Shown: positions 1-53,653 of the stretch, piece after piece
How positions within the stretch are numbered: position 1 is the first letter of the stretch
Layout of the letters: the number at the start of each line of letters is the position of its first letter
Virus record (IMG/VR): IMGVR_UViG_3300009503_000040
Span: 1 to 53,653 of that record
DNA from: a virus
Taxonomy: Duplodnaviria; Caudoviricetes
DNA: 53,653 nucleotides
Strand: one strand, 5' to 3'
Program-made: the position numbers and the translations under genes
The notes under the pieces: model-generated
What the model was told of the DNA's origin: nothing
Seen by the model: only the letters and a program-made list of their open reading frames with translations
Database searches by the model: none

Positions 1-31
1 GAATTTCGTATAGAGGAGATAAAAATGACAT

Positions 32-123
32 TTTAAACTAAAAAAGCCTTGTAACTTCTTTAATTACAAGGCTTTAGTTAGCGGGGCCGACGAGACTCGA
101 ACTCGCGACCTCCTGCGTGACAG
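32..123. repeat. att site (left copy): displaced 3' half of tRNA-Asp (82-123, minus strand) plus downstream hairpin
   Basis: Identical to 53531-53622; identity stops at the anticodon loop (GTGACAG). Confidence 0.95.
43..75 (-). terminator. Hairpin downstream of the tRNA 3' end (also at 53542-53574)
   Basis: AAAGCCTTGTAA-N9-TTACAAGGCTTT inverted repeat followed by a T-run on the minus strand. Confidence 0.7.
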
Positions 124-204
124 TAAGCAAAAACTCGATTTTTAACCAATTTTCAAACTTTTTGAATCCAAAAAACATTTATTTTATATATGATTTTATA
201 AAAA

Positions 205-223
205 GTGTTATAATAGTGTTATA
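205..223. promoter_or_regulatory. Putative integrase arm-type sites (GTGTTATA x2)
   Basis: GTGTTATA at 205-212 and 216-223; the same pair occurs at 53490-53497 and 53502-53509 inside the other end. Confidence 0.6.
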
Positions 224-229
224 GAATCT

Positions 230-607
230 TTAAAATACCCCTACCCAAAATTCAGAATTTGGTTTAAACTTTGAAACATCGTTAACCCAGTTTATTAGTA
301 AACTAAGCTCTTTCTCGAGTATTGAATCAGTAATATTATTCTTTTTCCAAGAATCCCATATATATATTAAAGCTTCCGTAAATATTGTTGGAGGATATAT
401 TCTTTCATTCTCAAGAATATTTATTAATGGATTCCCTATATCATCCTCATACCCTGACCATTTAATAGAACCATTCTCATCAATAAAACATCTTGCCTTT
501 TTAGTATCAATTTTTATAATAATCTCCTTATCGCTAAAATTAAATTGACAAGAAATTTCACATCCTGATCTTGGACTATAAATTTTTTGTGTGATAATCT
601 TATCCAT
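230..607 (-). CDS. Hypothetical protein (att-proximal accessory gene)
   Basis: 125-aa ORF with upstream GAGGGG RBS, in an AT-rich context. Confidence 0.7.
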   Translation of the reverse strand: MDKIITQKIYSPRSGCEISCQFNFSDKEIIIKIDTKKARCFIDENGSIKWSGYEDDIGNPLINILENERIYPPTIFTEALIYIWDSWKKNNITDSILEKELSLLINWVNDVSKFKPNSEFWVGVF

Positions 608-736
608 ATTCCCCTCTATTATTTTTTTATAATTATTAAAAAGAATATTTCAGATTACCCTCAACATGGAATTTATTTATTAAATTTATTCTTAATTTAA
701 TATTCGTAAATTTATTTATCAAGAAAATATTTTTAA

Positions 737-3700
737 TCATCTCCCAAGCCCCGGTCTTTCATTGACTCGTCCTCTCCCTGGGGGTATCATTTTAATTTGA
801 TTTTTTCTTTCCTGCTTGGGTGAAATTATATCTGTTATTTTATTGCTCAATACTCTTCCTGTAACTCTGTCTACCAATCCTAATCCCGGAACAATATTCA
901 ATCCATAATTTGTTATACTTCTTACAATTCCTCGCTCATTAAATATAGAATAATTACCATAAGGAAATATTTCAACTTTAGGTATCAAAGGTGTAATCAT
1001 CAAATTTGCTGGATTAAGTCCATAAGCAGGCAATGGCATCGAATCAAAAATAGATTTGAAAGCAAGTTCCGTAATCAATGCTCTCTTTTGCTTTTCTGTT
1101 AATCTTCCGCTCTTAAGCAAATCCTGCATTCTTTTTTCTTCGTCATCACCGTTTATAATTTGCTTAAACATTCTGTCCATTATATCATATAAAAATTGGA
1201 ATAATGTGCTTATCATTAACATCTTTGCATAATATTTACTCCAATGATAAATAATCTCAGATTTATTTTTTATCGGTTCTAATTTTTCTATTGTCTTATT
1301 TAATATTTTTTCTTGCTGCTTCAGCCAGTCTCTCATCTCCTCTATAGTTCCTATTTCATAATCTTTATAATCTTTTTTATTCTTGATTTTATCAATCATA
1401 ATATCCATTGCTTTTCTAAAATATTCTACTGCTCTTAGAGCTTCTACAGTCTTAACATCTTCACTTAATCCCCTTCTTAAAATTCTTTGTGCTCTTAAAC
1501 CTTCTGCTCCTTCCAAACTTTTGAATAAAGTTTGTGATAAATGTTCCAGGTGTGTTATCGGGAATCTTCTAAACATCAAGAAAAATCTTACAATCTCTTT
1601 ATCAAATAATGATGGTCTGTATGCTGCAGTTGGACTTATTTGTGAATTAGCTGCCAAATCCATTCCATTTCTTACAGCCATATCAAACATTTTTTTATCT
1701 TCAAGAACCTTATTAATTGCTTCTATTTCACCCATCCCTTTATTAATCAAATCTTTATATGCTTTTTGTTTTGTCACATAATCAATTATTCCTCCAAGTT
1801 CTGCATATCTCCAATTTGTCATTTCGGCTAAATGAAATGGTTCATAATTTTTAATCCTTTCATTTATTTTTAAGATTTTGCTTCTGTTTGCTTCTTCAGC
1901 AGTTAATTCCAGAAATCTCGGTGTTTCTTGTGATGCTTCATGAATTGCATTTAATAAGTTTCCTGTAGGAGTTTTCAATTTATAAAATATTTTATCAGTT
2001 AATTTTACTGCTTCATTTGTCATATACAATCTTGCAAAATCTTTTTGTGTATAATTTTGGACCGCATTCTTAAGTGAGAATGTAAGAAAATTCATATACT
2101 CAGCACTTCTAATTCCTCTAAAAAATTTTGCTGCTAAATTTTTCGATGGCAGTTCTGGATTAAGATTTGACCTCATAAATTCAATTGCTGTGCTGAATCC
2201 CTGCTTCCTAAGCAATTCTGGTATATCTTTCTTAAAATCAGTATAATAATAATTAACTGCATCTTTGTATGCCAACGCCTTAGCAACAGAAAAAATATAA
2301 TTCTGTGTTACACTTAATAAATCTCGTTTAATATCTTCTATATCAAATTCTCTCGGCTTTAAATATCGGCTGTCCGCATAAATAAAATTATTCAATCCTC
2401 TAACATCAGTTTTAATTATGTCCTTTGGGTCACTGACTATTTCATCTATAATAAATCCATCACGAATAATATGCGGGAAATAATCTGTTCTTACAGGATA
2501 ACCAGCTTTTTTAATTTCAGCATATAAACCATCATTCATATCCTTATCACCATAAATCATTTTATACAATTCATATAATTTAATCTCATCATCAGTTTCA
2601 AGATATTCTTTGTAATTTGCTCTGTCTTCAAGTGCATTTATAATTTTATCCTCAATCTCTTTTATTCTTTGTTCGCCGTATTCTTCACTACGGATATCAT
2701 CATAAATATCTTTTATTTTATTTACTATCTGGAAATATTTATCAACTAACTGCCCCTGAATAACATTCCCTTTTGCCATTCTCTGTGCAAGTTCAGCTCC
2801 TGCAGCTCCATATTTCAAAGTCATAATCTTTACTTTTTCGCCGAAATATGTTAGTCTTTTAATTTTTGTATGCTTTCCTATCCTGTTCTTAGGATTATTA
2901 ATAATTTCTTCTGCTGTCTGTAGTATTTTTTCTTGAGTCTCTGCTGGGATATTTTTATTAATTAAATATTTTTCTATTTCCTTTTTAATTTCTTCTGCTT
3001 TTTTATCTGTAATATCTGTTTTCGGTTCAACAAAAGTTCCAGTTTCCTCTTTGCTTTTTTCATATTCTCTAAGTTTTGCTTTTATAACTTCTCTATACAA
3101 TTTTAAAATATCATCAGGACTTATATTCCCTGCTTTTTCTTTAATCTTCTCTGAAAAATCTGTATATCTTCTAAATCCCTCATCATATATTTCTGATGCC
3201 TCAGGCAAATACTTTTTATAAGCTTCTTTTGTGTTTTCATATTTATTCTTTTGTTTTGCTTCTGCTGTTTTCCAATTTCCTTCTTGTCCAGTAAAATCTT
3301 TATGCCTTTTATTCCAAGCATATATTATTTCTTCTTTATCCCATGCAGGCAGTTCATCAATTTCTGCCTCGTGTTTTTTCTTCCAGTTTTTTAATTCAAA
3401 TATATTTTTAATTTTTTCAATTCTGTTCAGATAATATTCTAAGTCCTTCGGATAAAGTTCACCCTGTATTTCACTTATTTTTTGCCTTAGTTTATCGTTG
3501 ACAAAATCTTCTTCTGTTAATATCTTTGTGTGTCCAGATTTGGTTACTTCTTTGGGCAATTGGAGCCCTCTGGATTGTAACCAAATCTGGCTTTTATTTT
3601 TATTATAATAACGCAATAAACCTTTCTCAATCCACTCAATAAATGTTTTATCTCTCTCCTTACTATAAACACTCGCTATTTTATTAACAATATGATTTTG

Positions 3701-6700
3701 CTCTTGCCTGCTTAAGTGAATTGCTGCAATCACACTTCCTTTCTCTCCTCTTAATTCAGTCATAATAACGTAACTGTTAGGCATTGTAGCTGATTTAAAT
3801 ATCATTATAGGATCATGTAATTCTTTTGGCAAATCTTTTATTAAATCTAAGGTTAAATTGTCTTTAGTGATAGCTTTATTAATAACTTCTTTTGTAATTG
3901 TTATTGGCAGTTGTTTTGCCCCTAATTTAACAAGAATTAATGGTGTATTGGTTATAATTACAGGTTGCGTTGTTTTACCATTTAATAAATCATCAACTTT
4001 TTTATTAAAATTGCTTTGTGCTAAAGAAACCTCAGTATTTATTTCCTCTTTGGTAAATGTTGATTCTGTTTTGCTTATCTTTTTTATTTTTCCTGAAGCA
4101 AGACTATAGAAATATCCTGCCTCAAATGAAAATCCCAACTTATTTAAATAATATGCAATCTTTGACCACAGTTCTCTTAATAATTGAAATAATCTTTCTA
4201 ATCTTGTTCTCGGTTCTGAAGGATTTTTTTCCTGTTGTTCACGCCATTCAATATATTTTTTTGCAAGTCTTTCATGCGCTTCTTTCAACGAAGGATTATT
4301 AGCTACATCCCAAATTTCTCCTTTGCCATTCCATCCATTTTCACGCAATAAATTTCTTGCTAAGTGAGGTTTTGCAAGTGTTATAATCGACGCATGAAAA
4401 CTTTCTTCCCACGCTGTTGTTATATCAGCTTTTTCTGGGTCGAATATTATTGCTTTTTCTATTAAATCCGTTAAACCTTTTGCCTGCTCTTTTGATAAAT
4501 CTTTCTGGCCTATTAACCATTCAGAATTTATTCCCTTCCTAATCTCTTCAAGAAATTTCTTCTTTTCGCTGTCACTCATCTTTACATAAACTTTTTCCAA
4601 AGGAATGGATACCCGTCTTAATCCCTGTGCTGCTTCCCCTGTTTGCTCCAACTTGTTTTCATGTGCGGAAATAATCTCTTGCAATAATTTTCTTAAATTA
4701 GTATCTTTGATTGTAAATTTAGAAACGGCCTGTTGTGAAGATAGGTTGTTTAGCCTAACGATGTACAACAGGTCGTTTCTATTTATTTCAAGCGTTGAAT
4801 TATCATAATGCCATTTACCAGTATTATCTACTCCAACACTAATTTTAACTGTAAAATCTTTTCCATCAATTTTTACTGATTTAAGAAAATATTCAAACTT
4901 ATCATATCCTTTAATATTCTTTTCATTTTTTAACTCTCCAATATAAATAGCATCTCTTAATATTCCTGGTGTATTTTTATTTACAACCAGCTGCTCATAT
5001 CTGCCAACATGTGTAAATGGTTTTTTCTCACTTTCTCTGCCAATGAATATTTCTTTGCCCGTGTCTTTATTTATTACACTTTTAGGATGTATTTTTTTAT
5101 AATATTTTCTTACTGTATGGGTAATTTTAAGTCTGTTTTTTTCCCAATTATCTTTATTAATATCAAATCCTAATTCCTTCAAGTCATTGTTATATTCAAT
5201 CTCTTTATCATTAATTATCTTTTTATAAATCTCTGCTTTCCCCTCTTCTGTGTTTTTTTGAAATAAACTTTGTTGTTCTCCGCCAAATAACTCATACTGA
5301 ACATTTTTATTTTTTAGCTTCAATATTTTTTTATTGATTGTTTCAAGTTCAGTCTCTGCTTTTTGAATAGTCTCAAAATCATTTTTCTTTTTTGCTTCTT
5401 CAATAACATATTCAAGATGTCTTTTCCTGTCTTGCAATAATTGTATTTCACTTCTTCCCTCATCAAATATAGAATAGCTCTCTGTTGGTTCTGCGGTTAA
5501 CTCTATTTCTTCAATTGGTAAAGTTTTCCTGATTAAGACGGGATTGCTTGCTTCTTCTGGTTTGTTCTCAGGAATCCATTCTTTCGGAATTGGTAAGACT
5601 TTTTCTCTGTAATCTAATAATAAATTGCCGTCTTTTTTTCTATTCCTTACTGCTTCATTTAATTTATCTTTTAAATATGTATAACTCTTTATTAACTCAG
5701 GTTTTTCTTTTATTGCACGCCTGATAAAAACATTTACATTTTCAAATCTTTTTCTTTCAACAAAATTATTTAAAAAACTTGCTAATGCTCTTTGTATCTC
5801 TTCTTTCTGTGTGTATCGTTCTAATGTTAATAATTTCTCTCTGACAGGCAATTCATGATCAAATGAATTATAAGCCCTCAATAAAGCAATTTCAATTTCA
5901 TCTCTTGGACTATCTTTATATTCAATATACTTTTGATAAAGTATTTGTCCTGTTTTATTTATTTCTTGTCGGATTTCCTCTTCGCTAATTCTTCCAGCAG
6001 CTTTTGTCTTGCTTTCAATATCCTCAGCAAGTTTTTCGAGTTCTGCCGCATCTCCGCTGGTGATAATTTGTGTGGCGATTTCTTCATCTATTTCCCCTCT
6101 ATTAATTGATTTTTCTAATTGCTCAAATATATCAAATTGATTATTAATTATCTCGCTGATATTATTTTCTAATTTCTTTATTTCTTCTGTGTTCGCAAGA
6201 ATTTCTTTTTGAAATAAATTTTTTTGTTCTAATGGTGCACCTTTCGACAAAGCAGTTAATTCTCTGTTTCTCGCTCTCAATAAATCTATCTTCTTTTGAA
6301 TATCTCTTGTATCAGCTCTCGCTCTTGCACCTGTGCTTTCCAATTTGTCAAGTGCAAGTTTTTCATTAGGCTTAAATGTAATATCTGTTACTCTGTCTTC
6401 TACTTTATTAAAAAATTCCTCTTTGGTAATAAATGAATTTCTTAATTTATCCCTGTAGAAATAATCAAATAATTCCTGCTCATGTCCGTCTGTTATTTGT
6501 GGAAATTGCTTTCTTAATTCTCCTACCCAAGAAGCATTTCTTTCTAAATATGGATATGACTTCGCTGCTTCTGAATTTAATGCTCTTATAAATTCACCTT
6601 CCTCATTTAAATAAGATAAATTATCAAGCAGTTTTATTCTTGATTCTTTTTTGAATATATCTAATAACTTAGATTTTGAATAACCCTGTTGTTTTGCTCT

Positions 6701-9700
6701 CTTATATGCTTTAATATCAGATAATAAATTTTCTTGTGTCGACTTGCGGTTGCTTTCTATTATTGCATAATTAATTGCTTCTTCTTCTGTCCCCTCAAAA
6801 AATTTAACAGGTATTGTTTTTGCATTCCTTCTCTTCATTCCCTCTAAACGAGAATGTCCTGCCAATACATAAATATTATTATCCTTTGGGTCTTTCCATA
6901 CAATTATAGGGTCAAATGCTGCAGGGTTATAATTCTTTTCAATTGCTCTCGCTGTTTCTTCACTGTAAGATTCTGCTCTATTCTGAAACCTGCTTTCATC
7001 TGTTTTTATTTCTCTAATTGGAATTTCTTTTACTTCAGCAAATTTTGTCTCTTGAAATTTATTCTCAATTTCTTTTGCAGTTTCTTTATTAGCAACAGTT
7101 TCATTTATTGCTTTTTTAATCTCTGGTTCGATAACTTTTTTATTCTCAGCTTTTCCTTTTGGCTCGCCATATAACAGTTCAGCAACATTTTTTTCTGGGA
7201 ATCCATTCCTTTGGAATTTTTCTATTTTTTCTAATTTATCTAATGGTTCAATCCATTCTTCATTCCCTACTTTTACTATTGCAGTCGGAGTATCTTGAAA
7301 TTCTGTAATTTCAAGAACTTCACCTTCTGTAAATTTATCTGGGATATAGTGCCCCGAAACGTATCTTGCTCTTAATTTTACTCTATCTCCTATATTAATA
7401 TTAGGTTCTTTTTTCTCTGTCTTAGTCTGCAAATCGGGATTTTTCCAGTCCACCCCTTGTTTTTCTAATATTCTTCTCGCAGCTTGCGTTGATTCTAAAT
7501 CGGGGTGTCCGTTGGCAATATCAACAAGTTTTTCTATTCTCGTGGGAGGTCTTATTTCTCCTTTAGCAACCTTATCGGCATATTCTTTCCTTAATTCTTC
7601 TCTGCGCTGATTATTTCTCTGCATTTCCTCAGAAACTTTTTTAATGGCTTGTTGTTTTCCTCGACCTTCTTGTATATTCTTATGTAATGCTGGCTCTGCA
7701 CCTCCCATAAATGGAGCTTTATTCTTTGCTAAATAAGTTTCTTCATCGATTATTTCTAACGGTTTTACTTGCTCTTTCGGGTAACTAGGTGTTTCAGTTT
7801 TGATTTTTTGTAAATCTGGATAGTCTTTTAATACTTCCTCAGGGATTTTTTTACCTTCTTTTAATGCTTTCTCAACTACATCTCTGTGTGTAACTGGAGT
7901 ATTTAATCTATTAAGGTATGTTTCTAATTCTTGCTCTGAAAGTTTAATTTCACCTTTTGATGCCTTCTCTATTTTTTGCCTTGCTTCATCAGTAACTCCA
8001 TATAATAATTTTGTTAATTCTTTAATTCTTGCTAATTCTTCAGCTCCGCTTCGTTTCGTAAATTTTTCTTGCCTTGTCTCGGCACGCAATCTCTCTCTCT
8101 CATTATTCCATTCTTCCGCTGTCATTTCATAAGGTTTCTTCTCTTCTGTAGTTTTAGTTTCTTTTGGGATTGGTTTAGTTTTTTCTGTGCTTTGTTCTTC
8201 TGTCGCTGATTCTTCATCAATTTCAGTCTTTAGTTCTTTTTCCGAAGGAATGGATTCCCGGCTTTCAGCTTTAGGATAATATGAACTAATAAATTTCCCT
8301 TCTCTAAAATCACCGATGTCTAACTCTTCATTAATTGCTGCACTTGTTATATAATTTTCTGCAAATTCTTCTGCTTTTTCTTTATCCATTCCTTTCTTAA
8401 TTAAATCATCAGTTAAATATCTAAAAGCTATTGCTAATGGGTCTTTATGACTTCCTTCCCCCATTACAAATATTTTTTCTACTCCTTCGGGAAATTTTAT
8501 TTTTACTGCTTTCCCACTTTCTGCACCTATTACATTCTCTTTTAATCTTTCTTCTGCATTGATTAATTTTAATTTTTGTTCTGCAAGTCCATATAAATCT
8601 GAATCAACATCTGCACCAAGTAAATCTGCAGCTAATGTTCTTCTTGCAAAATCTTCTAACAATAATCCTTTTTCTAATTCTTTATCTTCTGCATTATTTA
8701 ATCTTGCCTTATTGTTAGGCAGTTTAAGATAATTATTGAATTCATTTTCAAAATCTTTACCTAATTTATTTTTTGCTTCTTTTATAACTTCTTGAACTGG
8801 CAAAGTAGTTAATATTTCTTTTGCTTTTTCTGCATCTTCTCTCTCACTTCTGGATAATCGTTCAATGGTCTCAGCGGGTGTCTTTTGTTGAATGTCCTGG
8901 CTGCTAATTCCTTTGCCTTCCTCGCTGGCAGTCCTTTCTTCAGATAATAATCCCTTATTGCTTCTTCCGAAGGAATGGATTCCCAGTATTCCTTCGGCAT
9001 TTTCACCTCCTATTCTTTTAATTTCCTCTTCTAATAACTTAGGATAGTTTTTTTGTAATTGTAATTCTTCTGAAGTAAATTTAGTTTTACCTTTTACAAT
9101 ATCTTCTGCTAACTTCCTTACATTCTTTATCTCATCTGATTCTAATAATCCTTTTACTCCTGTGGTCTTTTCTATTGGAATTTGTTCTTTTTCTCTTATT
9201 TTGGGTATCCATTCCTTCGGAACTGGTTTTTCTCCAAAAAATAATTCTCCTGAAGTTGGTGCTAATTTTTCTAATTTGCTTTGTATAATAGCTTCTTCTT
9301 CTGGAGTTCTACCCTTTAAATTCTTTGATGATTCAATAACTTTTTCTGCAGTTTTTGATAATGGAATTCTTTCTGATGGAATAATAGGCAAGCCTTGATA
9401 TGGTGTCACTAAGGTTTTATTCTTAAATGCTTCTTCGAGTCCTTCATTAATTTTCTTTTCAAGCGTTTTATCTAACTTTATCTTAGCTCCCTTAATTCCT
9501 AAAATAGTCCCAAAGAATAATCCATTTTCAACTAACTCTTTTGCTATTTCTCTATCAGTCGGATTTAATGAATCAAATGCCCCGGCTTTTTGAAGTTCTT
9601 CTGTCCCTTTAGATGAAAGCAATGAACCAATACCTACACCAGGACCAAAAGCAAAAGGTACTATTATATTTGTTATCTCTTCTCCTTTTTTTCTGTCATA

Positions 9701-10690
9701 ACCTAAACTTTCAGCAATGTCTCCTCCTATTTTAGTTGCAACTGGCATTACCGCTGTAAACCCCATTACCGCAGGAATTGAAGATATAATCCCTTTAATT
9801 GCACCTGCTGCTTGTTCTCCTAATCCTCTGGCAGCTGTTTTTAACCCGGCCGGAATTTGTTCAGGTTCTTCTTCCGAAGGAATGGAATCCCAATATTTTG
9901 ATTTTACCTGATAGCCCTGTTCTTTATATATATTGGCTATTCCCGGGTCAGTAGTATTTGTTATTTCTTCCCCTCTGTCATTATAAATTGTATAAATATC
10001 TTTTACTTTTTCCTGCCCTGTAATTTGTCGAATTCCTTTACGAATATTTTCTCTTCCTTGATATATTTTTCTTAAAGCATCAGCAAGATTCTCTGGGACA
10101 CTTTTTATCCCTTCTTCTAATTTCTCAATATATCCGCTCAAATAAGATTGTGCTTTTCTGGGTGCTTCTTTAACAAATTTAGTATCTGGAACTGAATACA
10201 AATTAGATTGATTAATTTGTAGTGGTGTAAATCTCTTCTCTTTGCTTGCTTGAATAATATCTAATATACCAGTTGGTTCTATCACCTGCGAATTATCTTT
10301 TACTTGTGCTTGAGATATTAAATTCCCAATTACATTTTTTGACTTTTCTGCTCTATATGCTGAATCTTTTTGAGCATCTGTTTGGGAATCCATTCCTTTG
10401 GAAAAATTTTGCCTTAACCAATAATCCGCACTAAAAGGATCCTCTGCCTGTCCGCCTTCTTTTTGGTGGACTTGTCCGCCTTCTTTTTGGCGGAACTGTC
10501 CATTGTTTTTTTGTTCGTTAAGAATATTTTCAACATAATCTATACGTTTGCCTGTTTCTATTAATTTCTTCAGACCAGGACCAAAATTATTCTCTGTCTC
10601 TGTAATCGAATCTGGGAATCTCCCAAAGGGATGGATATCCACATTCCTTTGGAATAAGTCAAGATTTATTAATTTTTCTAATCCTGTCAT
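737..10690 (-). CDS. Giant polyvalent virion/ejection protein (KOW-like, ParB-like+HTH, LPD3-like, degenerate zincin, MuF_C-like domains)
   Basis: 3317-aa ORF at the end of the ejection cluster; PIIVW..VLAGHSRL ParB motif; VINKDTG..IFIG..KIDGKDFTVKI LPD3-like; TPLILVKLGAK..LHDPIMIFKS..IASVYSK MuF_C-like. Confidence 0.8.
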   Translation of the reverse strand: MTGLEKLINLDLFQRNVDIHPFGRFPDSITETENNFGPGLKKLIETGKRIDYVENILNEQKNNGQFRQKEGGQVHQKEGGQAEDPFSADYWLRQNFSKGMDSQTDAQKDSAYRAEKSKNVIGNLISQAQVKDNSQVIEPTGILDIIQASKEKRFTPLQINQSNLYSVPDTKFVKEAPRKAQSYLSGYIEKLEEGIKSVPENLADALRKIYQGRENIRKGIRQITGQEKVKDIYTIYNDRGEEITNTTDPGIANIYKEQGYQVKSKYWDSIPSEEEPEQIPAGLKTAARGLGEQAAGAIKGIISSIPAVMGFTAVMPVATKIGGDIAESLGYDRKKGEEITNIIVPFAFGPGVGIGSLLSSKGTEELQKAGAFDSLNPTDREIAKELVENGLFFGTILGIKGAKIKLDKTLEKKINEGLEEAFKNKTLVTPYQGLPIIPSERIPLSKTAEKVIESSKNLKGRTPEEEAIIQSKLEKLAPTSGELFFGEKPVPKEWIPKIREKEQIPIEKTTGVKGLLESDEIKNVRKLAEDIVKGKTKFTSEELQLQKNYPKLLEEEIKRIGGENAEGILGIHSFGRSNKGLLSEERTASEEGKGISSQDIQQKTPAETIERLSRSEREDAEKAKEILTTLPVQEVIKEAKNKLGKDFENEFNNYLKLPNNKARLNNAEDKELEKGLLLEDFARRTLAADLLGADVDSDLYGLAEQKLKLINAEERLKENVIGAESGKAVKIKFPEGVEKIFVMGEGSHKDPLAIAFRYLTDDLIKKGMDKEKAEEFAENYITSAAINEELDIGDFREGKFISSYYPKAESRESIPSEKELKTEIDEESATEEQSTEKTKPIPKETKTTEEKKPYEMTAEEWNNERERLRAETRQEKFTKRSGAEELARIKELTKLLYGVTDEARQKIEKASKGEIKLSEQELETYLNRLNTPVTHRDVVEKALKEGKKIPEEVLKDYPDLQKIKTETPSYPKEQVKPLEIIDEETYLAKNKAPFMGGAEPALHKNIQEGRGKQQAIKKVSEEMQRNNQRREELRKEYADKVAKGEIRPPTRIEKLVDIANGHPDLESTQAARRILEKQGVDWKNPDLQTKTEKKEPNINIGDRVKLRARYVSGHYIPDKFTEGEVLEITEFQDTPTAIVKVGNEEWIEPLDKLEKIEKFQRNGFPEKNVAELLYGEPKGKAENKKVIEPEIKKAINETVANKETAKEIENKFQETKFAEVKEIPIREIKTDESRFQNRAESYSEETARAIEKNYNPAAFDPIIVWKDPKDNNIYVLAGHSRLEGMKRRNAKTIPVKFFEGTEEEAINYAIIESNRKSTQENLLSDIKAYKRAKQQGYSKSKLLDIFKKESRIKLLDNLSYLNEEGEFIRALNSEAAKSYPYLERNASWVGELRKQFPQITDGHEQELFDYFYRDKLRNSFITKEEFFNKVEDRVTDITFKPNEKLALDKLESTGARARADTRDIQKKIDLLRARNRELTALSKGAPLEQKNLFQKEILANTEEIKKLENNISEIINNQFDIFEQLEKSINRGEIDEEIATQIITSGDAAELEKLAEDIESKTKAAGRISEEEIRQEINKTGQILYQKYIEYKDSPRDEIEIALLRAYNSFDHELPVREKLLTLERYTQKEEIQRALASFLNNFVERKRFENVNVFIRRAIKEKPELIKSYTYLKDKLNEAVRNRKKDGNLLLDYREKVLPIPKEWIPENKPEEASNPVLIRKTLPIEEIELTAEPTESYSIFDEGRSEIQLLQDRKRHLEYVIEEAKKKNDFETIQKAETELETINKKILKLKNKNVQYELFGGEQQSLFQKNTEEGKAEIYKKIINDKEIEYNNDLKELGFDINKDNWEKNRLKITHTVRKYYKKIHPKSVINKDTGKEIFIGRESEKKPFTHVGRYEQLVVNKNTPGILRDAIYIGELKNEKNIKGYDKFEYFLKSVKIDGKDFTVKISVGVDNTGKWHYDNSTLEINRNDLLYIVRLNNLSSQQAVSKFTIKDTNLRKLLQEIISAHENKLEQTGEAAQGLRRVSIPLEKVYVKMSDSEKKKFLEEIRKGINSEWLIGQKDLSKEQAKGLTDLIEKAIIFDPEKADITTAWEESFHASIITLAKPHLARNLLRENGWNGKGEIWDVANNPSLKEAHERLAKKYIEWREQQEKNPSEPRTRLERLFQLLRELWSKIAYYLNKLGFSFEAGYFYSLASGKIKKISKTESTFTKEEINTEVSLAQSNFNKKVDDLLNGKTTQPVIITNTPLILVKLGAKQLPITITKEVINKAITKDNLTLDLIKDLPKELHDPIMIFKSATMPNSYVIMTELRGEKGSVIAAIHLSRQEQNHIVNKIASVYSKERDKTFIEWIEKGLLRYYNKNKSQIWLQSRGLQLPKEVTKSGHTKILTEEDFVNDKLRQKISEIQGELYPKDLEYYLNRIEKIKNIFELKNWKKKHEAEIDELPAWDKEEIIYAWNKRHKDFTGQEGNWKTAEAKQKNKYENTKEAYKKYLPEASEIYDEGFRRYTDFSEKIKEKAGNISPDDILKLYREVIKAKLREYEKSKEETGTFVEPKTDITDKKAEEIKKEIEKYLINKNIPAETQEKILQTAEEIINNPKNRIGKHTKIKRLTYFGEKVKIMTLKYGAAGAELAQRMAKGNVIQGQLVDKYFQIVNKIKDIYDDIRSEEYGEQRIKEIEDKIINALEDRANYKEYLETDDEIKLYELYKMIYGDKDMNDGLYAEIKKAGYPVRTDYFPHIIRDGFIIDEIVSDPKDIIKTDVRGLNNFIYADSRYLKPREFDIEDIKRDLLSVTQNYIFSVAKALAYKDAVNYYYTDFKKDIPELLRKQGFSTAIEFMRSNLNPELPSKNLAAKFFRGIRSAEYMNFLTFSLKNAVQNYTQKDFARLYMTNEAVKLTDKIFYKLKTPTGNLLNAIHEASQETPRFLELTAEEANRSKILKINERIKNYEPFHLAEMTNWRYAELGGIIDYVTKQKAYKDLINKGMGEIEAINKVLEDKKMFDMAVRNGMDLAANSQISPTAAYRPSLFDKEIVRFFLMFRRFPITHLEHLSQTLFKSLEGAEGLRAQRILRRGLSEDVKTVEALRAVEYFRKAMDIMIDKIKNKKDYKDYEIGTIEEMRDWLKQQEKILNKTIEKLEPIKNKSEIIYHWSKYYAKMLMISTLFQFLYDIMDRMFKQIINGDDEEKRMQDLLKSGRLTEKQKRALITELAFKSIFDSMPLPAYGLNPANLMITPLIPKVEIFPYGNYSIFNERGIVRSITNYGLNIVPGLGLVDRVTGRVLSNKITDIISPKQERKNQIKMIPPGRGRVNERPGLGR
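5959..6087 (-). CDS. Possible nested out-of-frame small ORF (42 aa, MKKSPHKLSPAEMRQ...)
   Basis: GAGGGG 6 nt upstream of the ATG; locally raised GC; lies entirely inside the giant gene. Confidence 0.3.
   Translation of the reverse strand: MKKSPHKLSPAEMRQNSKNLLRILKARQKLLEELAKRKSDKK
8809..9000 (-). CDS. Probable nested out-of-frame small basic protein (63 aa)
   Basis: GGAGGTG SD at 9004-9010; MPKEY[WESIPSE]EAIRDYYLKKG...AKELAARTFNKRHP reads like a small phage protein once the 21-nt element is removed. Confidence 0.5.
   Translation of the reverse strand: MPKEYWESIPSEEAIRDYYLKKGLPARKAKELAARTFNKRHPLRPLNDYPEVREKMQKKQKKY
10451..10494. repeat. Tandem REP-like palindromes TCCGCC-N8-GGYGGA inside a CDS (24-bp period)
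   Basis: Two copies; they encode the QKEGGQ repeat. Confidence 0.8.
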
Positions 10691-11859
10691 TATTTCAATC
10701 CTTGATAAATTACACTATAGTATTTAAGAAAATCAGCTATTTCGCTTGCTTCTTCATCTGATAAATTGCCAGCTCGTGCATGTTTTATTGCCTCGTCTTT
10801 TAATTCCTTTGGTGATAATCTCCTCCCCCAAAGTTTTTCAATATTTTCAACAAATTCATAACTTCTCGGACCTAATGTTTGGAGCTTAACATTTTGCAAT
10901 GCGTTTTCTTGACGATACTTTTTCTCAGTTTCACTTATTTTCATCGGAACACCAGCCGGGTCTAATTTATATTGCCCTGTTGTTTCATCTCTTACATAAT
11001 TCCCTTTATCATCAACTGCAAATTTCAACACATTGCCATATTCATCTGTTACATATTCGTTTGGATTGATTATATCTGCTATCAATTTTGATGTAGCAGG
11101 CGATAATGATTTTGATTTTTCTTTTTTATCTTTTTCCGAATTATCATCTGATTTAAATTGCCACTCTTTTTCTGGTGCTCTTAAATTTGTCCTTACGAAT
11201 TGCTTCTTTTCAAAGTCCCATTGATAGATATATCCATCTGCCCCGACTTTCGTAAATGGATTTTGTTCTTTTTGTTCATAAGGCTGTCCTTCAGCAATTT
11301 TAATTGGTTCGGTCCCTGGATATTGAATAAATCTCGACTCGCCTCTGCCAAGATTAAATGCTTCAGGCTGTTGTGGTTTTAAACTTTCCGCTCTTTGACT
11401 TAACAGATTCCCAAGTAAATTAATTTTTGCTGCTTTATTTTCATCTATATTCTTATTTAATAAAATTGGCAAAACATTTTCTTGAAATTCACCTAATATA
11501 TTTTTTGCTCTTTTGTATCTTTCTATGTTCGGGATAGATATTGTTTTATCACCAATTTTTATCTGTGTTGGCGGTATGTAATCCCCTAAAATATAATCAC
11601 CTGGAGATTCCATATTAATTTTATCTTTTCCTAATTGTATTTCTTCTCCAACAGATTTGCCTGGCACATATCTAATATCATTTGGATCAAATCCTTCAGA
11701 AATTTGTTTTTGTTTTGCAATCGCTTCGTTATACACATTTAATAAATTATTATAAAAATCCCTTTCTTCCTTTTGCCTTCTTAATTGGTCAAATACATTT
11801 AATACATCATTTAATGCCTGGCGTCCATATTTATAATAACTTGTTGAATATCGTGCCAT
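10690..11859 (-). CDS. Putative DNA ejection/internal virion protein
   Basis: 389 aa; coupled to the giant gene; position typical of the podovirus ejection trio. Confidence 0.55.
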   Translation of the reverse strand: MARYSTSYYKYGRQALNDVLNVFDQLRRQKEERDFYNNLLNVYNEAIAKQKQISEGFDPNDIRYVPGKSVGEEIQLGKDKINMESPGDYILGDYIPPTQIKIGDKTISIPNIERYKRAKNILGEFQENVLPILLNKNIDENKAAKINLLGNLLSQRAESLKPQQPEAFNLGRGESRFIQYPGTEPIKIAEGQPYEQKEQNPFTKVGADGYIYQWDFEKKQFVRTNLRAPEKEWQFKSDDNSEKDKKEKSKSLSPATSKLIADIINPNEYVTDEYGNVLKFAVDDKGNYVRDETTGQYKLDPAGVPMKISETEKKYRQENALQNVKLQTLGPRSYEFVENIEKLWGRRLSPKELKDEAIKHARAGNLSDEEASEIADFLKYYSVIYQGLK

Positions 11860-11860
11860 T

Positions 11861-12493
11861 TTAACCTCCTAATAATAAACCGAGTAAAGAAACACCGCTT
11901 GAACCGCCGCTTACTGGTATGCTTGCAATTTGTGCTGCAGTCCCTAATCCAGCAAATAAATCATCAAGCCATGTCCCGCTGTCTAATGCACCAAGTAAAT
12001 TCTGCTGCTGACCATATCCAGTGCTTAATCCGCTTAATAAATTTCTCATATTAGATAAATCAACATTAGAAGCAAGCTGAGTTTGATTTAATTTATTTTG
12101 ATTAACATATTTCATTAAATCTGATAATGATGAAGCTTCATTTATTCCTAATTGCCCAAGAACATTATATTTGTTTTTATTTATATTGCTTGCAATATTG
12201 CTCAATGTATCATTAACAACAGAACCGCCTGTAATCCCTCGAGATGCTAAAGATGATACTGCCCCTTGCTGCTGTTGTGCAATATCTTCTGCAATGTTTC
12301 TTTTTAATATGTTTTCTTGACCAGAAAAAATTTCATCTAATTTTTTTGATATATCTTCATATCCAAAAGGCTCTGCATAATTTTGAAATCTATTCAGCAC
12401 ATTATATTTGCCGCTCTGTAAATCTTTAGTAAAATTTTGTAATTGCTCTAATTGTCTTTGTGCTTCAGCTTCTTGTCTTGATTGACCTGCCAT
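11861..12493 (-). CDS. Putative DNA transfer/ejection protein
   Basis: Q/N/G/S-rich helical protein, SLASRGITGGS motif, G/L-rich hydrophobic C-terminus. Confidence 0.6.
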   Translation of the reverse strand: MAGQSRQEAEAQRQLEQLQNFTKDLQSGKYNVLNRFQNYAEPFGYEDISKKLDEIFSGQENILKRNIAEDIAQQQQGAVSSLASRGITGGSVVNDTLSNIASNINKNKYNVLGQLGINEASSLSDLMKYVNQNKLNQTQLASNVDLSNMRNLLSGLSTGYGQQQNLLGALDSGTWLDDLFAGLGTAAQIASIPVSGGSSGVSLLGLLLGG

Positions 12494-12504
12494 ATTTCAC
12501 CTCC

Positions 12505-12540
12505 ATTCGCCTTTGGCGAATCCATTCGCCTTTGGCGAAT
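12505..12540. repeat. Tandem REP-like palindromes ATTCGCCTTTGGCGAAT x2
   Basis: 12505-12521 and 12524-12540, intergenic. Confidence 0.9.
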
Positions 12541-12911
12541 TAATAATAATTTTTTTCCAATATTTTGTGATTTTCAAATACTTCATAAAACCCAATTTTC
12601 TTAAATAATCCTGCATTCTTATCATTTGCGTAACATCTTATTATCTTTATACCTGCTTCTTTTATTTTATTTTCTATCCAGTCAAAAAGTTTTTTCCCAA
12701 TCATTGGATTTTCACTGACAAACGGTTCTATCATTAATACATATCTTAAATTAGCAATAGCTTTAATCTCTCCATTATTATCTTCGGCAATTATTATTTT
12801 CCCTTCTTCAGGGACAAACAATCCATACTTTTCAGAAAACTCTTTAATCTTACTGCTGTCATTTTCTAAAATGTAGTCTCTTATTTTTGGGAATCCATTC
12901 CTTTGGAACAT
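12540..12911 (-). CDS. GNAT-fold protein (podovirus tail/ejection-associated)
   Basis: GKKLF..GIKIIRCY..GLFKKIGF motif; start taken at ATG 12911 (the ORF track starts at 12932, overlapping the upstream gene). Confidence 0.65.
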   Translation of the reverse strand: MFQRNGFPKIRDYILENDSSKIKEFSEKYGLFVPEEGKIIIAEDNNGEIKAIANLRYVLMIEPFVSENPMIGKKLFDWIENKIKEAGIKIIRCYANDKNAGLFKKIGFYEVFENHKILEKNYY

Positions 12912-12919
12912 TCTTTTTA

Positions 12920-14362
12920 TTATATATCCCATTTATTTAATAATATATTTTCTATTGTTTGAACATCACTTAAACTAAGAGCAGAATTAAAAACTATTAC
13001 TTCATATAAACCGCCATTTAAATATTGTGAAGTAACAAAACCGCTAATAGTTATTTTATTAAGAGTAATAGTCCCAACATCCATTGCCATTTGATTCACT
13101 TCATTTTGTCCATTGAGTCTTGCGAATATTTGTGTCCCGTTAAAAACCCATGTAACTAAATACAATTTATTTATTTGTAATGTAGTCATTCCCGTTGCTG
13201 TAACATTAGACCCTGCGTCATCTCTTCTAAAGCACATAATTTTATCATGAGAACTTCCTCCATTGGCGTAAAAATTCATTAATGGAGTTGTTGATGAGCC
13301 TCTTATAGAAAATAAAACAGTATTGCCGCTTGGTAAAGAATATGGTCTGAAAACATAAAAAAGTGTAATCGGTTTATCCGAACCTGAAAATTGTGAATAT
13401 AAGTTTGAATTAACCATTAACATTGAATTGTTAATAAATTTTACAAATGGGAATGCTGCTCCATTTCTAATTTCATAGGCAGGAAGAGGAAAAACAGAAG
13501 TGCTTGAATCAAGAATTAAATTATTATTATTTCCTGATTTATCATTATAAAATCCTTCTTGATGTAAACTGTCCCACCAAGCTGTTGGAGAAAGTGACTG
13601 TATTGTGCTGTCATCAATAAATTTTCCGAAAGTAATCCCTCTTGGCTGCGGTTTCCATAAAGAAAGTGTGCTGTCATAAACCAAAACTTTACCATTAGAT
13701 AATCCCTCTAAGTCTACATCATTCAATTCAGCGATAGAGCCTGCTCCTCCGCTTTCTGCTGTCCTCCATTCAGTATCGTAATCATTATTTGATTTTTTAG
13801 TTAAAACCTGCCCTGTTATTCCGCCTGCTGGAATTCCTATTCCATCTAAACCATCTTCACCATTTGCACCATTATAAACTGTAAAAGTCCCTAAATTGAT
13901 TGTTTCATCTGCATCACCCCAGACTGTATATGTATCTGTCTCTCCTGGTTCGTTTGGTAATCCTGAAACTGCTGTTGTTGAAGTAAACTCAATGTGGTCT
14001 ATCCCCTGTCCATCAATACCGTCTGAGCCCGCTGCTCCTTGCGGTCCTGTAATCTCATTTAATGCAACAAGGTCATGCCATTCTATTTCGTTCTTGTATC
14101 TCCATTGAATATGTGTGGCTGATTTTTGAAGTTCTATTTCTCTTGCATTAGAAATACCTCCTCCTAAAAGATGATATTCTCCATCCGAGAGTTTGATATA
14201 TTCCTTTACAACTCCATCTTCTTTCACTAAAAATCTTGCACCGACTGGCATCAAATTTTTTGGCGGCAGTTCACTTGTTTCTATACCGATTCCTTTTTCT
14301 ATTTCAGAAATCATTTGAAACAATTCACGGGATAAATATTTTGAATACTTTTTCAAATCCAT
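12920..14362 (-). CDS. Tail fibre protein with collagen-like segments and a C-terminal LamG/ConA-like domain
   Basis: GPQGAAGSDG, GGITGQVLTKKSNNDYDTEW, LNGGLYEVIVFNSALS motifs; likely start MDLKKY. Confidence 0.75.
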   Translation of the reverse strand: MDLKKYSKYLSRELFQMISEIEKGIGIETSELPPKNLMPVGARFLVKEDGVVKEYIKLSDGEYHLLGGGISNAREIELQKSATHIQWRYKNEIEWHDLVALNEITGPQGAAGSDGIDGQGIDHIEFTSTTAVSGLPNEPGETDTYTVWGDADETINLGTFTVYNGANGEDGLDGIGIPAGGITGQVLTKKSNNDYDTEWRTAESGGAGSIAELNDVDLEGLSNGKVLVYDSTLSLWKPQPRGITFGKFIDDSTIQSLSPTAWWDSLHQEGFYNDKSGNNNNLILDSSTSVFPLPAYEIRNGAAFPFVKFINNSMLMVNSNLYSQFSGSDKPITLFYVFRPYSLPSGNTVLFSIRGSSTTPLMNFYANGGSSHDKIMCFRRDDAGSNVTATGMTTLQINKLYLVTWVFNGTQIFARLNGQNEVNQMAMDVGTITLNKITISGFVTSQYLNGGLYEVIVFNSALSLSDVQTIENILLNKWDI

Positions 14363-14363
14363 T

Positions 14364-15815
14364 TTAACTTCCCACAATCACTTTAATTGTATAAACTACT
14401 TTTAAAATTTTGCCATTATCTACATTTATTGGCGAGCCTAAAACATTTCTTGCAAGAAGAAATAAAAATGCTTGATAAAATGAACTATCTCCTAAGTTTG
14501 TTCGATCTGATGAAGCTCCCGTAATTCCATATTCTTTTACTTGAATTGTATTCCCCGAATTATTTTCAAATGCTTTAACGATATTAAATTGTGCATAATT
14601 TGAACCTATTTCAAAATCTTCTGCAAATCCGCCGTAGTAAAGCATCTGATTAGTTGATTTGCCGTGTTGTATTAAACTTCCTAAATTATAATCACCCATT
14701 GATACGGGTGTGTCGCTCATTCCAATCAATATTCCTTGTTTCCATGCTGATTCATTTTCATAATTTGGATATAGTTTTACTTCACCTCCGCTGTTAATTG
14801 CACTGAATGAAGTAAAATCTGGATAATGTGCTCTTGATACATTATTAATATCAATAATTGCTCTTAATGTTTGCCCTGCATGCCTATACAATAATCTCAT
14901 AAATGGGACTAAAAACCCGCCTGCATCAGTGCCTGAATTCAATGTAGTTTTGATTCTATAATTAACTGTCAATGTTTTGCCTGGATTAACATTTACTCCG
15001 CCTGATATTAAATCCCTCATAACCAAAAGATTATAAGAAGAAGTCCCTGCCCTCATACACAACCCAATTTCATTAACCTGAACTGTAATCGATGAATTGT
15101 TTGTAAATGTCCTCGTAAATGTTATTTGAACAGAAGCAGAATCATTCGTGTCTTGTGATACAATTGAACTGTTATATATTAATCCCCCGTTTGCTGAAGT
15201 CGAAGGTATTTGTTTTTCTAATAGATTATCATCAATTGTTACAGGTGAGGTCCCAGTCCCAATAATAATACCAGAATTTGCAAAAGAATTATAAGAAGGA
15301 TTTCCTAAATTTGTTACAGGAATATATATAGCAACTCCTCCTGTTCCCGTAGTCCATCCACTGCTGTATGTTGTTCCTTCAAGTTCAATAATTGAATCAC
15401 TTATTCTTGTCCAGTCATATCTGCCGTCAATATTAACTCCCTGAAATCCCCCTAATGTAATTTTACCTGATGTCTGACCGCTTAATATAGATGTTGTAAA
15501 TGTTATTCTTATTTTATTACTTGTTCCTGCCGATAGTGAAGAAATACCAGGACTCCCGCCTGCAGTTATAGTAGTAAGTAATCTGTAAAAAGTCCCTCCC
15601 ATTACATTGTTTCTTGTATCTCTTCCCATCTGTAAATAAAGTATTCTCAAAAAATTTGCTAATATAGAATCCCCTTTCTTTGTCAATACATGTTTTTTTC
15701 CATTCTTATCTGTTAAAAACAAATCAAGATATATATCAAGGTCACCACCGTTAATTAATAGTTCTTTTCTGATAACCTTTTGTTCTTTTTCTTCAAATAA
15801 TTTTATTGCTTCCAT
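14364..15815 (-). CDS. Virion structural protein with an internal tandem domain duplication
   Basis: Two homologous halves (GIIIGTGTSPV/GILIGMSDTPV; FTNNSSITVQVNEIGL/FENNSGNTIQVKEYGI). Confidence 0.65.
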   Translation of the reverse strand: MEAIKLFEEKEQKVIRKELLINGGDLDIYLDLFLTDKNGKKHVLTKKGDSILANFLRILYLQMGRDTRNNVMGGTFYRLLTTITAGGSPGISSLSAGTSNKIRITFTTSILSGQTSGKITLGGFQGVNIDGRYDWTRISDSIIELEGTTYSSGWTTGTGGVAIYIPVTNLGNPSYNSFANSGIIIGTGTSPVTIDDNLLEKQIPSTSANGGLIYNSSIVSQDTNDSASVQITFTRTFTNNSSITVQVNEIGLCMRAGTSSYNLLVMRDLISGGVNVNPGKTLTVNYRIKTTLNSGTDAGGFLVPFMRLLYRHAGQTLRAIIDINNVSRAHYPDFTSFSAINSGGEVKLYPNYENESAWKQGILIGMSDTPVSMGDYNLGSLIQHGKSTNQMLYYGGFAEDFEIGSNYAQFNIVKAFENNSGNTIQVKEYGITGASSDRTNLGDSSFYQAFLFLLARNVLGSPINVDNGKILKVVYTIKVIVGS

Positions 15816-15851
15816 ATTTACCCCTTTTTATTAAGCCTGCTTGTAGAATGC

Positions 15852-15920
15852 AATAAAAAAAGCCAATACCAGTAGCTATGCAGACCGGTATCGGCTCTTT
15901 ATTATCAGATAACCGATTTA
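15852..15920 (-). terminator. Leader+terminator element, copy 1
   Basis: AGCCGATACCGGT/ACTGGTATTGGCT stem with G-U pairs plus U-tract; leader homologous to the copies at 30455 and 31140. Confidence 0.8.
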
Positions 15921-15947
15921 ATAATTCATCCCGCCTTACGGGATAAA

Positions 15948-16877
15948 TTAAGGTGTTACATTATAATCAAATTCACTCTCAATTTTATTATTAATGCCAC
16001 GACTTATTATATCTTTAACCTGTGAATTTATTATTGAATTAATATTTTCTAAATCAAAATCAGGTTCAATCGTATTTAACATTTCTGTTTCATTTAAGAA
16101 ATTAATTGCATTCAGCAAATTTTTATTTCTTAATTCTTGTTTAAATTCATATCCCAAATTATTTGATTGCAATGTTATCTCTTTCCCTGTAGTAAATTGC
16201 AATATTTCAGAACTTATTTCTTCTTTTGTAAGCTCACTTATTGAATATATTTTACAATAATAAATTTCTTCTAAATTTAATCCTTGTAGGATTATTTTAT
16301 GATAATATTCATATTCATTAATAAAAACTTCTTGGTTAAGATTATCTTGTGATATCCCGTATTTTACTTTGCTCGTAGCTTTATGAGTAGTAGCCCATGT
16401 TACTGTTGCTTGATTTGCCTTCAAATCTCCAACTAATGGTATCTTTATTTCAAATGGAGTATAAACAATATTAAATGATGGAGGCGGAGGCTGTAATTCT
16501 GCTTCTCCATAAAGCAATAATGAACTTCCTGCAAATTTCCCTATTGCTATCTCTTTAACCGAAACTTTCAAAGATGTTAACTCAAATTCTTTTACCCAGC
16601 CGAATATTCTAATATAAAATTCAATTACTGTTAACCCAGCAGGTAGTTTTTGATAAAATCTTTTTTCATCTTTCTTTATTTTATATGTTATAGATTCCCA
16701 TTCTAAATGCTCATTTCTTTTATAATATACTGTTGCATAAACTTCGTCATCGGTTTCCACATTATATACCCCAGAAATATATCCCAATACAATTCTTCTG
16801 TTTGAATAAGAATTTTTATCAACACTGTAAATAGAAGAATCAAATGATATTTCTATATGTTCTCCGTTATCCAACAT
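15948..16877 (-). CDS. Structural protein with FN3-like (purple acid phosphatase N-terminal type) domain
   Basis: ATVTWAT..ATSKVKYG..HKIILQGL..YYCKIYS..FTT signature. Confidence 0.65.
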   Translation of the reverse strand: MLDNGEHIEISFDSSIYSVDKNSYSNRRIVLGYISGVYNVETDDEVYATVYYKRNEHLEWESITYKIKKDEKRFYQKLPAGLTVIEFYIRIFGWVKEFELTSLKVSVKEIAIGKFAGSSLLLYGEAELQPPPPSFNIVYTPFEIKIPLVGDLKANQATVTWATTHKATSKVKYGISQDNLNQEVFINEYEYYHKIILQGLNLEEIYYCKIYSISELTKEEISSEILQFTTGKEITLQSNNLGYEFKQELRNKNLLNAINFLNETEMLNTIEPDFDLENINSIINSQVKDIISRGINNKIESEFDYNVTP

Positions 16878-16878
16878 T

Positions 16879-17334
16879 TTACAGCTTTATCAAATTTAAT
16901 TTAATTGTTAAGAATATTATTATTAATAAAAATACAAATGCAATAATTCCAATCGTTGCATAACCAATTTTTTCTGTAGTTGTTGTTTGTTTTTTTTCAA
17001 CAATATTTGTTGTGTCAGTTATTATTGTATCAATTTTATGTTCTTTTATATCCAGCTCAATGAACTTCTTCTTTGGATAATATTTTACATTTGCTTTTAC
17101 TTTGCCTTTTGATGTCATAATTTCTTTTTCTCCTTCTATTCTTGAAGAATCAGAAAGTTGACTAAATATATTTTCTAATGTATCAGCCAATGACTTTGGT
17201 ATTTCTTTATAAGTTACAGGCAATGAATCTTTAATCTCTGGAACAGTTATTTCAATTCTTCTGTCTTTAATAATAGTTTCTGACGAAGAACAACCCACAA
17301 TTAAACAAAACAATATGTATAATAACCTCTTCAT
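16879..17334 (-). CDS. Putative unimolecular spanin
   Basis: N-terminal lipobox LIVG-C, C-terminal TM helix, directly after the endolysin. Confidence 0.65.
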   Translation of the reverse strand: MKRLLYILFCLIVGCSSSETIIKDRRIEITVPEIKDSLPVTYKEIPKSLADTLENIFSQLSDSSRIEGEKEIMTSKGKVKANVKYYPKKKFIELDIKEHKIDTIITDTTNIVEKKQTTTTEKIGYATIGIIAFVFLLIIIFLTIKLNLIKL

Positions 17335-17336
17335 TC

Positions 17337-17879
17337 CTAATTCCTAATTCCTAAAAATTTCTCTCTCAATATTTTTTCATTTCCCGTTCTATATAAAAAT
17401 TCCTCTGCTTTTCTTCTTTTTACAAGCCCGGATAATATTACATAGCTGCCATTTACTTTTGCTTTATTAAATTGCATTAATAAATAAGTTGTTGTTTTTG
17501 TATCTCCTCTGCTAACTGCCTCTCTCAAATTTCCTTTTATTCTATATCCCACATTAAATGTAAAAGAAACCAAAGCATCAAATTCATGCCACCTTAAAAA
17601 TCTCCATATAACATTATCCACATATTTTTCAAACCGCAGTAAGTCCTTAATTAACAACATTTCTGCTTCTGCTTTTGTAATAATCATCCCTTCATCAATA
17701 TCATTGCCTGTATGACCGTATCCAATTGTCAATACATTTGCCGGGCATTTATAAGCTTTTGCTCTAAATCCTTCAAAAAATTTAATTAAATCCACTCCAG
17801 TCTTAGTTGTTTGACTGCCTGATAATTTAATACTGCTTATTATTATTAATAAACCTATTATGATTATCCTTTTTACCAT
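17337..17879 (-). CDS. GH24 lysozyme endolysin with N-terminal signal/anchor
   Basis: FEGFRAKAYKCPANVLTIGYGHT, FDALVSFTFNVG, GLVKRRKAE; hydrophobic N-terminus. Confidence 0.9.
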   Translation of the reverse strand: MVKRIIIIGLLIIISSIKLSGSQTTKTGVDLIKFFEGFRAKAYKCPANVLTIGYGHTGNDIDEGMIITKAEAEMLLIKDLLRFEKYVDNVIWRFLRWHEFDALVSFTFNVGYRIKGNLREAVSRGDTKTTTYLLMQFNKAKVNGSYVILSGLVKRRKAEEFLYRTGNEKILREKFLGIRN

Positions 17880-17882
17880 ACT

Positions 17883-18383
17883 TCAATTCAAAAATGTTAT
17901 TATATAAACTGATGTTACTACAATAGCTGCACTTAATAATGCAGCAGCCAAAACAGGCATTGAATTTCCCAATTCTTCTGTATCATAAATCCCGTCATAT
18001 CCTCTGAATTTCTTTTTAGTAAATGGCAAATCAGTATATACATATTGAAGCAATGTTCCAAGTAGTCCAGTTAAACTTATCAAAATAAGTGAGGTCACAG
18101 CAGTGATAATCAATCTTGTTGTCTTAGAAGTTGTTTGCAAATCATTTATTTCATTTCTTAACTTAAGTGCTTTTTGAAAATCAGTATATTGATTTGTATT
18201 TGCATCATAGGTTTGCGCTAATTCTGTATATTTATCAGTAATTTTTTTATTTAAATCTTTTTCTGTCGGCAGTATTAAAAATATCAATAACACCAAACCG
18301 ATAATCATTGCTATAATTGCAGCAGTATTATTCTTAAATTTATATTTAATCTTCTGCCAAAGAGAAATGAATTCCCAAGCCAT
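17883..18383 (-). CDS. Membrane protein, holin/antiholin candidate
   Basis: Three hydrophobic segments; upstream of the endolysin. Confidence 0.55.
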   Translation of the reverse strand: MAWEFISLWQKIKYKFKNNTAAIIAMIIGLVLLIFLILPTEKDLNKKITDKYTELAQTYDANTNQYTDFQKALKLRNEINDLQTTSKTTRLIITAVTSLILISLTGLLGTLLQYVYTDLPFTKKKFRGYDGIYDTEELGNSMPVLAAALLSAAIVVTSVYIITFLN

Positions 18384-18393
18384 TTTTGCTCCT

Positions 18394-18693
18394 TTAATTT
18401 ATTTTATAAATTAATTTATTTTCCATTTTATCAAGTCTTTTCATAAAATCATCTATTTTATTTTCAAGACTTTCCATTTTTTCTTTCAGCCCGGGCACCT
18501 GGTCTATTCTTATATACATTTCTTTTAATTCTTTCTTTTGCTCTTCAAGTGCAATTTTTATTTCCTCTTTCACTTCCATCCTCGAAGGCTTATCTTCAAT
18601 TCTTGCAATTGTATAGCCCACATTGAATATTATCATTATGATTATAATAATTAATTCCCAGTGTTTGCTTATTATATCTTTCAATATCTTCAT
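18394..18693 (-). CDS. Single-TM coiled-coil protein (holin-like)
   Basis: N-terminal TM plus coiled coil, in the lysis cluster. Confidence 0.55.
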   Translation of the reverse strand: MKILKDIISKHWELIIIIIMIIFNVGYTIARIEDKPSRMEVKEEIKIALEEQKKELKEMYIRIDQVPGLKEKMESLENKIDDFMKRLDKMENKLIYKIN

Positions 18694-18695
18694 TT

Positions 18696-20141
18696 TTAAT
18701 AAGTCCCATATTTTCTTCTAATCCAATAAAATTGCAAATTATTAGTACCTCCAGCATTACGTGTAACAGTAAATTGACCATTTTCTGCAGAAACTATTAA
18801 CATATCATTTACATTCCATGAAGTCCCTATTGGTGTTACAAAATAAATATCATTTACACTGCCGCCGTTTGGCACAGTGCATTGTGTTGAAGTCCCGCTA
18901 AATTGTGCAATGCCGCATTGTATATAGTCTTTTATTTCATTTAGAGAAATAAATGTTTCTGTTGTTAAAGAACCCCCGTCATCAAATCTGACTTTCAATC
19001 GAAATTTTCTTTGTCCAGTTTCATTTTGATATGTATTATCAGCCCATATTGCATTTTTATAATATTGTGGATCACCCATTGAATTGACATCAGGTAATTG
19101 AAGTCGTCCCGAAATTAAATCTATACTTGCCCCACCTCTTGCTGATATTCTGCCGTGAAATTCTCTTTGCTGTTCTGGAGCCCCTGTTAATATTTGAGGG
19201 TCTTCTTTAATTACTTCAAGCACTTTATCAATTGGCAAAATTGCATGATATTCATCATTATATGTTCCTTCTTCTCCATAATGGCTTCTTCCAAAATTCA
19301 CATATAAACATTTATCTTCTTCACTTACATATACTGCCCCTGGCACATCTTCTTCAAAAAAATTATTAACATTATTCCTTAACGGCAGAGCATAAACTAA
19401 AGCATCATGATAAAGATATATTCCAACTCCATTTATCTGTCCGTCATGAACCGAAAGACCATGAAGACTTACAAAATTTTCTCCCTCACTTGAACCAAGC
19501 ACAAGAAAATTATTTCCTGTCCCATCCTTAGATATTTTTAAAACATTATTTTGTGCATCATAATAAATTGCTCCTGTTCGGCGTCCTCTATAAGTATTAG
19601 GTGGTGTAAGAGGCAAAGCTAACCCTGTTCCAGATATTGGCTGCATATCAATACCTGAAAATACTTTTATACCCCCAATTGTTTGATCGCCTGATATTAA
19701 AACTACTCCCGAACTGCTCCCGCCTCCTATCGGAATATATTGCCCATTCCCCGCTATATCAATTTTTATTGTTTGGCTTACCTCGTCAAAATAAATATTG
19801 CCGGGTTTATTTAATGACGGAGGAGTTTTCGGTAATTGTATTCTTATTGGTGCAATCTCACCTATATATATTAACTGGTCATTAAATTTCCCCACCAAAT
19901 AATAAAGTATGTTTTCAGCATGGAAAATATTCTGTGTATAAAGTGAACCATTTATGTAAATTTTGTATTCACCTAAAGGCACTGCATCCTTATAATACCA
20001 CCCTTTTCTTGTCGGGTGTTCGATTAGTGTTATCTTCCCCTCTGGATAAGTATTTGCCTGTGGTATTAATTCAATCGTTGCGCCTAATAATGGTTCACCT
20101 GCAGCATTTGTAAATCGTCTTTCAAATTTAGATGTTGCCAT
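18696..20141 (-). CDS. Tail fibre-like protein
   Basis: GDQTIGGIKVFS fibre motif, repeated G[NA]IY[FY]D modules. Confidence 0.7.
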   Translation of the reverse strand: MATSKFERRFTNAAGEPLLGATIELIPQANTYPEGKITLIEHPTRKGWYYKDAVPLGEYKIYINGSLYTQNIFHAENILYYLVGKFNDQLIYIGEIAPIRIQLPKTPPSLNKPGNIYFDEVSQTIKIDIAGNGQYIPIGGGSSSGVVLISGDQTIGGIKVFSGIDMQPISGTGLALPLTPPNTYRGRRTGAIYYDAQNNVLKISKDGTGNNFLVLGSSEGENFVSLHGLSVHDGQINGVGIYLYHDALVYALPLRNNVNNFFEEDVPGAVYVSEEDKCLYVNFGRSHYGEEGTYNDEYHAILPIDKVLEVIKEDPQILTGAPEQQREFHGRISARGGASIDLISGRLQLPDVNSMGDPQYYKNAIWADNTYQNETGQRKFRLKVRFDDGGSLTTETFISLNEIKDYIQCGIAQFSGTSTQCTVPNGGSVNDIYFVTPIGTSWNVNDMLIVSAENGQFTVTRNAGGTNNLQFYWIRRKYGTY

Positions 20142-20148
20142 TAATACC

Positions 20149-23100
20149 TCAAATTACTGCAACAAATTCACCAGTCATTATATAATCTTGAATAACTGAA
20201 TAATCTAATTGAATTTTTTCTGTATAAATTTTCCCTTGAGACAAAAAATATAATATATTCCTAAATCCAGCTTTGTATATTTCTGGGAAATTGTATTTGC
20301 TTTCTTCTATCCAGCCGTTTTCTGTTAATAAATATTCTGTTTTTATTTCTGGCTTATATAATCTTATCCTGTAACTGTTGAATTTATCCCTTATTGCATA
20401 AAACGAATTTTTGTCTTCAATTTTTATGTATATATCTCTTATTGTTTCTTTTAATAAACTTTTAATCTGACCATTAGCATACATGTAAATATCCTCGCCG
20501 CCGCACCAAAAAATAACTCCATTCATATTTACTACTGAATTCTTTGATATGCATCCAAAGCCAAAAAGCGGTTCCCTTGAACTGCCGGTCTCTGGGTCAA
20601 TTATCATCACTGAATTATCTTTTAATATTAATAAATCCATTGTCGGCAGCAGTGCCATGCTTATTGCTTCATTACTGTCAAATCTTTCAAGCTCACGGTA
20701 ATTTGAAAAACTTGCAATATCATACATGAATGAACCGCTTGAATGTATATGAGATACCAAAATAAAATTTTCATATCTTTTGTCTATAAACGGATTTAAA
20801 TAATATGCTCTCCCCCTGAATGCTAATGCTTTATCCCAGCCCTTAACAATATCCATTGTAGGATTATATCCTAATTCAGCCCTCATCTCAGTTGTTGTTA
20901 AATTTGCTTCATTAAATATCGTTACATTTTTTTCTTTGATAGATAATTTATCGACATAAAATTCATGATAATTATCTATATCAGAAAATAAAATACCCCC
21001 GCCTGATAAAACATCTGTTAAAGTCCAACTGTTGCCATTATCACTGCTGATAAATATTTCTCCCTCGCTTGAACCTGCAATAATTTTATTTCCTAATATG
21101 TAAAGGTCATAAATATCTAAATTCGTAATACCGTTGTTTACTTCTTCCCAATTCGCACCATCATCACTGCTTCTGTAAATCCCCGCTTCAGTTCCTGGTC
21201 CGCTGTCATACAATGCTGCGAATAAATAATTATCTTTCTTTTTAATCGAAGAAATGTATAATTCTGGCAAGCCGTTATTTACAGCTGTCCAACTATTTCC
21301 CTGATTAATGCTCTTAAATATTCCACTTCCAAATGTTCCTGCATAGAGAATTCCATTATTTTCATGCAAATAAGTTATTTCTAAATTTGTCAAGCCAGAA
21401 TTTACTTGTGTCCAATGTAATCCACTATCAATACTTTTATATATTCCGCCCCCAAATGTTGCTACAAAAATCGTATTGCCTATATTTACAAAATACATTA
21501 CATAATTAGTTATATCTTCGCTCAACAAATTGAATGTTATTCCATCTGCTGATGAATAAATTTTACCATCTTGTGCGCCAGCATAAATTTTATTATTAAT
21601 TACCTTTAACGACCAGATATTATTAAGAGTTGTAATTTGCTGCCAGCTTATTCCGCCATTTGTGCTTTTATAAATATTGCCTGATGCTGCATATAAATTG
21701 TAACCGTAACTTACAATCATCACCGTTTCAACAGCAGGACTCAATCCACTATTCGATAACACCCAATTATAACCATTTGCAGAACTGAATACTGTCCCAC
21801 CCGCTGAACAAAATAAATTTCTATTTGGGGAAATAGCTATCGCAAAATATTTGGGAGACTCTGTTAAATTATCCGCTAAAACATTAAAATCATATTTTTT
21901 ATATGTGTTATCTGCTGATATAGTTGTTTGTGTTCGGTTTAATACTTTTTTTGATTCTCCTAAAAAAAATGAATATATTTTATCAGTTGTTGATTTTAAA
22001 TAAACTGATACATCATAGATTTTGCCTTTCGTTAAGTTATTTATTGGTAAAATTATTCCTGTTCTAAAAGATAAATCCTGTGCATTCTCATATATATCAC
22101 TTCTAAACTTAAAAGCATAATTATCAACAGCATCTTGAACTGTCTCTAATGTTCCTCCATTAAACGTTTCCCAATTGCCAATTGAATTTGCATCCGCCGA
22201 AGAAATTGCATTCTCTCCCGAATTTAACTCAAGTATTATAGTTTCTGAAGGTTGTAAAGATGATATTAATGCTATTCTTCCATAATTGTCAATTTTCCAA
22301 TTGCCCGCAGAATAAAAATTTTCTGTTATATTGTATTTATTCAGTTTATAAAATGTAATCCCGTCATTGCTGTAATAAATTCCATAACCCGTAATTCGTG
22401 GATTGATTCTTCCATAATTAATTACTGGGATTACTTCTATCGTTGAATTATTATCAACTTGTATATTCGATTCAGCTAATAATTGTTCTTCATAATTATC
22501 AATTATTCCTGTTAATCTAATTGTATAATCACCTGCAGGCAGACTTCCCCCGCTTACTGCATTTAATTGTAAACCGTATCCCCCGCCTAATATATGTGTA
22601 TCTAAAATAATTGAATCTATTTTTGATAAATTTTCTATTATACCTTCATTATTAATATCAGGATGAATTGAAGGAAAATCTAATTTTCTTATCTGAAAAA
22701 ACTTTTTTCTGTAGCCTATTGCAATTCCAGGTCTATTTTCATAACCGCCGAATCCTATTCTTATATCATTTAATATTCTATGAAATGTTATATCCTGCCA
22801 CTTTACATTAAATAATTCATTCAGGTAATCAAGATCAATCCAATATCTGCTTATTATAACTCTGTCATTTTCTTCCCATTGGCTGTTATATAAAGTATGA
22901 CATATTCTTGTCTCTGTCGAATTATTAATTTTAGATGTTATAATTCTTGCAAATTGCTCTTTAGTTTTATTATAAATAACATGGTTATTTAATAAATCAT
23001 CACTCAATCCATTTACTGCAGAACCAAGTATATTAATTTTATAAGGATACAATATATCTGAACCGACACTAATTTTAGTTAGAATTGTTTGATTTAACCA

Positions 23101-23496
23101 TTGCCAATCATCTATCCACTGATTGCCGTCCCAATAAGGTCTAATCCAAAAGCATAACATATTAATCATGTCTTCATCATTATCTAAAGCATGAACTTTT
23201 GCTTTCTGAATTAGAATTGTTATTTCTTTCCCTGCATCATTAATTTGTCTGTCAAAAAACAAATCGAAATTAATAAATCCCAAATCCAACAATATTTTCT
23301 CGCCAAAATTATTTTTAATATTACACTCTGGTTTGTCATATAATATTTCATAACCTGACCTTAAAACTAATGCACCTGGCTTTATATGATTATGCAGATT
23401 CAAAATCCTTTTCGCAAATCTCTGCCCTGGATTAACTGCATTTGTGCTCATCCCTGCAGATACATCAGCAAATTCTATTTCATTCCATTTATTCAT
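20149..23496 (-). CDS. Tail nozzle/stabilization protein with inserted CBM-like and BNR beta-propeller domains
   Basis: N-term GM..N..PGALVLRSGY and C-term FGCISKNSVV..GVIFWCG nozzle-like motifs; SxDxGxxW repeats at about 21000-21815. Confidence 0.75.
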   Translation of the reverse strand: MNKWNEIEFADVSAGMSTNAVNPGQRFAKRILNLHNHIKPGALVLRSGYEILYDKPECNIKNNFGEKILLDLGFINFDLFFDRQINDAGKEITILIQKAKVHALDNDEDMINMLCFWIRPYWDGNQWIDDWQWLNQTILTKISVGSDILYPYKINILGSAVNGLSDDLLNNHVIYNKTKEQFARIITSKINNSTETRICHTLYNSQWEENDRVIISRYWIDLDYLNELFNVKWQDITFHRILNDIRIGFGGYENRPGIAIGYRKKFFQIRKLDFPSIHPDINNEGIIENLSKIDSIILDTHILGGGYGLQLNAVSGGSLPAGDYTIRLTGIIDNYEEQLLAESNIQVDNNSTIEVIPVINYGRINPRITGYGIYYSNDGITFYKLNKYNITENFYSAGNWKIDNYGRIALISSLQPSETIILELNSGENAISSADANSIGNWETFNGGTLETVQDAVDNYAFKFRSDIYENAQDLSFRTGIILPINNLTKGKIYDVSVYLKSTTDKIYSFFLGESKKVLNRTQTTISADNTYKKYDFNVLADNLTESPKYFAIAISPNRNLFCSAGGTVFSSANGYNWVLSNSGLSPAVETVMIVSYGYNLYAASGNIYKSTNGGISWQQITTLNNIWSLKVINNKIYAGAQDGKIYSSADGITFNLLSEDITNYVMYFVNIGNTIFVATFGGGIYKSIDSGLHWTQVNSGLTNLEITYLHENNGILYAGTFGSGIFKSINQGNSWTAVNNGLPELYISSIKKKDNYLFAALYDSGPGTEAGIYRSSDDGANWEEVNNGITNLDIYDLYILGNKIIAGSSEGEIFISSDNGNSWTLTDVLSGGGILFSDIDNYHEFYVDKLSIKEKNVTIFNEANLTTTEMRAELGYNPTMDIVKGWDKALAFRGRAYYLNPFIDKRYENFILVSHIHSSGSFMYDIASFSNYRELERFDSNEAISMALLPTMDLLILKDNSVMIIDPETGSSREPLFGFGCISKNSVVNMNGVIFWCGGEDIYMYANGQIKSLLKETIRDIYIKIEDKNSFYAIRDKFNSYRIRLYKPEIKTEYLLTENGWIEESKYNFPEIYKAGFRNILYFLSQGKIYTEKIQLDYSVIQDYIMTGEFVAVI

Positions 23497-23654
23497 CTGT
23501 AATATTTTGGCTTAAAAATTATTTTGAGAATACATTTAATTAATATTAATAACCACAAACCTTTACCTTTAATTGCAGCATATCTCTTATCTGTTTTTAT
23601 TTCTATATAATAAATTCTGTCAGCATAAAAGCTGTGCAGTATCAATTTCTGCAT
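23493..23654 (-). CDS. Small hypothetical protein (53 aa), not in the ORF track
   Basis: MQKLILHSFY...KPKYYR; TAATG overlap upstream and ATGA overlap downstream. Confidence 0.55.
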   Translation of the reverse strand: MQKLILHSFYADRIYYIEIKTDKRYAAIKGKGLWLLILIKCILKIIFKPKYYR

Positions 23655-24565
23655 TACATATTTGGTAATTCTTTCCCGCTTCTGTTTTTACTTTCTATTA
23701 TGCCTTTTTCTCTTAATATATTCTCTCTTATCTCTCTTGTCTTCTGGTCTATTAAGTTATTAAGAGATTCTGGAGCTGTCATTCCTAAATGTTCAAGTGC
23801 ATAATTTTTTGCTTTTGCAACAACAAGAGGAATATAATTATCTCTTATATCAAGATAATCATTATCTTCGGTCACTCTTTGCGGATAACTTGTATACCAC
23901 AATGTTAAAGTACCTAGTGAAGGAACATTAGCCCCTTTATATAAATAAAGATATTGCCCGTGTTTAAACCAATAAACTTTATTTTGCTTTTCATCAAAAC
24001 GATGAAGATTATCAAATTCTCTATCTCCGACTTTTATTACTTCTTTATTTATTGAATCGGTAATCTTTGTAATATTGGCAATTTTATATGGTGATAAATC
24101 TATCATATAACTAGAATGCGGTGAAAAGACCGCATAATTTACTGTGTAATTATTGCCTAATGCCTTTGTGATTTTGAAATTATTATTGTCAATAATTTCC
24201 TCTATCTCTGCTATTGCTGATATATTAGTTCCACTCCATATTGAAATTCTTCTGCCCGCATCTGCAGAAGTTAATCCATGAGCAGCTTTATTTATAGTTC
24301 TCGTTGAATCAGTATATGTCGCATTTTGAATTATATTAGTCGTTACGCTTGAAGACTGGTCATTAATTATTGCAGTTTTGCCGTAGTCATCTGAGCCCGC
24401 CCCGGATATAATTTCTGCAACATCAAGAACTGCAAGATTCACAAATCCTTTAACTATCTCTTCATCAAGCTCTTCTTGAGTTTCTTTTTTTAACCATAAG
24501 ATGATAGTATTTACTACCATCTTTAAGGTATAAATTTTTGCTAATGGCTGTGTTGGTGATGGCAT
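23654..24565 (-). CDS. Head-tail adaptor/ring-like protein
   Basis: FVNLAVLDV N-terminal helix and LTLWYTSYPQ..DYLDIRDNYIPLVV C-terminal pattern. Confidence 0.55.
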   Translation of the reverse strand: MPSPTQPLAKIYTLKMVVNTIILWLKKETQEELDEEIVKGFVNLAVLDVAEIISGAGSDDYGKTAIINDQSSSVTTNIIQNATYTDSTRTINKAAHGLTSADAGRRISIWSGTNISAIAEIEEIIDNNNFKITKALGNNYTVNYAVFSPHSSYMIDLSPYKIANITKITDSINKEVIKVGDREFDNLHRFDEKQNKVYWFKHGQYLYLYKGANVPSLGTLTLWYTSYPQRVTEDNDYLDIRDNYIPLVVAKAKNYALEHLGMTAPESLNNLIDQKTREIRENILREKGIIESKNRSGKELPNM

Positions 24566-24584
24566 TTTATTTACTCCTTAAAAT

Positions 24585-25232
24585 CTAACTTGTTTGATAT
24601 GTTTCCTGTAAATATCTAAAATAAGCATAGTCAATTATTTGCTTATGCCAATGCTCCATAAAGGGTGAATCTTCTGAACCGTTTTGTATTAAATAACCGC
24701 CTGTATAAGGGTCTAATGGACTTCTTATGTAATGAATCTTTATTTGTCCAGTAAAATTTTGTGGAAATACTGCAAGCATTTTATTAACCTGTATAATTAC
24801 AAGATTATCTGTATTTGCAGTATATTCCGCATACTCTCCGCTCAAATAAATAGTATATAAATGTTCATCCTTCACTTTGATAAATTTATTGCCTGAAGCC
24901 GTAACTGCACCTATAACTTTAAAAAAATCCTTATATGGTTGGTCAATTATATAATTACCCTGAATCAATGAAACATTGCCTGTGACTTTTACTAATTCCG
25001 GGAAAATTGAAATAAACTTTTTAGAATTTCCTTCAACTGCATTCCAGTAAAAATTAAATAAATCCATCATCCCTCGATTAACATAATCTATTATTACTTC
25101 TGCACGAATAAAATTTCCATCAGGCAATGTCCCTTGACCAGGATTAAATTCATTTCTTAACCTGTCAGGAACTCGCTTAATAAAATCCAAGCATAACATA
25201 TCGAGCTTAGGTGTTGCCATCAATAAATCCAC
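24585..25232 (-). CDS. Head-tail adaptor/ring-like protein
   Basis: IIDYVNRG..IHYIRSP..SPFMEHWHKQIIDYA pattern. Confidence 0.55.
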   Translation of the reverse strand: MDLLMATPKLDMLCLDFIKRVPDRLRNEFNPGQGTLPDGNFIRAEVIIDYVNRGMMDLFNFYWNAVEGNSKKFISIFPELVKVTGNVSLIQGNYIIDQPYKDFFKVIGAVTASGNKFIKVKDEHLYTIYLSGEYAEYTANTDNLVIIQVNKMLAVFPQNFTGQIKIHYIRSPLDPYTGGYLIQNGSEDSPFMEHWHKQIIDYAYFRYLQETYQTS

Positions 25233-26229
25233 CAGTTATATTTCTTGAAGTGGCAAAAGTGAGGTCAACGCCTTGACTCTTATAATAAATTTTTATAGAA
25301 ACCATATATCTATTTCCTTCAGGAGTATCTTGTAAATAATCAAATCTATAAGTTCCTGACATAGAAGAAAACGAATGCCTTTCTAATTCTCTCTGGTTTT
25401 TATATAGTATGAATTCTTTTTCGGTTATTTCTACTCCACCTGGATCTTGAATTTCATAATCAATAATAAGATGATGAAATGGTTTTGAAGGAACTTCATC
25501 TATACTTAAGTTAAACTTTCTTATACAAGATTCATCAACTACACTAAATTTAGGAACAAATAGTTCAGAAAACGGAGATGCTTCTACAAGATTTCTTGTT
25601 CTTGCTTTGATAATAAATTCTCTATCTCTTGGCAAATTAAAAATTTGATAAGAATTTGAATATGGATCAGGTAATGAATTAACTGTTCTATTACTGTAAA
25701 CATTTCCATTAGTATCCGTAACAATAAAGTCCATCCATATTGAACTGTCAGGAAAAGGTAAACAAAGTTTTACTCCAACAGTATCATATATTCTTTGTTC
25801 AAGAGTCAAATAAGGATTACCAAGCGGTTTAGGCCAAAATACTCCTGTTGGGTATATTATATTAGTATAATAAGGAAGCCCATTCTTTATTAATGTCATT
25901 ATCAAATGAACATGTAAATATGCAACTCTATCATATAAAGGTAATTGTTCTACATATTTTTTAAAACATACTTTTCCATTTTCAACATATAATTCAGCCT
26001 CATAATCATTTGATGTTAAACTGTTCCCATTAGCGTCTTTCCACCACAGTCTTACTACTGCCTTTTCTAATATTATAGCTCCTTGCAAGTTTTCATTGAT
26101 TGCAGGGTCAATTGTACCACTAACAGTAATCCCTCCATAAGGAGTATAAGAGTCAGGATACCATAATATAGTATTAAGCCAATTACATATTGGCACATTT
26201 AAATCAGTTGTTCCTAATTTATAAGGCAT
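25207..26229 (-). CDS. Hypothetical virion protein with FN3-like beta domains
   Basis: IFNLPRDREFIIKARTRN..SPFSE FN3-like signature. Confidence 0.5.
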   Translation of the reverse strand: MPYKLGTTDLNVPICNWLNTILWYPDSYTPYGGITVSGTIDPAINENLQGAIILEKAVVRLWWKDANGNSLTSNDYEAELYVENGKVCFKKYVEQLPLYDRVAYLHVHLIMTLIKNGLPYYTNIIYPTGVFWPKPLGNPYLTLEQRIYDTVGVKLCLPFPDSSIWMDFIVTDTNGNVYSNRTVNSLPDPYSNSYQIFNLPRDREFIIKARTRNLVEASPFSELFVPKFSVVDESCIRKFNLSIDEVPSKPFHHLIIDYEIQDPGGVEITEKEFILYKNQRELERHSFSSMSGTYRFDYLQDTPEGNRYMVSIKIYYKSQGVDLTFATSRNITGGFIDGNT

Positions 26230-26244
26230 TGTAAATCTCCTATT

Positions 26245-26865
26245 TTATAAAACTCTTGGTCTTTGTAAATTATTATTGCTTGCTCTATGCGGAATAGGTC
26301 TTAATCTTTTAATTTCCTGATAAAATTCATTCAGTAATTGTGCTCTCGGATTTCCAATAAGAAATTGTGAAATAGCATATAATTCTATTGCTTTATCAAA
26401 ATACTCTGGAATTACAGGCTCAGTATTTTCATTTATTTTAATTTCTGATGAATTTAGATGAACAATTAATTTTAATACATCACCATTAAATTCAGCTGTA
26501 GGTTTCGGATATATTCTTAATTGATTATCATAAATAGTCCCAATAATAGGCTGCGTAACAGTTATATATTGAGAATTAATTTTATCTATAAATTCTTTAT
26601 TAGGAATAATATTAAATTCATACCGCCAGCTCTCAGGAATTTCTGCTGCTTTTACTGAAGCAACTTTTGGTATAGAATAACTATCTGCATGAGTTTGAAT
26701 AGTAATCGAAATTTTTTTTATGAAATTTACTTCCGATATAATTATATCCTGTGCTGATTTTAATTCGGCATATAATTCTTCATCTGTTATTTCTGAAGAT
26801 GAAATACCATATAATTTTAACTTGTTTAATACACGCCCTTTAATATTTGTGCTTCTATTGACCAT
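26245..26865 (-). CDS. Head-tail adaptor protein
   Basis: LRIYPKP..EPVIPEYFDKAIELYA pattern, downstream of the capsid gene. Confidence 0.6.
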   Translation of the reverse strand: MVNRSTNIKGRVLNKLKLYGISSSEITDEELYAELKSAQDIIISEVNFIKKISITIQTHADSYSIPKVASVKAAEIPESWRYEFNIIPNKEFIDKINSQYITVTQPIIGTIYDNQLRIYPKPTAEFNGDVLKLIVHLNSSEIKINENTEPVIPEYFDKAIELYAISQFLIGNPRAQLLNEFYQEIKRLRPIPHRASNNNLQRPRVL

Positions 26866-27382
26866 CCCTTATTTTAATTTCTTGAATAATTTTATCTATT
26901 AATCTTTCATTCTTTAAATTGCCAGTTGATAAGCCAAGAATTTTTGCTATTTCAATTAATTCTTTCCTCCCTAATTTCAATAATGCTTCTTCTATGTTTG
27001 AATGATTTTCTTCTAAAAAATCAACTGGGTCAAATTCAGTTGAGTTTTTTTCATTATGGGAATCCATTCCTTTGTGGATATCTTCCGAAGGAATGTGGTC
27101 GTCCATCCCTTCGGGAGATATCCACATCCCTTTTGGAGAAGTTGCATCATCTTTATTTTCATTTTCATCATCCGCTGAGGCAAATTGATAAATATGCGGA
27201 TACGCTTTTGTATATATCTCTGCAATGTCATCTGGGATTTCAATTGGTTCTTTAGCTTTGAAATTGATTACAATATCTTTCCCATTTTCTTTCCCGTTGT
27301 GTTCTGTCGTATTTCTTATTTTATTTAATCTTTTAGTTGAGATTACAAGTAGTTTGTCAACTTTTGAAACTACGATTGCCAT
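26855..27382 (-). CDS. Hypothetical protein with C-terminal Rho-N/HeH-like motif and a composite repeat insertion
   Basis: LGRKELIEIAKILGL..LIDKII; likely start MAIVVSK. Confidence 0.6.
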   Translation of the reverse strand: MAIVVSKVDKLLVISTKRLNKIRNTTEHNGKENGKDIVINFKAKEPIEIPDDIAEIYTKAYPHIYQFASADDENENKDDATSPKGMWISPEGMDDHIPSEDIHKGMDSHNEKNSTEFDPVDFLEENHSNIEEALLKLGRKELIEIAKILGLSTGNLKNERLIDKIIQEIKIRDGQ

Positions 27383-27413
27383 TTTTAATCTCCCTTTGTT
27401 TTCTAAAAATTTA

Positions 27414-27432
27414 GCCACTCCTCAGGAGTGGC
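27414..27432. terminator. Hairpin after the capsid/decoration genes
   Basis: GCCACTCC-TCA-GGAGTGGC perfect stem; weak U-tract. Confidence 0.45.
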
Positions 27433-27438
27433 ATTTGA

Positions 27439-27786
27439 TTAAGTTTCCTGTGTAAATGTCAATGAATACCAATCACCTGCAACTGCAGGCGTAGATTTAG
27501 TTTTATGTATATACAGCTTTGGTGTTGCAAGCTTAGGTGCTATTATTATTGTCCCTATCGGCGTTGCTGCATAATTTGTTAATGTTGGAGCTGTCGTTCC
27601 TTCATATTTCAAAATGAAAGTTTTATTTTCTTTGCCATTCTGGTCTTTGCCTGTAAAACCAATAAATTGTGAAAGTGTGCCTTCCTGTGCTTCTGTCAAA
27701 CCAAGTATATCTCGTGGTCTGTCACTTTCATAAAGCGAGCTCCAGCCTGCTCTTTTTCCTGCTTCTGCTCCTAATTCTGATGCCAT
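27439..27786 (-). CDS. Putative capsid decoration/head fibre protein
   Basis: Follows the major capsid gene; AAGGAG RBS before MASELG. Confidence 0.5.
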   Translation of the reverse strand: MASELGAEAGKRAGWSSLYESDRPRDILGLTEAQEGTLSQFIGFTGKDQNGKENKTFILKYEGTTAPTLTNYAATPIGTIIIAPKLATPKLYIHKTKSTPAVAGDWYSLTFTQET

Positions 27787-27805
27787 ATTTTTATCTCCTT
27801 TATTT

Positions 27806-29089
27806 TTACCATGATGGATTGTTTGGTGAATAAGTTGCAATTACAAGCGATGATGTATTGCCAATAAATTCACTCGGACTTAAGAAACCATCATAATCAT
27901 ATCTGTCTGCTCTTGTATAACCAATTACAGTGTATGAGCTCTCCCCTCTTACATTATCATAATCAGCAGTTCTGTTCTTAAATCCTAATGGAACTGTATG
28001 CCCGCACATTACAGCAGATGCACCAATATAAACAGCTAACTTTCGGTCAGATTCATGAACAGCATTCTCAAGTGGATTTGGATTCCCGTAATTAATTATT
28101 CCTCTTGATGAATCATAACCTGTATCTCCTGACGTCCAAACTCCTGGATTATTAATATCAACAAGAATTAAAACACCTTCTACTAAATGTGCTTCATAAG
28201 CTCCAGTGAATAACGGTGCATTGTTTCCTTCCTTCGTAACTAAAGCAATATGTAATTCTTTGAATAGTGGGTCTTGTGCTAATTGCGCCATTTGTGCATC
28301 GTTAATTACAAGTATTCCTTTTACCTTGAAATTACCTGCTGTTGTCGGAACAATCATGTGTCTCGAACCATATATTTGTGCATTCCTGACAACTTGCATT
28401 GTCATCTTATCGTTTGAGTCTAATGCATCTAATTGAGTTTTTATTGCATTCTCATAGGCTTCAGGGTCTGGGTCAAATGGCACTCTTCCATATCCAGCAA
28501 CATAAAAATTCGGATGACTTCTTTGTTTAATAACATCTCCAAATCCGCCTTCGCTCTTAGGTGCAAGTATATTATCTGAAAATCCTCGATATAGTGCATC
28601 ATAAGGTGCATAAGCCTGCCATCTCTGATTATAATGAATAAATTCATCTTTAAGATTGTCCCATATCTGCATTAACATTTTTGGTGTCAATGCCTGTTCG
28701 CCCATCAGTCCATCTCTCGTCTTGACTGGTCTTCTGACTTGGTTAATCAGACATCGGTTATATACCCAGTTGATATCTTCCTCATTACCTTCAGCTTGGT
28801 TATCACCATAGATTGGCTTTTTGCGTAATGGAAGCTTGATTGGAACATCAATTGAATGTCCGCCCATGTGATTCCAATCAGTTAATACTTCTATTGGTTT
28901 CCCTGTCGGTCTTAATGTCCTTGCTTGAACAGAACCAAACGGAACACTCTTAGGATATCCATGTTCATCAGTCCCGCCTATATGACCAATCATTTCTGCC
29001 CATACTGGAATTTGAGTCCACTGTGATTTTCTCATTTTCTGACTTAAGGCATCACGATACATTCTTAAGTCACTATTTATAATTCCCAT
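27806..29089 (-). CDS. Major capsid protein (N4-gp56/DUF4043-like)
   Basis: 427 aa after the scaffold; PIYGDNQAEGNEE..INQVRRPV, PLFTGA..VEGVLI, DYDN motifs. Confidence 0.75.
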   Translation of the reverse strand: MGIINSDLRMYRDALSQKMRKSQWTQIPVWAEMIGHIGGTDEHGYPKSVPFGSVQARTLRPTGKPIEVLTDWNHMGGHSIDVPIKLPLRKKPIYGDNQAEGNEEDINWVYNRCLINQVRRPVKTRDGLMGEQALTPKMLMQIWDNLKDEFIHYNQRWQAYAPYDALYRGFSDNILAPKSEGGFGDVIKQRSHPNFYVAGYGRVPFDPDPEAYENAIKTQLDALDSNDKMTMQVVRNAQIYGSRHMIVPTTAGNFKVKGILVINDAQMAQLAQDPLFKELHIALVTKEGNNAPLFTGAYEAHLVEGVLILVDINNPGVWTSGDTGYDSSRGIINYGNPNPLENAVHESDRKLAVYIGASAVMCGHTVPLGFKNRTADYDNVRGESSYTVIGYTRADRYDYDGFLSPSEFIGNTSSLVIATYSPNNPSW

Positions 29090-29116
29090 ATTATAATCTC
29101 CTTAAAATTTTTCCGA

Positions 29117-30436
29117 TTAATAACTGTATTTATTCTTAATGCTTTCTATTATTTTATCAAGAGTAGCATCATCTGTTATTTTTTGAATTTCATCTGGATT
29201 AACCGCAACTGTTTTACTTCCTTTCGTTCCCGTTGGAATTTTCAAATTCTCATCCTTCAGTCTTTCCACTTCTGTTCTTGTCTTCTTAGACTTATTATTA
29301 ACAATCTGCGTAAGAATCTTTGCATTATTTTCATATATAAATTTCTTGGCAAGCTGTCCTTTCTTAAGAAGCGGAATTCTGCCTATCCTTCCTATAACAT
29401 TCGTATCAATTCCATCTCCATTTAACATCAATGAATTGAGAAATTCATTATAATAACTTCCGTTTTCATCTTTGGTCAATGTCAAATCAATTCCTAAATC
29501 TTTTTCAGTAATGCCGTATTTATCAAGTTCTGATTTAATAATTTTAACTTCTTCTTCTAGTGCTTTATTGTTTATTTCACGAAAGTTATCATTGATATTT
29601 TTTAGTTTAGTCAGATTTTCATCGTTGAGCAAAGGAAGTAATTCTGTAGGTGATTCATTATATAAATTTTTCAGATGTGTTTGAGCATAAATTACCTTGC
29701 GTAATTCTGTTTTAACATCATTATTGATGGTTTCCAAATCACGCAGGTATTTATTTACTGATAGAAATCCTCCTGTTTCAAGAAGCTCTCTTTCCCATTC
29801 TTTGTATTCTTCAGAATTCATATCTTCAGGCATATCAGGATAAAGCTTTTTCAACCTTTTTATAGTTTCCTGCTGAAGAATACTTTTAATTGTTTCATCT
29901 TCTTCAGGTAATACAGGCAGTTCAAATTTTTCCTGTCCGCCGCTTTTTTCAATAGGCTTTGGTTCTGGTTCTTTATCAGTTTTGCCTATTTCTTTTTGAA
30001 CAGAAATCAGTGCTTTAATTAAATCTTTATCATTCTTGAATAGCACTGCATTAACTATTGCCTTTTCGAGTTCCTCTCTTGGTTTATCTTTATACTTCAT
30101 TAATATTGCCCGATATTCCTCAGGCTGTTGGTTTATTATTTCTTCTGTTAAAAGGAACTCTTTTTCTGATTTGTTTTTTTCTTCTGCTGCATTTTCTTCT
30201 TCCTCATTAAATTCGGTTTTATCCTCTGCCTCTTCAGAAGTATCCTCACCTTTATTAGGTTTATCGGGTTCTGATTCAGCTGATGCGGTATCCGTTCCGG
30301 GCGCATCATATTTTTCTTTAATGAGTTCTATTGCAGCGTCAATTTCTTCATCATCAGTAAGATTTTTAATTACTTCTGCTCTTTCGTCTTCTTCTATAAA
30401 TTCAGGTTCATCTTCTAATGTATATTGATTTGGCAT
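29117..30436 (-). CDS. Putative scaffolding protein
   Basis: Acidic N-terminus, helical, directly upstream of the capsid gene; AGGAGG RBS. Confidence 0.65.
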   Translation of the reverse strand: MPNQYTLEDEPEFIEEDERAEVIKNLTDDEEIDAAIELIKEKYDAPGTDTASAESEPDKPNKGEDTSEEAEDKTEFNEEEENAAEEKNKSEKEFLLTEEIINQQPEEYRAILMKYKDKPREELEKAIVNAVLFKNDKDLIKALISVQKEIGKTDKEPEPKPIEKSGGQEKFELPVLPEEDETIKSILQQETIKRLKKLYPDMPEDMNSEEYKEWERELLETGGFLSVNKYLRDLETINNDVKTELRKVIYAQTHLKNLYNESPTELLPLLNDENLTKLKNINDNFREINNKALEEEVKIIKSELDKYGITEKDLGIDLTLTKDENGSYYNEFLNSLMLNGDGIDTNVIGRIGRIPLLKKGQLAKKFIYENNAKILTQIVNNKSKKTRTEVERLKDENLKIPTGTKGSKTVAVNPDEIQKITDDATLDKIIESIKNKYSY

Positions 30437-30454
30437 GCATTCCTCCTTTTTAAA

Positions 30455-30516
30455 ATGAAAAAGACGATTACTATCCTTTCAGATTGTAATCGCCTCTTGT
30501 TATCGAGTTACGATTT
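30455..30516 (-). terminator. Leader+terminator element, copy 2
   Basis: AGGCGATTAC/GTAATCGTCT stem with GAAA-capped top and U-tract. Confidence 0.8.
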
Positions 30517-30556
30517 ATCCGCCTTTGGCGGATTTATCCGCCATTTTTTTGGCGGG
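30517..30556. repeat. Tandem REP-like palindromes ATCCGCC-TTT-GGCGGAT plus a variant
   Basis: 30517-30533 and 30536-30556. Confidence 0.85.
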
Positions 30557-30575
30557 GTATCAAATCAGTTACAAA

Positions 30576-30764
30576 TTATTTATTAAAATACAATTTTGCA
30601 TTCCTTGCAAATCTTGCCTGCAGCCTTGTTTTTGCATCAAATTCTTTTGGATGTTCTAAAACATATTCAGCAAATTCTTGAACGTCCATATTATACCTTT
30701 TTGCTTTAGCAGTAAAAATTCCTTTATGCTTTGGATTAATAAATATTTTTGATTTCCTGTTCAT
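30576..30764 (-). CDS. Small basic phage protein
   Basis: INPKHKGIFTAKAK..MDVQEFA..ARFARNAK resembles a motif I recall from Bacteroidota phages. Confidence 0.6.
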   Translation of the reverse strand: MNRKSKIFINPKHKGIFTAKAKRYNMDVQEFAEYVLEHPKEFDAKTRLQARFARNAKLYFNK

Positions 30765-30786
30765 TTTTCTCTTCTTTACATAATTT

Positions 30787-30821
30787 ATTCGCCTTTGGCG
30801 AATTTATTCGCCTTTGGCGAT
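30787..30821. repeat. Tandem REP-like palindromes ATTCGCCTTTGGCGA x2
   Basis: 30787-30803 and 30806-30821; the second forms the 3' end of a CDS. Confidence 0.85.
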
Positions 30822-31118
30822 TTGAATTATTTCTTCATCACTCTTGCCGAAAAAGTTTTTCGCATATTTTGTAAACTCATCAAAGCTGTCAAATATTTTG
30901 GTAAAATGTTTGTATGAACTTTCTACAAGACCATTTTTTTGTGGTTTTGTTGGAAGTCCCTCAATATCTACATCAGCCATTACTTTGCCGTCAACTTCCT
31001 TTATTCTAATGGAAGTAGATATTTTATTTTTCTTTAAATCTTTTGCAAGATTAAACTTTTCTATTACTCTTTCCTTTGCAGTTTTCCTATCTTCTTCCAA
31101 AGGAATGGATTCCCACAT
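30804..31118 (-). CDS. Hypothetical protein
   Basis: GGAGGTG RBS before ATG 31118; the 21-nt element directly follows the ATG. Confidence 0.7.
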   Translation of the reverse strand: MWESIPLEEDRKTAKERVIEKFNLAKDLKKNKISTSIRIKEVDGKVMADVDIEGLPTKPQKNGLVESSYKHFTKIFDSFDEFTKYAKNFFGKSDEEIIQIAKGE

Positions 31119-31139
31119 TTTTTCACCTCCCAAATAGAA

Positions 31140-31203
31140 AATAAAAAAGGCAATTACTACCCGATGCCGGGAAATAATCGCCTCTTATTATTGAGTAACG
31201 ATA
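31140..31203 (-). terminator. Leader+terminator element, copy 3
   Basis: AGGCGATTAT/GTAATTGCCT stem with CCCG/CGGG top and U-tract. Confidence 0.8.
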
Positions 31204-31282
31204 ATTATCTGCTTAAAATCAAATCACAATGAAAACAAATAACAAAATGCTGGTTGAAAATAAATCACAATTAATATTACAC

Positions 31283-31299
31283 TCAAGTTACTTTTTTTT
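31283..31299 (-). promoter_or_regulatory. Putative late promoter motif, copy 2
   Basis: TCAAGTTACTTTTTTTT identical to 36066-36082; ends in TTGA (-35-like) on the minus strand. Confidence 0.6.
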
Positions 31300-31318
31300 C
31301 ACAAATTATGAGAACAAC

Positions 31319-31543
31319 TTATATCTTTTCACTCGGGTCTGGACTATTCCATCTCCTTTTTCTTTCAGTTGCACTTAAATCCCAATACACTGGTTTCTGT
31401 TTTATACTAAATGATACGCTTGAAAGAATTCTTTTCATTTCTCCTCCGCAATCACAATTATGAACTTTTATATAATCATTTGTATCTTCATAAAACTCTT
31501 TTATATTATTGCATTTTATGCACTTGTAATCATAGAATCGCAT
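31319..31543 (-). CDS. FmdB-like zinc-ribbon protein
   Basis: YDYKCIKC..CDCGGEMKRILS. Confidence 0.75.
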   Translation of the reverse strand: MRFYDYKCIKCNNIKEFYEDTNDYIKVHNCDCGGEMKRILSSVSFSIKQKPVYWDLSATERKRRWNSPDPSEKI

Positions 31544-31751
31544 TTCTTTTATCCCCTCTTTTATCTTCTATAACATTTAATAATTCACTGATATCAATTT
31601 TTGAAAAGAAATATTTGAAATCTTCTGGATTCCCAGAAAAGTTAGCTTCGAAATTAAACCTCATCCTTTTTGCATAAGCACGATGAAGTTTTTCTACCAT
31701 CTCAGCAAATTTTTTATCGCAGTCTTTTATTATTAAATCTGTTATTGCCAT
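31530..31751 (-). CDS. Hypothetical protein
   Basis: 73-aa ORF overlapping both neighbours. Confidence 0.6.
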   Translation of the reverse strand: MAITDLIIKDCDKKFAEMVEKLHRAYAKRMRFNFEANFSGNPEDFKYFFSKIDISELLNVIEDKRGDKRNAIL

Positions 31752-31987
31752 TATACTTTAATTTTTTTTGATACTTGTTCTTTTAATTTTTCTATTTCCT
31801 TTTCAGCAATTATTCTGGAAGTATATTTTGTTTTTATATTGTTTATAAACTCTCTCATTTTATTTGCATATTCATGCAGAACTGAATTATTACGTAAAAC
31901 GCAGATTAAAATTAATAACTCTAAAAAATGCCAGAAGTCATTAAAAAAGAAATCGATTATATCATATATAAGTTTTTGCGTAGTCAA
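31751..31987 (-). CDS. Hypothetical membrane-associated protein
   Basis: FFFNDFWHFLELLILI hydrophobic stretch; operon position. Confidence 0.55.
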   Translation of the reverse strand: MTTQKLIYDIIDFFFNDFWHFLELLILICVLRNNSVLHEYANKMREFINNIKTKYTSRIIAEKEIEKLKEQVSKKIKV

Positions 31988-32002
31988 TTATTTAATAACT
32001 CC

Positions 32003-34108
32003 TCAATTATTTTGTGAAATCATTCCTATGGGAGTGGATTTATTAAAATTGCCAAGCGGATTAAATCCTTTGGCGGTATTTTTAATATTTTGTGCCTTTT
32101 CAAGATTGATTAACTTTTTTGTTTTCAAATCTTCTTTCTTTTCTTCAATCCCTAATTTAGCGGCTATCATTTGTAATTGCTGCATAATCTGTACTAACTG
32201 CATCTGTCCTAAATTTGGCTCTTCTAATTTTTTCCATTTGCCTATTATTTTTTGTGCATTAGGAAAGCCGCCCATTTCTACAATCTCTTCAAGTAATAAT
32301 TCAGCTTTCTTTGGATTAATGTTTATTGTTGCTTCAAACAAATCAATAAGTTTTGCATACTCAATTTCTTTCGCATTTGAACTGTAAGGCGTATTAGATA
32401 TTTCAATATCATATTCTCCAATAGTTAAATCATTTTTAACTTTCTCAATTATCTTCCCTTCATTAGCATCGTATTCATATTGAGATTGATTAACAATAAT
32501 TTCATAAGGTTCTTTTCCCGAAGTGATTCTGTATATCCGTTGTGTGGTTACATAATGCTGAATAAAATTAACAGCTAATTCGCAAACTGCTTTTGCTGAA
32601 TTATCTACATTATTAAATATGTAACTGAAACTTCTTGTCTGCTGTTGTTCTTTAGCAATAAAATGTCTTCCCGATTTTACATCTGAACTTTTCTGCCCTC
32701 TGATTTCATCATCAGCATTGCTTATTACTTTCATTAATTGCTGTGTTTCAATTGGGTCTCGTATTAAATCAGGGCTTATTGTCTGTCCTTCTTCTGGTTT
32801 TATTGCATTTAAATAACCTGCTCGAACTCTTCTGTATGGCGCAATTCTTTCACTTGTCCAATCTTCTTCAAAACCATCAATAGCATTTTCATCTACTATC
32901 CAGCCTTTGTTTACATATCTTGCAAGCAGCTCAAGCTTAAGACTTTGTGCCTTGTTAAAATGTGCTTGAGGGTCCTTTAAATCATCAATTATACTTTGTG
33001 CTTTTAATGGGTCTGAGTGGTAATCGTAACAATACTGAGGGATATATACATAATATTTACTATTGAATGGATATGGTTGTTCATTAACTTTTATATTAAA
33101 TGTTGGAATTACTGTTGTTAAATATCTTCTGTTCTCAAGTTCAATTCTCGGTTCTCCGTTTATTTGATATTGTTCTTTTATTAATTGAATTTTCTCATTG
33201 TCAAACTTAAATCCATTTTCTTCTTTAGTAATTTCTGTTATATCATAAGTTCTTTCTGTCTGTGTATCATAAATTATTAATCTTCTCTCTGTTCTTTGCT
33301 CATGCAATTCTAATATATCAAATTTCCCTGTTGCCGGGTCCCACCATTGCAAATAGTTCTTAAATAAATTATCATTTGTTGTGCTGAAACCAGTAGCTGT
33401 TTCATATACTGCAGAGAACAATGCTTTTAATTTTTTGCTTATCCACTTTTTCTTTTTGTCTTCATCTTTTTCAAAAAATGCAGAAGCTTCTTTTAATATT
33501 TCATCTTGAAGCTCAGTATCATTTAATGCATATATATTTAATATCTCTTCAATTGTCATTGAATGCTTTCTAAATAGATAACTTGCTTTGCTCCATAAAG
33601 GGTCAGCATAATTTGGTTCAAACATTATCTCTCTCGGGTCTATCGATTCAACAAACAATTCTCCAAGCGGGTCATTATCATATTTCCAGCCAACATGATA
33701 TACGCCAAACTTTGCTACTATAGAATCCAGAAATACTTTAGTTCTATGATAATCAAAATTGGTATTACGCAGATAATGTAACATAACTTCTGTTACAACC
33801 TGTGCTAATTCATTATCTCCTTCACCTTTTGGTTTTGCAATCATTTGTTTCCTGTTCTGAAGTTCTATCGCAATTATCACATTTAATATTGTTCTGATAA
33901 GATTATAACTGTTTGCAGGTCTTCTCTCTTCTTTCAATTTCTCTTTTACTTCTTTTTCCCACTGCAATTCTCCAACTGTAAAATCATAATTCTTTGTCAT
34001 CTCTGCATGTAAAGGTTCAAATTGAGAAGACAAATTATTATACATCCTCATCATATCATATACAGTATCATCATCCCGTATTTTAAAATTTCTTTTAACA
34101 TTAAACAT
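32003..34108 (-). CDS. Portal protein (P22-like)
   Basis: 701 aa after TerL; F..GELQW..RPANSYNLIR, IIDDLKDPQ..FNK, NDLTIGEYDIEI motifs. Confidence 0.85.
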   Translation of the reverse strand: MFNVKRNFKIRDDDTVYDMMRMYNNLSSQFEPLHAEMTKNYDFTVGELQWEKEVKEKLKEERRPANSYNLIRTILNVIIAIELQNRKQMIAKPKGEGDNELAQVVTEVMLHYLRNTNFDYHRTKVFLDSIVAKFGVYHVGWKYDNDPLGELFVESIDPREIMFEPNYADPLWSKASYLFRKHSMTIEEILNIYALNDTELQDEILKEASAFFEKDEDKKKKWISKKLKALFSAVYETATGFSTTNDNLFKNYLQWWDPATGKFDILELHEQRTERRLIIYDTQTERTYDITEITKEENGFKFDNEKIQLIKEQYQINGEPRIELENRRYLTTVIPTFNIKVNEQPYPFNSKYYVYIPQYCYDYHSDPLKAQSIIDDLKDPQAHFNKAQSLKLELLARYVNKGWIVDENAIDGFEEDWTSERIAPYRRVRAGYLNAIKPEEGQTISPDLIRDPIETQQLMKVISNADDEIRGQKSSDVKSGRHFIAKEQQQTRSFSYIFNNVDNSAKAVCELAVNFIQHYVTTQRIYRITSGKEPYEIIVNQSQYEYDANEGKIIEKVKNDLTIGEYDIEISNTPYSSNAKEIEYAKLIDLFEATININPKKAELLLEEIVEMGGFPNAQKIIGKWKKLEEPNLGQMQLVQIMQQLQMIAAKLGIEEKKEDLKTKKLINLEKAQNIKNTAKGFNPLGNFNKSTPIGMISQNN

Positions 34109-34111
34109 TTA

Positions 34112-35599
34112 TTATACTCCCATAAAACCTATTTGAACTTTTTTCATTCTTTCTTTCCGCATTTCTATTAACCATTTCGGTTCATTATCGGTATTCTTTT
34201 GTCTTGGCTGAGCCAATTGCATAAACATATATTTCATAGCATCATAAGCATGATCATTTTGTCCGTCTGCTATATCTTCAGAATCTTTATCATCTGTAAT
34301 TAAACTTGGCAATGTTTCTATCAAATGCCTGCATCTTTCATAAATTTTTAATTTTGGCTGTTTAATTATTGTTTTTGTGTATATGTCATATTTATAATCA
34401 AGTGCATTGTAAATTGCTTCATTGCATGCTTTTCTGTAACTCATATTATTTAATCCGCTTGCATTTTTAGATACTTTAATCAGCTTAATCCCTGCTCTCA
34501 AATAATAAGCCGCAGGAAATTCCTGCCCTGCCATATCAAATGCATCTGGATTCCACATGTTCGTATCAGCTGCAATTGTAATATTTTCAAGACCTCTTTC
34601 TTTCAAAAATTTTTTTGTCTCACTTACTTTTTTCTCTCTCGTTTCTTTTTCATGATAAAGTTCATCAAAAATAATTACATTGCCATTATAATCTTTTGCA
34701 CCAAGTATTAAAACTGTAATATTGCCATAATCTAATCCGCCAAGTATATTCATTCCCTTAATCTGTTTATAATCAAGATAATCTTTCTGCCTGATAATAT
34801 GTATATCAGGATTCCAGTTATCAAAAAATTGCCCTTCAAAAATATCCCAGTTCCCATACAAGTATTTTTGCTGTTCTTTATATGGCAACTGTTTTAATCT
34901 GTTTAAAACTTCGGGATCTCTTTCTAAAAGAATTTTATTATCATAAACTGTTGCTGGAATAAAATGTATCCGTTTCGGATTATAATCTGGATATAATTCT
35001 GAACTTGCAGTTTTTGCAACAAAATAATTTCTTACTTCAGTATGTGCTTTGCCTCCTGGATTTGTTGCTGCTGCAAAAAATGGTATAAAATCTTTTCTGC
35101 TTGCTTCTAATCTTAATCTTAAATTATAACTTAATTCAAATGGAATTGTTGTTAATTCGTCAATTAATATTACATCATAATTAGCAGACAAATATTGAGA
35201 TAAATCTGCACTTGAACTGCCGTATCCAAATTCAAGTATGCTGTCATTGTAATATTTGAATATATGCTTCTGCTGATTGTATTGTCCAACTTCAACAGGC
35301 AAATCGAAAGGAATTAATCTTAAATGTGTTCGCTCTAATTCTGGGAAAGAAGATCTCAATAACAATACTTTAATCCCTGCATACTGCAGGCAGTTTCTGT
35401 GTGCTTCCCACCTCAATGCAAAAGATTTCCCGCCCTTGCTTGCACCTCCATACAAAAATTCACGGTATCCATTTTCTTCTCTGTTCAATATAGCATTATG
35501 AAATTCTTTTTGTTTTGGTTGTGGAGCATAATAAACCTTGCCGTTTATTTCTATATTTTCAAATAGCAGCATTATTATTAAACTGATTATCTTTATCAT
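34112..35599 (-). CDS. terL: Terminase large subunit
   Basis: LYGGASKGGKS Walker A, ILIDE Walker B, ATNPGG, GLDYG and DHAYDA nuclease motifs; true start may be a few codons downstream. Confidence 0.92.
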   Translation of the reverse strand: MIKIISLIIMLLFENIEINGKVYYAPQPKQKEFHNAILNREENGYREFLYGGASKGGKSFALRWEAHRNCLQYAGIKVLLLRSSFPELERTHLRLIPFDLPVEVGQYNQQKHIFKYYNDSILEFGYGSSSADLSQYLSANYDVILIDELTTIPFELSYNLRLRLEASRKDFIPFFAAATNPGGKAHTEVRNYFVAKTASSELYPDYNPKRIHFIPATVYDNKILLERDPEVLNRLKQLPYKEQQKYLYGNWDIFEGQFFDNWNPDIHIIRQKDYLDYKQIKGMNILGGLDYGNITVLILGAKDYNGNVIIFDELYHEKETREKKVSETKKFLKERGLENITIAADTNMWNPDAFDMAGQEFPAAYYLRAGIKLIKVSKNASGLNNMSYRKACNEAIYNALDYKYDIYTKTIIKQPKLKIYERCRHLIETLPSLITDDKDSEDIADGQNDHAYDAMKYMFMQLAQPRQKNTDNEPKWLIEMRKERMKKVQIGFMGV

Positions 35600-36024
35600 T
35601 CTTTTTTATAATTAATTACTACATTTACTTTATGATTAATATCTTGCTCACTCTTATCTCTCCATTTATCAGGCTGTCTGTTCTTTAACCAAAATATCAT
35701 CGAAGTTGGGTCCGGAGGAACATGTCTAATAATAGGTGTCTTAATTATTTTCCCCTGATATAATTTAATATCAACATCAAGATAACTGTAACCTGTGGCT
35801 CGTTGATACAATGAAATTTCTACATTCTTATCACACAATATCTTCCCTTTTTTTAGGGACTCAAAAAACAAAGGATATTGTTTTTTATAATTATTTAAAG
35901 TTTGTTCAGTAATATTTAATAGTTTTGCAATTTGTTTGTCTGTCAATCCCTTTTCAGCAGCCTTTTGAATTGTGTCTAAATCGTAATTCATTACATCAAT
36001 TTTTTTCTTTCGTCCCATGTTCAT
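35596..36024 (-). CDS. terS: Terminase small subunit
   Basis: GLTDKQIAKLL HTH, SLYQRATGY, PPDPTSMIFWLKNRQPDKWRDK. Confidence 0.85.
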   Translation of the reverse strand: MNMGRKKKIDVMNYDLDTIQKAAEKGLTDKQIAKLLNITEQTLNNYKKQYPLFFESLKKGKILCDKNVEISLYQRATGYSYLDVDIKLYQGKIIKTPIIRHVPPDPTSMIFWLKNRQPDKWRDKSEQDINHKVNVVINYKKE

Positions 36025-36065
36025 TTTTATTTTTTATGCAATTCTCTTAATATAAGAATACTAAA

Positions 36066-36082
36066 TCAAGTTACTTTTTTTT
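36066..36082 (-). promoter_or_regulatory. Putative late promoter motif, copy 1
   Basis: 17-bp identity with 31283-31299; upstream of terS. Confidence 0.6.
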
Positions 36083-36141
36083 GAAATTGTTCTTTTTTTT
36101 TCTTTGCAAATAAAACTGAATTTTATTACCTGTTCCTTTTG

Positions 36142-36417
36142 TCAATATTCCTTCGGAAGAAGATGGGAAAAATCTATTTTTTTTCTGCGATACTTGTAAT
36201 ATAAAATCTTTTTTATTGCCTGGACCGATATATTATATTTATCTGCAAGTCTTTGAATGTATTGTGACTTGTTTCTCTTTCCTCGAATTAATTCAAAATA
36301 TTCATTTCGAATAAAAAAGTTCCTCAATGCAATAGTGTCAATTAAATCTAAGTCATACAATATTTTGAATTCAGGTGACTTGATAATTTTTTTTATTTCT
36401 TTTGTCTCTTTTTCCAA
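36142..36417 (-). CDS. Putative late transcription activator (Mor-like HTH)
   Basis: RNFFIRNEY..LADKYNISVQAIKKILY; last gene before terS. Confidence 0.6.
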   Translation of the reverse strand: MEKETKEIKKIIKSPEFKILYDLDLIDTIALRNFFIRNEYFELIRGKRNKSQYIQRLADKYNISVQAIKKILYYKYRRKKIDFSHLLPKEY

Positions 36418-36430
36418 TGGATTCCCATTT

Positions 36431-36994
36431 TCATTTATTATTAGTATTCCATTTTTTTAATTTATATTTAACTGCCTCTTCCTTCTTTACATATTTTGGT
36501 TCACCCTTTATATTTATCAGTTCATATTCATTGGCAATAGGGTCATAACTTGCACCATAATAATATGAATCTTTGTATTTTTCCATTAATTCTTTCCCTG
36601 TATATGTTTTTATTTTTTTATCATAAGAAATAAAATCAGCAATAGAAGGCAGCTTATCGTATCCTCTGTAATTGTCAATTACATAATTAACAGCATCAAG
36701 CATTCTCTCGTCGTTAAAACCGTTTGCTTTGAATCGCTCTTTCAGCAACTTTATCATTTGAGGCTCCATCTTAGGAAATGCTGTTAATATTTTTTCTGTT
36801 GCTTCTATTATTGCCTTTTCACTTAAACCGCAGCCTTGATAAATCGAAATCTCATCGCTTGAGGTCTGGGTCGTTTGCAATGTCTTCTGAAATTCTTCTG
36901 AGTTTATTTTCTGTAATGTATTTTGAATAGACTCCATTTCTATACTCCGTTTCTTTTTCCCTGATATTTCCATTTTCATCAAGAGCTTTTTCAA
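36431..36994 (-). CDS. Replication-associated hypothetical protein
   Basis: Overlaps the initiator gene (true start probably MESIQ); DAVNYVIDNY..LPSIADFIS. Confidence 0.55.
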   Translation of the reverse strand: MKKLLMKMEISGKKKRSIEMESIQNTLQKINSEEFQKTLQTTQTSSDEISIYQGCGLSEKAIIEATEKILTAFPKMEPQMIKLLKERFKANGFNDERMLDAVNYVIDNYRGYDKLPSIADFISYDKKIKTYTGKELMEKYKDSYYYGASYDPIANEYELINIKGEPKYVKKEEAVKYKLKKWNTNNK

Positions 36995-37790
36995 GCGTCT
37001 TGAAATTTCTGAAATTCCTCAGTTTTGCTTCTTTCATTATCGCTAAAGTCTTTTCATCACCGAATCTGCATATTAAATTCTCAATGAATTCTCTTTCGGG
37101 AAGTGTAGGATTTCTGCCATAACTCTTGATTAATATTTCTGTTGCAGGGTCTTTGTTGTTTGGATATCCCTCATGAGGAAGAAGAGGAAAAAATTCTTTT
37201 TCTGAACTTTGCACAAATTTTTGTTCAACTTTTTCCCTTTGAGAGGGAATTTCTTTTCCTTTACTTTCCTTTACTTTACTTTCCTTTAATTTAGTTTTAT
37301 TTACTTTACTTTCCTTTACTTTACTTTGTGGGTTTTCGTCTGTAGAAACTTCCTCAAAATCCTTGCCTGCGGGGTTTTCGTCTGTAGAAACCTCAATGGG
37401 TTGTGGTTTTGGTCTGTGGAAACTCGGTTTTTTTGGTACCTCTGCCCGTCTGTTTTTATAAACATCGGCGATTCTGTCAACAAAATTCTGGCACCAAATT
37501 ACCTTATTATTTTCCCATAATTCACTGTCAATTGCTTTTAATTTTGATAACAAATTTAATATTTCATTACAGGAATTGTCGTCTAAATTTGTTTTTGCCT
37601 GTAGAAATTCCCAGTTACCTGGATTTCTACAGTCAAAAAAGTGACCTTCTGTTGAACCTAATAATTCAAGTAGTTTAAACCAAAAAGCATATCCATTATT
37701 TCCAAATTTTTTTTCCAGAATGTAGATTGTGGTCTTGTGGCTGCAATCATGTGGGAAATAATCTACCGTTGCTTTCTTAGGTCTGCTCAT
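36852..37790 (-). CDS. Replication initiator (DUF4373/Lin1244-like)
   Basis: MSRPKK..DYFPHD..GYAFWFKLLE; QSKVKESKV repeats; internal iteron-like repeats. Confidence 0.8.
   Translation of the reverse strand: MSRPKKATVDYFPHDCSHKTTIYILEKKFGNNGYAFWFKLLELLGSTEGHFFDCRNPGNWEFLQAKTNLDDNSCNEILNLLSKLKAIDSELWENNKVIWCQNFVDRIADVYKNRRAEVPKKPSFHRPKPQPIEVSTDENPAGKDFEEVSTDENPQSKVKESKVNKTKLKESKVKESKGKEIPSQREKVEQKFVQSSEKEFFPLLPHEGYPNNKDPATEILIKSYGRNPTLPEREFIENLICRFGDEKTLAIMKEAKLRNFRNFKTLEKALDENGNIREKETEYRNGVYSKYITENKLRRISEDIANDPDLKR
37250..37423. repeat. Putative origin: iteron-like 20-mers and pyrimidine-rich repeats
   Basis: GGGTTTTCGTCTGTAGAAAC at 37330 and 37372, degenerate copy at 37404; TTTACTTTACTTTCC repeats at about 37250-37327. 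Confidence 0.6.
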
Positions 37791-38419
37791 TTTATTACCG
37801 TTATTTTAATTTCTGGATGTATTATTTTAAAGATACTTTCAAATAATCTGAATTTTAATTTCCATAATTCCATTTGAACACCCTTAATTTCTACATATTC
37901 AAGTGTCCCGTCTTTATGTGTTAACACAAAATCAATGTAATAATTACATATATGAGTAAATGATTTTCCTTCTTCTTTTAATTTTAACATTGGCATATCA
38001 GTCAATACAGCTTTATTATTCTCTTCAATAACATTTATCTCAATTTTTGATTGTCTTTCCCATTCTTTAATTTCACCTGATAATTTCAATAAATCGAGTT
38101 CCTCAGCATATTTAGCTTCCCAACCGCTGTGATATTTTACACCATTATACACTGTCTTTCTATGTTTATTAAGACGTGGTTTTTTCTTAAATATTTTTTT
38201 ATAATTTTCTGCACTTATTTCTTCGGGTAATTCATCTGGACTTCTATAAAAATTAATTTTCTGGGAATCTATTCCTTTGAGACCAGAACAATGTCTGTTT
38301 TTCTGGGTATCCATTCCTTTGGAATTTATCAGATTTTTATGACCATATTTTATTTTTTCTTCATACATGTAATTATTATCTCCATTAAACAACCGAAAAA
38401 ATATCATCAGTTTGGTCAA
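37787..38419 (-). CDS. DUF1064-like PD-(D/E)XK endonuclease
   Basis: KTVYNGVKYHSGWEAKY..YYIDFV..YVEIKG; true start uncertain. Confidence 0.7.
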   Translation of the reverse strand: MTKLMIFFRLFNGDNNYMYEEKIKYGHKNLINSKGMDTQKNRHCSGLKGIDSQKINFYRSPDELPEEISAENYKKIFKKKPRLNKHRKTVYNGVKYHSGWEAKYAEELDLLKLSGEIKEWERQSKIEINVIEENNKAVLTDMPMLKLKEEGKSFTHICNYYIDFVLTHKDGTLEYVEIKGVQMELWKLKFRLFESIFKIIHPEIKITVIK

Positions 38420-38768
38420 CTTTATTTTTATAAACGAATTTAATTCTCATTTCATCAATAAATTTTATCCTTTGATATACTTCATCAATTTTACTTTTTA
38501 AATAATTTATTCCTTTTAAATAACCTTCTTCACTTTTAGGAATATAATAACCGTCATTGCAACTGCATATAACAAATTCCTTATAAACTTTTTGGTCTTC
38601 TATTATTTCGTTTATTAAATAAGCTAATCTTCTTTGAAAATCTCTTAACGATTCGTTCGGACCGGCATATTCATCATAAAAATATTTAGCAGATAACGGC
38701 TTATTTTCATTAGAATAAGTCTTCAAATGATAAAGTATATTTGTTTTTGTTAGATTATTTTTGTTCAT
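38385..38768 (-). CDS. Hypothetical wHTH-like phage protein
   Basis: ICSCNDGYYIPKSEE motif. Confidence 0.6.
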   Translation of the reverse strand: MNKNNLTKTNILYHLKTYSNENKPLSAKYFYDEYAGPNESLRDFQRRLAYLINEIIEDQKVYKEFVICSCNDGYYIPKSEEGYLKGINYLKSKIDEVYQRIKFIDEMRIKFVYKNKVDQTDDIFSVV

Positions 38769-39777
38769 AATTCATTTCCATTTCGCTTTGACGGGACAAT
38801 TTGTCTAATCTCATATTAGCTATTATTATATAATCTTGATTTAATTCAATCCCTACATAATTTCTATTTAATTTTTTCGCCATTAGTGCGGTAGTGCCGC
38901 TTCCCATGAACGGGTCCAGAATTATACCTCCTTCTGGACAACTTGCTAAAATTGGAATCTCTAAAAGTGATGATGGATAAGCAGCAAAATGGTCAACATT
39001 AATATTAAATTCTTTAGAAAACGAATGAGGTTCATAATTTATTTGCCATACCATAGGAATATTTTTCATTAATTTTGGGGATTCATTATATTGTTTTTGC
39101 ATATCCTGTTCCGAAGGAATGTATTCCCAAAAGAATAGATTCCCAGAAGAATAATCTATAGTTTTAATTGGAATGCAGACATTATTTAAATTAAAATAAT
39201 ACCGTTTATTCTTCGTGAAATGGTATAGATATTCATAACTGAGAATAAATCTATCTTTAGCAGAACAAGGAATTACTGTTCCTATTGTAGTTTTTTCCTT
39301 TTTAATCAATATTTGTTTAGCCCAAATTATTTTTTGTCTCAATATCCATCGTTGCTCATCTATCATTTTTATTGCTAATCTTTCAGGTTTAAGTAATAGA
39401 GATTTAGCAGGATAATTTTTAATTCTTGCTCTGCCAGAATAAATATTTTTCGATAGTTTATGCTTGCCAGGATTATTGCCATGACAAAATCTTTTATCTG
39501 CTCTGCCGCTGCTCGCATAAACATCACCCATATTAATCCATAATGAACCGTCTTTTTTGAGAACTCTTTTTAATTTGTTTGTTATCAATAATAATTTATT
39601 AAGATATTCTTCAAAAGAATTTTCCAATCCTATCTGTCCAGTTACATTATAATTTCTCATACTCCAGTAAGGCGGTGAAGTAATAATCATATCAATTGAC
39701 TCTTGAGGAATTTTATTTAATTCTTCAATAGTATCACCGCAGATAATTGTGTTTATTATGTTTTCTATTTTATACAT
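38755..39777 (-). CDS. Orphan beta-class N4/N6 DNA methyltransferase
   Basis: TSPPY motif IV precedes HFAAYP and LDPFMGSGTT motif I. Confidence 0.9.
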   Translation of the reverse strand: MYKIENIINTIICGDTIEELNKIPQESIDMIITSPPYWSMRNYNVTGQIGLENSFEEYLNKLLLITNKLKRVLKKDGSLWINMGDVYASSGRADKRFCHGNNPGKHKLSKNIYSGRARIKNYPAKSLLLKPERLAIKMIDEQRWILRQKIIWAKQILIKKEKTTIGTVIPCSAKDRFILSYEYLYHFTKNKRYYFNLNNVCIPIKTIDYSSGNLFFWEYIPSEQDMQKQYNESPKLMKNIPMVWQINYEPHSFSKEFNINVDHFAAYPSSLLEIPILASCPEGGIILDPFMGSGTTALMAKKLNRNYVGIELNQDYIIIANMRLDKLSRQSEMEMNYEQK

Positions 39778-39780
39778 TAA

Positions 39781-40155
39781 CTATTTGTTATCTCCTCCAA
39801 AATCGTAGGTATCATCATCATCTTCATAATCATATTTTGCTTCGAATTGTTTTCTCCAATTTTCATCTTGATATTGTTTGAGTATTGCCAATTCTCTTAC
39901 CGTTCTTTCTTCCTCAGGTTTAGCCAATATTCTCTGAACATCTTCTTCAAATCTCTTTATTTCAATAGCACTTCTTTCTCTTTTAGCAGCCATTTCTTTT
40001 GCAATTTTGTATTGTCTAACAGCTTCATCTGCCAATCTTTGGACATCTTTTCTCATTTCGTTGATTTCTTTATCAGTTATGTCTGCGTCGGTTGACTTAC
40101 AAATTTCAAAATGACAATAGTCATACGACAACATAATTTTTACTGATGCTCCCAT
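39781..40155 (-). CDS. Hypothetical protein
   Basis: 124-aa ORF with GGAGG RBS. Confidence 0.7.
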   Translation of the reverse strand: MGASVKIMLSYDYCHFEICKSTDADITDKEINEMRKDVQRLADEAVRQYKIAKEMAAKRERSAIEIKRFEEDVQRILAKPEEERTVRELAILKQYQDENWRKQFEAKYDYEDDDDTYDFGGDNK

Positions 40156-40166
40156 TTTAGTCCTCC

Positions 40167-40883
40167 TTAATTTTTATAGAGAATTAATATGTTATCAAAA
40201 CGACTTATTTCTTTACTAAATATTTTTTCTTTCTCTTCATTTTCTAATTCAATTAATTCCGGGGATTCAAGCCAAAATCTTATGCCTCCATCCGTTATAT
40301 CTGGAAATATTTCTACACGGAATGTTTTTTCTTCAAAACCTTCATAAATTGGCATTGATAAAGTGAATTCAAAACTTATATCTGCTGATAATGTTTGCTG
40401 ATAATTATTTTGAACATTCCCTTTTCTGTCATTTTCCAATTTTGCACTTATGTTTCTTTCATACTTAAAGGCTGTTAATTCTTTTAATATTTTATCACAT
40501 TCCATTTTGAATTCAAAAAATCTCCTATTCTTTCTTAAGAACTTTATTAATTCTTCATGCTGATAAATTTTATCCCAAATTCCAAATGCTTCTAAATCTG
40601 GATTTTTCTTCAATCTGCCAATTATTTCTGTCCTCTTCGGATTTTTCTCATCTACTACTAATTTAATCGAAAGTCCTCTTTTATCTACTGAAACATGACT
40701 TGTATTTGTATCCAATAATTTTCTTTTATAACGGTCTTCAAAAAAATTAGCTGGACTGTCAATATTTCCTTCATATATGAACTGAATTGGGACATCTATT
40801 TCCGGGGCTTCACCATGACGAATGATTAATTCATTGCCATTTTTAAGTTCTACATTAACCTTATATTCTTCGTTTGTTTCCAT
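40167..40883 (-). CDS. DUF2303/YfdQ-like protein
   Basis: FTLSMPIYEG..FRVEI..FWLESPEL pattern. Confidence 0.55.
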   Translation of the reverse strand: METNEEYKVNVELKNGNELIIRHGEAPEIDVPIQFIYEGNIDSPANFFEDRYKRKLLDTNTSHVSVDKRGLSIKLVVDEKNPKRTEIIGRLKKNPDLEAFGIWDKIYQHEELIKFLRKNRRFFEFKMECDKILKELTAFKYERNISAKLENDRKGNVQNNYQQTLSADISFEFTLSMPIYEGFEEKTFRVEIFPDITDGGIRFWLESPELIELENEEKEKIFSKEISRFDNILILYKN

Positions 40884-40885
40884 AA

Positions 40886-41278
40886 TTAAACTCCTTTTAA
40901 TTGTTTAAATAAATTAATTTGTCTTTCATCAGGTCTTAATGGTCTGCTGTATACTAATTCTCCTTCTTCTGTATAATATTCCATAATGCCTTCTTCTTGA
41001 TTATCAATTAAATAACAAACTGCTTTCTTTTCTCTGTAACCGTTTCTTATGTCTGTAAGATTATCTTTTATTGCTTTCTCAATTTCTTTGATTTTAATTT
41101 TGTAATCTGAACTTATATTCGAAAATTCTTCTTTAAGTGCACTTAGCTTTATTGAATTCTGAATAAATATATCTCTGCTTTTTTCTAATTGTGATTCGTC
41201 AAAAGGTATTCGAACTATTCTTTCCTCTTGAGCAATTGCCAGTGTTTTGATTTCTTCAGATGTTAATTTCTTTCTCAT
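40886..41278 (-). CDS. Conserved phage hypothetical protein
   Basis: GELVYSRPLRPDERQINLF C-terminus. Confidence 0.65.
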   Translation of the reverse strand: MRKKLTSEEIKTLAIAQEERIVRIPFDESQLEKSRDIFIQNSIKLSALKEEFSNISSDYKIKIKEIEKAIKDNLTDIRNGYREKKAVCYLIDNQEEGIMEYYTEEGELVYSRPLRPDERQINLFKQLKGV

Positions 41279-41325
41279 TTTTACTCCACTAATTTTTTTA
41301 CTATTTTAATTTTTCATCCTCATTT

Positions 41326-41754
41326 TCATGTAAAATATACCTGATTTGGTTCTGGTATAACTAATCCTTTCTCCGCCCACTCTCTTCTTATCCTCTCTAA
41401 TATCTCATTAAATTTTTTTGTATTAACTTTGCGGGAACGATTTCTGATTACTACCTCTTCACCTAATATAGTCTTCACATCAAGCCCGAAGTATCCTTTT
41501 TCTATATAGTATTCGTGCATTTCTTCAGGGGTAACTTTCTCACCGCTTGTAAGTTCTATATATTCACATATCATTGGAAGCAATACACCAAAGTAATATT
41601 TCAATTGTTCATGTGTTCTTGCAGGTCTCTCCTCATCAATTATTATATATACTTTTTTCCCTTTGAACTTTTTTAGTTCATTAACAAATGCTTCCCTGTT
41701 ATGAAGCAGCATTTTCCCGTTATTATCTATTAAAGCTTTGTATTTTATTTGCAT
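41326..41754 (-). CDS. NinB-like protein
   Basis: RTHEQLKYYFG..EEMHE..GLVIPEP. Confidence 0.6.
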   Translation of the reverse strand: MQIKYKALIDNNGKMLLHNREAFVNELKKFKGKKVYIIIDEERPARTHEQLKYYFGVLLPMICEYIELTSGEKVTPEEMHEYYIEKGYFGLDVKTILGEEVVIRNRSRKVNTKKFNEILERIRREWAEKGLVIPEPNQVYFT

Positions 41755-41779
41755 GTTTTATGTATAATTCCTTTGGAAA

Positions 41780-42988
41780 TTATTTGCTTAATAATTTTTC
41801 TTGTTCAATTAACACATTTATAATTTTATCTCTGTCACTACCGCCAAAGGCTTCAAGTCTTTCTTTATTATCTTTTTTGAATTTCCTTAACTCTGATATA
41901 TTGCTGATAAATTTTATTGCTTTAATTACTGCATCAGGATTCTCCCAATCTTCTGGACTTAATTTTTGAGTATCAATTCTTTTAGAATTAGTTTCCTTCT
42001 CTGCATTTGGGAATCCATTCCTTTGGAATTTATTTTCTTTTTCTGCTTCTTCTACTTCTACTTTTTCTATCTCTGAGAATTCATTCTTTTCTCGAAGGGC
42101 TGTGGCAGTATTATTTATATTCTCTAAATTTTGTCTTGCTTCTGGGCTATCACTTTGGGATTTATCATCTGGGAATCCATTCCTTTGGAATTTTTCAATT
42201 TCTTTTGGGAAAGCATCATTAACGCTGTGATATCCTTCTTCAATACCTTTCAATGCTCCAGATATCAAGAGAATCTTATCAATATCCCAGGTTTTTGTTT
42301 TGCCGAAATTGAGTTCTACTCTTTCAATTGGAACATTTAATCTCTCAGCTCTCTTTACTGTCATTTCCCTTGCTTTATCCAATCCATTCTTCTTTACATA
42401 TTCTTCTAATTTTTTTCTGTAACCTTCTTTTGCTTTTTTAATTCCTGCTTCAATTACATAATTAGGTATTGCATTAAGAATTACATTTCGCATTGCCTTT
42501 GAAGTCCCTATCTGAAATACAATCTCATCATTACGCTCTTTATCATAAATTGCTTTTCCATTTTTGGTTTTTAAAATCTTTTTCTTTAACAGAAATGGTC
42601 TTGATAAATTGAACCCTGTTTCAAAATCAACAAAGTCTCCTATCAATATATATTTGTCCCCGATATCAAAAGGTCTTACTTCAACTGAATTATTTCCCCA
42701 ATTTCGAGCAAGTATTAATGCTCCGTTAATTCCAACCCCTTCTATATATTTTCCGCCTTGAGGATATGAATAATAGAAATCTTCGCCTGCAAGTGCTGCT
42801 TCGCTTTCGACTCTGCTGATTATATCAGGCAGACTTCTTTTTTTTATAACCTGCACAGCTGTTTGATAACGAGTTTTTGTTTGAACCAGACCCTGCACCC
42901 TCATAAGTTCAGTTGATGAAAGAGTTTCTTCGCTTACTTCATCTATCTGAATATCTTGAATAAGTTCATTTTCAATTTGATTATTCAT
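41780..42988 (-). CDS. Putative recombination (SSAP-position) protein
   Basis: Adjacent to the exonuclease; FYYSYPQGGKYIEG..LARNWGN..SKAMRNVILNAIP; two 21-nt elements in the linker. Confidence 0.55.
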   Translation of the reverse strand: MNNQIENELIQDIQIDEVSEETLSSTELMRVQGLVQTKTRYQTAVQVIKKRSLPDIISRVESEAALAGEDFYYSYPQGGKYIEGVGINGALILARNWGNNSVEVRPFDIGDKYILIGDFVDFETGFNLSRPFLLKKKILKTKNGKAIYDKERNDEIVFQIGTSKAMRNVILNAIPNYVIEAGIKKAKEGYRKKLEEYVKKNGLDKAREMTVKRAERLNVPIERVELNFGKTKTWDIDKILLISGALKGIEEGYHSVNDAFPKEIEKFQRNGFPDDKSQSDSPEARQNLENINNTATALREKNEFSEIEKVEVEEAEKENKFQRNGFPNAEKETNSKRIDTQKLSPEDWENPDAVIKAIKFISNISELRKFKKDNKERLEAFGGSDRDKIINVLIEQEKLLSK

Positions 42989-43019
42989 TTTATTATTCCT
43001 TTTTTTATTTGTTAATTAG

Positions 43020-43793
43020 TTAATCTCTTATACTCCCGCCGTACCTTTTTTCACATACATTCCAATATTTACAATAACGCTTTGAACATAAAAAAGAATT
43101 TCTGTTTGGAATAAATATCCCTTTTTGAATTGCTTCCCCTACAGTTTGAAATATTTTTAAGAAATGTTCTTTGTCTATTGTTACAGTTATGTGTCTTATT
43201 TCAATTGTGTCTCGTTTAAGAAAATCTACTCTTGCGCCTTTTACTATTCTTCCTGTCGCTTCTTCAAGTATTGTATATGCAGAAAGCTGTCTTTGATAAT
43301 TTAATGGAACACTCCCGTTTACAATTTTGTTCGTAGTCTTATGGTCAATTAATTGATTATCAATATCATAAAGGTCTATTGTTCCCATCAAACCAAAATC
43401 ATATCCCTTAAATTTTACTTTTATCTTTTGCTCAACAGCTGAGGGTATTATTCTCGGTGAAACTTCTTTATGATATTTTTCAATTAATTTAATTCCCTGA
43501 TCTTTGATTACTCCAGGATTCTCATCCACTAAATCAATAGAATCAACTTTTTGAAATTCATCTTCGAAAGTATCAGAGAATATTTCCTTAGCTTCTTCAA
43601 CTGGGATATCTTTTTTTGTCTCCACTTTCTGTGAATAATTAACAGCAAGTGTTTTGTGAATTGATGTGCCAAATGCTAAATAAGATTTATTTGGCACTTC
43701 TATTTTTTCAATTTCCTGAAAGAAAAATTTAGCACTGCACTCTAAATATGTGTTAATCCCGGTTGGGCGCAAATATGTAATGTCTTCAGTCAT
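43020..43793 (-). CDS. Cas4-like/PD-(D/E)XK exonuclease with Fe-S cysteines
   Basis: C..FGTSIH..GTIDL..IDHKT..QLSAY..C-x4-C-x5-C; start MTEDITY with GGAG RBS. Confidence 0.8.
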   Translation of the reverse strand: MTEDITYLRPTGINTYLECSAKFFFQEIEKIEVPNKSYLAFGTSIHKTLAVNYSQKVETKKDIPVEEAKEIFSDTFEDEFQKVDSIDLVDENPGVIKDQGIKLIEKYHKEVSPRIIPSAVEQKIKVKFKGYDFGLMGTIDLYDIDNQLIDHKTTNKIVNGSVPLNYQRQLSAYTILEEATGRIVKGARVDFLKRDTIEIRHITVTIDKEHFLKIFQTVGEAIQKGIFIPNRNSFLCSKRYCKYWNVCEKRYGGSIRD

Positions 43794-43868
43794 TACATTT
43801 ACTCCTTCCAAAGGAATGTGGATATCTTCCGAAGGAATGGATATCCACATCCCCCTGGGAGATATCCA

Positions 43869-44543
43869 TTATACCACTGTTTCTTCAAATGTGAATTCAA
43901 CACCAGGAATTGTGCTTTTAGCTTCATAATCATATTTCATTCTTTCTGCTCTTATCTTTTTTTCATCAATCATCAAATATTCTCTTGGTATTTTTGTTTC
44001 ATCAATAATCTTAAAAGTTTTAGTTCTGCGGGTTGTAATTCTTGATTCATTCAACTCTGATATTTTTTTTATCTGTGGTATTACTTCTGGAATTATAGCA
44101 GGTTCATCTCTCCCTTCTGCAATTGCTTTTTCTAAAGCTTCTTCTTCTAATCGCTTTCTTTCTTCTTCGGCTTTGCGTCTTGCCTCTTCCTCTTCTTTCC
44201 TTTTGAACTGAAGTATTTCTTCTTCTAATCTTTTTTGTTCGCTTTCATATAAGGAAGGTATTCTTTTAAAGAATCCATCTATTTCAGTTTTTTTATCAAT
44301 TAAAGGCTGAACTATTTCTCTTCTTAATGATTCAATAGTTTTTGTTATTCGTTTGAAATTAGCAACATAATTTGCAGCAGCTGCAACATCCGTATATGTT
44401 ACAACTACAATTGCAGCGGATTCTTCGAGAGCCTTGTTAATCCCTTTTATCAAGTTTTGATAATCTTTATTGCTTTCGAGAAAACTTTTGATATCCATTT
44501 TCAGAATATCATTTTCTTTTAATAGTTGTATTGCATTTGTCAT
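43869..44543 (-). CDS. Coiled-coil phage protein (Gp157-like C-terminus)
   Basis: IIDETKIPREYLMIDEKKIR..IPGVEF. Confidence 0.6.
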   Translation of the reverse strand: MTNAIQLLKENDILKMDIKSFLESNKDYQNLIKGINKALEESAAIVVVTYTDVAAAANYVANFKRITKTIESLRREIVQPLIDKKTEIDGFFKRIPSLYESEQKRLEEEILQFKRKEEEEARRKAEEERKRLEEEALEKAIAEGRDEPAIIPEVIPQIKKISELNESRITTRRTKTFKIIDETKIPREYLMIDEKKIRAERMKYDYEAKSTIPGVEFTFEETVV

Positions 44544-44566
44544 TTCAGCTCCTTTTTGTTTGTTTG

Positions 44567-44773
44567 TTAATTAATTTCGGAAGTAAACGAATTTATTTTT
44601 TCCATAGCTTTAGATTTTTTTAATCTCTCACTTAAAACAATAGATGTTATAATTAATCTTACTAATGCTCTTTCTTCATCATTTAATATCCCATGATATT
44701 TTTCATATTCTTTTAATCTGCGTTCAATAATCGGTTGAATTACATCTCTTAAACTTCTATTTGTTGTTGTCAT
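44567..44773 (-). CDS. Hypothetical protein
   Basis: Coupled ORF in the early operon. Confidence 0.55.
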   Translation of the reverse strand: MTTTNRSLRDVIQPIIERRLKEYEKYHGILNDEERALVRLIITSIVLSERLKKSKAMEKINSFTSEIN

Positions 44774-45024
44774 TTTTGTATCCTCTCTAATACTTTGTCA
44801 AATAAATATTCTAAGTATCTAATTTGTGCTTCAGAGAGTTTTATGCCTCTTTTTACTAAAGAGGCAATATTGTTTATAAAGGTTTCATGCTTTTCATTCT
44901 TATCTATCAATCTTAATTCATCAATATTTTCTATTATGTAATTTATTTTATAACATACTGCCTGCTTAATTGCATCATTATTAAGAAGTTCTTTCCCGCT
45001 TAAATTTGTATTCGAATAATTCAT
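44770..45024 (-). CDS. Hypothetical protein
   Basis: LSEAQIRYL motif; AAGGA RBS. Confidence 0.6.
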   Translation of the reverse strand: MNYSNTNLSGKELLNNDAIKQAVCYKINYIIENIDELRLIDKNEKHETFINNIASLVKRGIKLSEAQIRYLEYLFDKVLERIQK

Positions 45025-45111
45025 ACTGTATCCTTTTTTAATTAGCCCCTATGGAGTGAGGGCAGCCCCCATAGAGGCCGGTATGCTGCTTACTGTTGTA
45101 AGCAAAAATCA

Positions 45112-45426
45112 TTATAACCGCAGTAAATTTTCTTCATAAATTTTTTCTTTGATATACTTATCTAACTCTCGTCCATGCCCATGCCCAATCATATCAACTA
45201 ATGTATTTAACAAATTCTCTTTATTATGCCAGGTATCATTTATCCCTTGACATATTGCTCTCCAGAATTCTGGGTCATCAAATGCATTTTCAATCAGCCA
45301 TTGCTTTGCTATTTCAAATGCTCTGTGCGAAGATAATTCTTTGATTATTTCACGAGTTTCATCTTCTTGATAGTCTTCTATGCTTTCTCCATGCGTTTCC
45401 ATCCAAGTTCTTAATTCATCTCTCAT
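45112..45426 (-). CDS. Hypothetical protein
   Basis: GGAGGG RBS. Confidence 0.65.
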   Translation of the reverse strand: MRDELRTWMETHGESIEDYQEDETREIIKELSSHRAFEIAKQWLIENAFDDPEFWRAICQGINDTWHNKENLLNTLVDMIGHGHGRELDKYIKEKIYEENLLRL

Positions 45427-45458
45427 ATTCCCTCCTTGATTTTTATTATTACGAGCAT

Positions 45459-45656
45459 TTATATCTTTAGATTATCAATAATTTTTTTAAGCATTATATC
45501 ACATATAATAATTACAGTTGAACATGCCACACCAAAAATTATTGCTGCTGTTGTTTCATTATATCCGATGAAAATTCCTGTTAGAAATGCTGATATAATT
45601 GCCGCTGCAATCCATATATGAATTTTATTAAGCAAATACAAAGCATCTTTAATCAT
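45459..45656 (-). CDS. Small membrane protein
   Basis: Two TM segments; ATGA overlap. Confidence 0.55.
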   Translation of the reverse strand: MIKDALYLLNKIHIWIAAAIISAFLTGIFIGYNETTAAIIFGVACSTVIIICDIMLKKIIDNLKI

Positions 45657-46039
45657 AAAACCCCCTTGTTTTTGGGAAAAGAAAAAATTCTTCTTGCTAT
45701 TTCTTCTGCTGTTTCTATTCCTTCTAAATCTTCTTTTGTCCTTGTCGATCTTTTATTCTGATATTCAATCACATCACTAATTCTGAATTTGTATCTCTTT
45801 TCTCTGTTCTTGCCTCTGTAAATAATTGCTCTTAATCTTCCTGCTCTTATTTCATTTTTTATAAAATCAGTTGATTTATGAAGCAGTCTTGAAAGTCTGT
45901 GCAGTGATATTTCTTCTATACTTTCATAAACTTGCTTTTCCGCAATTTCATTTATTTTTCTTTCAAGATTTTCCAGTTTCTCAAGTATTAATCTTTCTGC
46001 TTGTGTAGCAATGATTTTATTTTCTTTATTCAACGACAT
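45653..46039 (-). CDS. Excisionase-like HTH protein
   Basis: ISLHRLSRLL..IKNEIRAGRLRA..YKFRISDV. Confidence 0.6.
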   Translation of the reverse strand: MSLNKENKIIATQAERLILEKLENLERKINEIAEKQVYESIEEISLHRLSRLLHKSTDFIKNEIRAGRLRAIIYRGKNREKRYKFRISDVIEYQNKRSTRTKEDLEGIETAEEIARRIFSFPKNKGVL

Positions 46040-46054
46040 TCTTTTCTCTGACTC

Positions 46055-46384
46055 TTAATCATTTTTTATTTTGAAGTATGTTATTATAGCTTCAAGTATT
46101 CTTTCATCTCCTGTTTCATCATATATTATCTTAGCATCTTTAATTTTCAAATCATAATTCGGTCTCATCTCAAGAATTGAATAAATTTGATTTTGTGATT
46201 TATAACCGCACAATTCAGAAAAAAATTTAAATGCATTCGGAACAAACTTTTTCATTCTAACCTGATATTCTCTTATTGCAGTATCACATGCGTTTAATAT
46301 TATCTTTATATTATTTTCATTATTCTTTCGTAATTGATTCGTAATAGATTCGTAATAGATTTGTTTTTGATTCTCATTTCTCAT
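46055..46384 (-). CDS. Putative CII-position regulator
   Basis: Follows cro; helix-turn-helix-like segment. Confidence 0.45.
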   Translation of the reverse strand: MRNENQKQIYYESITNQLRKNNENNIKIILNACDTAIREYQVRMKKFVPNAFKFFSELCGYKSQNQIYSILEMRPNYDLKIKDAKIIYDETGDERILEAIITYFKIKND

Positions 46385-46390
46385 TATGTA

Positions 46391-46612
46391 TTACCTTGTT
46401 AATTTTGATGTAGAATTAATTTTAGATATCATTATGTATTTGGTTAAATCTTCATTAAAAATTTTTTCAAGCTGTTTGAGAAGGGAAGGTTTTATCGTCC
46501 CTCGTTTTATCATTATATATACTGTAGGGTCTGGTATCTTTAATATTTTCGATAAATCATATTTAGAAAGGCGTTTTTCTAATAAGAATTTAGTAAAATC
46601 AAACGGTAACAT
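46391..46612 (-). CDS. cro: Cro-like HTH repressor
   Basis: Divergent from cI; LSKYDLSKILKIPDPTVYIMIKRG; start MLPFDF with AAGGA RBS. Confidence 0.65.
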   Translation of the reverse strand: MLPFDFTKFLLEKRLSKYDLSKILKIPDPTVYIMIKRGTIKPSLLKQLEKIFNEDLTKYIMISKINSTSKLTR

Positions 46613-46629
46613 TTTATTATCCTTAATTG

Positions 46630-46735
46630 TTCTAAATTTCTCTCGTAAATATAATAAATAAAAATCAAATGTCAAGAGTAATTTAGAAATTTTTTGCAAT
46701 TATTTTATTTAATATTTAGAAATATTTAGATAAAT
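46630..46735. promoter_or_regulatory. cI/cro divergent promoter-operator region
   Basis: TTGACA on the minus strand at 46670-46675 with TATATT 16 nt downstream; repeated ATTTAGA boxes in both orientations. Confidence 0.6.
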
Positions 46736-46742
46736 TAAAAAC

Positions 46743-47390
46743 ATGAACTGGCAGGAATTTATTGAAACATTAATGAGGGATTTTAGATTGAGTTCTATTG
46801 AATTAGAACAAAAAACGGGGGTTTCTAATGCTGTAATTTCTCAGTTAAAAACAGGTAAAACAAAAAAACCCAATCAATATACAATAAGAAAACTTGAAGA
46901 GGGATTAAATATTAGAATCGACGACAGTGACCCAAATAATATAACTTATAAAAAAATTCAGCCAATTCCTTTTGAAGGGGCAATTCCTGCAAGAGAATAT
47001 CCTTTACTCAGCGAAGTTTACGCAGGAGAACCTGATAAATTTGATATAGAGTTGTATGATGAAAAAGAATACTTTGCTTATAAATATCCTTCTCATCGAT
47101 GTTTTGCTCTCCGTGTAAATGGACACAGCATGGAAACAACGCTAAAAGATGGCGATGTTGTTCTTGTTGATATGGACTCTCCGCCTGTCCCGGGTGATAT
47201 TGTTGCAGTCAAATTAAAAAATGGAAATCAATACATAAAAAGATATTATCCTATTAATGAATATTTTATAAAATTATCTTCCGACAATCCTGATTATGAT
47301 GTTCGATTAATTGATACCAAAGATATTGTTGCTATTCATCCAGTTGTTGCTATTAATCTTTATACGAGAAACTTTTCCCGAAGAGGTTAA
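46743..47390 (+). CDS. cI: CI/LexA-like repressor (XRE HTH + S24 peptidase)
   Basis: N-terminal HTH; Ala-Gly site VYAG; GHSM Ser and YIKR Lys. Confidence 0.9.
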   Translation: MNWQEFIETLMRDFRLSSIELEQKTGVSNAVISQLKTGKTKKPNQYTIRKLEEGLNIRIDDSDPNNITYKKIQPIPFEGAIPAREYPLLSEVYAGEPDKFDIELYDEKEYFAYKYPSHRCFALRVNGHSMETTLKDGDVVLVDMDSPPVPGDIVAVKLKNGNQYIKRYYPINEYFIKLSSDNPDYDVRLIDTKDIVAIHPVVAINLYTRNFSRRG

Positions 47391-47414
47391 TATCAAAAAA
47401 ATAAATATGTTTTT

Positions 47415-47651
47415 ATGTATATATTAGATTCAGATTCTCATAAGATAACAATCATCGCCAAAAAATCCATGTGCCGCAAAATTCCTTTTATTAACCCAGG
47501 CGATATTATTGTTGTTGATATAAAAGGGCAAAAAAATGATGGCAGTCTTGTTATTGTCTTCGATAACGAAAACTGCTGGATTGATAAATATTCAAAAGAT
47601 CTCGAACATTTTAATACATATTTAATAAGCAAAGTTATAATGAATAGTTAA
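47415..47651 (+). CDS. Stand-alone degenerate S24-like domain
   Basis: KSM..INPGDIIVVD..DGSLVIV; lacks HTH and the canonical KR. Confidence 0.55.
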   Translation: MYILDSDSHKITIIAKKSMCRKIPFINPGDIIVVDIKGQKNDGSLVIVFDNENCWIDKYSKDLEHFNTYLISKVIMNS

Positions 47652-47695
47652 GTGGAAATCTTTTCCATTTCCGAAGTAATAGATTCACAAAAAAA

Positions 47696-48187
47696 ATGAA
47701 AAATATAACAATTGATGAAATACTATCAGCTGTAATTTCTTTTTGTTTTGGAAATGGTAAATTAGAAGAATCCATAAAAAGGATTAAAAATTGTTCATCT
47801 GATAATTTAGTGAGTGATGAACAACTGCATCAATATATTTTTTCTTTATATGTTCTTGTAATTAGCGAAGTAATTTACAAAGCATTCCAAAACTCAATAA
47901 TTTCTGATAATCTTTTTGATAAATTATTCAAAATAGTATATGAAAATTTCCCAGAAGAATTTGATTTTATTATTGAAAATTATGTAAAGTATTCTGAAGC
48001 ATTATATAATAATAAAAGTTATGATTTGCTTTCATTAAGTTTATTAATATCGAGCAATCTAAGAAAAGATAAAAAAAGAGACTTGTTATTAGGTGCAATT
48101 TGCACACTTGAATTTTCTTCATTATTATTATCATTGAACAACTTTCTCGAAGAAATTAAGCATGATTATAATGTTCTTGCTGAATAA
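47696..48187 (+). CDS. Hypothetical protein
   Basis: 163-aa ORF in the accessory block. Confidence 0.65.
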   Translation: MKNITIDEILSAVISFCFGNGKLEESIKRIKNCSSDNLVSDEQLHQYIFSLYVLVISEVIYKAFQNSIISDNLFDKLFKIVYENFPEEFDFIIENYVKYSEALYNNKSYDLLSLSLLISSNLRKDKKRDLLLGAICTLEFSSLLLSLNNFLEEIKHDYNVLAE

Positions 48188-48258
48188 AATTGTAAAAATA
48201 AAACGATGATTAATTTAATTAATAAAGTATTTGTAAATAAATTTTATTGATTTTTGTA

Positions 48259-48296
48259 TTGACATTTTCTTTCTGCTGTGGTATATTTCATACCAC
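48259..48296 (+). promoter_or_regulatory. Sigma70 promoter with overlapping palindromic operator
   Basis: TTGACA(48259)-17-TATATT(48282); GTGGTAT-N5-ATACCAC at 48278-48296. Confidence 0.75.
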
Positions 48297-48310
48297 TAAT
48301 TGGAGGCAAA

Positions 48311-48673
48311 ATGTTATCATTTGGAGATTTTATTAAAAGTCATAGATTAAAATTGGGTTTAACCTTAAGGGAGTTCTGTAAAACTTACGGTCATGACCCA
48401 AGTAACTGGAGTAAATTAGAAAGGGGTGTTATACCCCCTCCTGCAGACGAAAAAACATTGAGAGTGTGGGCTGAACAACTCGGTATAACTGAATATAGTT
48501 CAGATTGGTATACTATGATAGATTTAGCTGCAATAGAAAAAGGTATCATACCATTTGATTTGAAAAAAAATCAGTCTGCTCTTGAAAAGCTTCCTCTGTT
48601 TTACAGAACTTTAAGAGGTCAAAAGCCAACAGAAAATGAAATGAAAAAAATCGCAGAACTTTTAAGGGAATAG
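48311..48673 (+). CDS. XRE-family HTH regulator
   Basis: FGDFIKSHRLKLGLTLREFC..DPSNWSKLERG; GGAGG RBS before ATG 48311. Confidence 0.85.
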   Translation: MLSFGDFIKSHRLKLGLTLREFCKTYGHDPSNWSKLERGVIPPPADEKTLRVWAEQLGITEYSSDWYTMIDLAAIEKGIIPFDLKKNQSALEKLPLFYRTLRGQKPTENEMKKIAELLRE

Positions 48674-48675
48674 AA

Positions 48676-49311
48676 TTGGAATGTTTTGATTTATCCCAGT
48701 ATAAAGCACCATATTTAAAATATGAAGAAATCCGTAAAAAAGCTGATGAATTTCGGGCTAAGTATTGGGAAAACCAGACAATTCCTGTAGACATTCTTTA
48801 TATCATAGAATTTAAATTGAATTTAGATATAATCCCTATAAAAAACTTAAAAAGTTATGGAGATATTGATTCATTTTTATTAGGTGATTTATCTGGTATA
48901 GCAGTTGATAGTGATGAATATATGGATGATAGATATTTAAACAGAATTAGATTTTCTATTGCTCATGAGATAGGACATCTTGTTTTACACAGTGATATAT
49001 ATAAAAAATGTAAACTGGAACCACTGAAAGAAATTCAAGATTGGATTACCTTTATTAAAACAGTCCCCGAAAAAGAATATAACTGGTTTGAATTACAGGC
49101 TTATGAATTCGCTGGACGTCTGTTAGTTCCAATAAATGAATTACAAAATGAAATTAATAAATTTAATACGGAAATCGAAACGGCAAAAAGTTTAATTTCA
49201 GATATTGATAACTATAGATTAGCAGAGTATTTAGCCCCTAATATTGCGAATAAATTCCAAGTGTCTCCTGAGGTTATAGTTAGGCGCATTAATGTTGAAA
49301 AAATTTTTTAA
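48676..49311 (+). CDS. ImmA/IrrE-family metallopeptidase
   Basis: RIRFSIAHEIGH..ELQAYEFAGRLLVP. Confidence 0.88.
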   Translation: MECFDLSQYKAPYLKYEEIRKKADEFRAKYWENQTIPVDILYIIEFKLNLDIIPIKNLKSYGDIDSFLLGDLSGIAVDSDEYMDDRYLNRIRFSIAHEIGHLVLHSDIYKKCKLEPLKEIQDWITFIKTVPEKEYNWFELQAYEFAGRLLVPINELQNEINKFNTEIETAKSLISDIDNYRLAEYLAPNIANKFQVSPEVIVRRINVEKIF

Positions 49312-49396
49312 TAATGATTTAATAACGGATTGAGTAAAAAATAATGATAATATCTTAATTAAGGAGACCGTATATTATGACGATGTTGTTGCCTTC

Positions 49397-49464
49397 GTTT
49401 AACTTCATAGGAGGGAAAGAGAAAATGAAATTGCTACGCAACTTTCACCTAACAAAAGTTAAAC
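49397..49464 (+). other. Integron attC-like site 1
   Basis: GTTTAAC...GTTAAAC complementary ends; inner TAGG/CCTA, GAAAG/CTTTC and TTGC-TAC-GCAA pairing. Confidence 0.65.
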
Positions 49465-49562
49465 AAAATTTTTTTTAATCGGTAGGGGGGTCTGAAATGA
49501 AGATGAATAACAAAGCAATATTTATAAAACAAGAGCTATTATTTACTTAAAGAGGTATCAAT

Positions 49563-50345
49563 ATGAATCATTGGACAAAATTAAGCATAGAATTTGCTAA
49601 TCAGAGAAACTACTTAGATGAGCTTTTCAAAGTCTATCCTACAATCCCAGAAGGAATACGAGAGATAGATAAACGAAAGTGGAATGCAATCGAAAAAGCG
49701 TTTAACGATAAGAACAAAATCGAACTGTTAAAATTATTGCTTTCTCTTGATTTATTTCCAATAAAGGACTCTTATGTAGCCTATCTAAAAAGAGACTCGA
49801 CAGCAATAAGCAGAAACCCAGCTACCGTTGACAGACTATATGGAAGATTAACAGAATTAGGGTTAGACAAAATTTGGGAAAGATGCTCAGAACCAAAGGA
49901 AACTAATAGGCAGATTGGCCCTTTATTTAGGAGATGGATAAATAAGGGTATTTTGGGCGTTCCAAATCTAAAATTGAGAGAATTTTTGGAAACAAATAAT
50001 AATGCAGTTTTAGATGCAACTGAAAAAGAAATGACGGATTTTGCTAAAAAGTATCTAAATTATAATAGAAACAAAGGTTTGGATTTTGTTGCAAGATTTA
50101 ATGGAAAATATGTTATTGGCGAGGCAAAATTCTTAACAGATTTTGGAGGGCATCAGAATGCACAATTTAATGATGCAATAAGCACAATAAAAACTGAAGG
50201 AGTTAAAGCAGAAAAAATTGCTATTCTTGACGGTGTGTTATACATTAAAGGAAATAACAAAATGTATAAGGACATAACCACAACTTACGCAGATTGCAAT
50301 ATCATGAGTGCATTAGTCCTTAGAGAATTTTTATTTCAACTATAA
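49563..50345 (+). CDS. Type II restriction endonuclease (Tsp45I-like, tentative)
   Basis: GLDFVA..VIGEAK PD-(D/E)XK motif; coupled to an MTase; family recalled, not searched. Confidence 0.7.
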   Translation: MNHWTKLSIEFANQRNYLDELFKVYPTIPEGIREIDKRKWNAIEKAFNDKNKIELLKLLLSLDLFPIKDSYVAYLKRDSTAISRNPATVDRLYGRLTELGLDKIWERCSEPKETNRQIGPLFRRWINKGILGVPNLKLREFLETNNNAVLDATEKEMTDFAKKYLNYNRNKGLDFVARFNGKYVIGEAKFLTDFGGHQNAQFNDAISTIKTEGVKAEKIAILDGVLYIKGNNKMYKDITTTYADCNIMSALVLREFLFQL

Positions 50346-50356
50346 AGAGAAATAAT

Positions 50357-51502
50357 ATGATTTTAAATTACGAAGGGAAAAAAAGCGAAAAAGAAATATT
50401 GGATAGTATCAAACCCATATTTTTAAAATCCATTAGTGGAAATCCTAAATCAAAATCTAAACTGATTAAAGGCGAAAATCTTGAAGTTATGAAATATTTA
50501 ATTGATAGATTCAACTTAAAAGGGAAAATAGATTTAGTGTATATTGACCCGCCTTTTTCAACAAATAATATTTTTAGAATGAGTAAAGATAAAGCAAATG
50601 CAATAAGTCGCAGTAATGGAGATAATATTGCTTATGATGATTCTTTAATTGGTCCAGAATATCTGGAATTTATACGAGAAAGACTAATACTATTAAGGGA
50701 TTTGTTATCTGATAAAGGTTCAATTTATGTTCATATAGACTATAAAATAGGGCATTATATTAAAGTACTCATGGATGAAATATTTGGTAGAAAAAATTTT
50801 CTTAACGATATAACAAGGATAAAATGCAATCCTAAAAATTTTGAAAGAAAAGCTTACGGAAATATCAAAGACATGATTTTATTTTATTCAAAGACAGGTA
50901 ATCATATTTGGAACAATCCAAAAGCACCTATGTCCGAAGAAGACATAAAACGATTATTCAAAAAAATAGATAAAAATGGGAGAAGATATACTACAATTCC
51001 TCTTCATGCTCCAGGTGAAACAACTAACGGGGTAACAGGAAAATCTTGGAGAGGAATGATGCCACCAAAAGGCAGACATTGGAGATGCTCTCCTTCTGAA
51101 TTAGAAGAATTAGATAAACAAGGTTTGATTGAGTGGTCGAAAACTGGAGTGCCACGGAAAAAAATTTATGCAGACGAAAAAGATGGAAAGAAAATACAAG
51201 ATATTTTAGAATTTAAAGATTTACAAAATCCTTCCTACCCGACTGAAAAAAACTTTGAATTACTTAAATTAATTGTAAACGCATCTTCCAATCCGGATAG
51301 TATTGTCTTGGATTGTTTTTGCGGTTCTGGGACAACCTTAAAAGCCGCACAGGAATTGGGTAGAAATTGGATAGGAATTGATAAATCGGAGGAAGCAATA
51401 AAAGTGGCTTTGAAAAAACTAACTTCAGAACAAAGAACCCTAACTAGTGAAGAAGAATTTGAATATTTGGAACAAGTAAGTATCCTGAAAAAATCAATAT
51501 AA
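50357..51502 (+). CDS. Cognate beta-class amino-DNA methyltransferase
   Basis: YIDPPF motif IV, YPTEK, LDCFCGSGTT motif I. Confidence 0.92.
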   Translation: MILNYEGKKSEKEILDSIKPIFLKSISGNPKSKSKLIKGENLEVMKYLIDRFNLKGKIDLVYIDPPFSTNNIFRMSKDKANAISRSNGDNIAYDDSLIGPEYLEFIRERLILLRDLLSDKGSIYVHIDYKIGHYIKVLMDEIFGRKNFLNDITRIKCNPKNFERKAYGNIKDMILFYSKTGNHIWNNPKAPMSEEDIKRLFKKIDKNGRRYTTIPLHAPGETTNGVTGKSWRGMMPPKGRHWRCSPSELEELDKQGLIEWSKTGVPRKKIYADEKDGKKIQDILEFKDLQNPSYPTEKNFELLKLIVNASSNPDSIVLDCFCGSGTTLKAAQELGRNWIGIDKSEEAIKVALKKLTSEQRTLTSEEEFEYLEQVSILKKSI

Positions 51503-51665
51503 CTTTACGGTCGGAACACTCCCTAAAAAAGGAGAGTCAAAAACTTGAAATTATTGGCGAGTAAGAAAAAACTACGACAACAACGGAATTTACGGCAGGT
51601 TTTCGAACTCTGCGGAAGTCTTCGGCTTCCTTGCCCCGTTGCACTCTCGCCTGTCGGCTCTGGGC

Positions 51666-51751
51666 ACATAACAGCGGACAAAAGGTTCGACTCTTGCAGA
51701 GCCTCACCCAAATTGCCTTCGGCAACTTCTTTTATCCGCAAACCGTTAAAC
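51666..51751 (+). other. Integron attC-like site 2
   Basis: ACATAAC...GTTAAAC; GCGGA-C-AAAAG pairs with CTTTT-A-TCCGC; inner TTGCC-TTC-GGCAA. Confidence 0.75.
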
Positions 51752-51766
51752 GCATTATAACCCGCA

Positions 51767-52303
51767 ATGAATATTATGGCCAAAATAAATTATAAAAAAA
51801 TTAGTTGTGAAAATTTATTTGAGTGCGACCAAGTTATGTCAGCATTTAGAATTCTTTTGCCTAATGGTAAAAATCGGGTCATTACCCTAAAAGAATGGTT
51901 TAATAAAATTTTTCAAAAAAAATTAAATGATTCCATCCCAATTGTTGTTAGTGAACAAATTGAAATAACAAGAAATATTATGGTATATGGATATTTTTTT
52001 TATCCAATTTTTACTTTTGCTTCAGAACAACTTACTCGCATTGCCGAGAATGCAATCAATATCAGATGCAATTCTCTTCAATGTCCAAAATCAAAAAAAA
52101 CATTTAAAGAAAAAATCGAATGGTTACATAAAAATTCTCTTTTATCAAAAGAATCATACTTAAAGTGGGAATCTATTATTAAATTAAGAAACAAATTTTC
52201 TCATCCAGAAAAGCAATCTATTATTACACCTTTTATGGGTATTGAATTAATAAATAATATTGTTGAAGAAATCAATAATTTATATACTATAAAATTATCA
52301 TAA
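51767..52303 (+). CDS. Cassette-like hypothetical protein (HEPN-like RxxxxH)
   Basis: Starts 16 nt after the attC-like site; LRNKFSHP motif. Confidence 0.6.
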   Translation: MNIMAKINYKKISCENLFECDQVMSAFRILLPNGKNRVITLKEWFNKIFQKKLNDSIPIVVSEQIEITRNIMVYGYFFYPIFTFASEQLTRIAENAINIRCNSLQCPKSKKTFKEKIEWLHKNSLLSKESYLKWESIIKLRNKFSHPEKQSIITPFMGIELINNIVEEINNLYTIKLS

Positions 52304-52331
52304 CTTTTTCCTAAAGTAATGGATTCACAAA

Positions 52332-53498
52332 ATGAAGGGCATTTACTTACAAAAAAACTCTCCTTACTATTGGCTGCGATATTATGACAAGTTAGAATCC
52401 GAGCCTTCTCGCAGAGGAAAATCGATTAACACAAAAATTCAAGTCACTCCTGCAGACAAACGCAGATATGAAAAAGGTGAAAAACTTTTAGGTACTCCAG
52501 AACTTAGAAAATTAGTTCAGGAATTTAAAGCTGGATTGGCAGAACGTGATATGCAGGCAAAATCAGGTGTTAAACTTAAAAAGAAATTACTATTATCAGA
52601 AGGCTATAAAGAATTTAAGGAGTATCGCTCGATTCCCGGCAGTAAAAATTATCTAAAACAAAAAACACTTGAAAACTACGATATTGCTGTGTTGCATTTT
52701 TTAAATACATGCAAAGATAAATACATTTATAAATACACTGAATCAGATTACAATAAACTTCTTTTTTACTTTGAAGAAAAAAAATTATCAAGGAATTCCC
52801 GCTCTATTTATTCACGTGCCTTGCATTCACTCTGGAAATATTTTATTGATAAAAAATACGCAGTCAAAAATATTATAGAAACAATCGAATCAGAAGAAAA
52901 AGACCCTAATCCTATATTGAATGAAGACATGTATACTATTATACAGTCATTAAAAGAAGATAAAAAATATCCTCATCATTACTGGATTATTTATTTTATG
53001 TTATTGACTGGCTGCAGACCTTCAAGTGCTCTGGTTCAGATGAAAGAAGATATAGACTTTAAACGAAAGCAAATCATTATAAGAAATATAAAAGCTGGTG
53101 AACTGAAAGGAAAACCATATTATCGTTTCCCTCTTTATAAGGAATTAGAAAATTTGCTTAAAGAAATGAAAGTTAATCAAGGTGATTCAGGCAGACTATT
53201 TTATATGTATAAAATAAATCCTCGAAATTATACTTACCCACTAAGCTTTTGGGAAAGGAAAATAAATTCACTCTATAAAACTGGAAAAATTGAAAAACGA
53301 TATACACTTAAGCAAATCCGTTCTACCACCGCAAGTTTTTTAATTAACATTCTTCAAATGGACATATTCACAGTAAAAAAATTATTAGACCATGCCAATA
53401 TTCAAATTACAGACAAGAACTATGTAGATTACAATATCAATTTAGCCAAGAATGAATTAGACAAATTTACATTAGATGATTTAAAAAAAGTGTTATAA
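52332..53498 (+). CDS. int: Tyrosine recombinase (phage integrase)
   Basis: TGCRPS, KQIRST, LLDHANIQITDKNY; adjacent to att. Confidence 0.9.
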   Translation: MKGIYLQKNSPYYWLRYYDKLESEPSRRGKSINTKIQVTPADKRRYEKGEKLLGTPELRKLVQEFKAGLAERDMQAKSGVKLKKKLLLSEGYKEFKEYRSIPGSKNYLKQKTLENYDIAVLHFLNTCKDKYIYKYTESDYNKLLFYFEEKKLSRNSRSIYSRALHSLWKYFIDKKYAVKNIIETIESEEKDPNPILNEDMYTIIQSLKEDKKYPHHYWIIYFMLLTGCRPSSALVQMKEDIDFKRKQIIIRNIKAGELKGKPYYRFPLYKELENLLKEMKVNQGDSGRLFYMYKINPRNYTYPLSFWERKINSLYKTGKIEKRYTLKQIRSTTASFLINILQMDIFTVKKLLDHANIQITDKNYVDYNINLAKNELDKFTLDDLKKVL

Positions 53499-53530
53499 AA
53501 TGTGTTATAGTGAAGATTTGATTTCTCTTC

Positions 53531-53622
53531 TTTAAACTAAAAAAGCCTTGTAACTTCTTTAATTACAAGGCTTTAGTTAGCGGGGCCGACGAGACTCGAA
53601 CTCGCGACCTCCTGCGTGACAG
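53531..53622. repeat. att site (right copy)
   Basis: Identical to 32-123. Confidence 0.95.
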
Positions 53623-53653
53623 GCAGGCGTTCTAACCAAGCTGAACTACGACC
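53581..53653 (-). tRNA. tRNA-Asp (GTC), 5' end clipped by the window
   Basis: Reverse complement GGTCGTAGTTCAGCTTGGTTAGAACGCCTGCCTGTCACGCAGGAGGTCGCGAGTTCGAGTCTCGTCGGCCCCG; no encoded CCA. Confidence 0.95.

Follow-up and report, generated by a model that had tools for sequence, protein, structure and literature searches.

A 21-nt repeat gained as exact seven-codon blocks in phage genes, a probable member of a REP- or small-dispersed-repeat-like palindromic family

The window, that is, the whole stretch of DNA analysed here, is a phage genome of 53,653 nt, 96% of it coding, with genes for a 3317-aa polyvalent protein, a DUF1064 protein, an N6/N4 methylase, a PD-(D/E)XK nuclease and an integrase. 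The 21-nt unit TTCCRAAGGAATGGATTCCCA was found in 19 copies at up to three mismatches, against 0.00 expected, and 0 of 100 shuffles contained a match. An earlier note on this DNA had listed 14 copies, and all of them were recovered among the 19: seven exact (7196, 8965, 10383, 12888, 31095, 42008 and 42170), five with one mismatch (8240, 9202, 9872, 38304 and 39109), one with two (4595) and one with three (5569). Five further copies at up to three mismatches (27057, 38262, 39125, 43827 and 47669) were absent from that list. Two more (10621 and 52309) joined at a threshold of four mismatches, and a copy at 27096 was found by a looser stem pattern. The copies and empty sites are given below, together with their state in L065 (a near-identical phage), contigs of the independent sequencing runs X3 and X5, REL (a relative about 70-75% identical to the window), G306 (a more distant relative) and L051.

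4595-4615, + strand: unit with two mismatches, antisense to the polyvalent protein gene, read RVSIPLE; L065 also has a copy.
5569-5589, - strand: unit with three mismatches, read IPKEWIP, in a divergent patch; the L065 copy lies a few codons off in the opposite orientation.
7075-7076, no strand: empty site; exact 21-nt unit here in L065 and the X3 contig.
7196-7216, - strand: exact unit, read FQRNGFP, in a linker of the polyvalent protein; L065 also has a copy.
8240-8260, + strand: unit with one mismatch, read RESIPSE; L065 also has a copy.
8965-8985, + strand: exact unit, read LGIHSFG; 21 nt missing in L065 and the X3 contig, no target duplication.
9202-9222, - strand: unit with one mismatch, read PKEWIP, opposite a 10-codon gap in REL.
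9872-9892, + strand: unit with one mismatch, read WDSIPSE, opposite an exact 7-codon gap in REL.
10337-10338, no strand: empty site; 21-nt unit here in L065 and the X3 contig.
10383-10403, - strand: exact unit, read SKGMDSQ, opposite an exact 7-codon gap in REL.
10613-10655 (limits +/-1 nt), + strand: 42-nt composite in which an inverted variant unit (10621-10641) splits one unit between its 13th and 14th base; absent from L065, the X3 and X5 contigs and REL.
12888-12908, - strand: exact unit right behind the ATG, M-FQRNGFP-KIRDY; the REL ortholog reads M-KIRDY.
27057-27139, - strand: decayed unit composite (copies 27057 and 27096); a decayed composite in REL at the same place, none in G306.
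31095-31115, + strand: exact unit right behind the start codon, M-WESIPLE; missing in the REL, G306 and L051 orthologs.
38262-38282, - strand: degenerate unit with three mismatches, read LKGIDSQ; no gap opposite in REL.
38304-38324, - strand: unit with one mismatch in the DUF1064 gene, read SKGMDTQ, opposite an 11-codon gap in REL.
39109-39145, + strand: unit (one mismatch) and overlapping partial copy (three mismatches) in the N6/N4 methylase gene, read GNLFFWEYIPSE.
42008-42028, - strand: exact unit, read FQRNGFP, within a 20-codon stretch specific to the window.
42170-42190, - strand: exact unit, read FQRNGFP, in a poorly conserved linker; no gap opposite in REL.
43806-43847, + strand: partial unit, then a unit with two mismatches (43827-43847), at the N-terminus of the PD-(D/E)XK nuclease; the units make up an 18-codon extension, MWISIPSEDIHIPLE, that REL is without.
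47669-47689, + strand: degenerate intergenic copy with three mismatches; an ATG at 47696 lies 6 nt downstream.
52309-52329, + strand: degenerate intergenic copy with four mismatches; the integrase ATG at 52332 lies 2 nt downstream.

Read directly, the unit is 21 nt (seven codons) long and has no stop codon in any of the six frames, as the earlier note had stated. Of the 21 window copies at up to four mismatches, 19 lie inside ORFs, where they encode FQRNGFP (four copies), xKGMDS (four), PKEWIP (two), WESIPxE-type peptides (six), GIHxFG (two) and GNLFFW (one). The claim that window proteins use all six translations also held, the sixth (GNLFFW) being used by one degenerate copy with three mismatches only. 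The tail/lysis region at 12.9-27.0 kb, described in that note as free of the unit, contained zero copies at up to four mismatches between 12909 and 27056.

We compared the window with L065. Across 17,127 aligned nt the two were 98.30% identical and differed by 291 mismatches and 11 indels, of which four were exact units (21, 21, 21 and 42 nt) and seven were not units. The 21-nt unit at 8965 and the 42-nt composite at 10613-10655 were present only in the window, and 21-nt units at about 7076 and about 10338 only in L065; seven copies were common to both phages and three were private to each. No target duplication was found at any of these four exact filled/empty sites, and their flanks held 0-1 mismatch per 100 nt compared with 1.7 expected. 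All four L065 alleles recurred in a 21.6-kb contig of run X3, a contig of run X5 also skipped the 42-nt composite, and protein P0001, identical to the L065 product, has the same alleles. Gains of the unit take the form of exact 21-nt blocks or of 42- and 63-nt nests of such blocks, in either orientation, without target-site duplication and with unchanged flanks.

The same flanks bear on whether homologous recombination between mosaic phages carried the copies, the motif being a linker or boundary that promotes module exchange and is not mobile. The window/REL alignment blocks break at several copies (e.g., 4582/5606 and 7051/8286), copies in the divergent patch at 5544-5597 are placed differently in the window and L065, and the phage encodes an exonuclease and a NinB/Orf-like mediator. 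However, the mismatch level around the four exact-unit indels was below background, the gains fell on otherwise identical haplotypes in four events, and units are also present in host enzymes and MITEs. We regard exchange of this kind as highly improbable.

REL aligned with the window in blocks of 65-79% nucleotide identity and carried 15-16 unit copies, with no canonical copy at a site common to both; G306 had zero copies. A gap in REL lay opposite 14 of the 18 testable window copies, and three of these gaps were exactly seven codons long. No gap was found opposite the other four, or opposite 6 of the 12 testable REL copies, all of them in poorly aligned linkers. The unit was found in one of four well-flanked 7-aa gaps against REL and in three of all 12 such gaps. 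The earlier note had proposed that clean 7-aa (21-nt) indels would mark insertion and that homologs aligning without gaps would mark a site derived by substitution; clean indels were obtained against both L065 and REL. We found no target rule and saw no fixed flanking word among the clean sites. Composites recurred, with a 63-66-nt nest at two REL loci (the 63-nt element consists of three nested 21-mers) and the 42-nt form at several loci. At one site orthologous between the window and REL, both phages have decayed composites.

Unit matches were found in 13 of 301 sampled genomes and none in 288. The carriers are bacteria of the phylum sampled around Rosettibacter, and the bacterial hosts are probably Ignavibacteriales. 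Insertion was also observed in a conserved host enzyme, the small chain of glutamate synthase: among 36 aligned homologs, 27 were empty, two had an 11-aa insert and six had the insert with a 7-aa unit nested in it, two of these six copies being decayed. In bacterial genome G067, three copies of a MITE contained an extra 22-nt unit and seven other copies were without it. The 22-nt relatives in G067 are intergenic. Of the 21-nt type there, nine among 23 copies fell in open frames of at least 150 aa, against one among 13 for the 22-nt type (Fisher p 0.06), a difference in the direction expected if reading frames filter the insertions. In L001, the unit adjoins a tandem heptamer repeat. The unit lands in unrelated genes, in other repeats and in copies of itself.

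These data also address the view that the polymorphisms are mostly precise losses from an old, denser set of units, the empty state being derived. Precise excision of 21 nt would yield an identical pattern, and no direction could be assigned to three of the four unit indels between the window and L065. However, outgroups polarised two phage sites and were empty at both, namely window 31095 (empty in REL, G306 and L051) and REL 30101 (a 7-aa gap against G306), and the 42-nt composite is missing in both L065 and REL. The 27 empty glutamate synthase homologs include the most distant ones aligned (82-86% identity), units with 0-1 mismatch sit in DNA 25-30% diverged between the window and REL, and nested forms need insertion. 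Loss as the main process is therefore quite improbable.

Three phages carried the unit at a density of about 250-350 per Mb, compared with 2-22 per Mb in the carrier genomes, five of which held 1-6 copies each, so that the phage density was 10-170 times that of any carrier genome. Such a difference is not an obvious prediction for a parasite driven by the host alone. It would be expected if the 21-mer were a functional phage DNA signal, such as a site for a phage or host protein (e.g., the ParB-like domain of the injected polyvalent protein), with density kept by selection and insertion as the way in which sites arise. The occurrence of both orientations, the 12 of 19 copies with at most one mismatch and a ParB_N hit to the polyvalent protein that was weak and did not reach the cut-off (E 0.0026) are consistent with such a role. 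The seven copies common to the window and L065 are without substitution in 147 nt, but this is not significant at 1.7% divergence, where about 2.5 would be expected. Moreover, no canonical site was kept between the window and REL, G306 is without copies, the 19-nt core was found in only five IMG/VR contigs, and copies decay and lie nested in each other, in MITEs and in host housekeeping genes. The DNA-level signal, which the earlier note had placed beside insertion, is accordingly not favoured and is an unlikely explanation.

The TTCC-RAA-GGAA hairpin claimed previously, a 4-bp stem and a triloop within the 21-nt unit, is present in the sequence, and pair 2:10 was found as T-A, C-G, G-C and A-T in different copies. 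The lone unit folded at -2 kcal/mol (z 0.36), no better than shuffles, so the argument for a hairpin rests on covariation, which may reflect few subfamilies only.

A Pfam scan of all 59 window ORFs detected no transposase, reverse transcriptase, HNH, GIY-YIG or Y1_Tnp domain, in agreement with the earlier view that the window has no evident mobilising enzyme. Y1 transposase genes were present in four of five carrier genomes and six of 14 control genomes. Two of the seven Y1_Tnp loci of G067 (L059 and L063) were inspected. It had been suggested that a RAYT or HUH gene might be flanked by the unit; instead, the RAYT-like gene at L059 has GTAG hairpins of its own, of the GATCCTCGTAGAGGATC type, on its flanks. 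Relatives of the unit lie 400-500 nt from that Y1_Tnp gene among other repeats, and other repeats also flank the RAYT and DUF559 genes of carrier genomes.

The exact-unit indels, empty homologs and nesting support the earlier proposal of a very small non-autonomous insertion element in coding DNA. We estimate a probability of about two in three that the unit is a 21-nt (7-codon) member of a REP/small-dispersed-repeat-like palindromic family residing in a temperate hot-spring phage lineage and in bacteria that are probably Ignavibacteriales. The phage has no recognisable transposase, and the unit would be non-autonomous and moved in trans. In a genome this dense in genes, an insertion would survive only if its length is divisible by three, it brings no stop codon into the frame it enters and the place tolerates it. 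Such a filter would explain why copies lie just after start codons and in polyvalent-protein linkers, and why the conserved structural genes have none. Once inserted, copies would drift and decay. We can only guess at the insertion step: while DNA replicates or recombines, a host or phage enzyme might act on the small hairpin in a single strand. A bolder reading is that the unit is active mobile DNA in its own right with phage genomes as its main habitat. It would insert exactly, preferably into the dyad of existing units, linked to replication or recombination and with no need for a known transposase family, and would keep supplying phage proteins, the injected polyvalent protein among them, with 7-residue insertions and with new start-proximal and linker peptides; we consider this rather improbable.

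If units this small truly move as exact blocks, they would mark the lower size limit of mobile DNA and show that a virus packed with coding sequence can take in such DNA and keep its genes, since the unit has a length divisible by three and stays open whichever frame it enters. Phage proteins receive from the units ready 7-residue insertions at N-termini and linkers, with at least four events between genomes 1.7% apart. For annotation, the units explain why the genes that carry them vary in length and have unusual N-terminal extensions. Filled and empty alleles have been mapped in natural populations, and relatives of the carriers are in culture (Rosettibacter primus, recorded as a named strain, and Melioribacter); the mover of REP-like repeats is thereby open to experiment.

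The earlier note had raised the possibility of an already catalogued host REP family. The only Rfam match at gathering score was a tRNA at 53581-53653, and no description of this 21-nt family was found in the literature searched. In the available text of PMC3733652 (Di Nocera et al. 2013), REPs are 20-40 bp palindromic repeats, often in inverted pairs, whose superfamilies carry an unpaired GTAG or CGTC tag at one palindrome end; some are intragenic and encode 20-30 aa as dimers, either at a protein's N- or C-terminus or within modular proteins. The word 'phage' has 0 occurrences in that text, supplementary lists aside. The likeness to the REP/REPIN/RAYT system (PMC3733652; Bertels and Rainey 2011, PMC3116915) lies in the small palindromic sequence, the inverted pairing and the occurrence inside genes, and the 22-nt G067 relatives are intergenic like classical REPs. 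Unlike the REP superfamilies, however, the 21-mer consensus and its variants, read directly, contain no GTAG or CGTC, the window copies are mostly intragenic (19 of 21), and no RAYT gene was flanked by the unit, the G067 RAYT-like gene having another, GTAG-bearing hairpin (two of seven loci inspected). In REPINs the inverted doublet replicates and singlets are immobile; here composites recur, yet single 21-nt units differ between 98.3%-identical genomes.

DDE-type MITEs have terminal inverted repeats and target-site duplications, whereas none of the four exact sites had a duplication. IS200/IS605-derived (PATE-like) elements make no duplication, have subterminal hairpins, insert 3' of a fixed tetra- or pentanucleotide and use TnpA in trans. 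The lack of duplication fits them, no fixed flanking word was seen among the clean sites, and TnpA-like genes were found in 4/5 carriers and 6/14 controls. Among Rickettsia palindromic elements (RPEs), RPE-1 is about 100-150 bp long and is not known outside Rickettsia. RPEs appear in the available text of PMC3733652 as intragenic repeats of R. conorii. The unit resembles them in that it enters many unrelated genes in frame and leaves them open, and differs in its 21-nt length and its occurrence in phages and in bacteria around Rosettibacter. DNA uptake sequences (USS/DUS) number hundreds to thousands per host genome and arise by substitution. They are likewise short words inside genes, in several frames and both orientations; in contrast, the unit has 1-6 copies per carrier genome and is missing from 288 of 301 genomes, and new copies of it arise by exact insertion.

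Palindromic GC clusters of yeast mitochondria show fast presence/absence turnover and merge or shuffle into new composites, and GC42 has a putative AG target duplication and co-conversion tracts, according to the available text of PMC4478555 (Wu and Hao 2015). As far as that text goes, the unit is like these clusters in small palindromic size, turnover between close genomes and composites, and unlike these organellar elements in its clean flanks without duplication in phages. The small dispersed repeats SDR1-8 of Nostocaceae cyanobacteria, about 21-27 nt long, were reportedly put forward by Elhai and colleagues in 2008 as perhaps the smallest mobile elements; they are said to occur inside their own copies and inside mini-transposons, with compensatory changes that support structure. 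To our knowledge, no enzyme is known for them. The unit matches the SDRs so described in size, nesting, copies inside MITEs, stem covariation and a tandem heptamer neighbour. It differs from them in taxon, in sequence and in its main habitat, which here is phage coding DNA, in frame. The unit and the SDRs are the same kind of element and not the same family.

The observation of a 21-nt, stop-free hairpin repeat (the unit) was confirmed. The pattern TTCCRAAGGAATGGATTCCCA matched the 53,653-bp window 19 times at ≤3 mismatches; none was expected, and 0 of 100 shuffles matched. All 14 coordinates listed in the earlier note were among these matches, and seven copies in the window were exact. Allowing four mismatches added copies at 10621 and 52309, and leaving a stem position free added one at 27096. 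When the 12-mers of the window were ranked by frequency, the top twelve, seen 7-11 times each, all derived from the unit, and the next-ranked reached only five. The tail/lysis region, claimed to be free of copies, had none from 12909 to 27056 in the search to four mismatches.

Direct reading of the 21 nt showed no stop codon in any of the six frames. The translations in the window were FQRNGFP (four copies), xKGMDS (four), PKEWIP (two), WESIPxE-type (six), GIHxFG (two) and GNLFFW (one). All six translations claimed earlier were found, and the claim of six-frame use is qualified for the sixth, GNLFFW, whose sole source was one copy with three mismatches. Nineteen of 21 copies lay inside ORFs, a share at the level of chance placement since ORFs total 95.6% of the window. 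The gene for a polyvalent protein, 18.6% of the genome, held 10 of the 21 (binomial p 0.002), and 4 of the 19 intragenic copies were close to a gene start, at codon 17 or earlier (p 0.02).

The window was compared with L065, a 17,506-bp metagenome contig with 98.30% identity to window positions 737-17968 (291 mismatches in 17,127 aligned nt). Eleven indels were found, four of which were exact units.

Unit indels between the window and L065
8965: unit, 21 nt, in the window only
10613-10655: composite unit, 42 nt, in the window only
about 10338: unit, 21 nt, in L065 only
about 7076: unit, 21 nt, in L065 only

The non-unit indels were 1, 3, 15, 15 and 27 nt long, plus two within a divergent patch (5544-5597) in which the window and L065 copies differ in place and orientation. 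No target duplication was found at the unit indels, and their flanks showed 0-1 mismatch per 100 nt versus 1.7 expected. Because flank divergence was below expectation, the unit indels were not imported with diverged DNA, and the same count gave no sign of co-conversion around them. The seven copies common to both sequences were identical. At least four unit events have occurred at 1.7% divergence. The reading of the unit as an insertion element is supported, being backed by these exact-unit indels of 21 and 42 nt without target duplication.

Independent sequencing runs were read as assembled contigs, in which rare alleles and absences are not readable and many 20-23-nt 'joints' are other contigs sharing the motif. 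A 21.6-kb contig of run X3 had the L065 allele at all four unit indels, an X5 contig was likewise without the 42-nt composite, and a protein encoded on a 143.5-kb contig (P0001) equalled the L065 product. An X4 piece spanning 8965 had 21 gap letters, yet the indel table gives none for X4. In another frame, the polyvalent gene is overlapped by a 65-aa ORF (8809-9006, - strand) whose GGAGGTG-ATG start is strong. Both frames contain the unit at 8965; L065 is without it, and both are still open there. A 27-nt tandem repeat (QKxxGQVH-type, nine codons), unrelated to the unit, differs in copy number between the window (10490) and L065 (7411).

A more distant comparison was made with REL, a 52,204-bp contig in an archaeal MAG (Candidatus Pacearchaeota label; G001:C1, L018-L020). 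REL and the window are syntenic, with blocks sharing 65-79% nt identity, and the window is circularly permuted relative to REL. We infer that REL is a phage placed there by a binning error, because all 15 of the 15 motif hits of the MAG are on this single contig. The two phages, compared through 46 reciprocal-best ortholog pairs, had no canonical copy at a common site. A REL ortholog was available for the genes of 18 window copies; 14 of these copies were opposite a gap and four were not. Three REL gaps were exactly seven codons long (9872, 10383, 31095), and the remaining gaps spanned 9-77 codons. Among the 12 testable REL copies, six were opposite a gap and six were not. The gap-less cases were within non-aligning linkers, and site 27057 had decayed composites in both phages alike. 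The whole comparison contained 178 gaps, 60 of them internal with well-aligned flanks; 7-aa gaps among these 60 had a unit in one of four cases, and 7-aa gaps overall in 3 of 12 by the script's flag. Since few 7-aa gaps carry units, the units are one indel class among others. The idea that inverted copies (7196/8240 and 4595/5569) mark the ends of larger cassettes found no support: the two pairs are oriented in opposite senses, and REL could not be aligned in that region.

The direction of change was then read from third sequences. The unit at 31095 was missing from the orthologs in REL, in L051 and in G306, a complete 55-kb relative (portal 53% identical) with no unit copies. The REL unit at 30101 was an exact 7-aa gap in G306, between GEFTKNITS and DNIY, and the window was also without it. 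The 42-nt composite of the window was in neither L065 nor REL. The clearest case comes from the host side, in the gene for the NADPH glutamate synthase small chain (L007) of an Ignavibacteriaceae MAG. We aligned 36 of 120 listed homologs, namely the first 20 and 16 picked for unusual length or lower identity. In 27 of the 36 the site was empty, with DELMQN running into GYDAVF, and these included the most distant aligned (82-86% identity). Two had an 11-aa insert only, six had the 11-aa insert with a nested 7-aa unit, SSEGMDS (decayed in two of the six), and one had another 18-aa stretch. The parsimonious reading is a change from empty to 11 aa, followed by the addition of 7 aa.

The unit consists of a 4-bp stem with a triloop (T-N-CC RAA GG-N-A), then TGG and ATTCCCA. 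Stem pair 2:10 was seen as T-A, C-G, G-C and A-T. The 3' stem arm can also pair with the second half of the unit, and the two hairpins are therefore mutually exclusive. In folding, the hairpin of a lone unit was not more stable than shuffles; a 66-nt nest folded at -19.2 kcal/mol (z -5.4). The 42-nt composite is a unit cut by an inverted variant unit; the cut falls at the junction of bases 13 and 14, which is the centre of the second palindrome. Fold-back copying as the source of the composite was rejected, as the inner and outer units differ at four positions. A 63-nt element of REL is a unit cut at that same point by a second 21-mer family (nine hits in REL, none in the window), itself cut by a further unit, and it formed clean 21- and 22-aa insertions at two loci. 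No target-site rule was seen; 'TC' precedes the unit at several clean sites, and A-runs and other words occur there too.

The gene content of the window is that of a temperate phage. Annotation was with Pfam and PHROGs, and 59 ORFs were scanned with Pfam.

Gene content of the window
Structural and lysis genes: P22-like portal, large terminase, capsid protein, SU10-type adaptor, lysozyme (Pfam/PHROGs)
Polyvalent protein: 3317 aa, with MuF_C, LPD3 and a weak ParB_N match
Recombination-type genes: PD-(D/E)XK exonuclease, NinB/Orf-like mediator; also DUF1064 (Pfam/PHROGs)
Modification and restriction genes: two N6/N4 methylases and a Tsp45I-type restriction enzyme (Pfam/PHROGs)
Lysogeny-type genes: CI-like repressor, tyrosine integrase; plus tRNA-Asp

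The window ends (1-223 and 52332-53622) align to REL locus L018 at 12105-13496, where the end joins the start directly. It follows that the record holds the entire genome in circularly permuted form and that the phage itself carries the tRNA-Asp found next to the integrase at 53580. The restriction enzyme and an N6/N4 methylase (49563-51502) adjoin a HepT-like toxin domain gene (51767-52303). Two degenerate copies, 47669-47689 and 52309-52329, share the changes GTAAT and TTCACA and bracket an accessory block. The first ends 6 nt upstream of the start codon of the gene at 47696, and the second 2 nt upstream of the integrase start codon. They may have been co-opted as a leader, or be relics of a junction. 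Megablast with window 12000-36000 gave no match among GenBank phages, and the runs holding the phage are labelled as hot-spring and sediment metagenomes. In a search for the host by way of a prophage, the window capsid protein had no match at E 1e-30 among 401 genomes from the class to which G004 belongs, so the host assignment stands on the shared motif and hot-spring habitat only.

Exact copies were found in Ignavibacteriales, Melioribacter and Rosettibacter records at only 1-6 per genome, and 13 of 301 sampled genomes of that phylum had a match. One of these, genome G067, had 81 hits at ≤3 mismatches. The 21-nt type accounted for about 23 of them and a 22-nt type, TCCCGAAGGGATGGCTTCGCCA, for most others. 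Like classical REPs, the 22-nt type is intergenic; in G067, open frames of ≥150 aa held 1 of 13 of its copies, versus 9 of 23 copies of the 21-nt type. The 21-nt unit is also a MITE passenger in genomes G005 (L013, L014, L016) and G067 (L021-L038). Two distinct MITE-like repeats carry it, one of ~150 bp with ends AGAGACTTCTGAAA and the other with ends AGTCATGCCATGAGTT. Some variants of the G067 repeat include an additional 22-nt relative of the unit, an exact extra present in three copies and absent from seven others; the three may descend from a single event. Only five IMG/VR contigs had the 19-nt core, four with 1-2 copies each and the fifth, G308, with five in 20 kb. G308 is a fragment of an unrelated phage with a capsid E fold and a ClpP protease; one of its unit copies directly adjoins a tandem repeat of GGAATTA-type heptamers (L001 5426-5470). 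Copy density per Mb was 354 in the window, 287 in REL and 248 in G308, against 2-22 in carrier genomes.

Units were gained exactly, without duplication, in either orientation and by nesting, and later decayed. They would have been moved in trans, possibly through a single-strand hairpin step by some enzyme, which is our guess. A survival filter, under which only multiple-of-three, stop-free insertions at tolerant positions persist, would produce the in-frame pattern of copies. The Pfam scan of 59 window ORFs gave no transposase, reverse transcriptase, HNH or GIY-YIG domain, and the ten largest ORFs of G308 had no transposase. A phage-encoded mover common to both was rejected, with no shared ORF product at E 1e-5 (G308 being a 22% fragment). 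Y1 transposases were not confined to carrier genomes, being present in four of five of these and in 6 of 14 controls. RAYT as the mover was rejected for the one locus inspected (L059; G067:C41, 1000-2460), where a RAYT-like Y1 transposase gene has its own GATCCTCGTAGAGGATC-type GTAG hairpins, of another family, on both sides. This locus is part of a mosaic that also contains further small palindromes, ATTCGCCGCGGCGAAT among them. DUF559 nuclease genes were found in five of five carrier genomes. DUF559 as the mover was rejected for the two small genes examined (L067, L068), which have no unit within 1.5 kb; their flanks hold GC-rich CCTCTCCC...GGGAGAGG hairpins in arrays, a different repeat family.

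Small dispersed repeats of cyanobacteria were reportedly described by Elhai in 2008 and are said to occur in a heptamer context, which the heptamer repeat beside the G308 unit resembles. The unit does not carry the GTAG/CGTC tag of the REP superfamilies, differs from the REP/RAYT system in the RAYT test, and makes no target duplication. Rfam had no family for it. A full-text literature search returned no description of it, and supplementary lists of intragenic REPs (PMC3733652) might hold related families. Intragenic REPs and RPEs (PMC3733652), REPINs (PMC3116915) and the mobile palindromic GC clusters of yeast mitochondria (PMC4478555) have appeared in print. The kind of element is already in print; what is different here is its phage habitat at high density, the four or more events at 1.7% divergence, its occurrence in all six frames and its self-nesting at the dyad.
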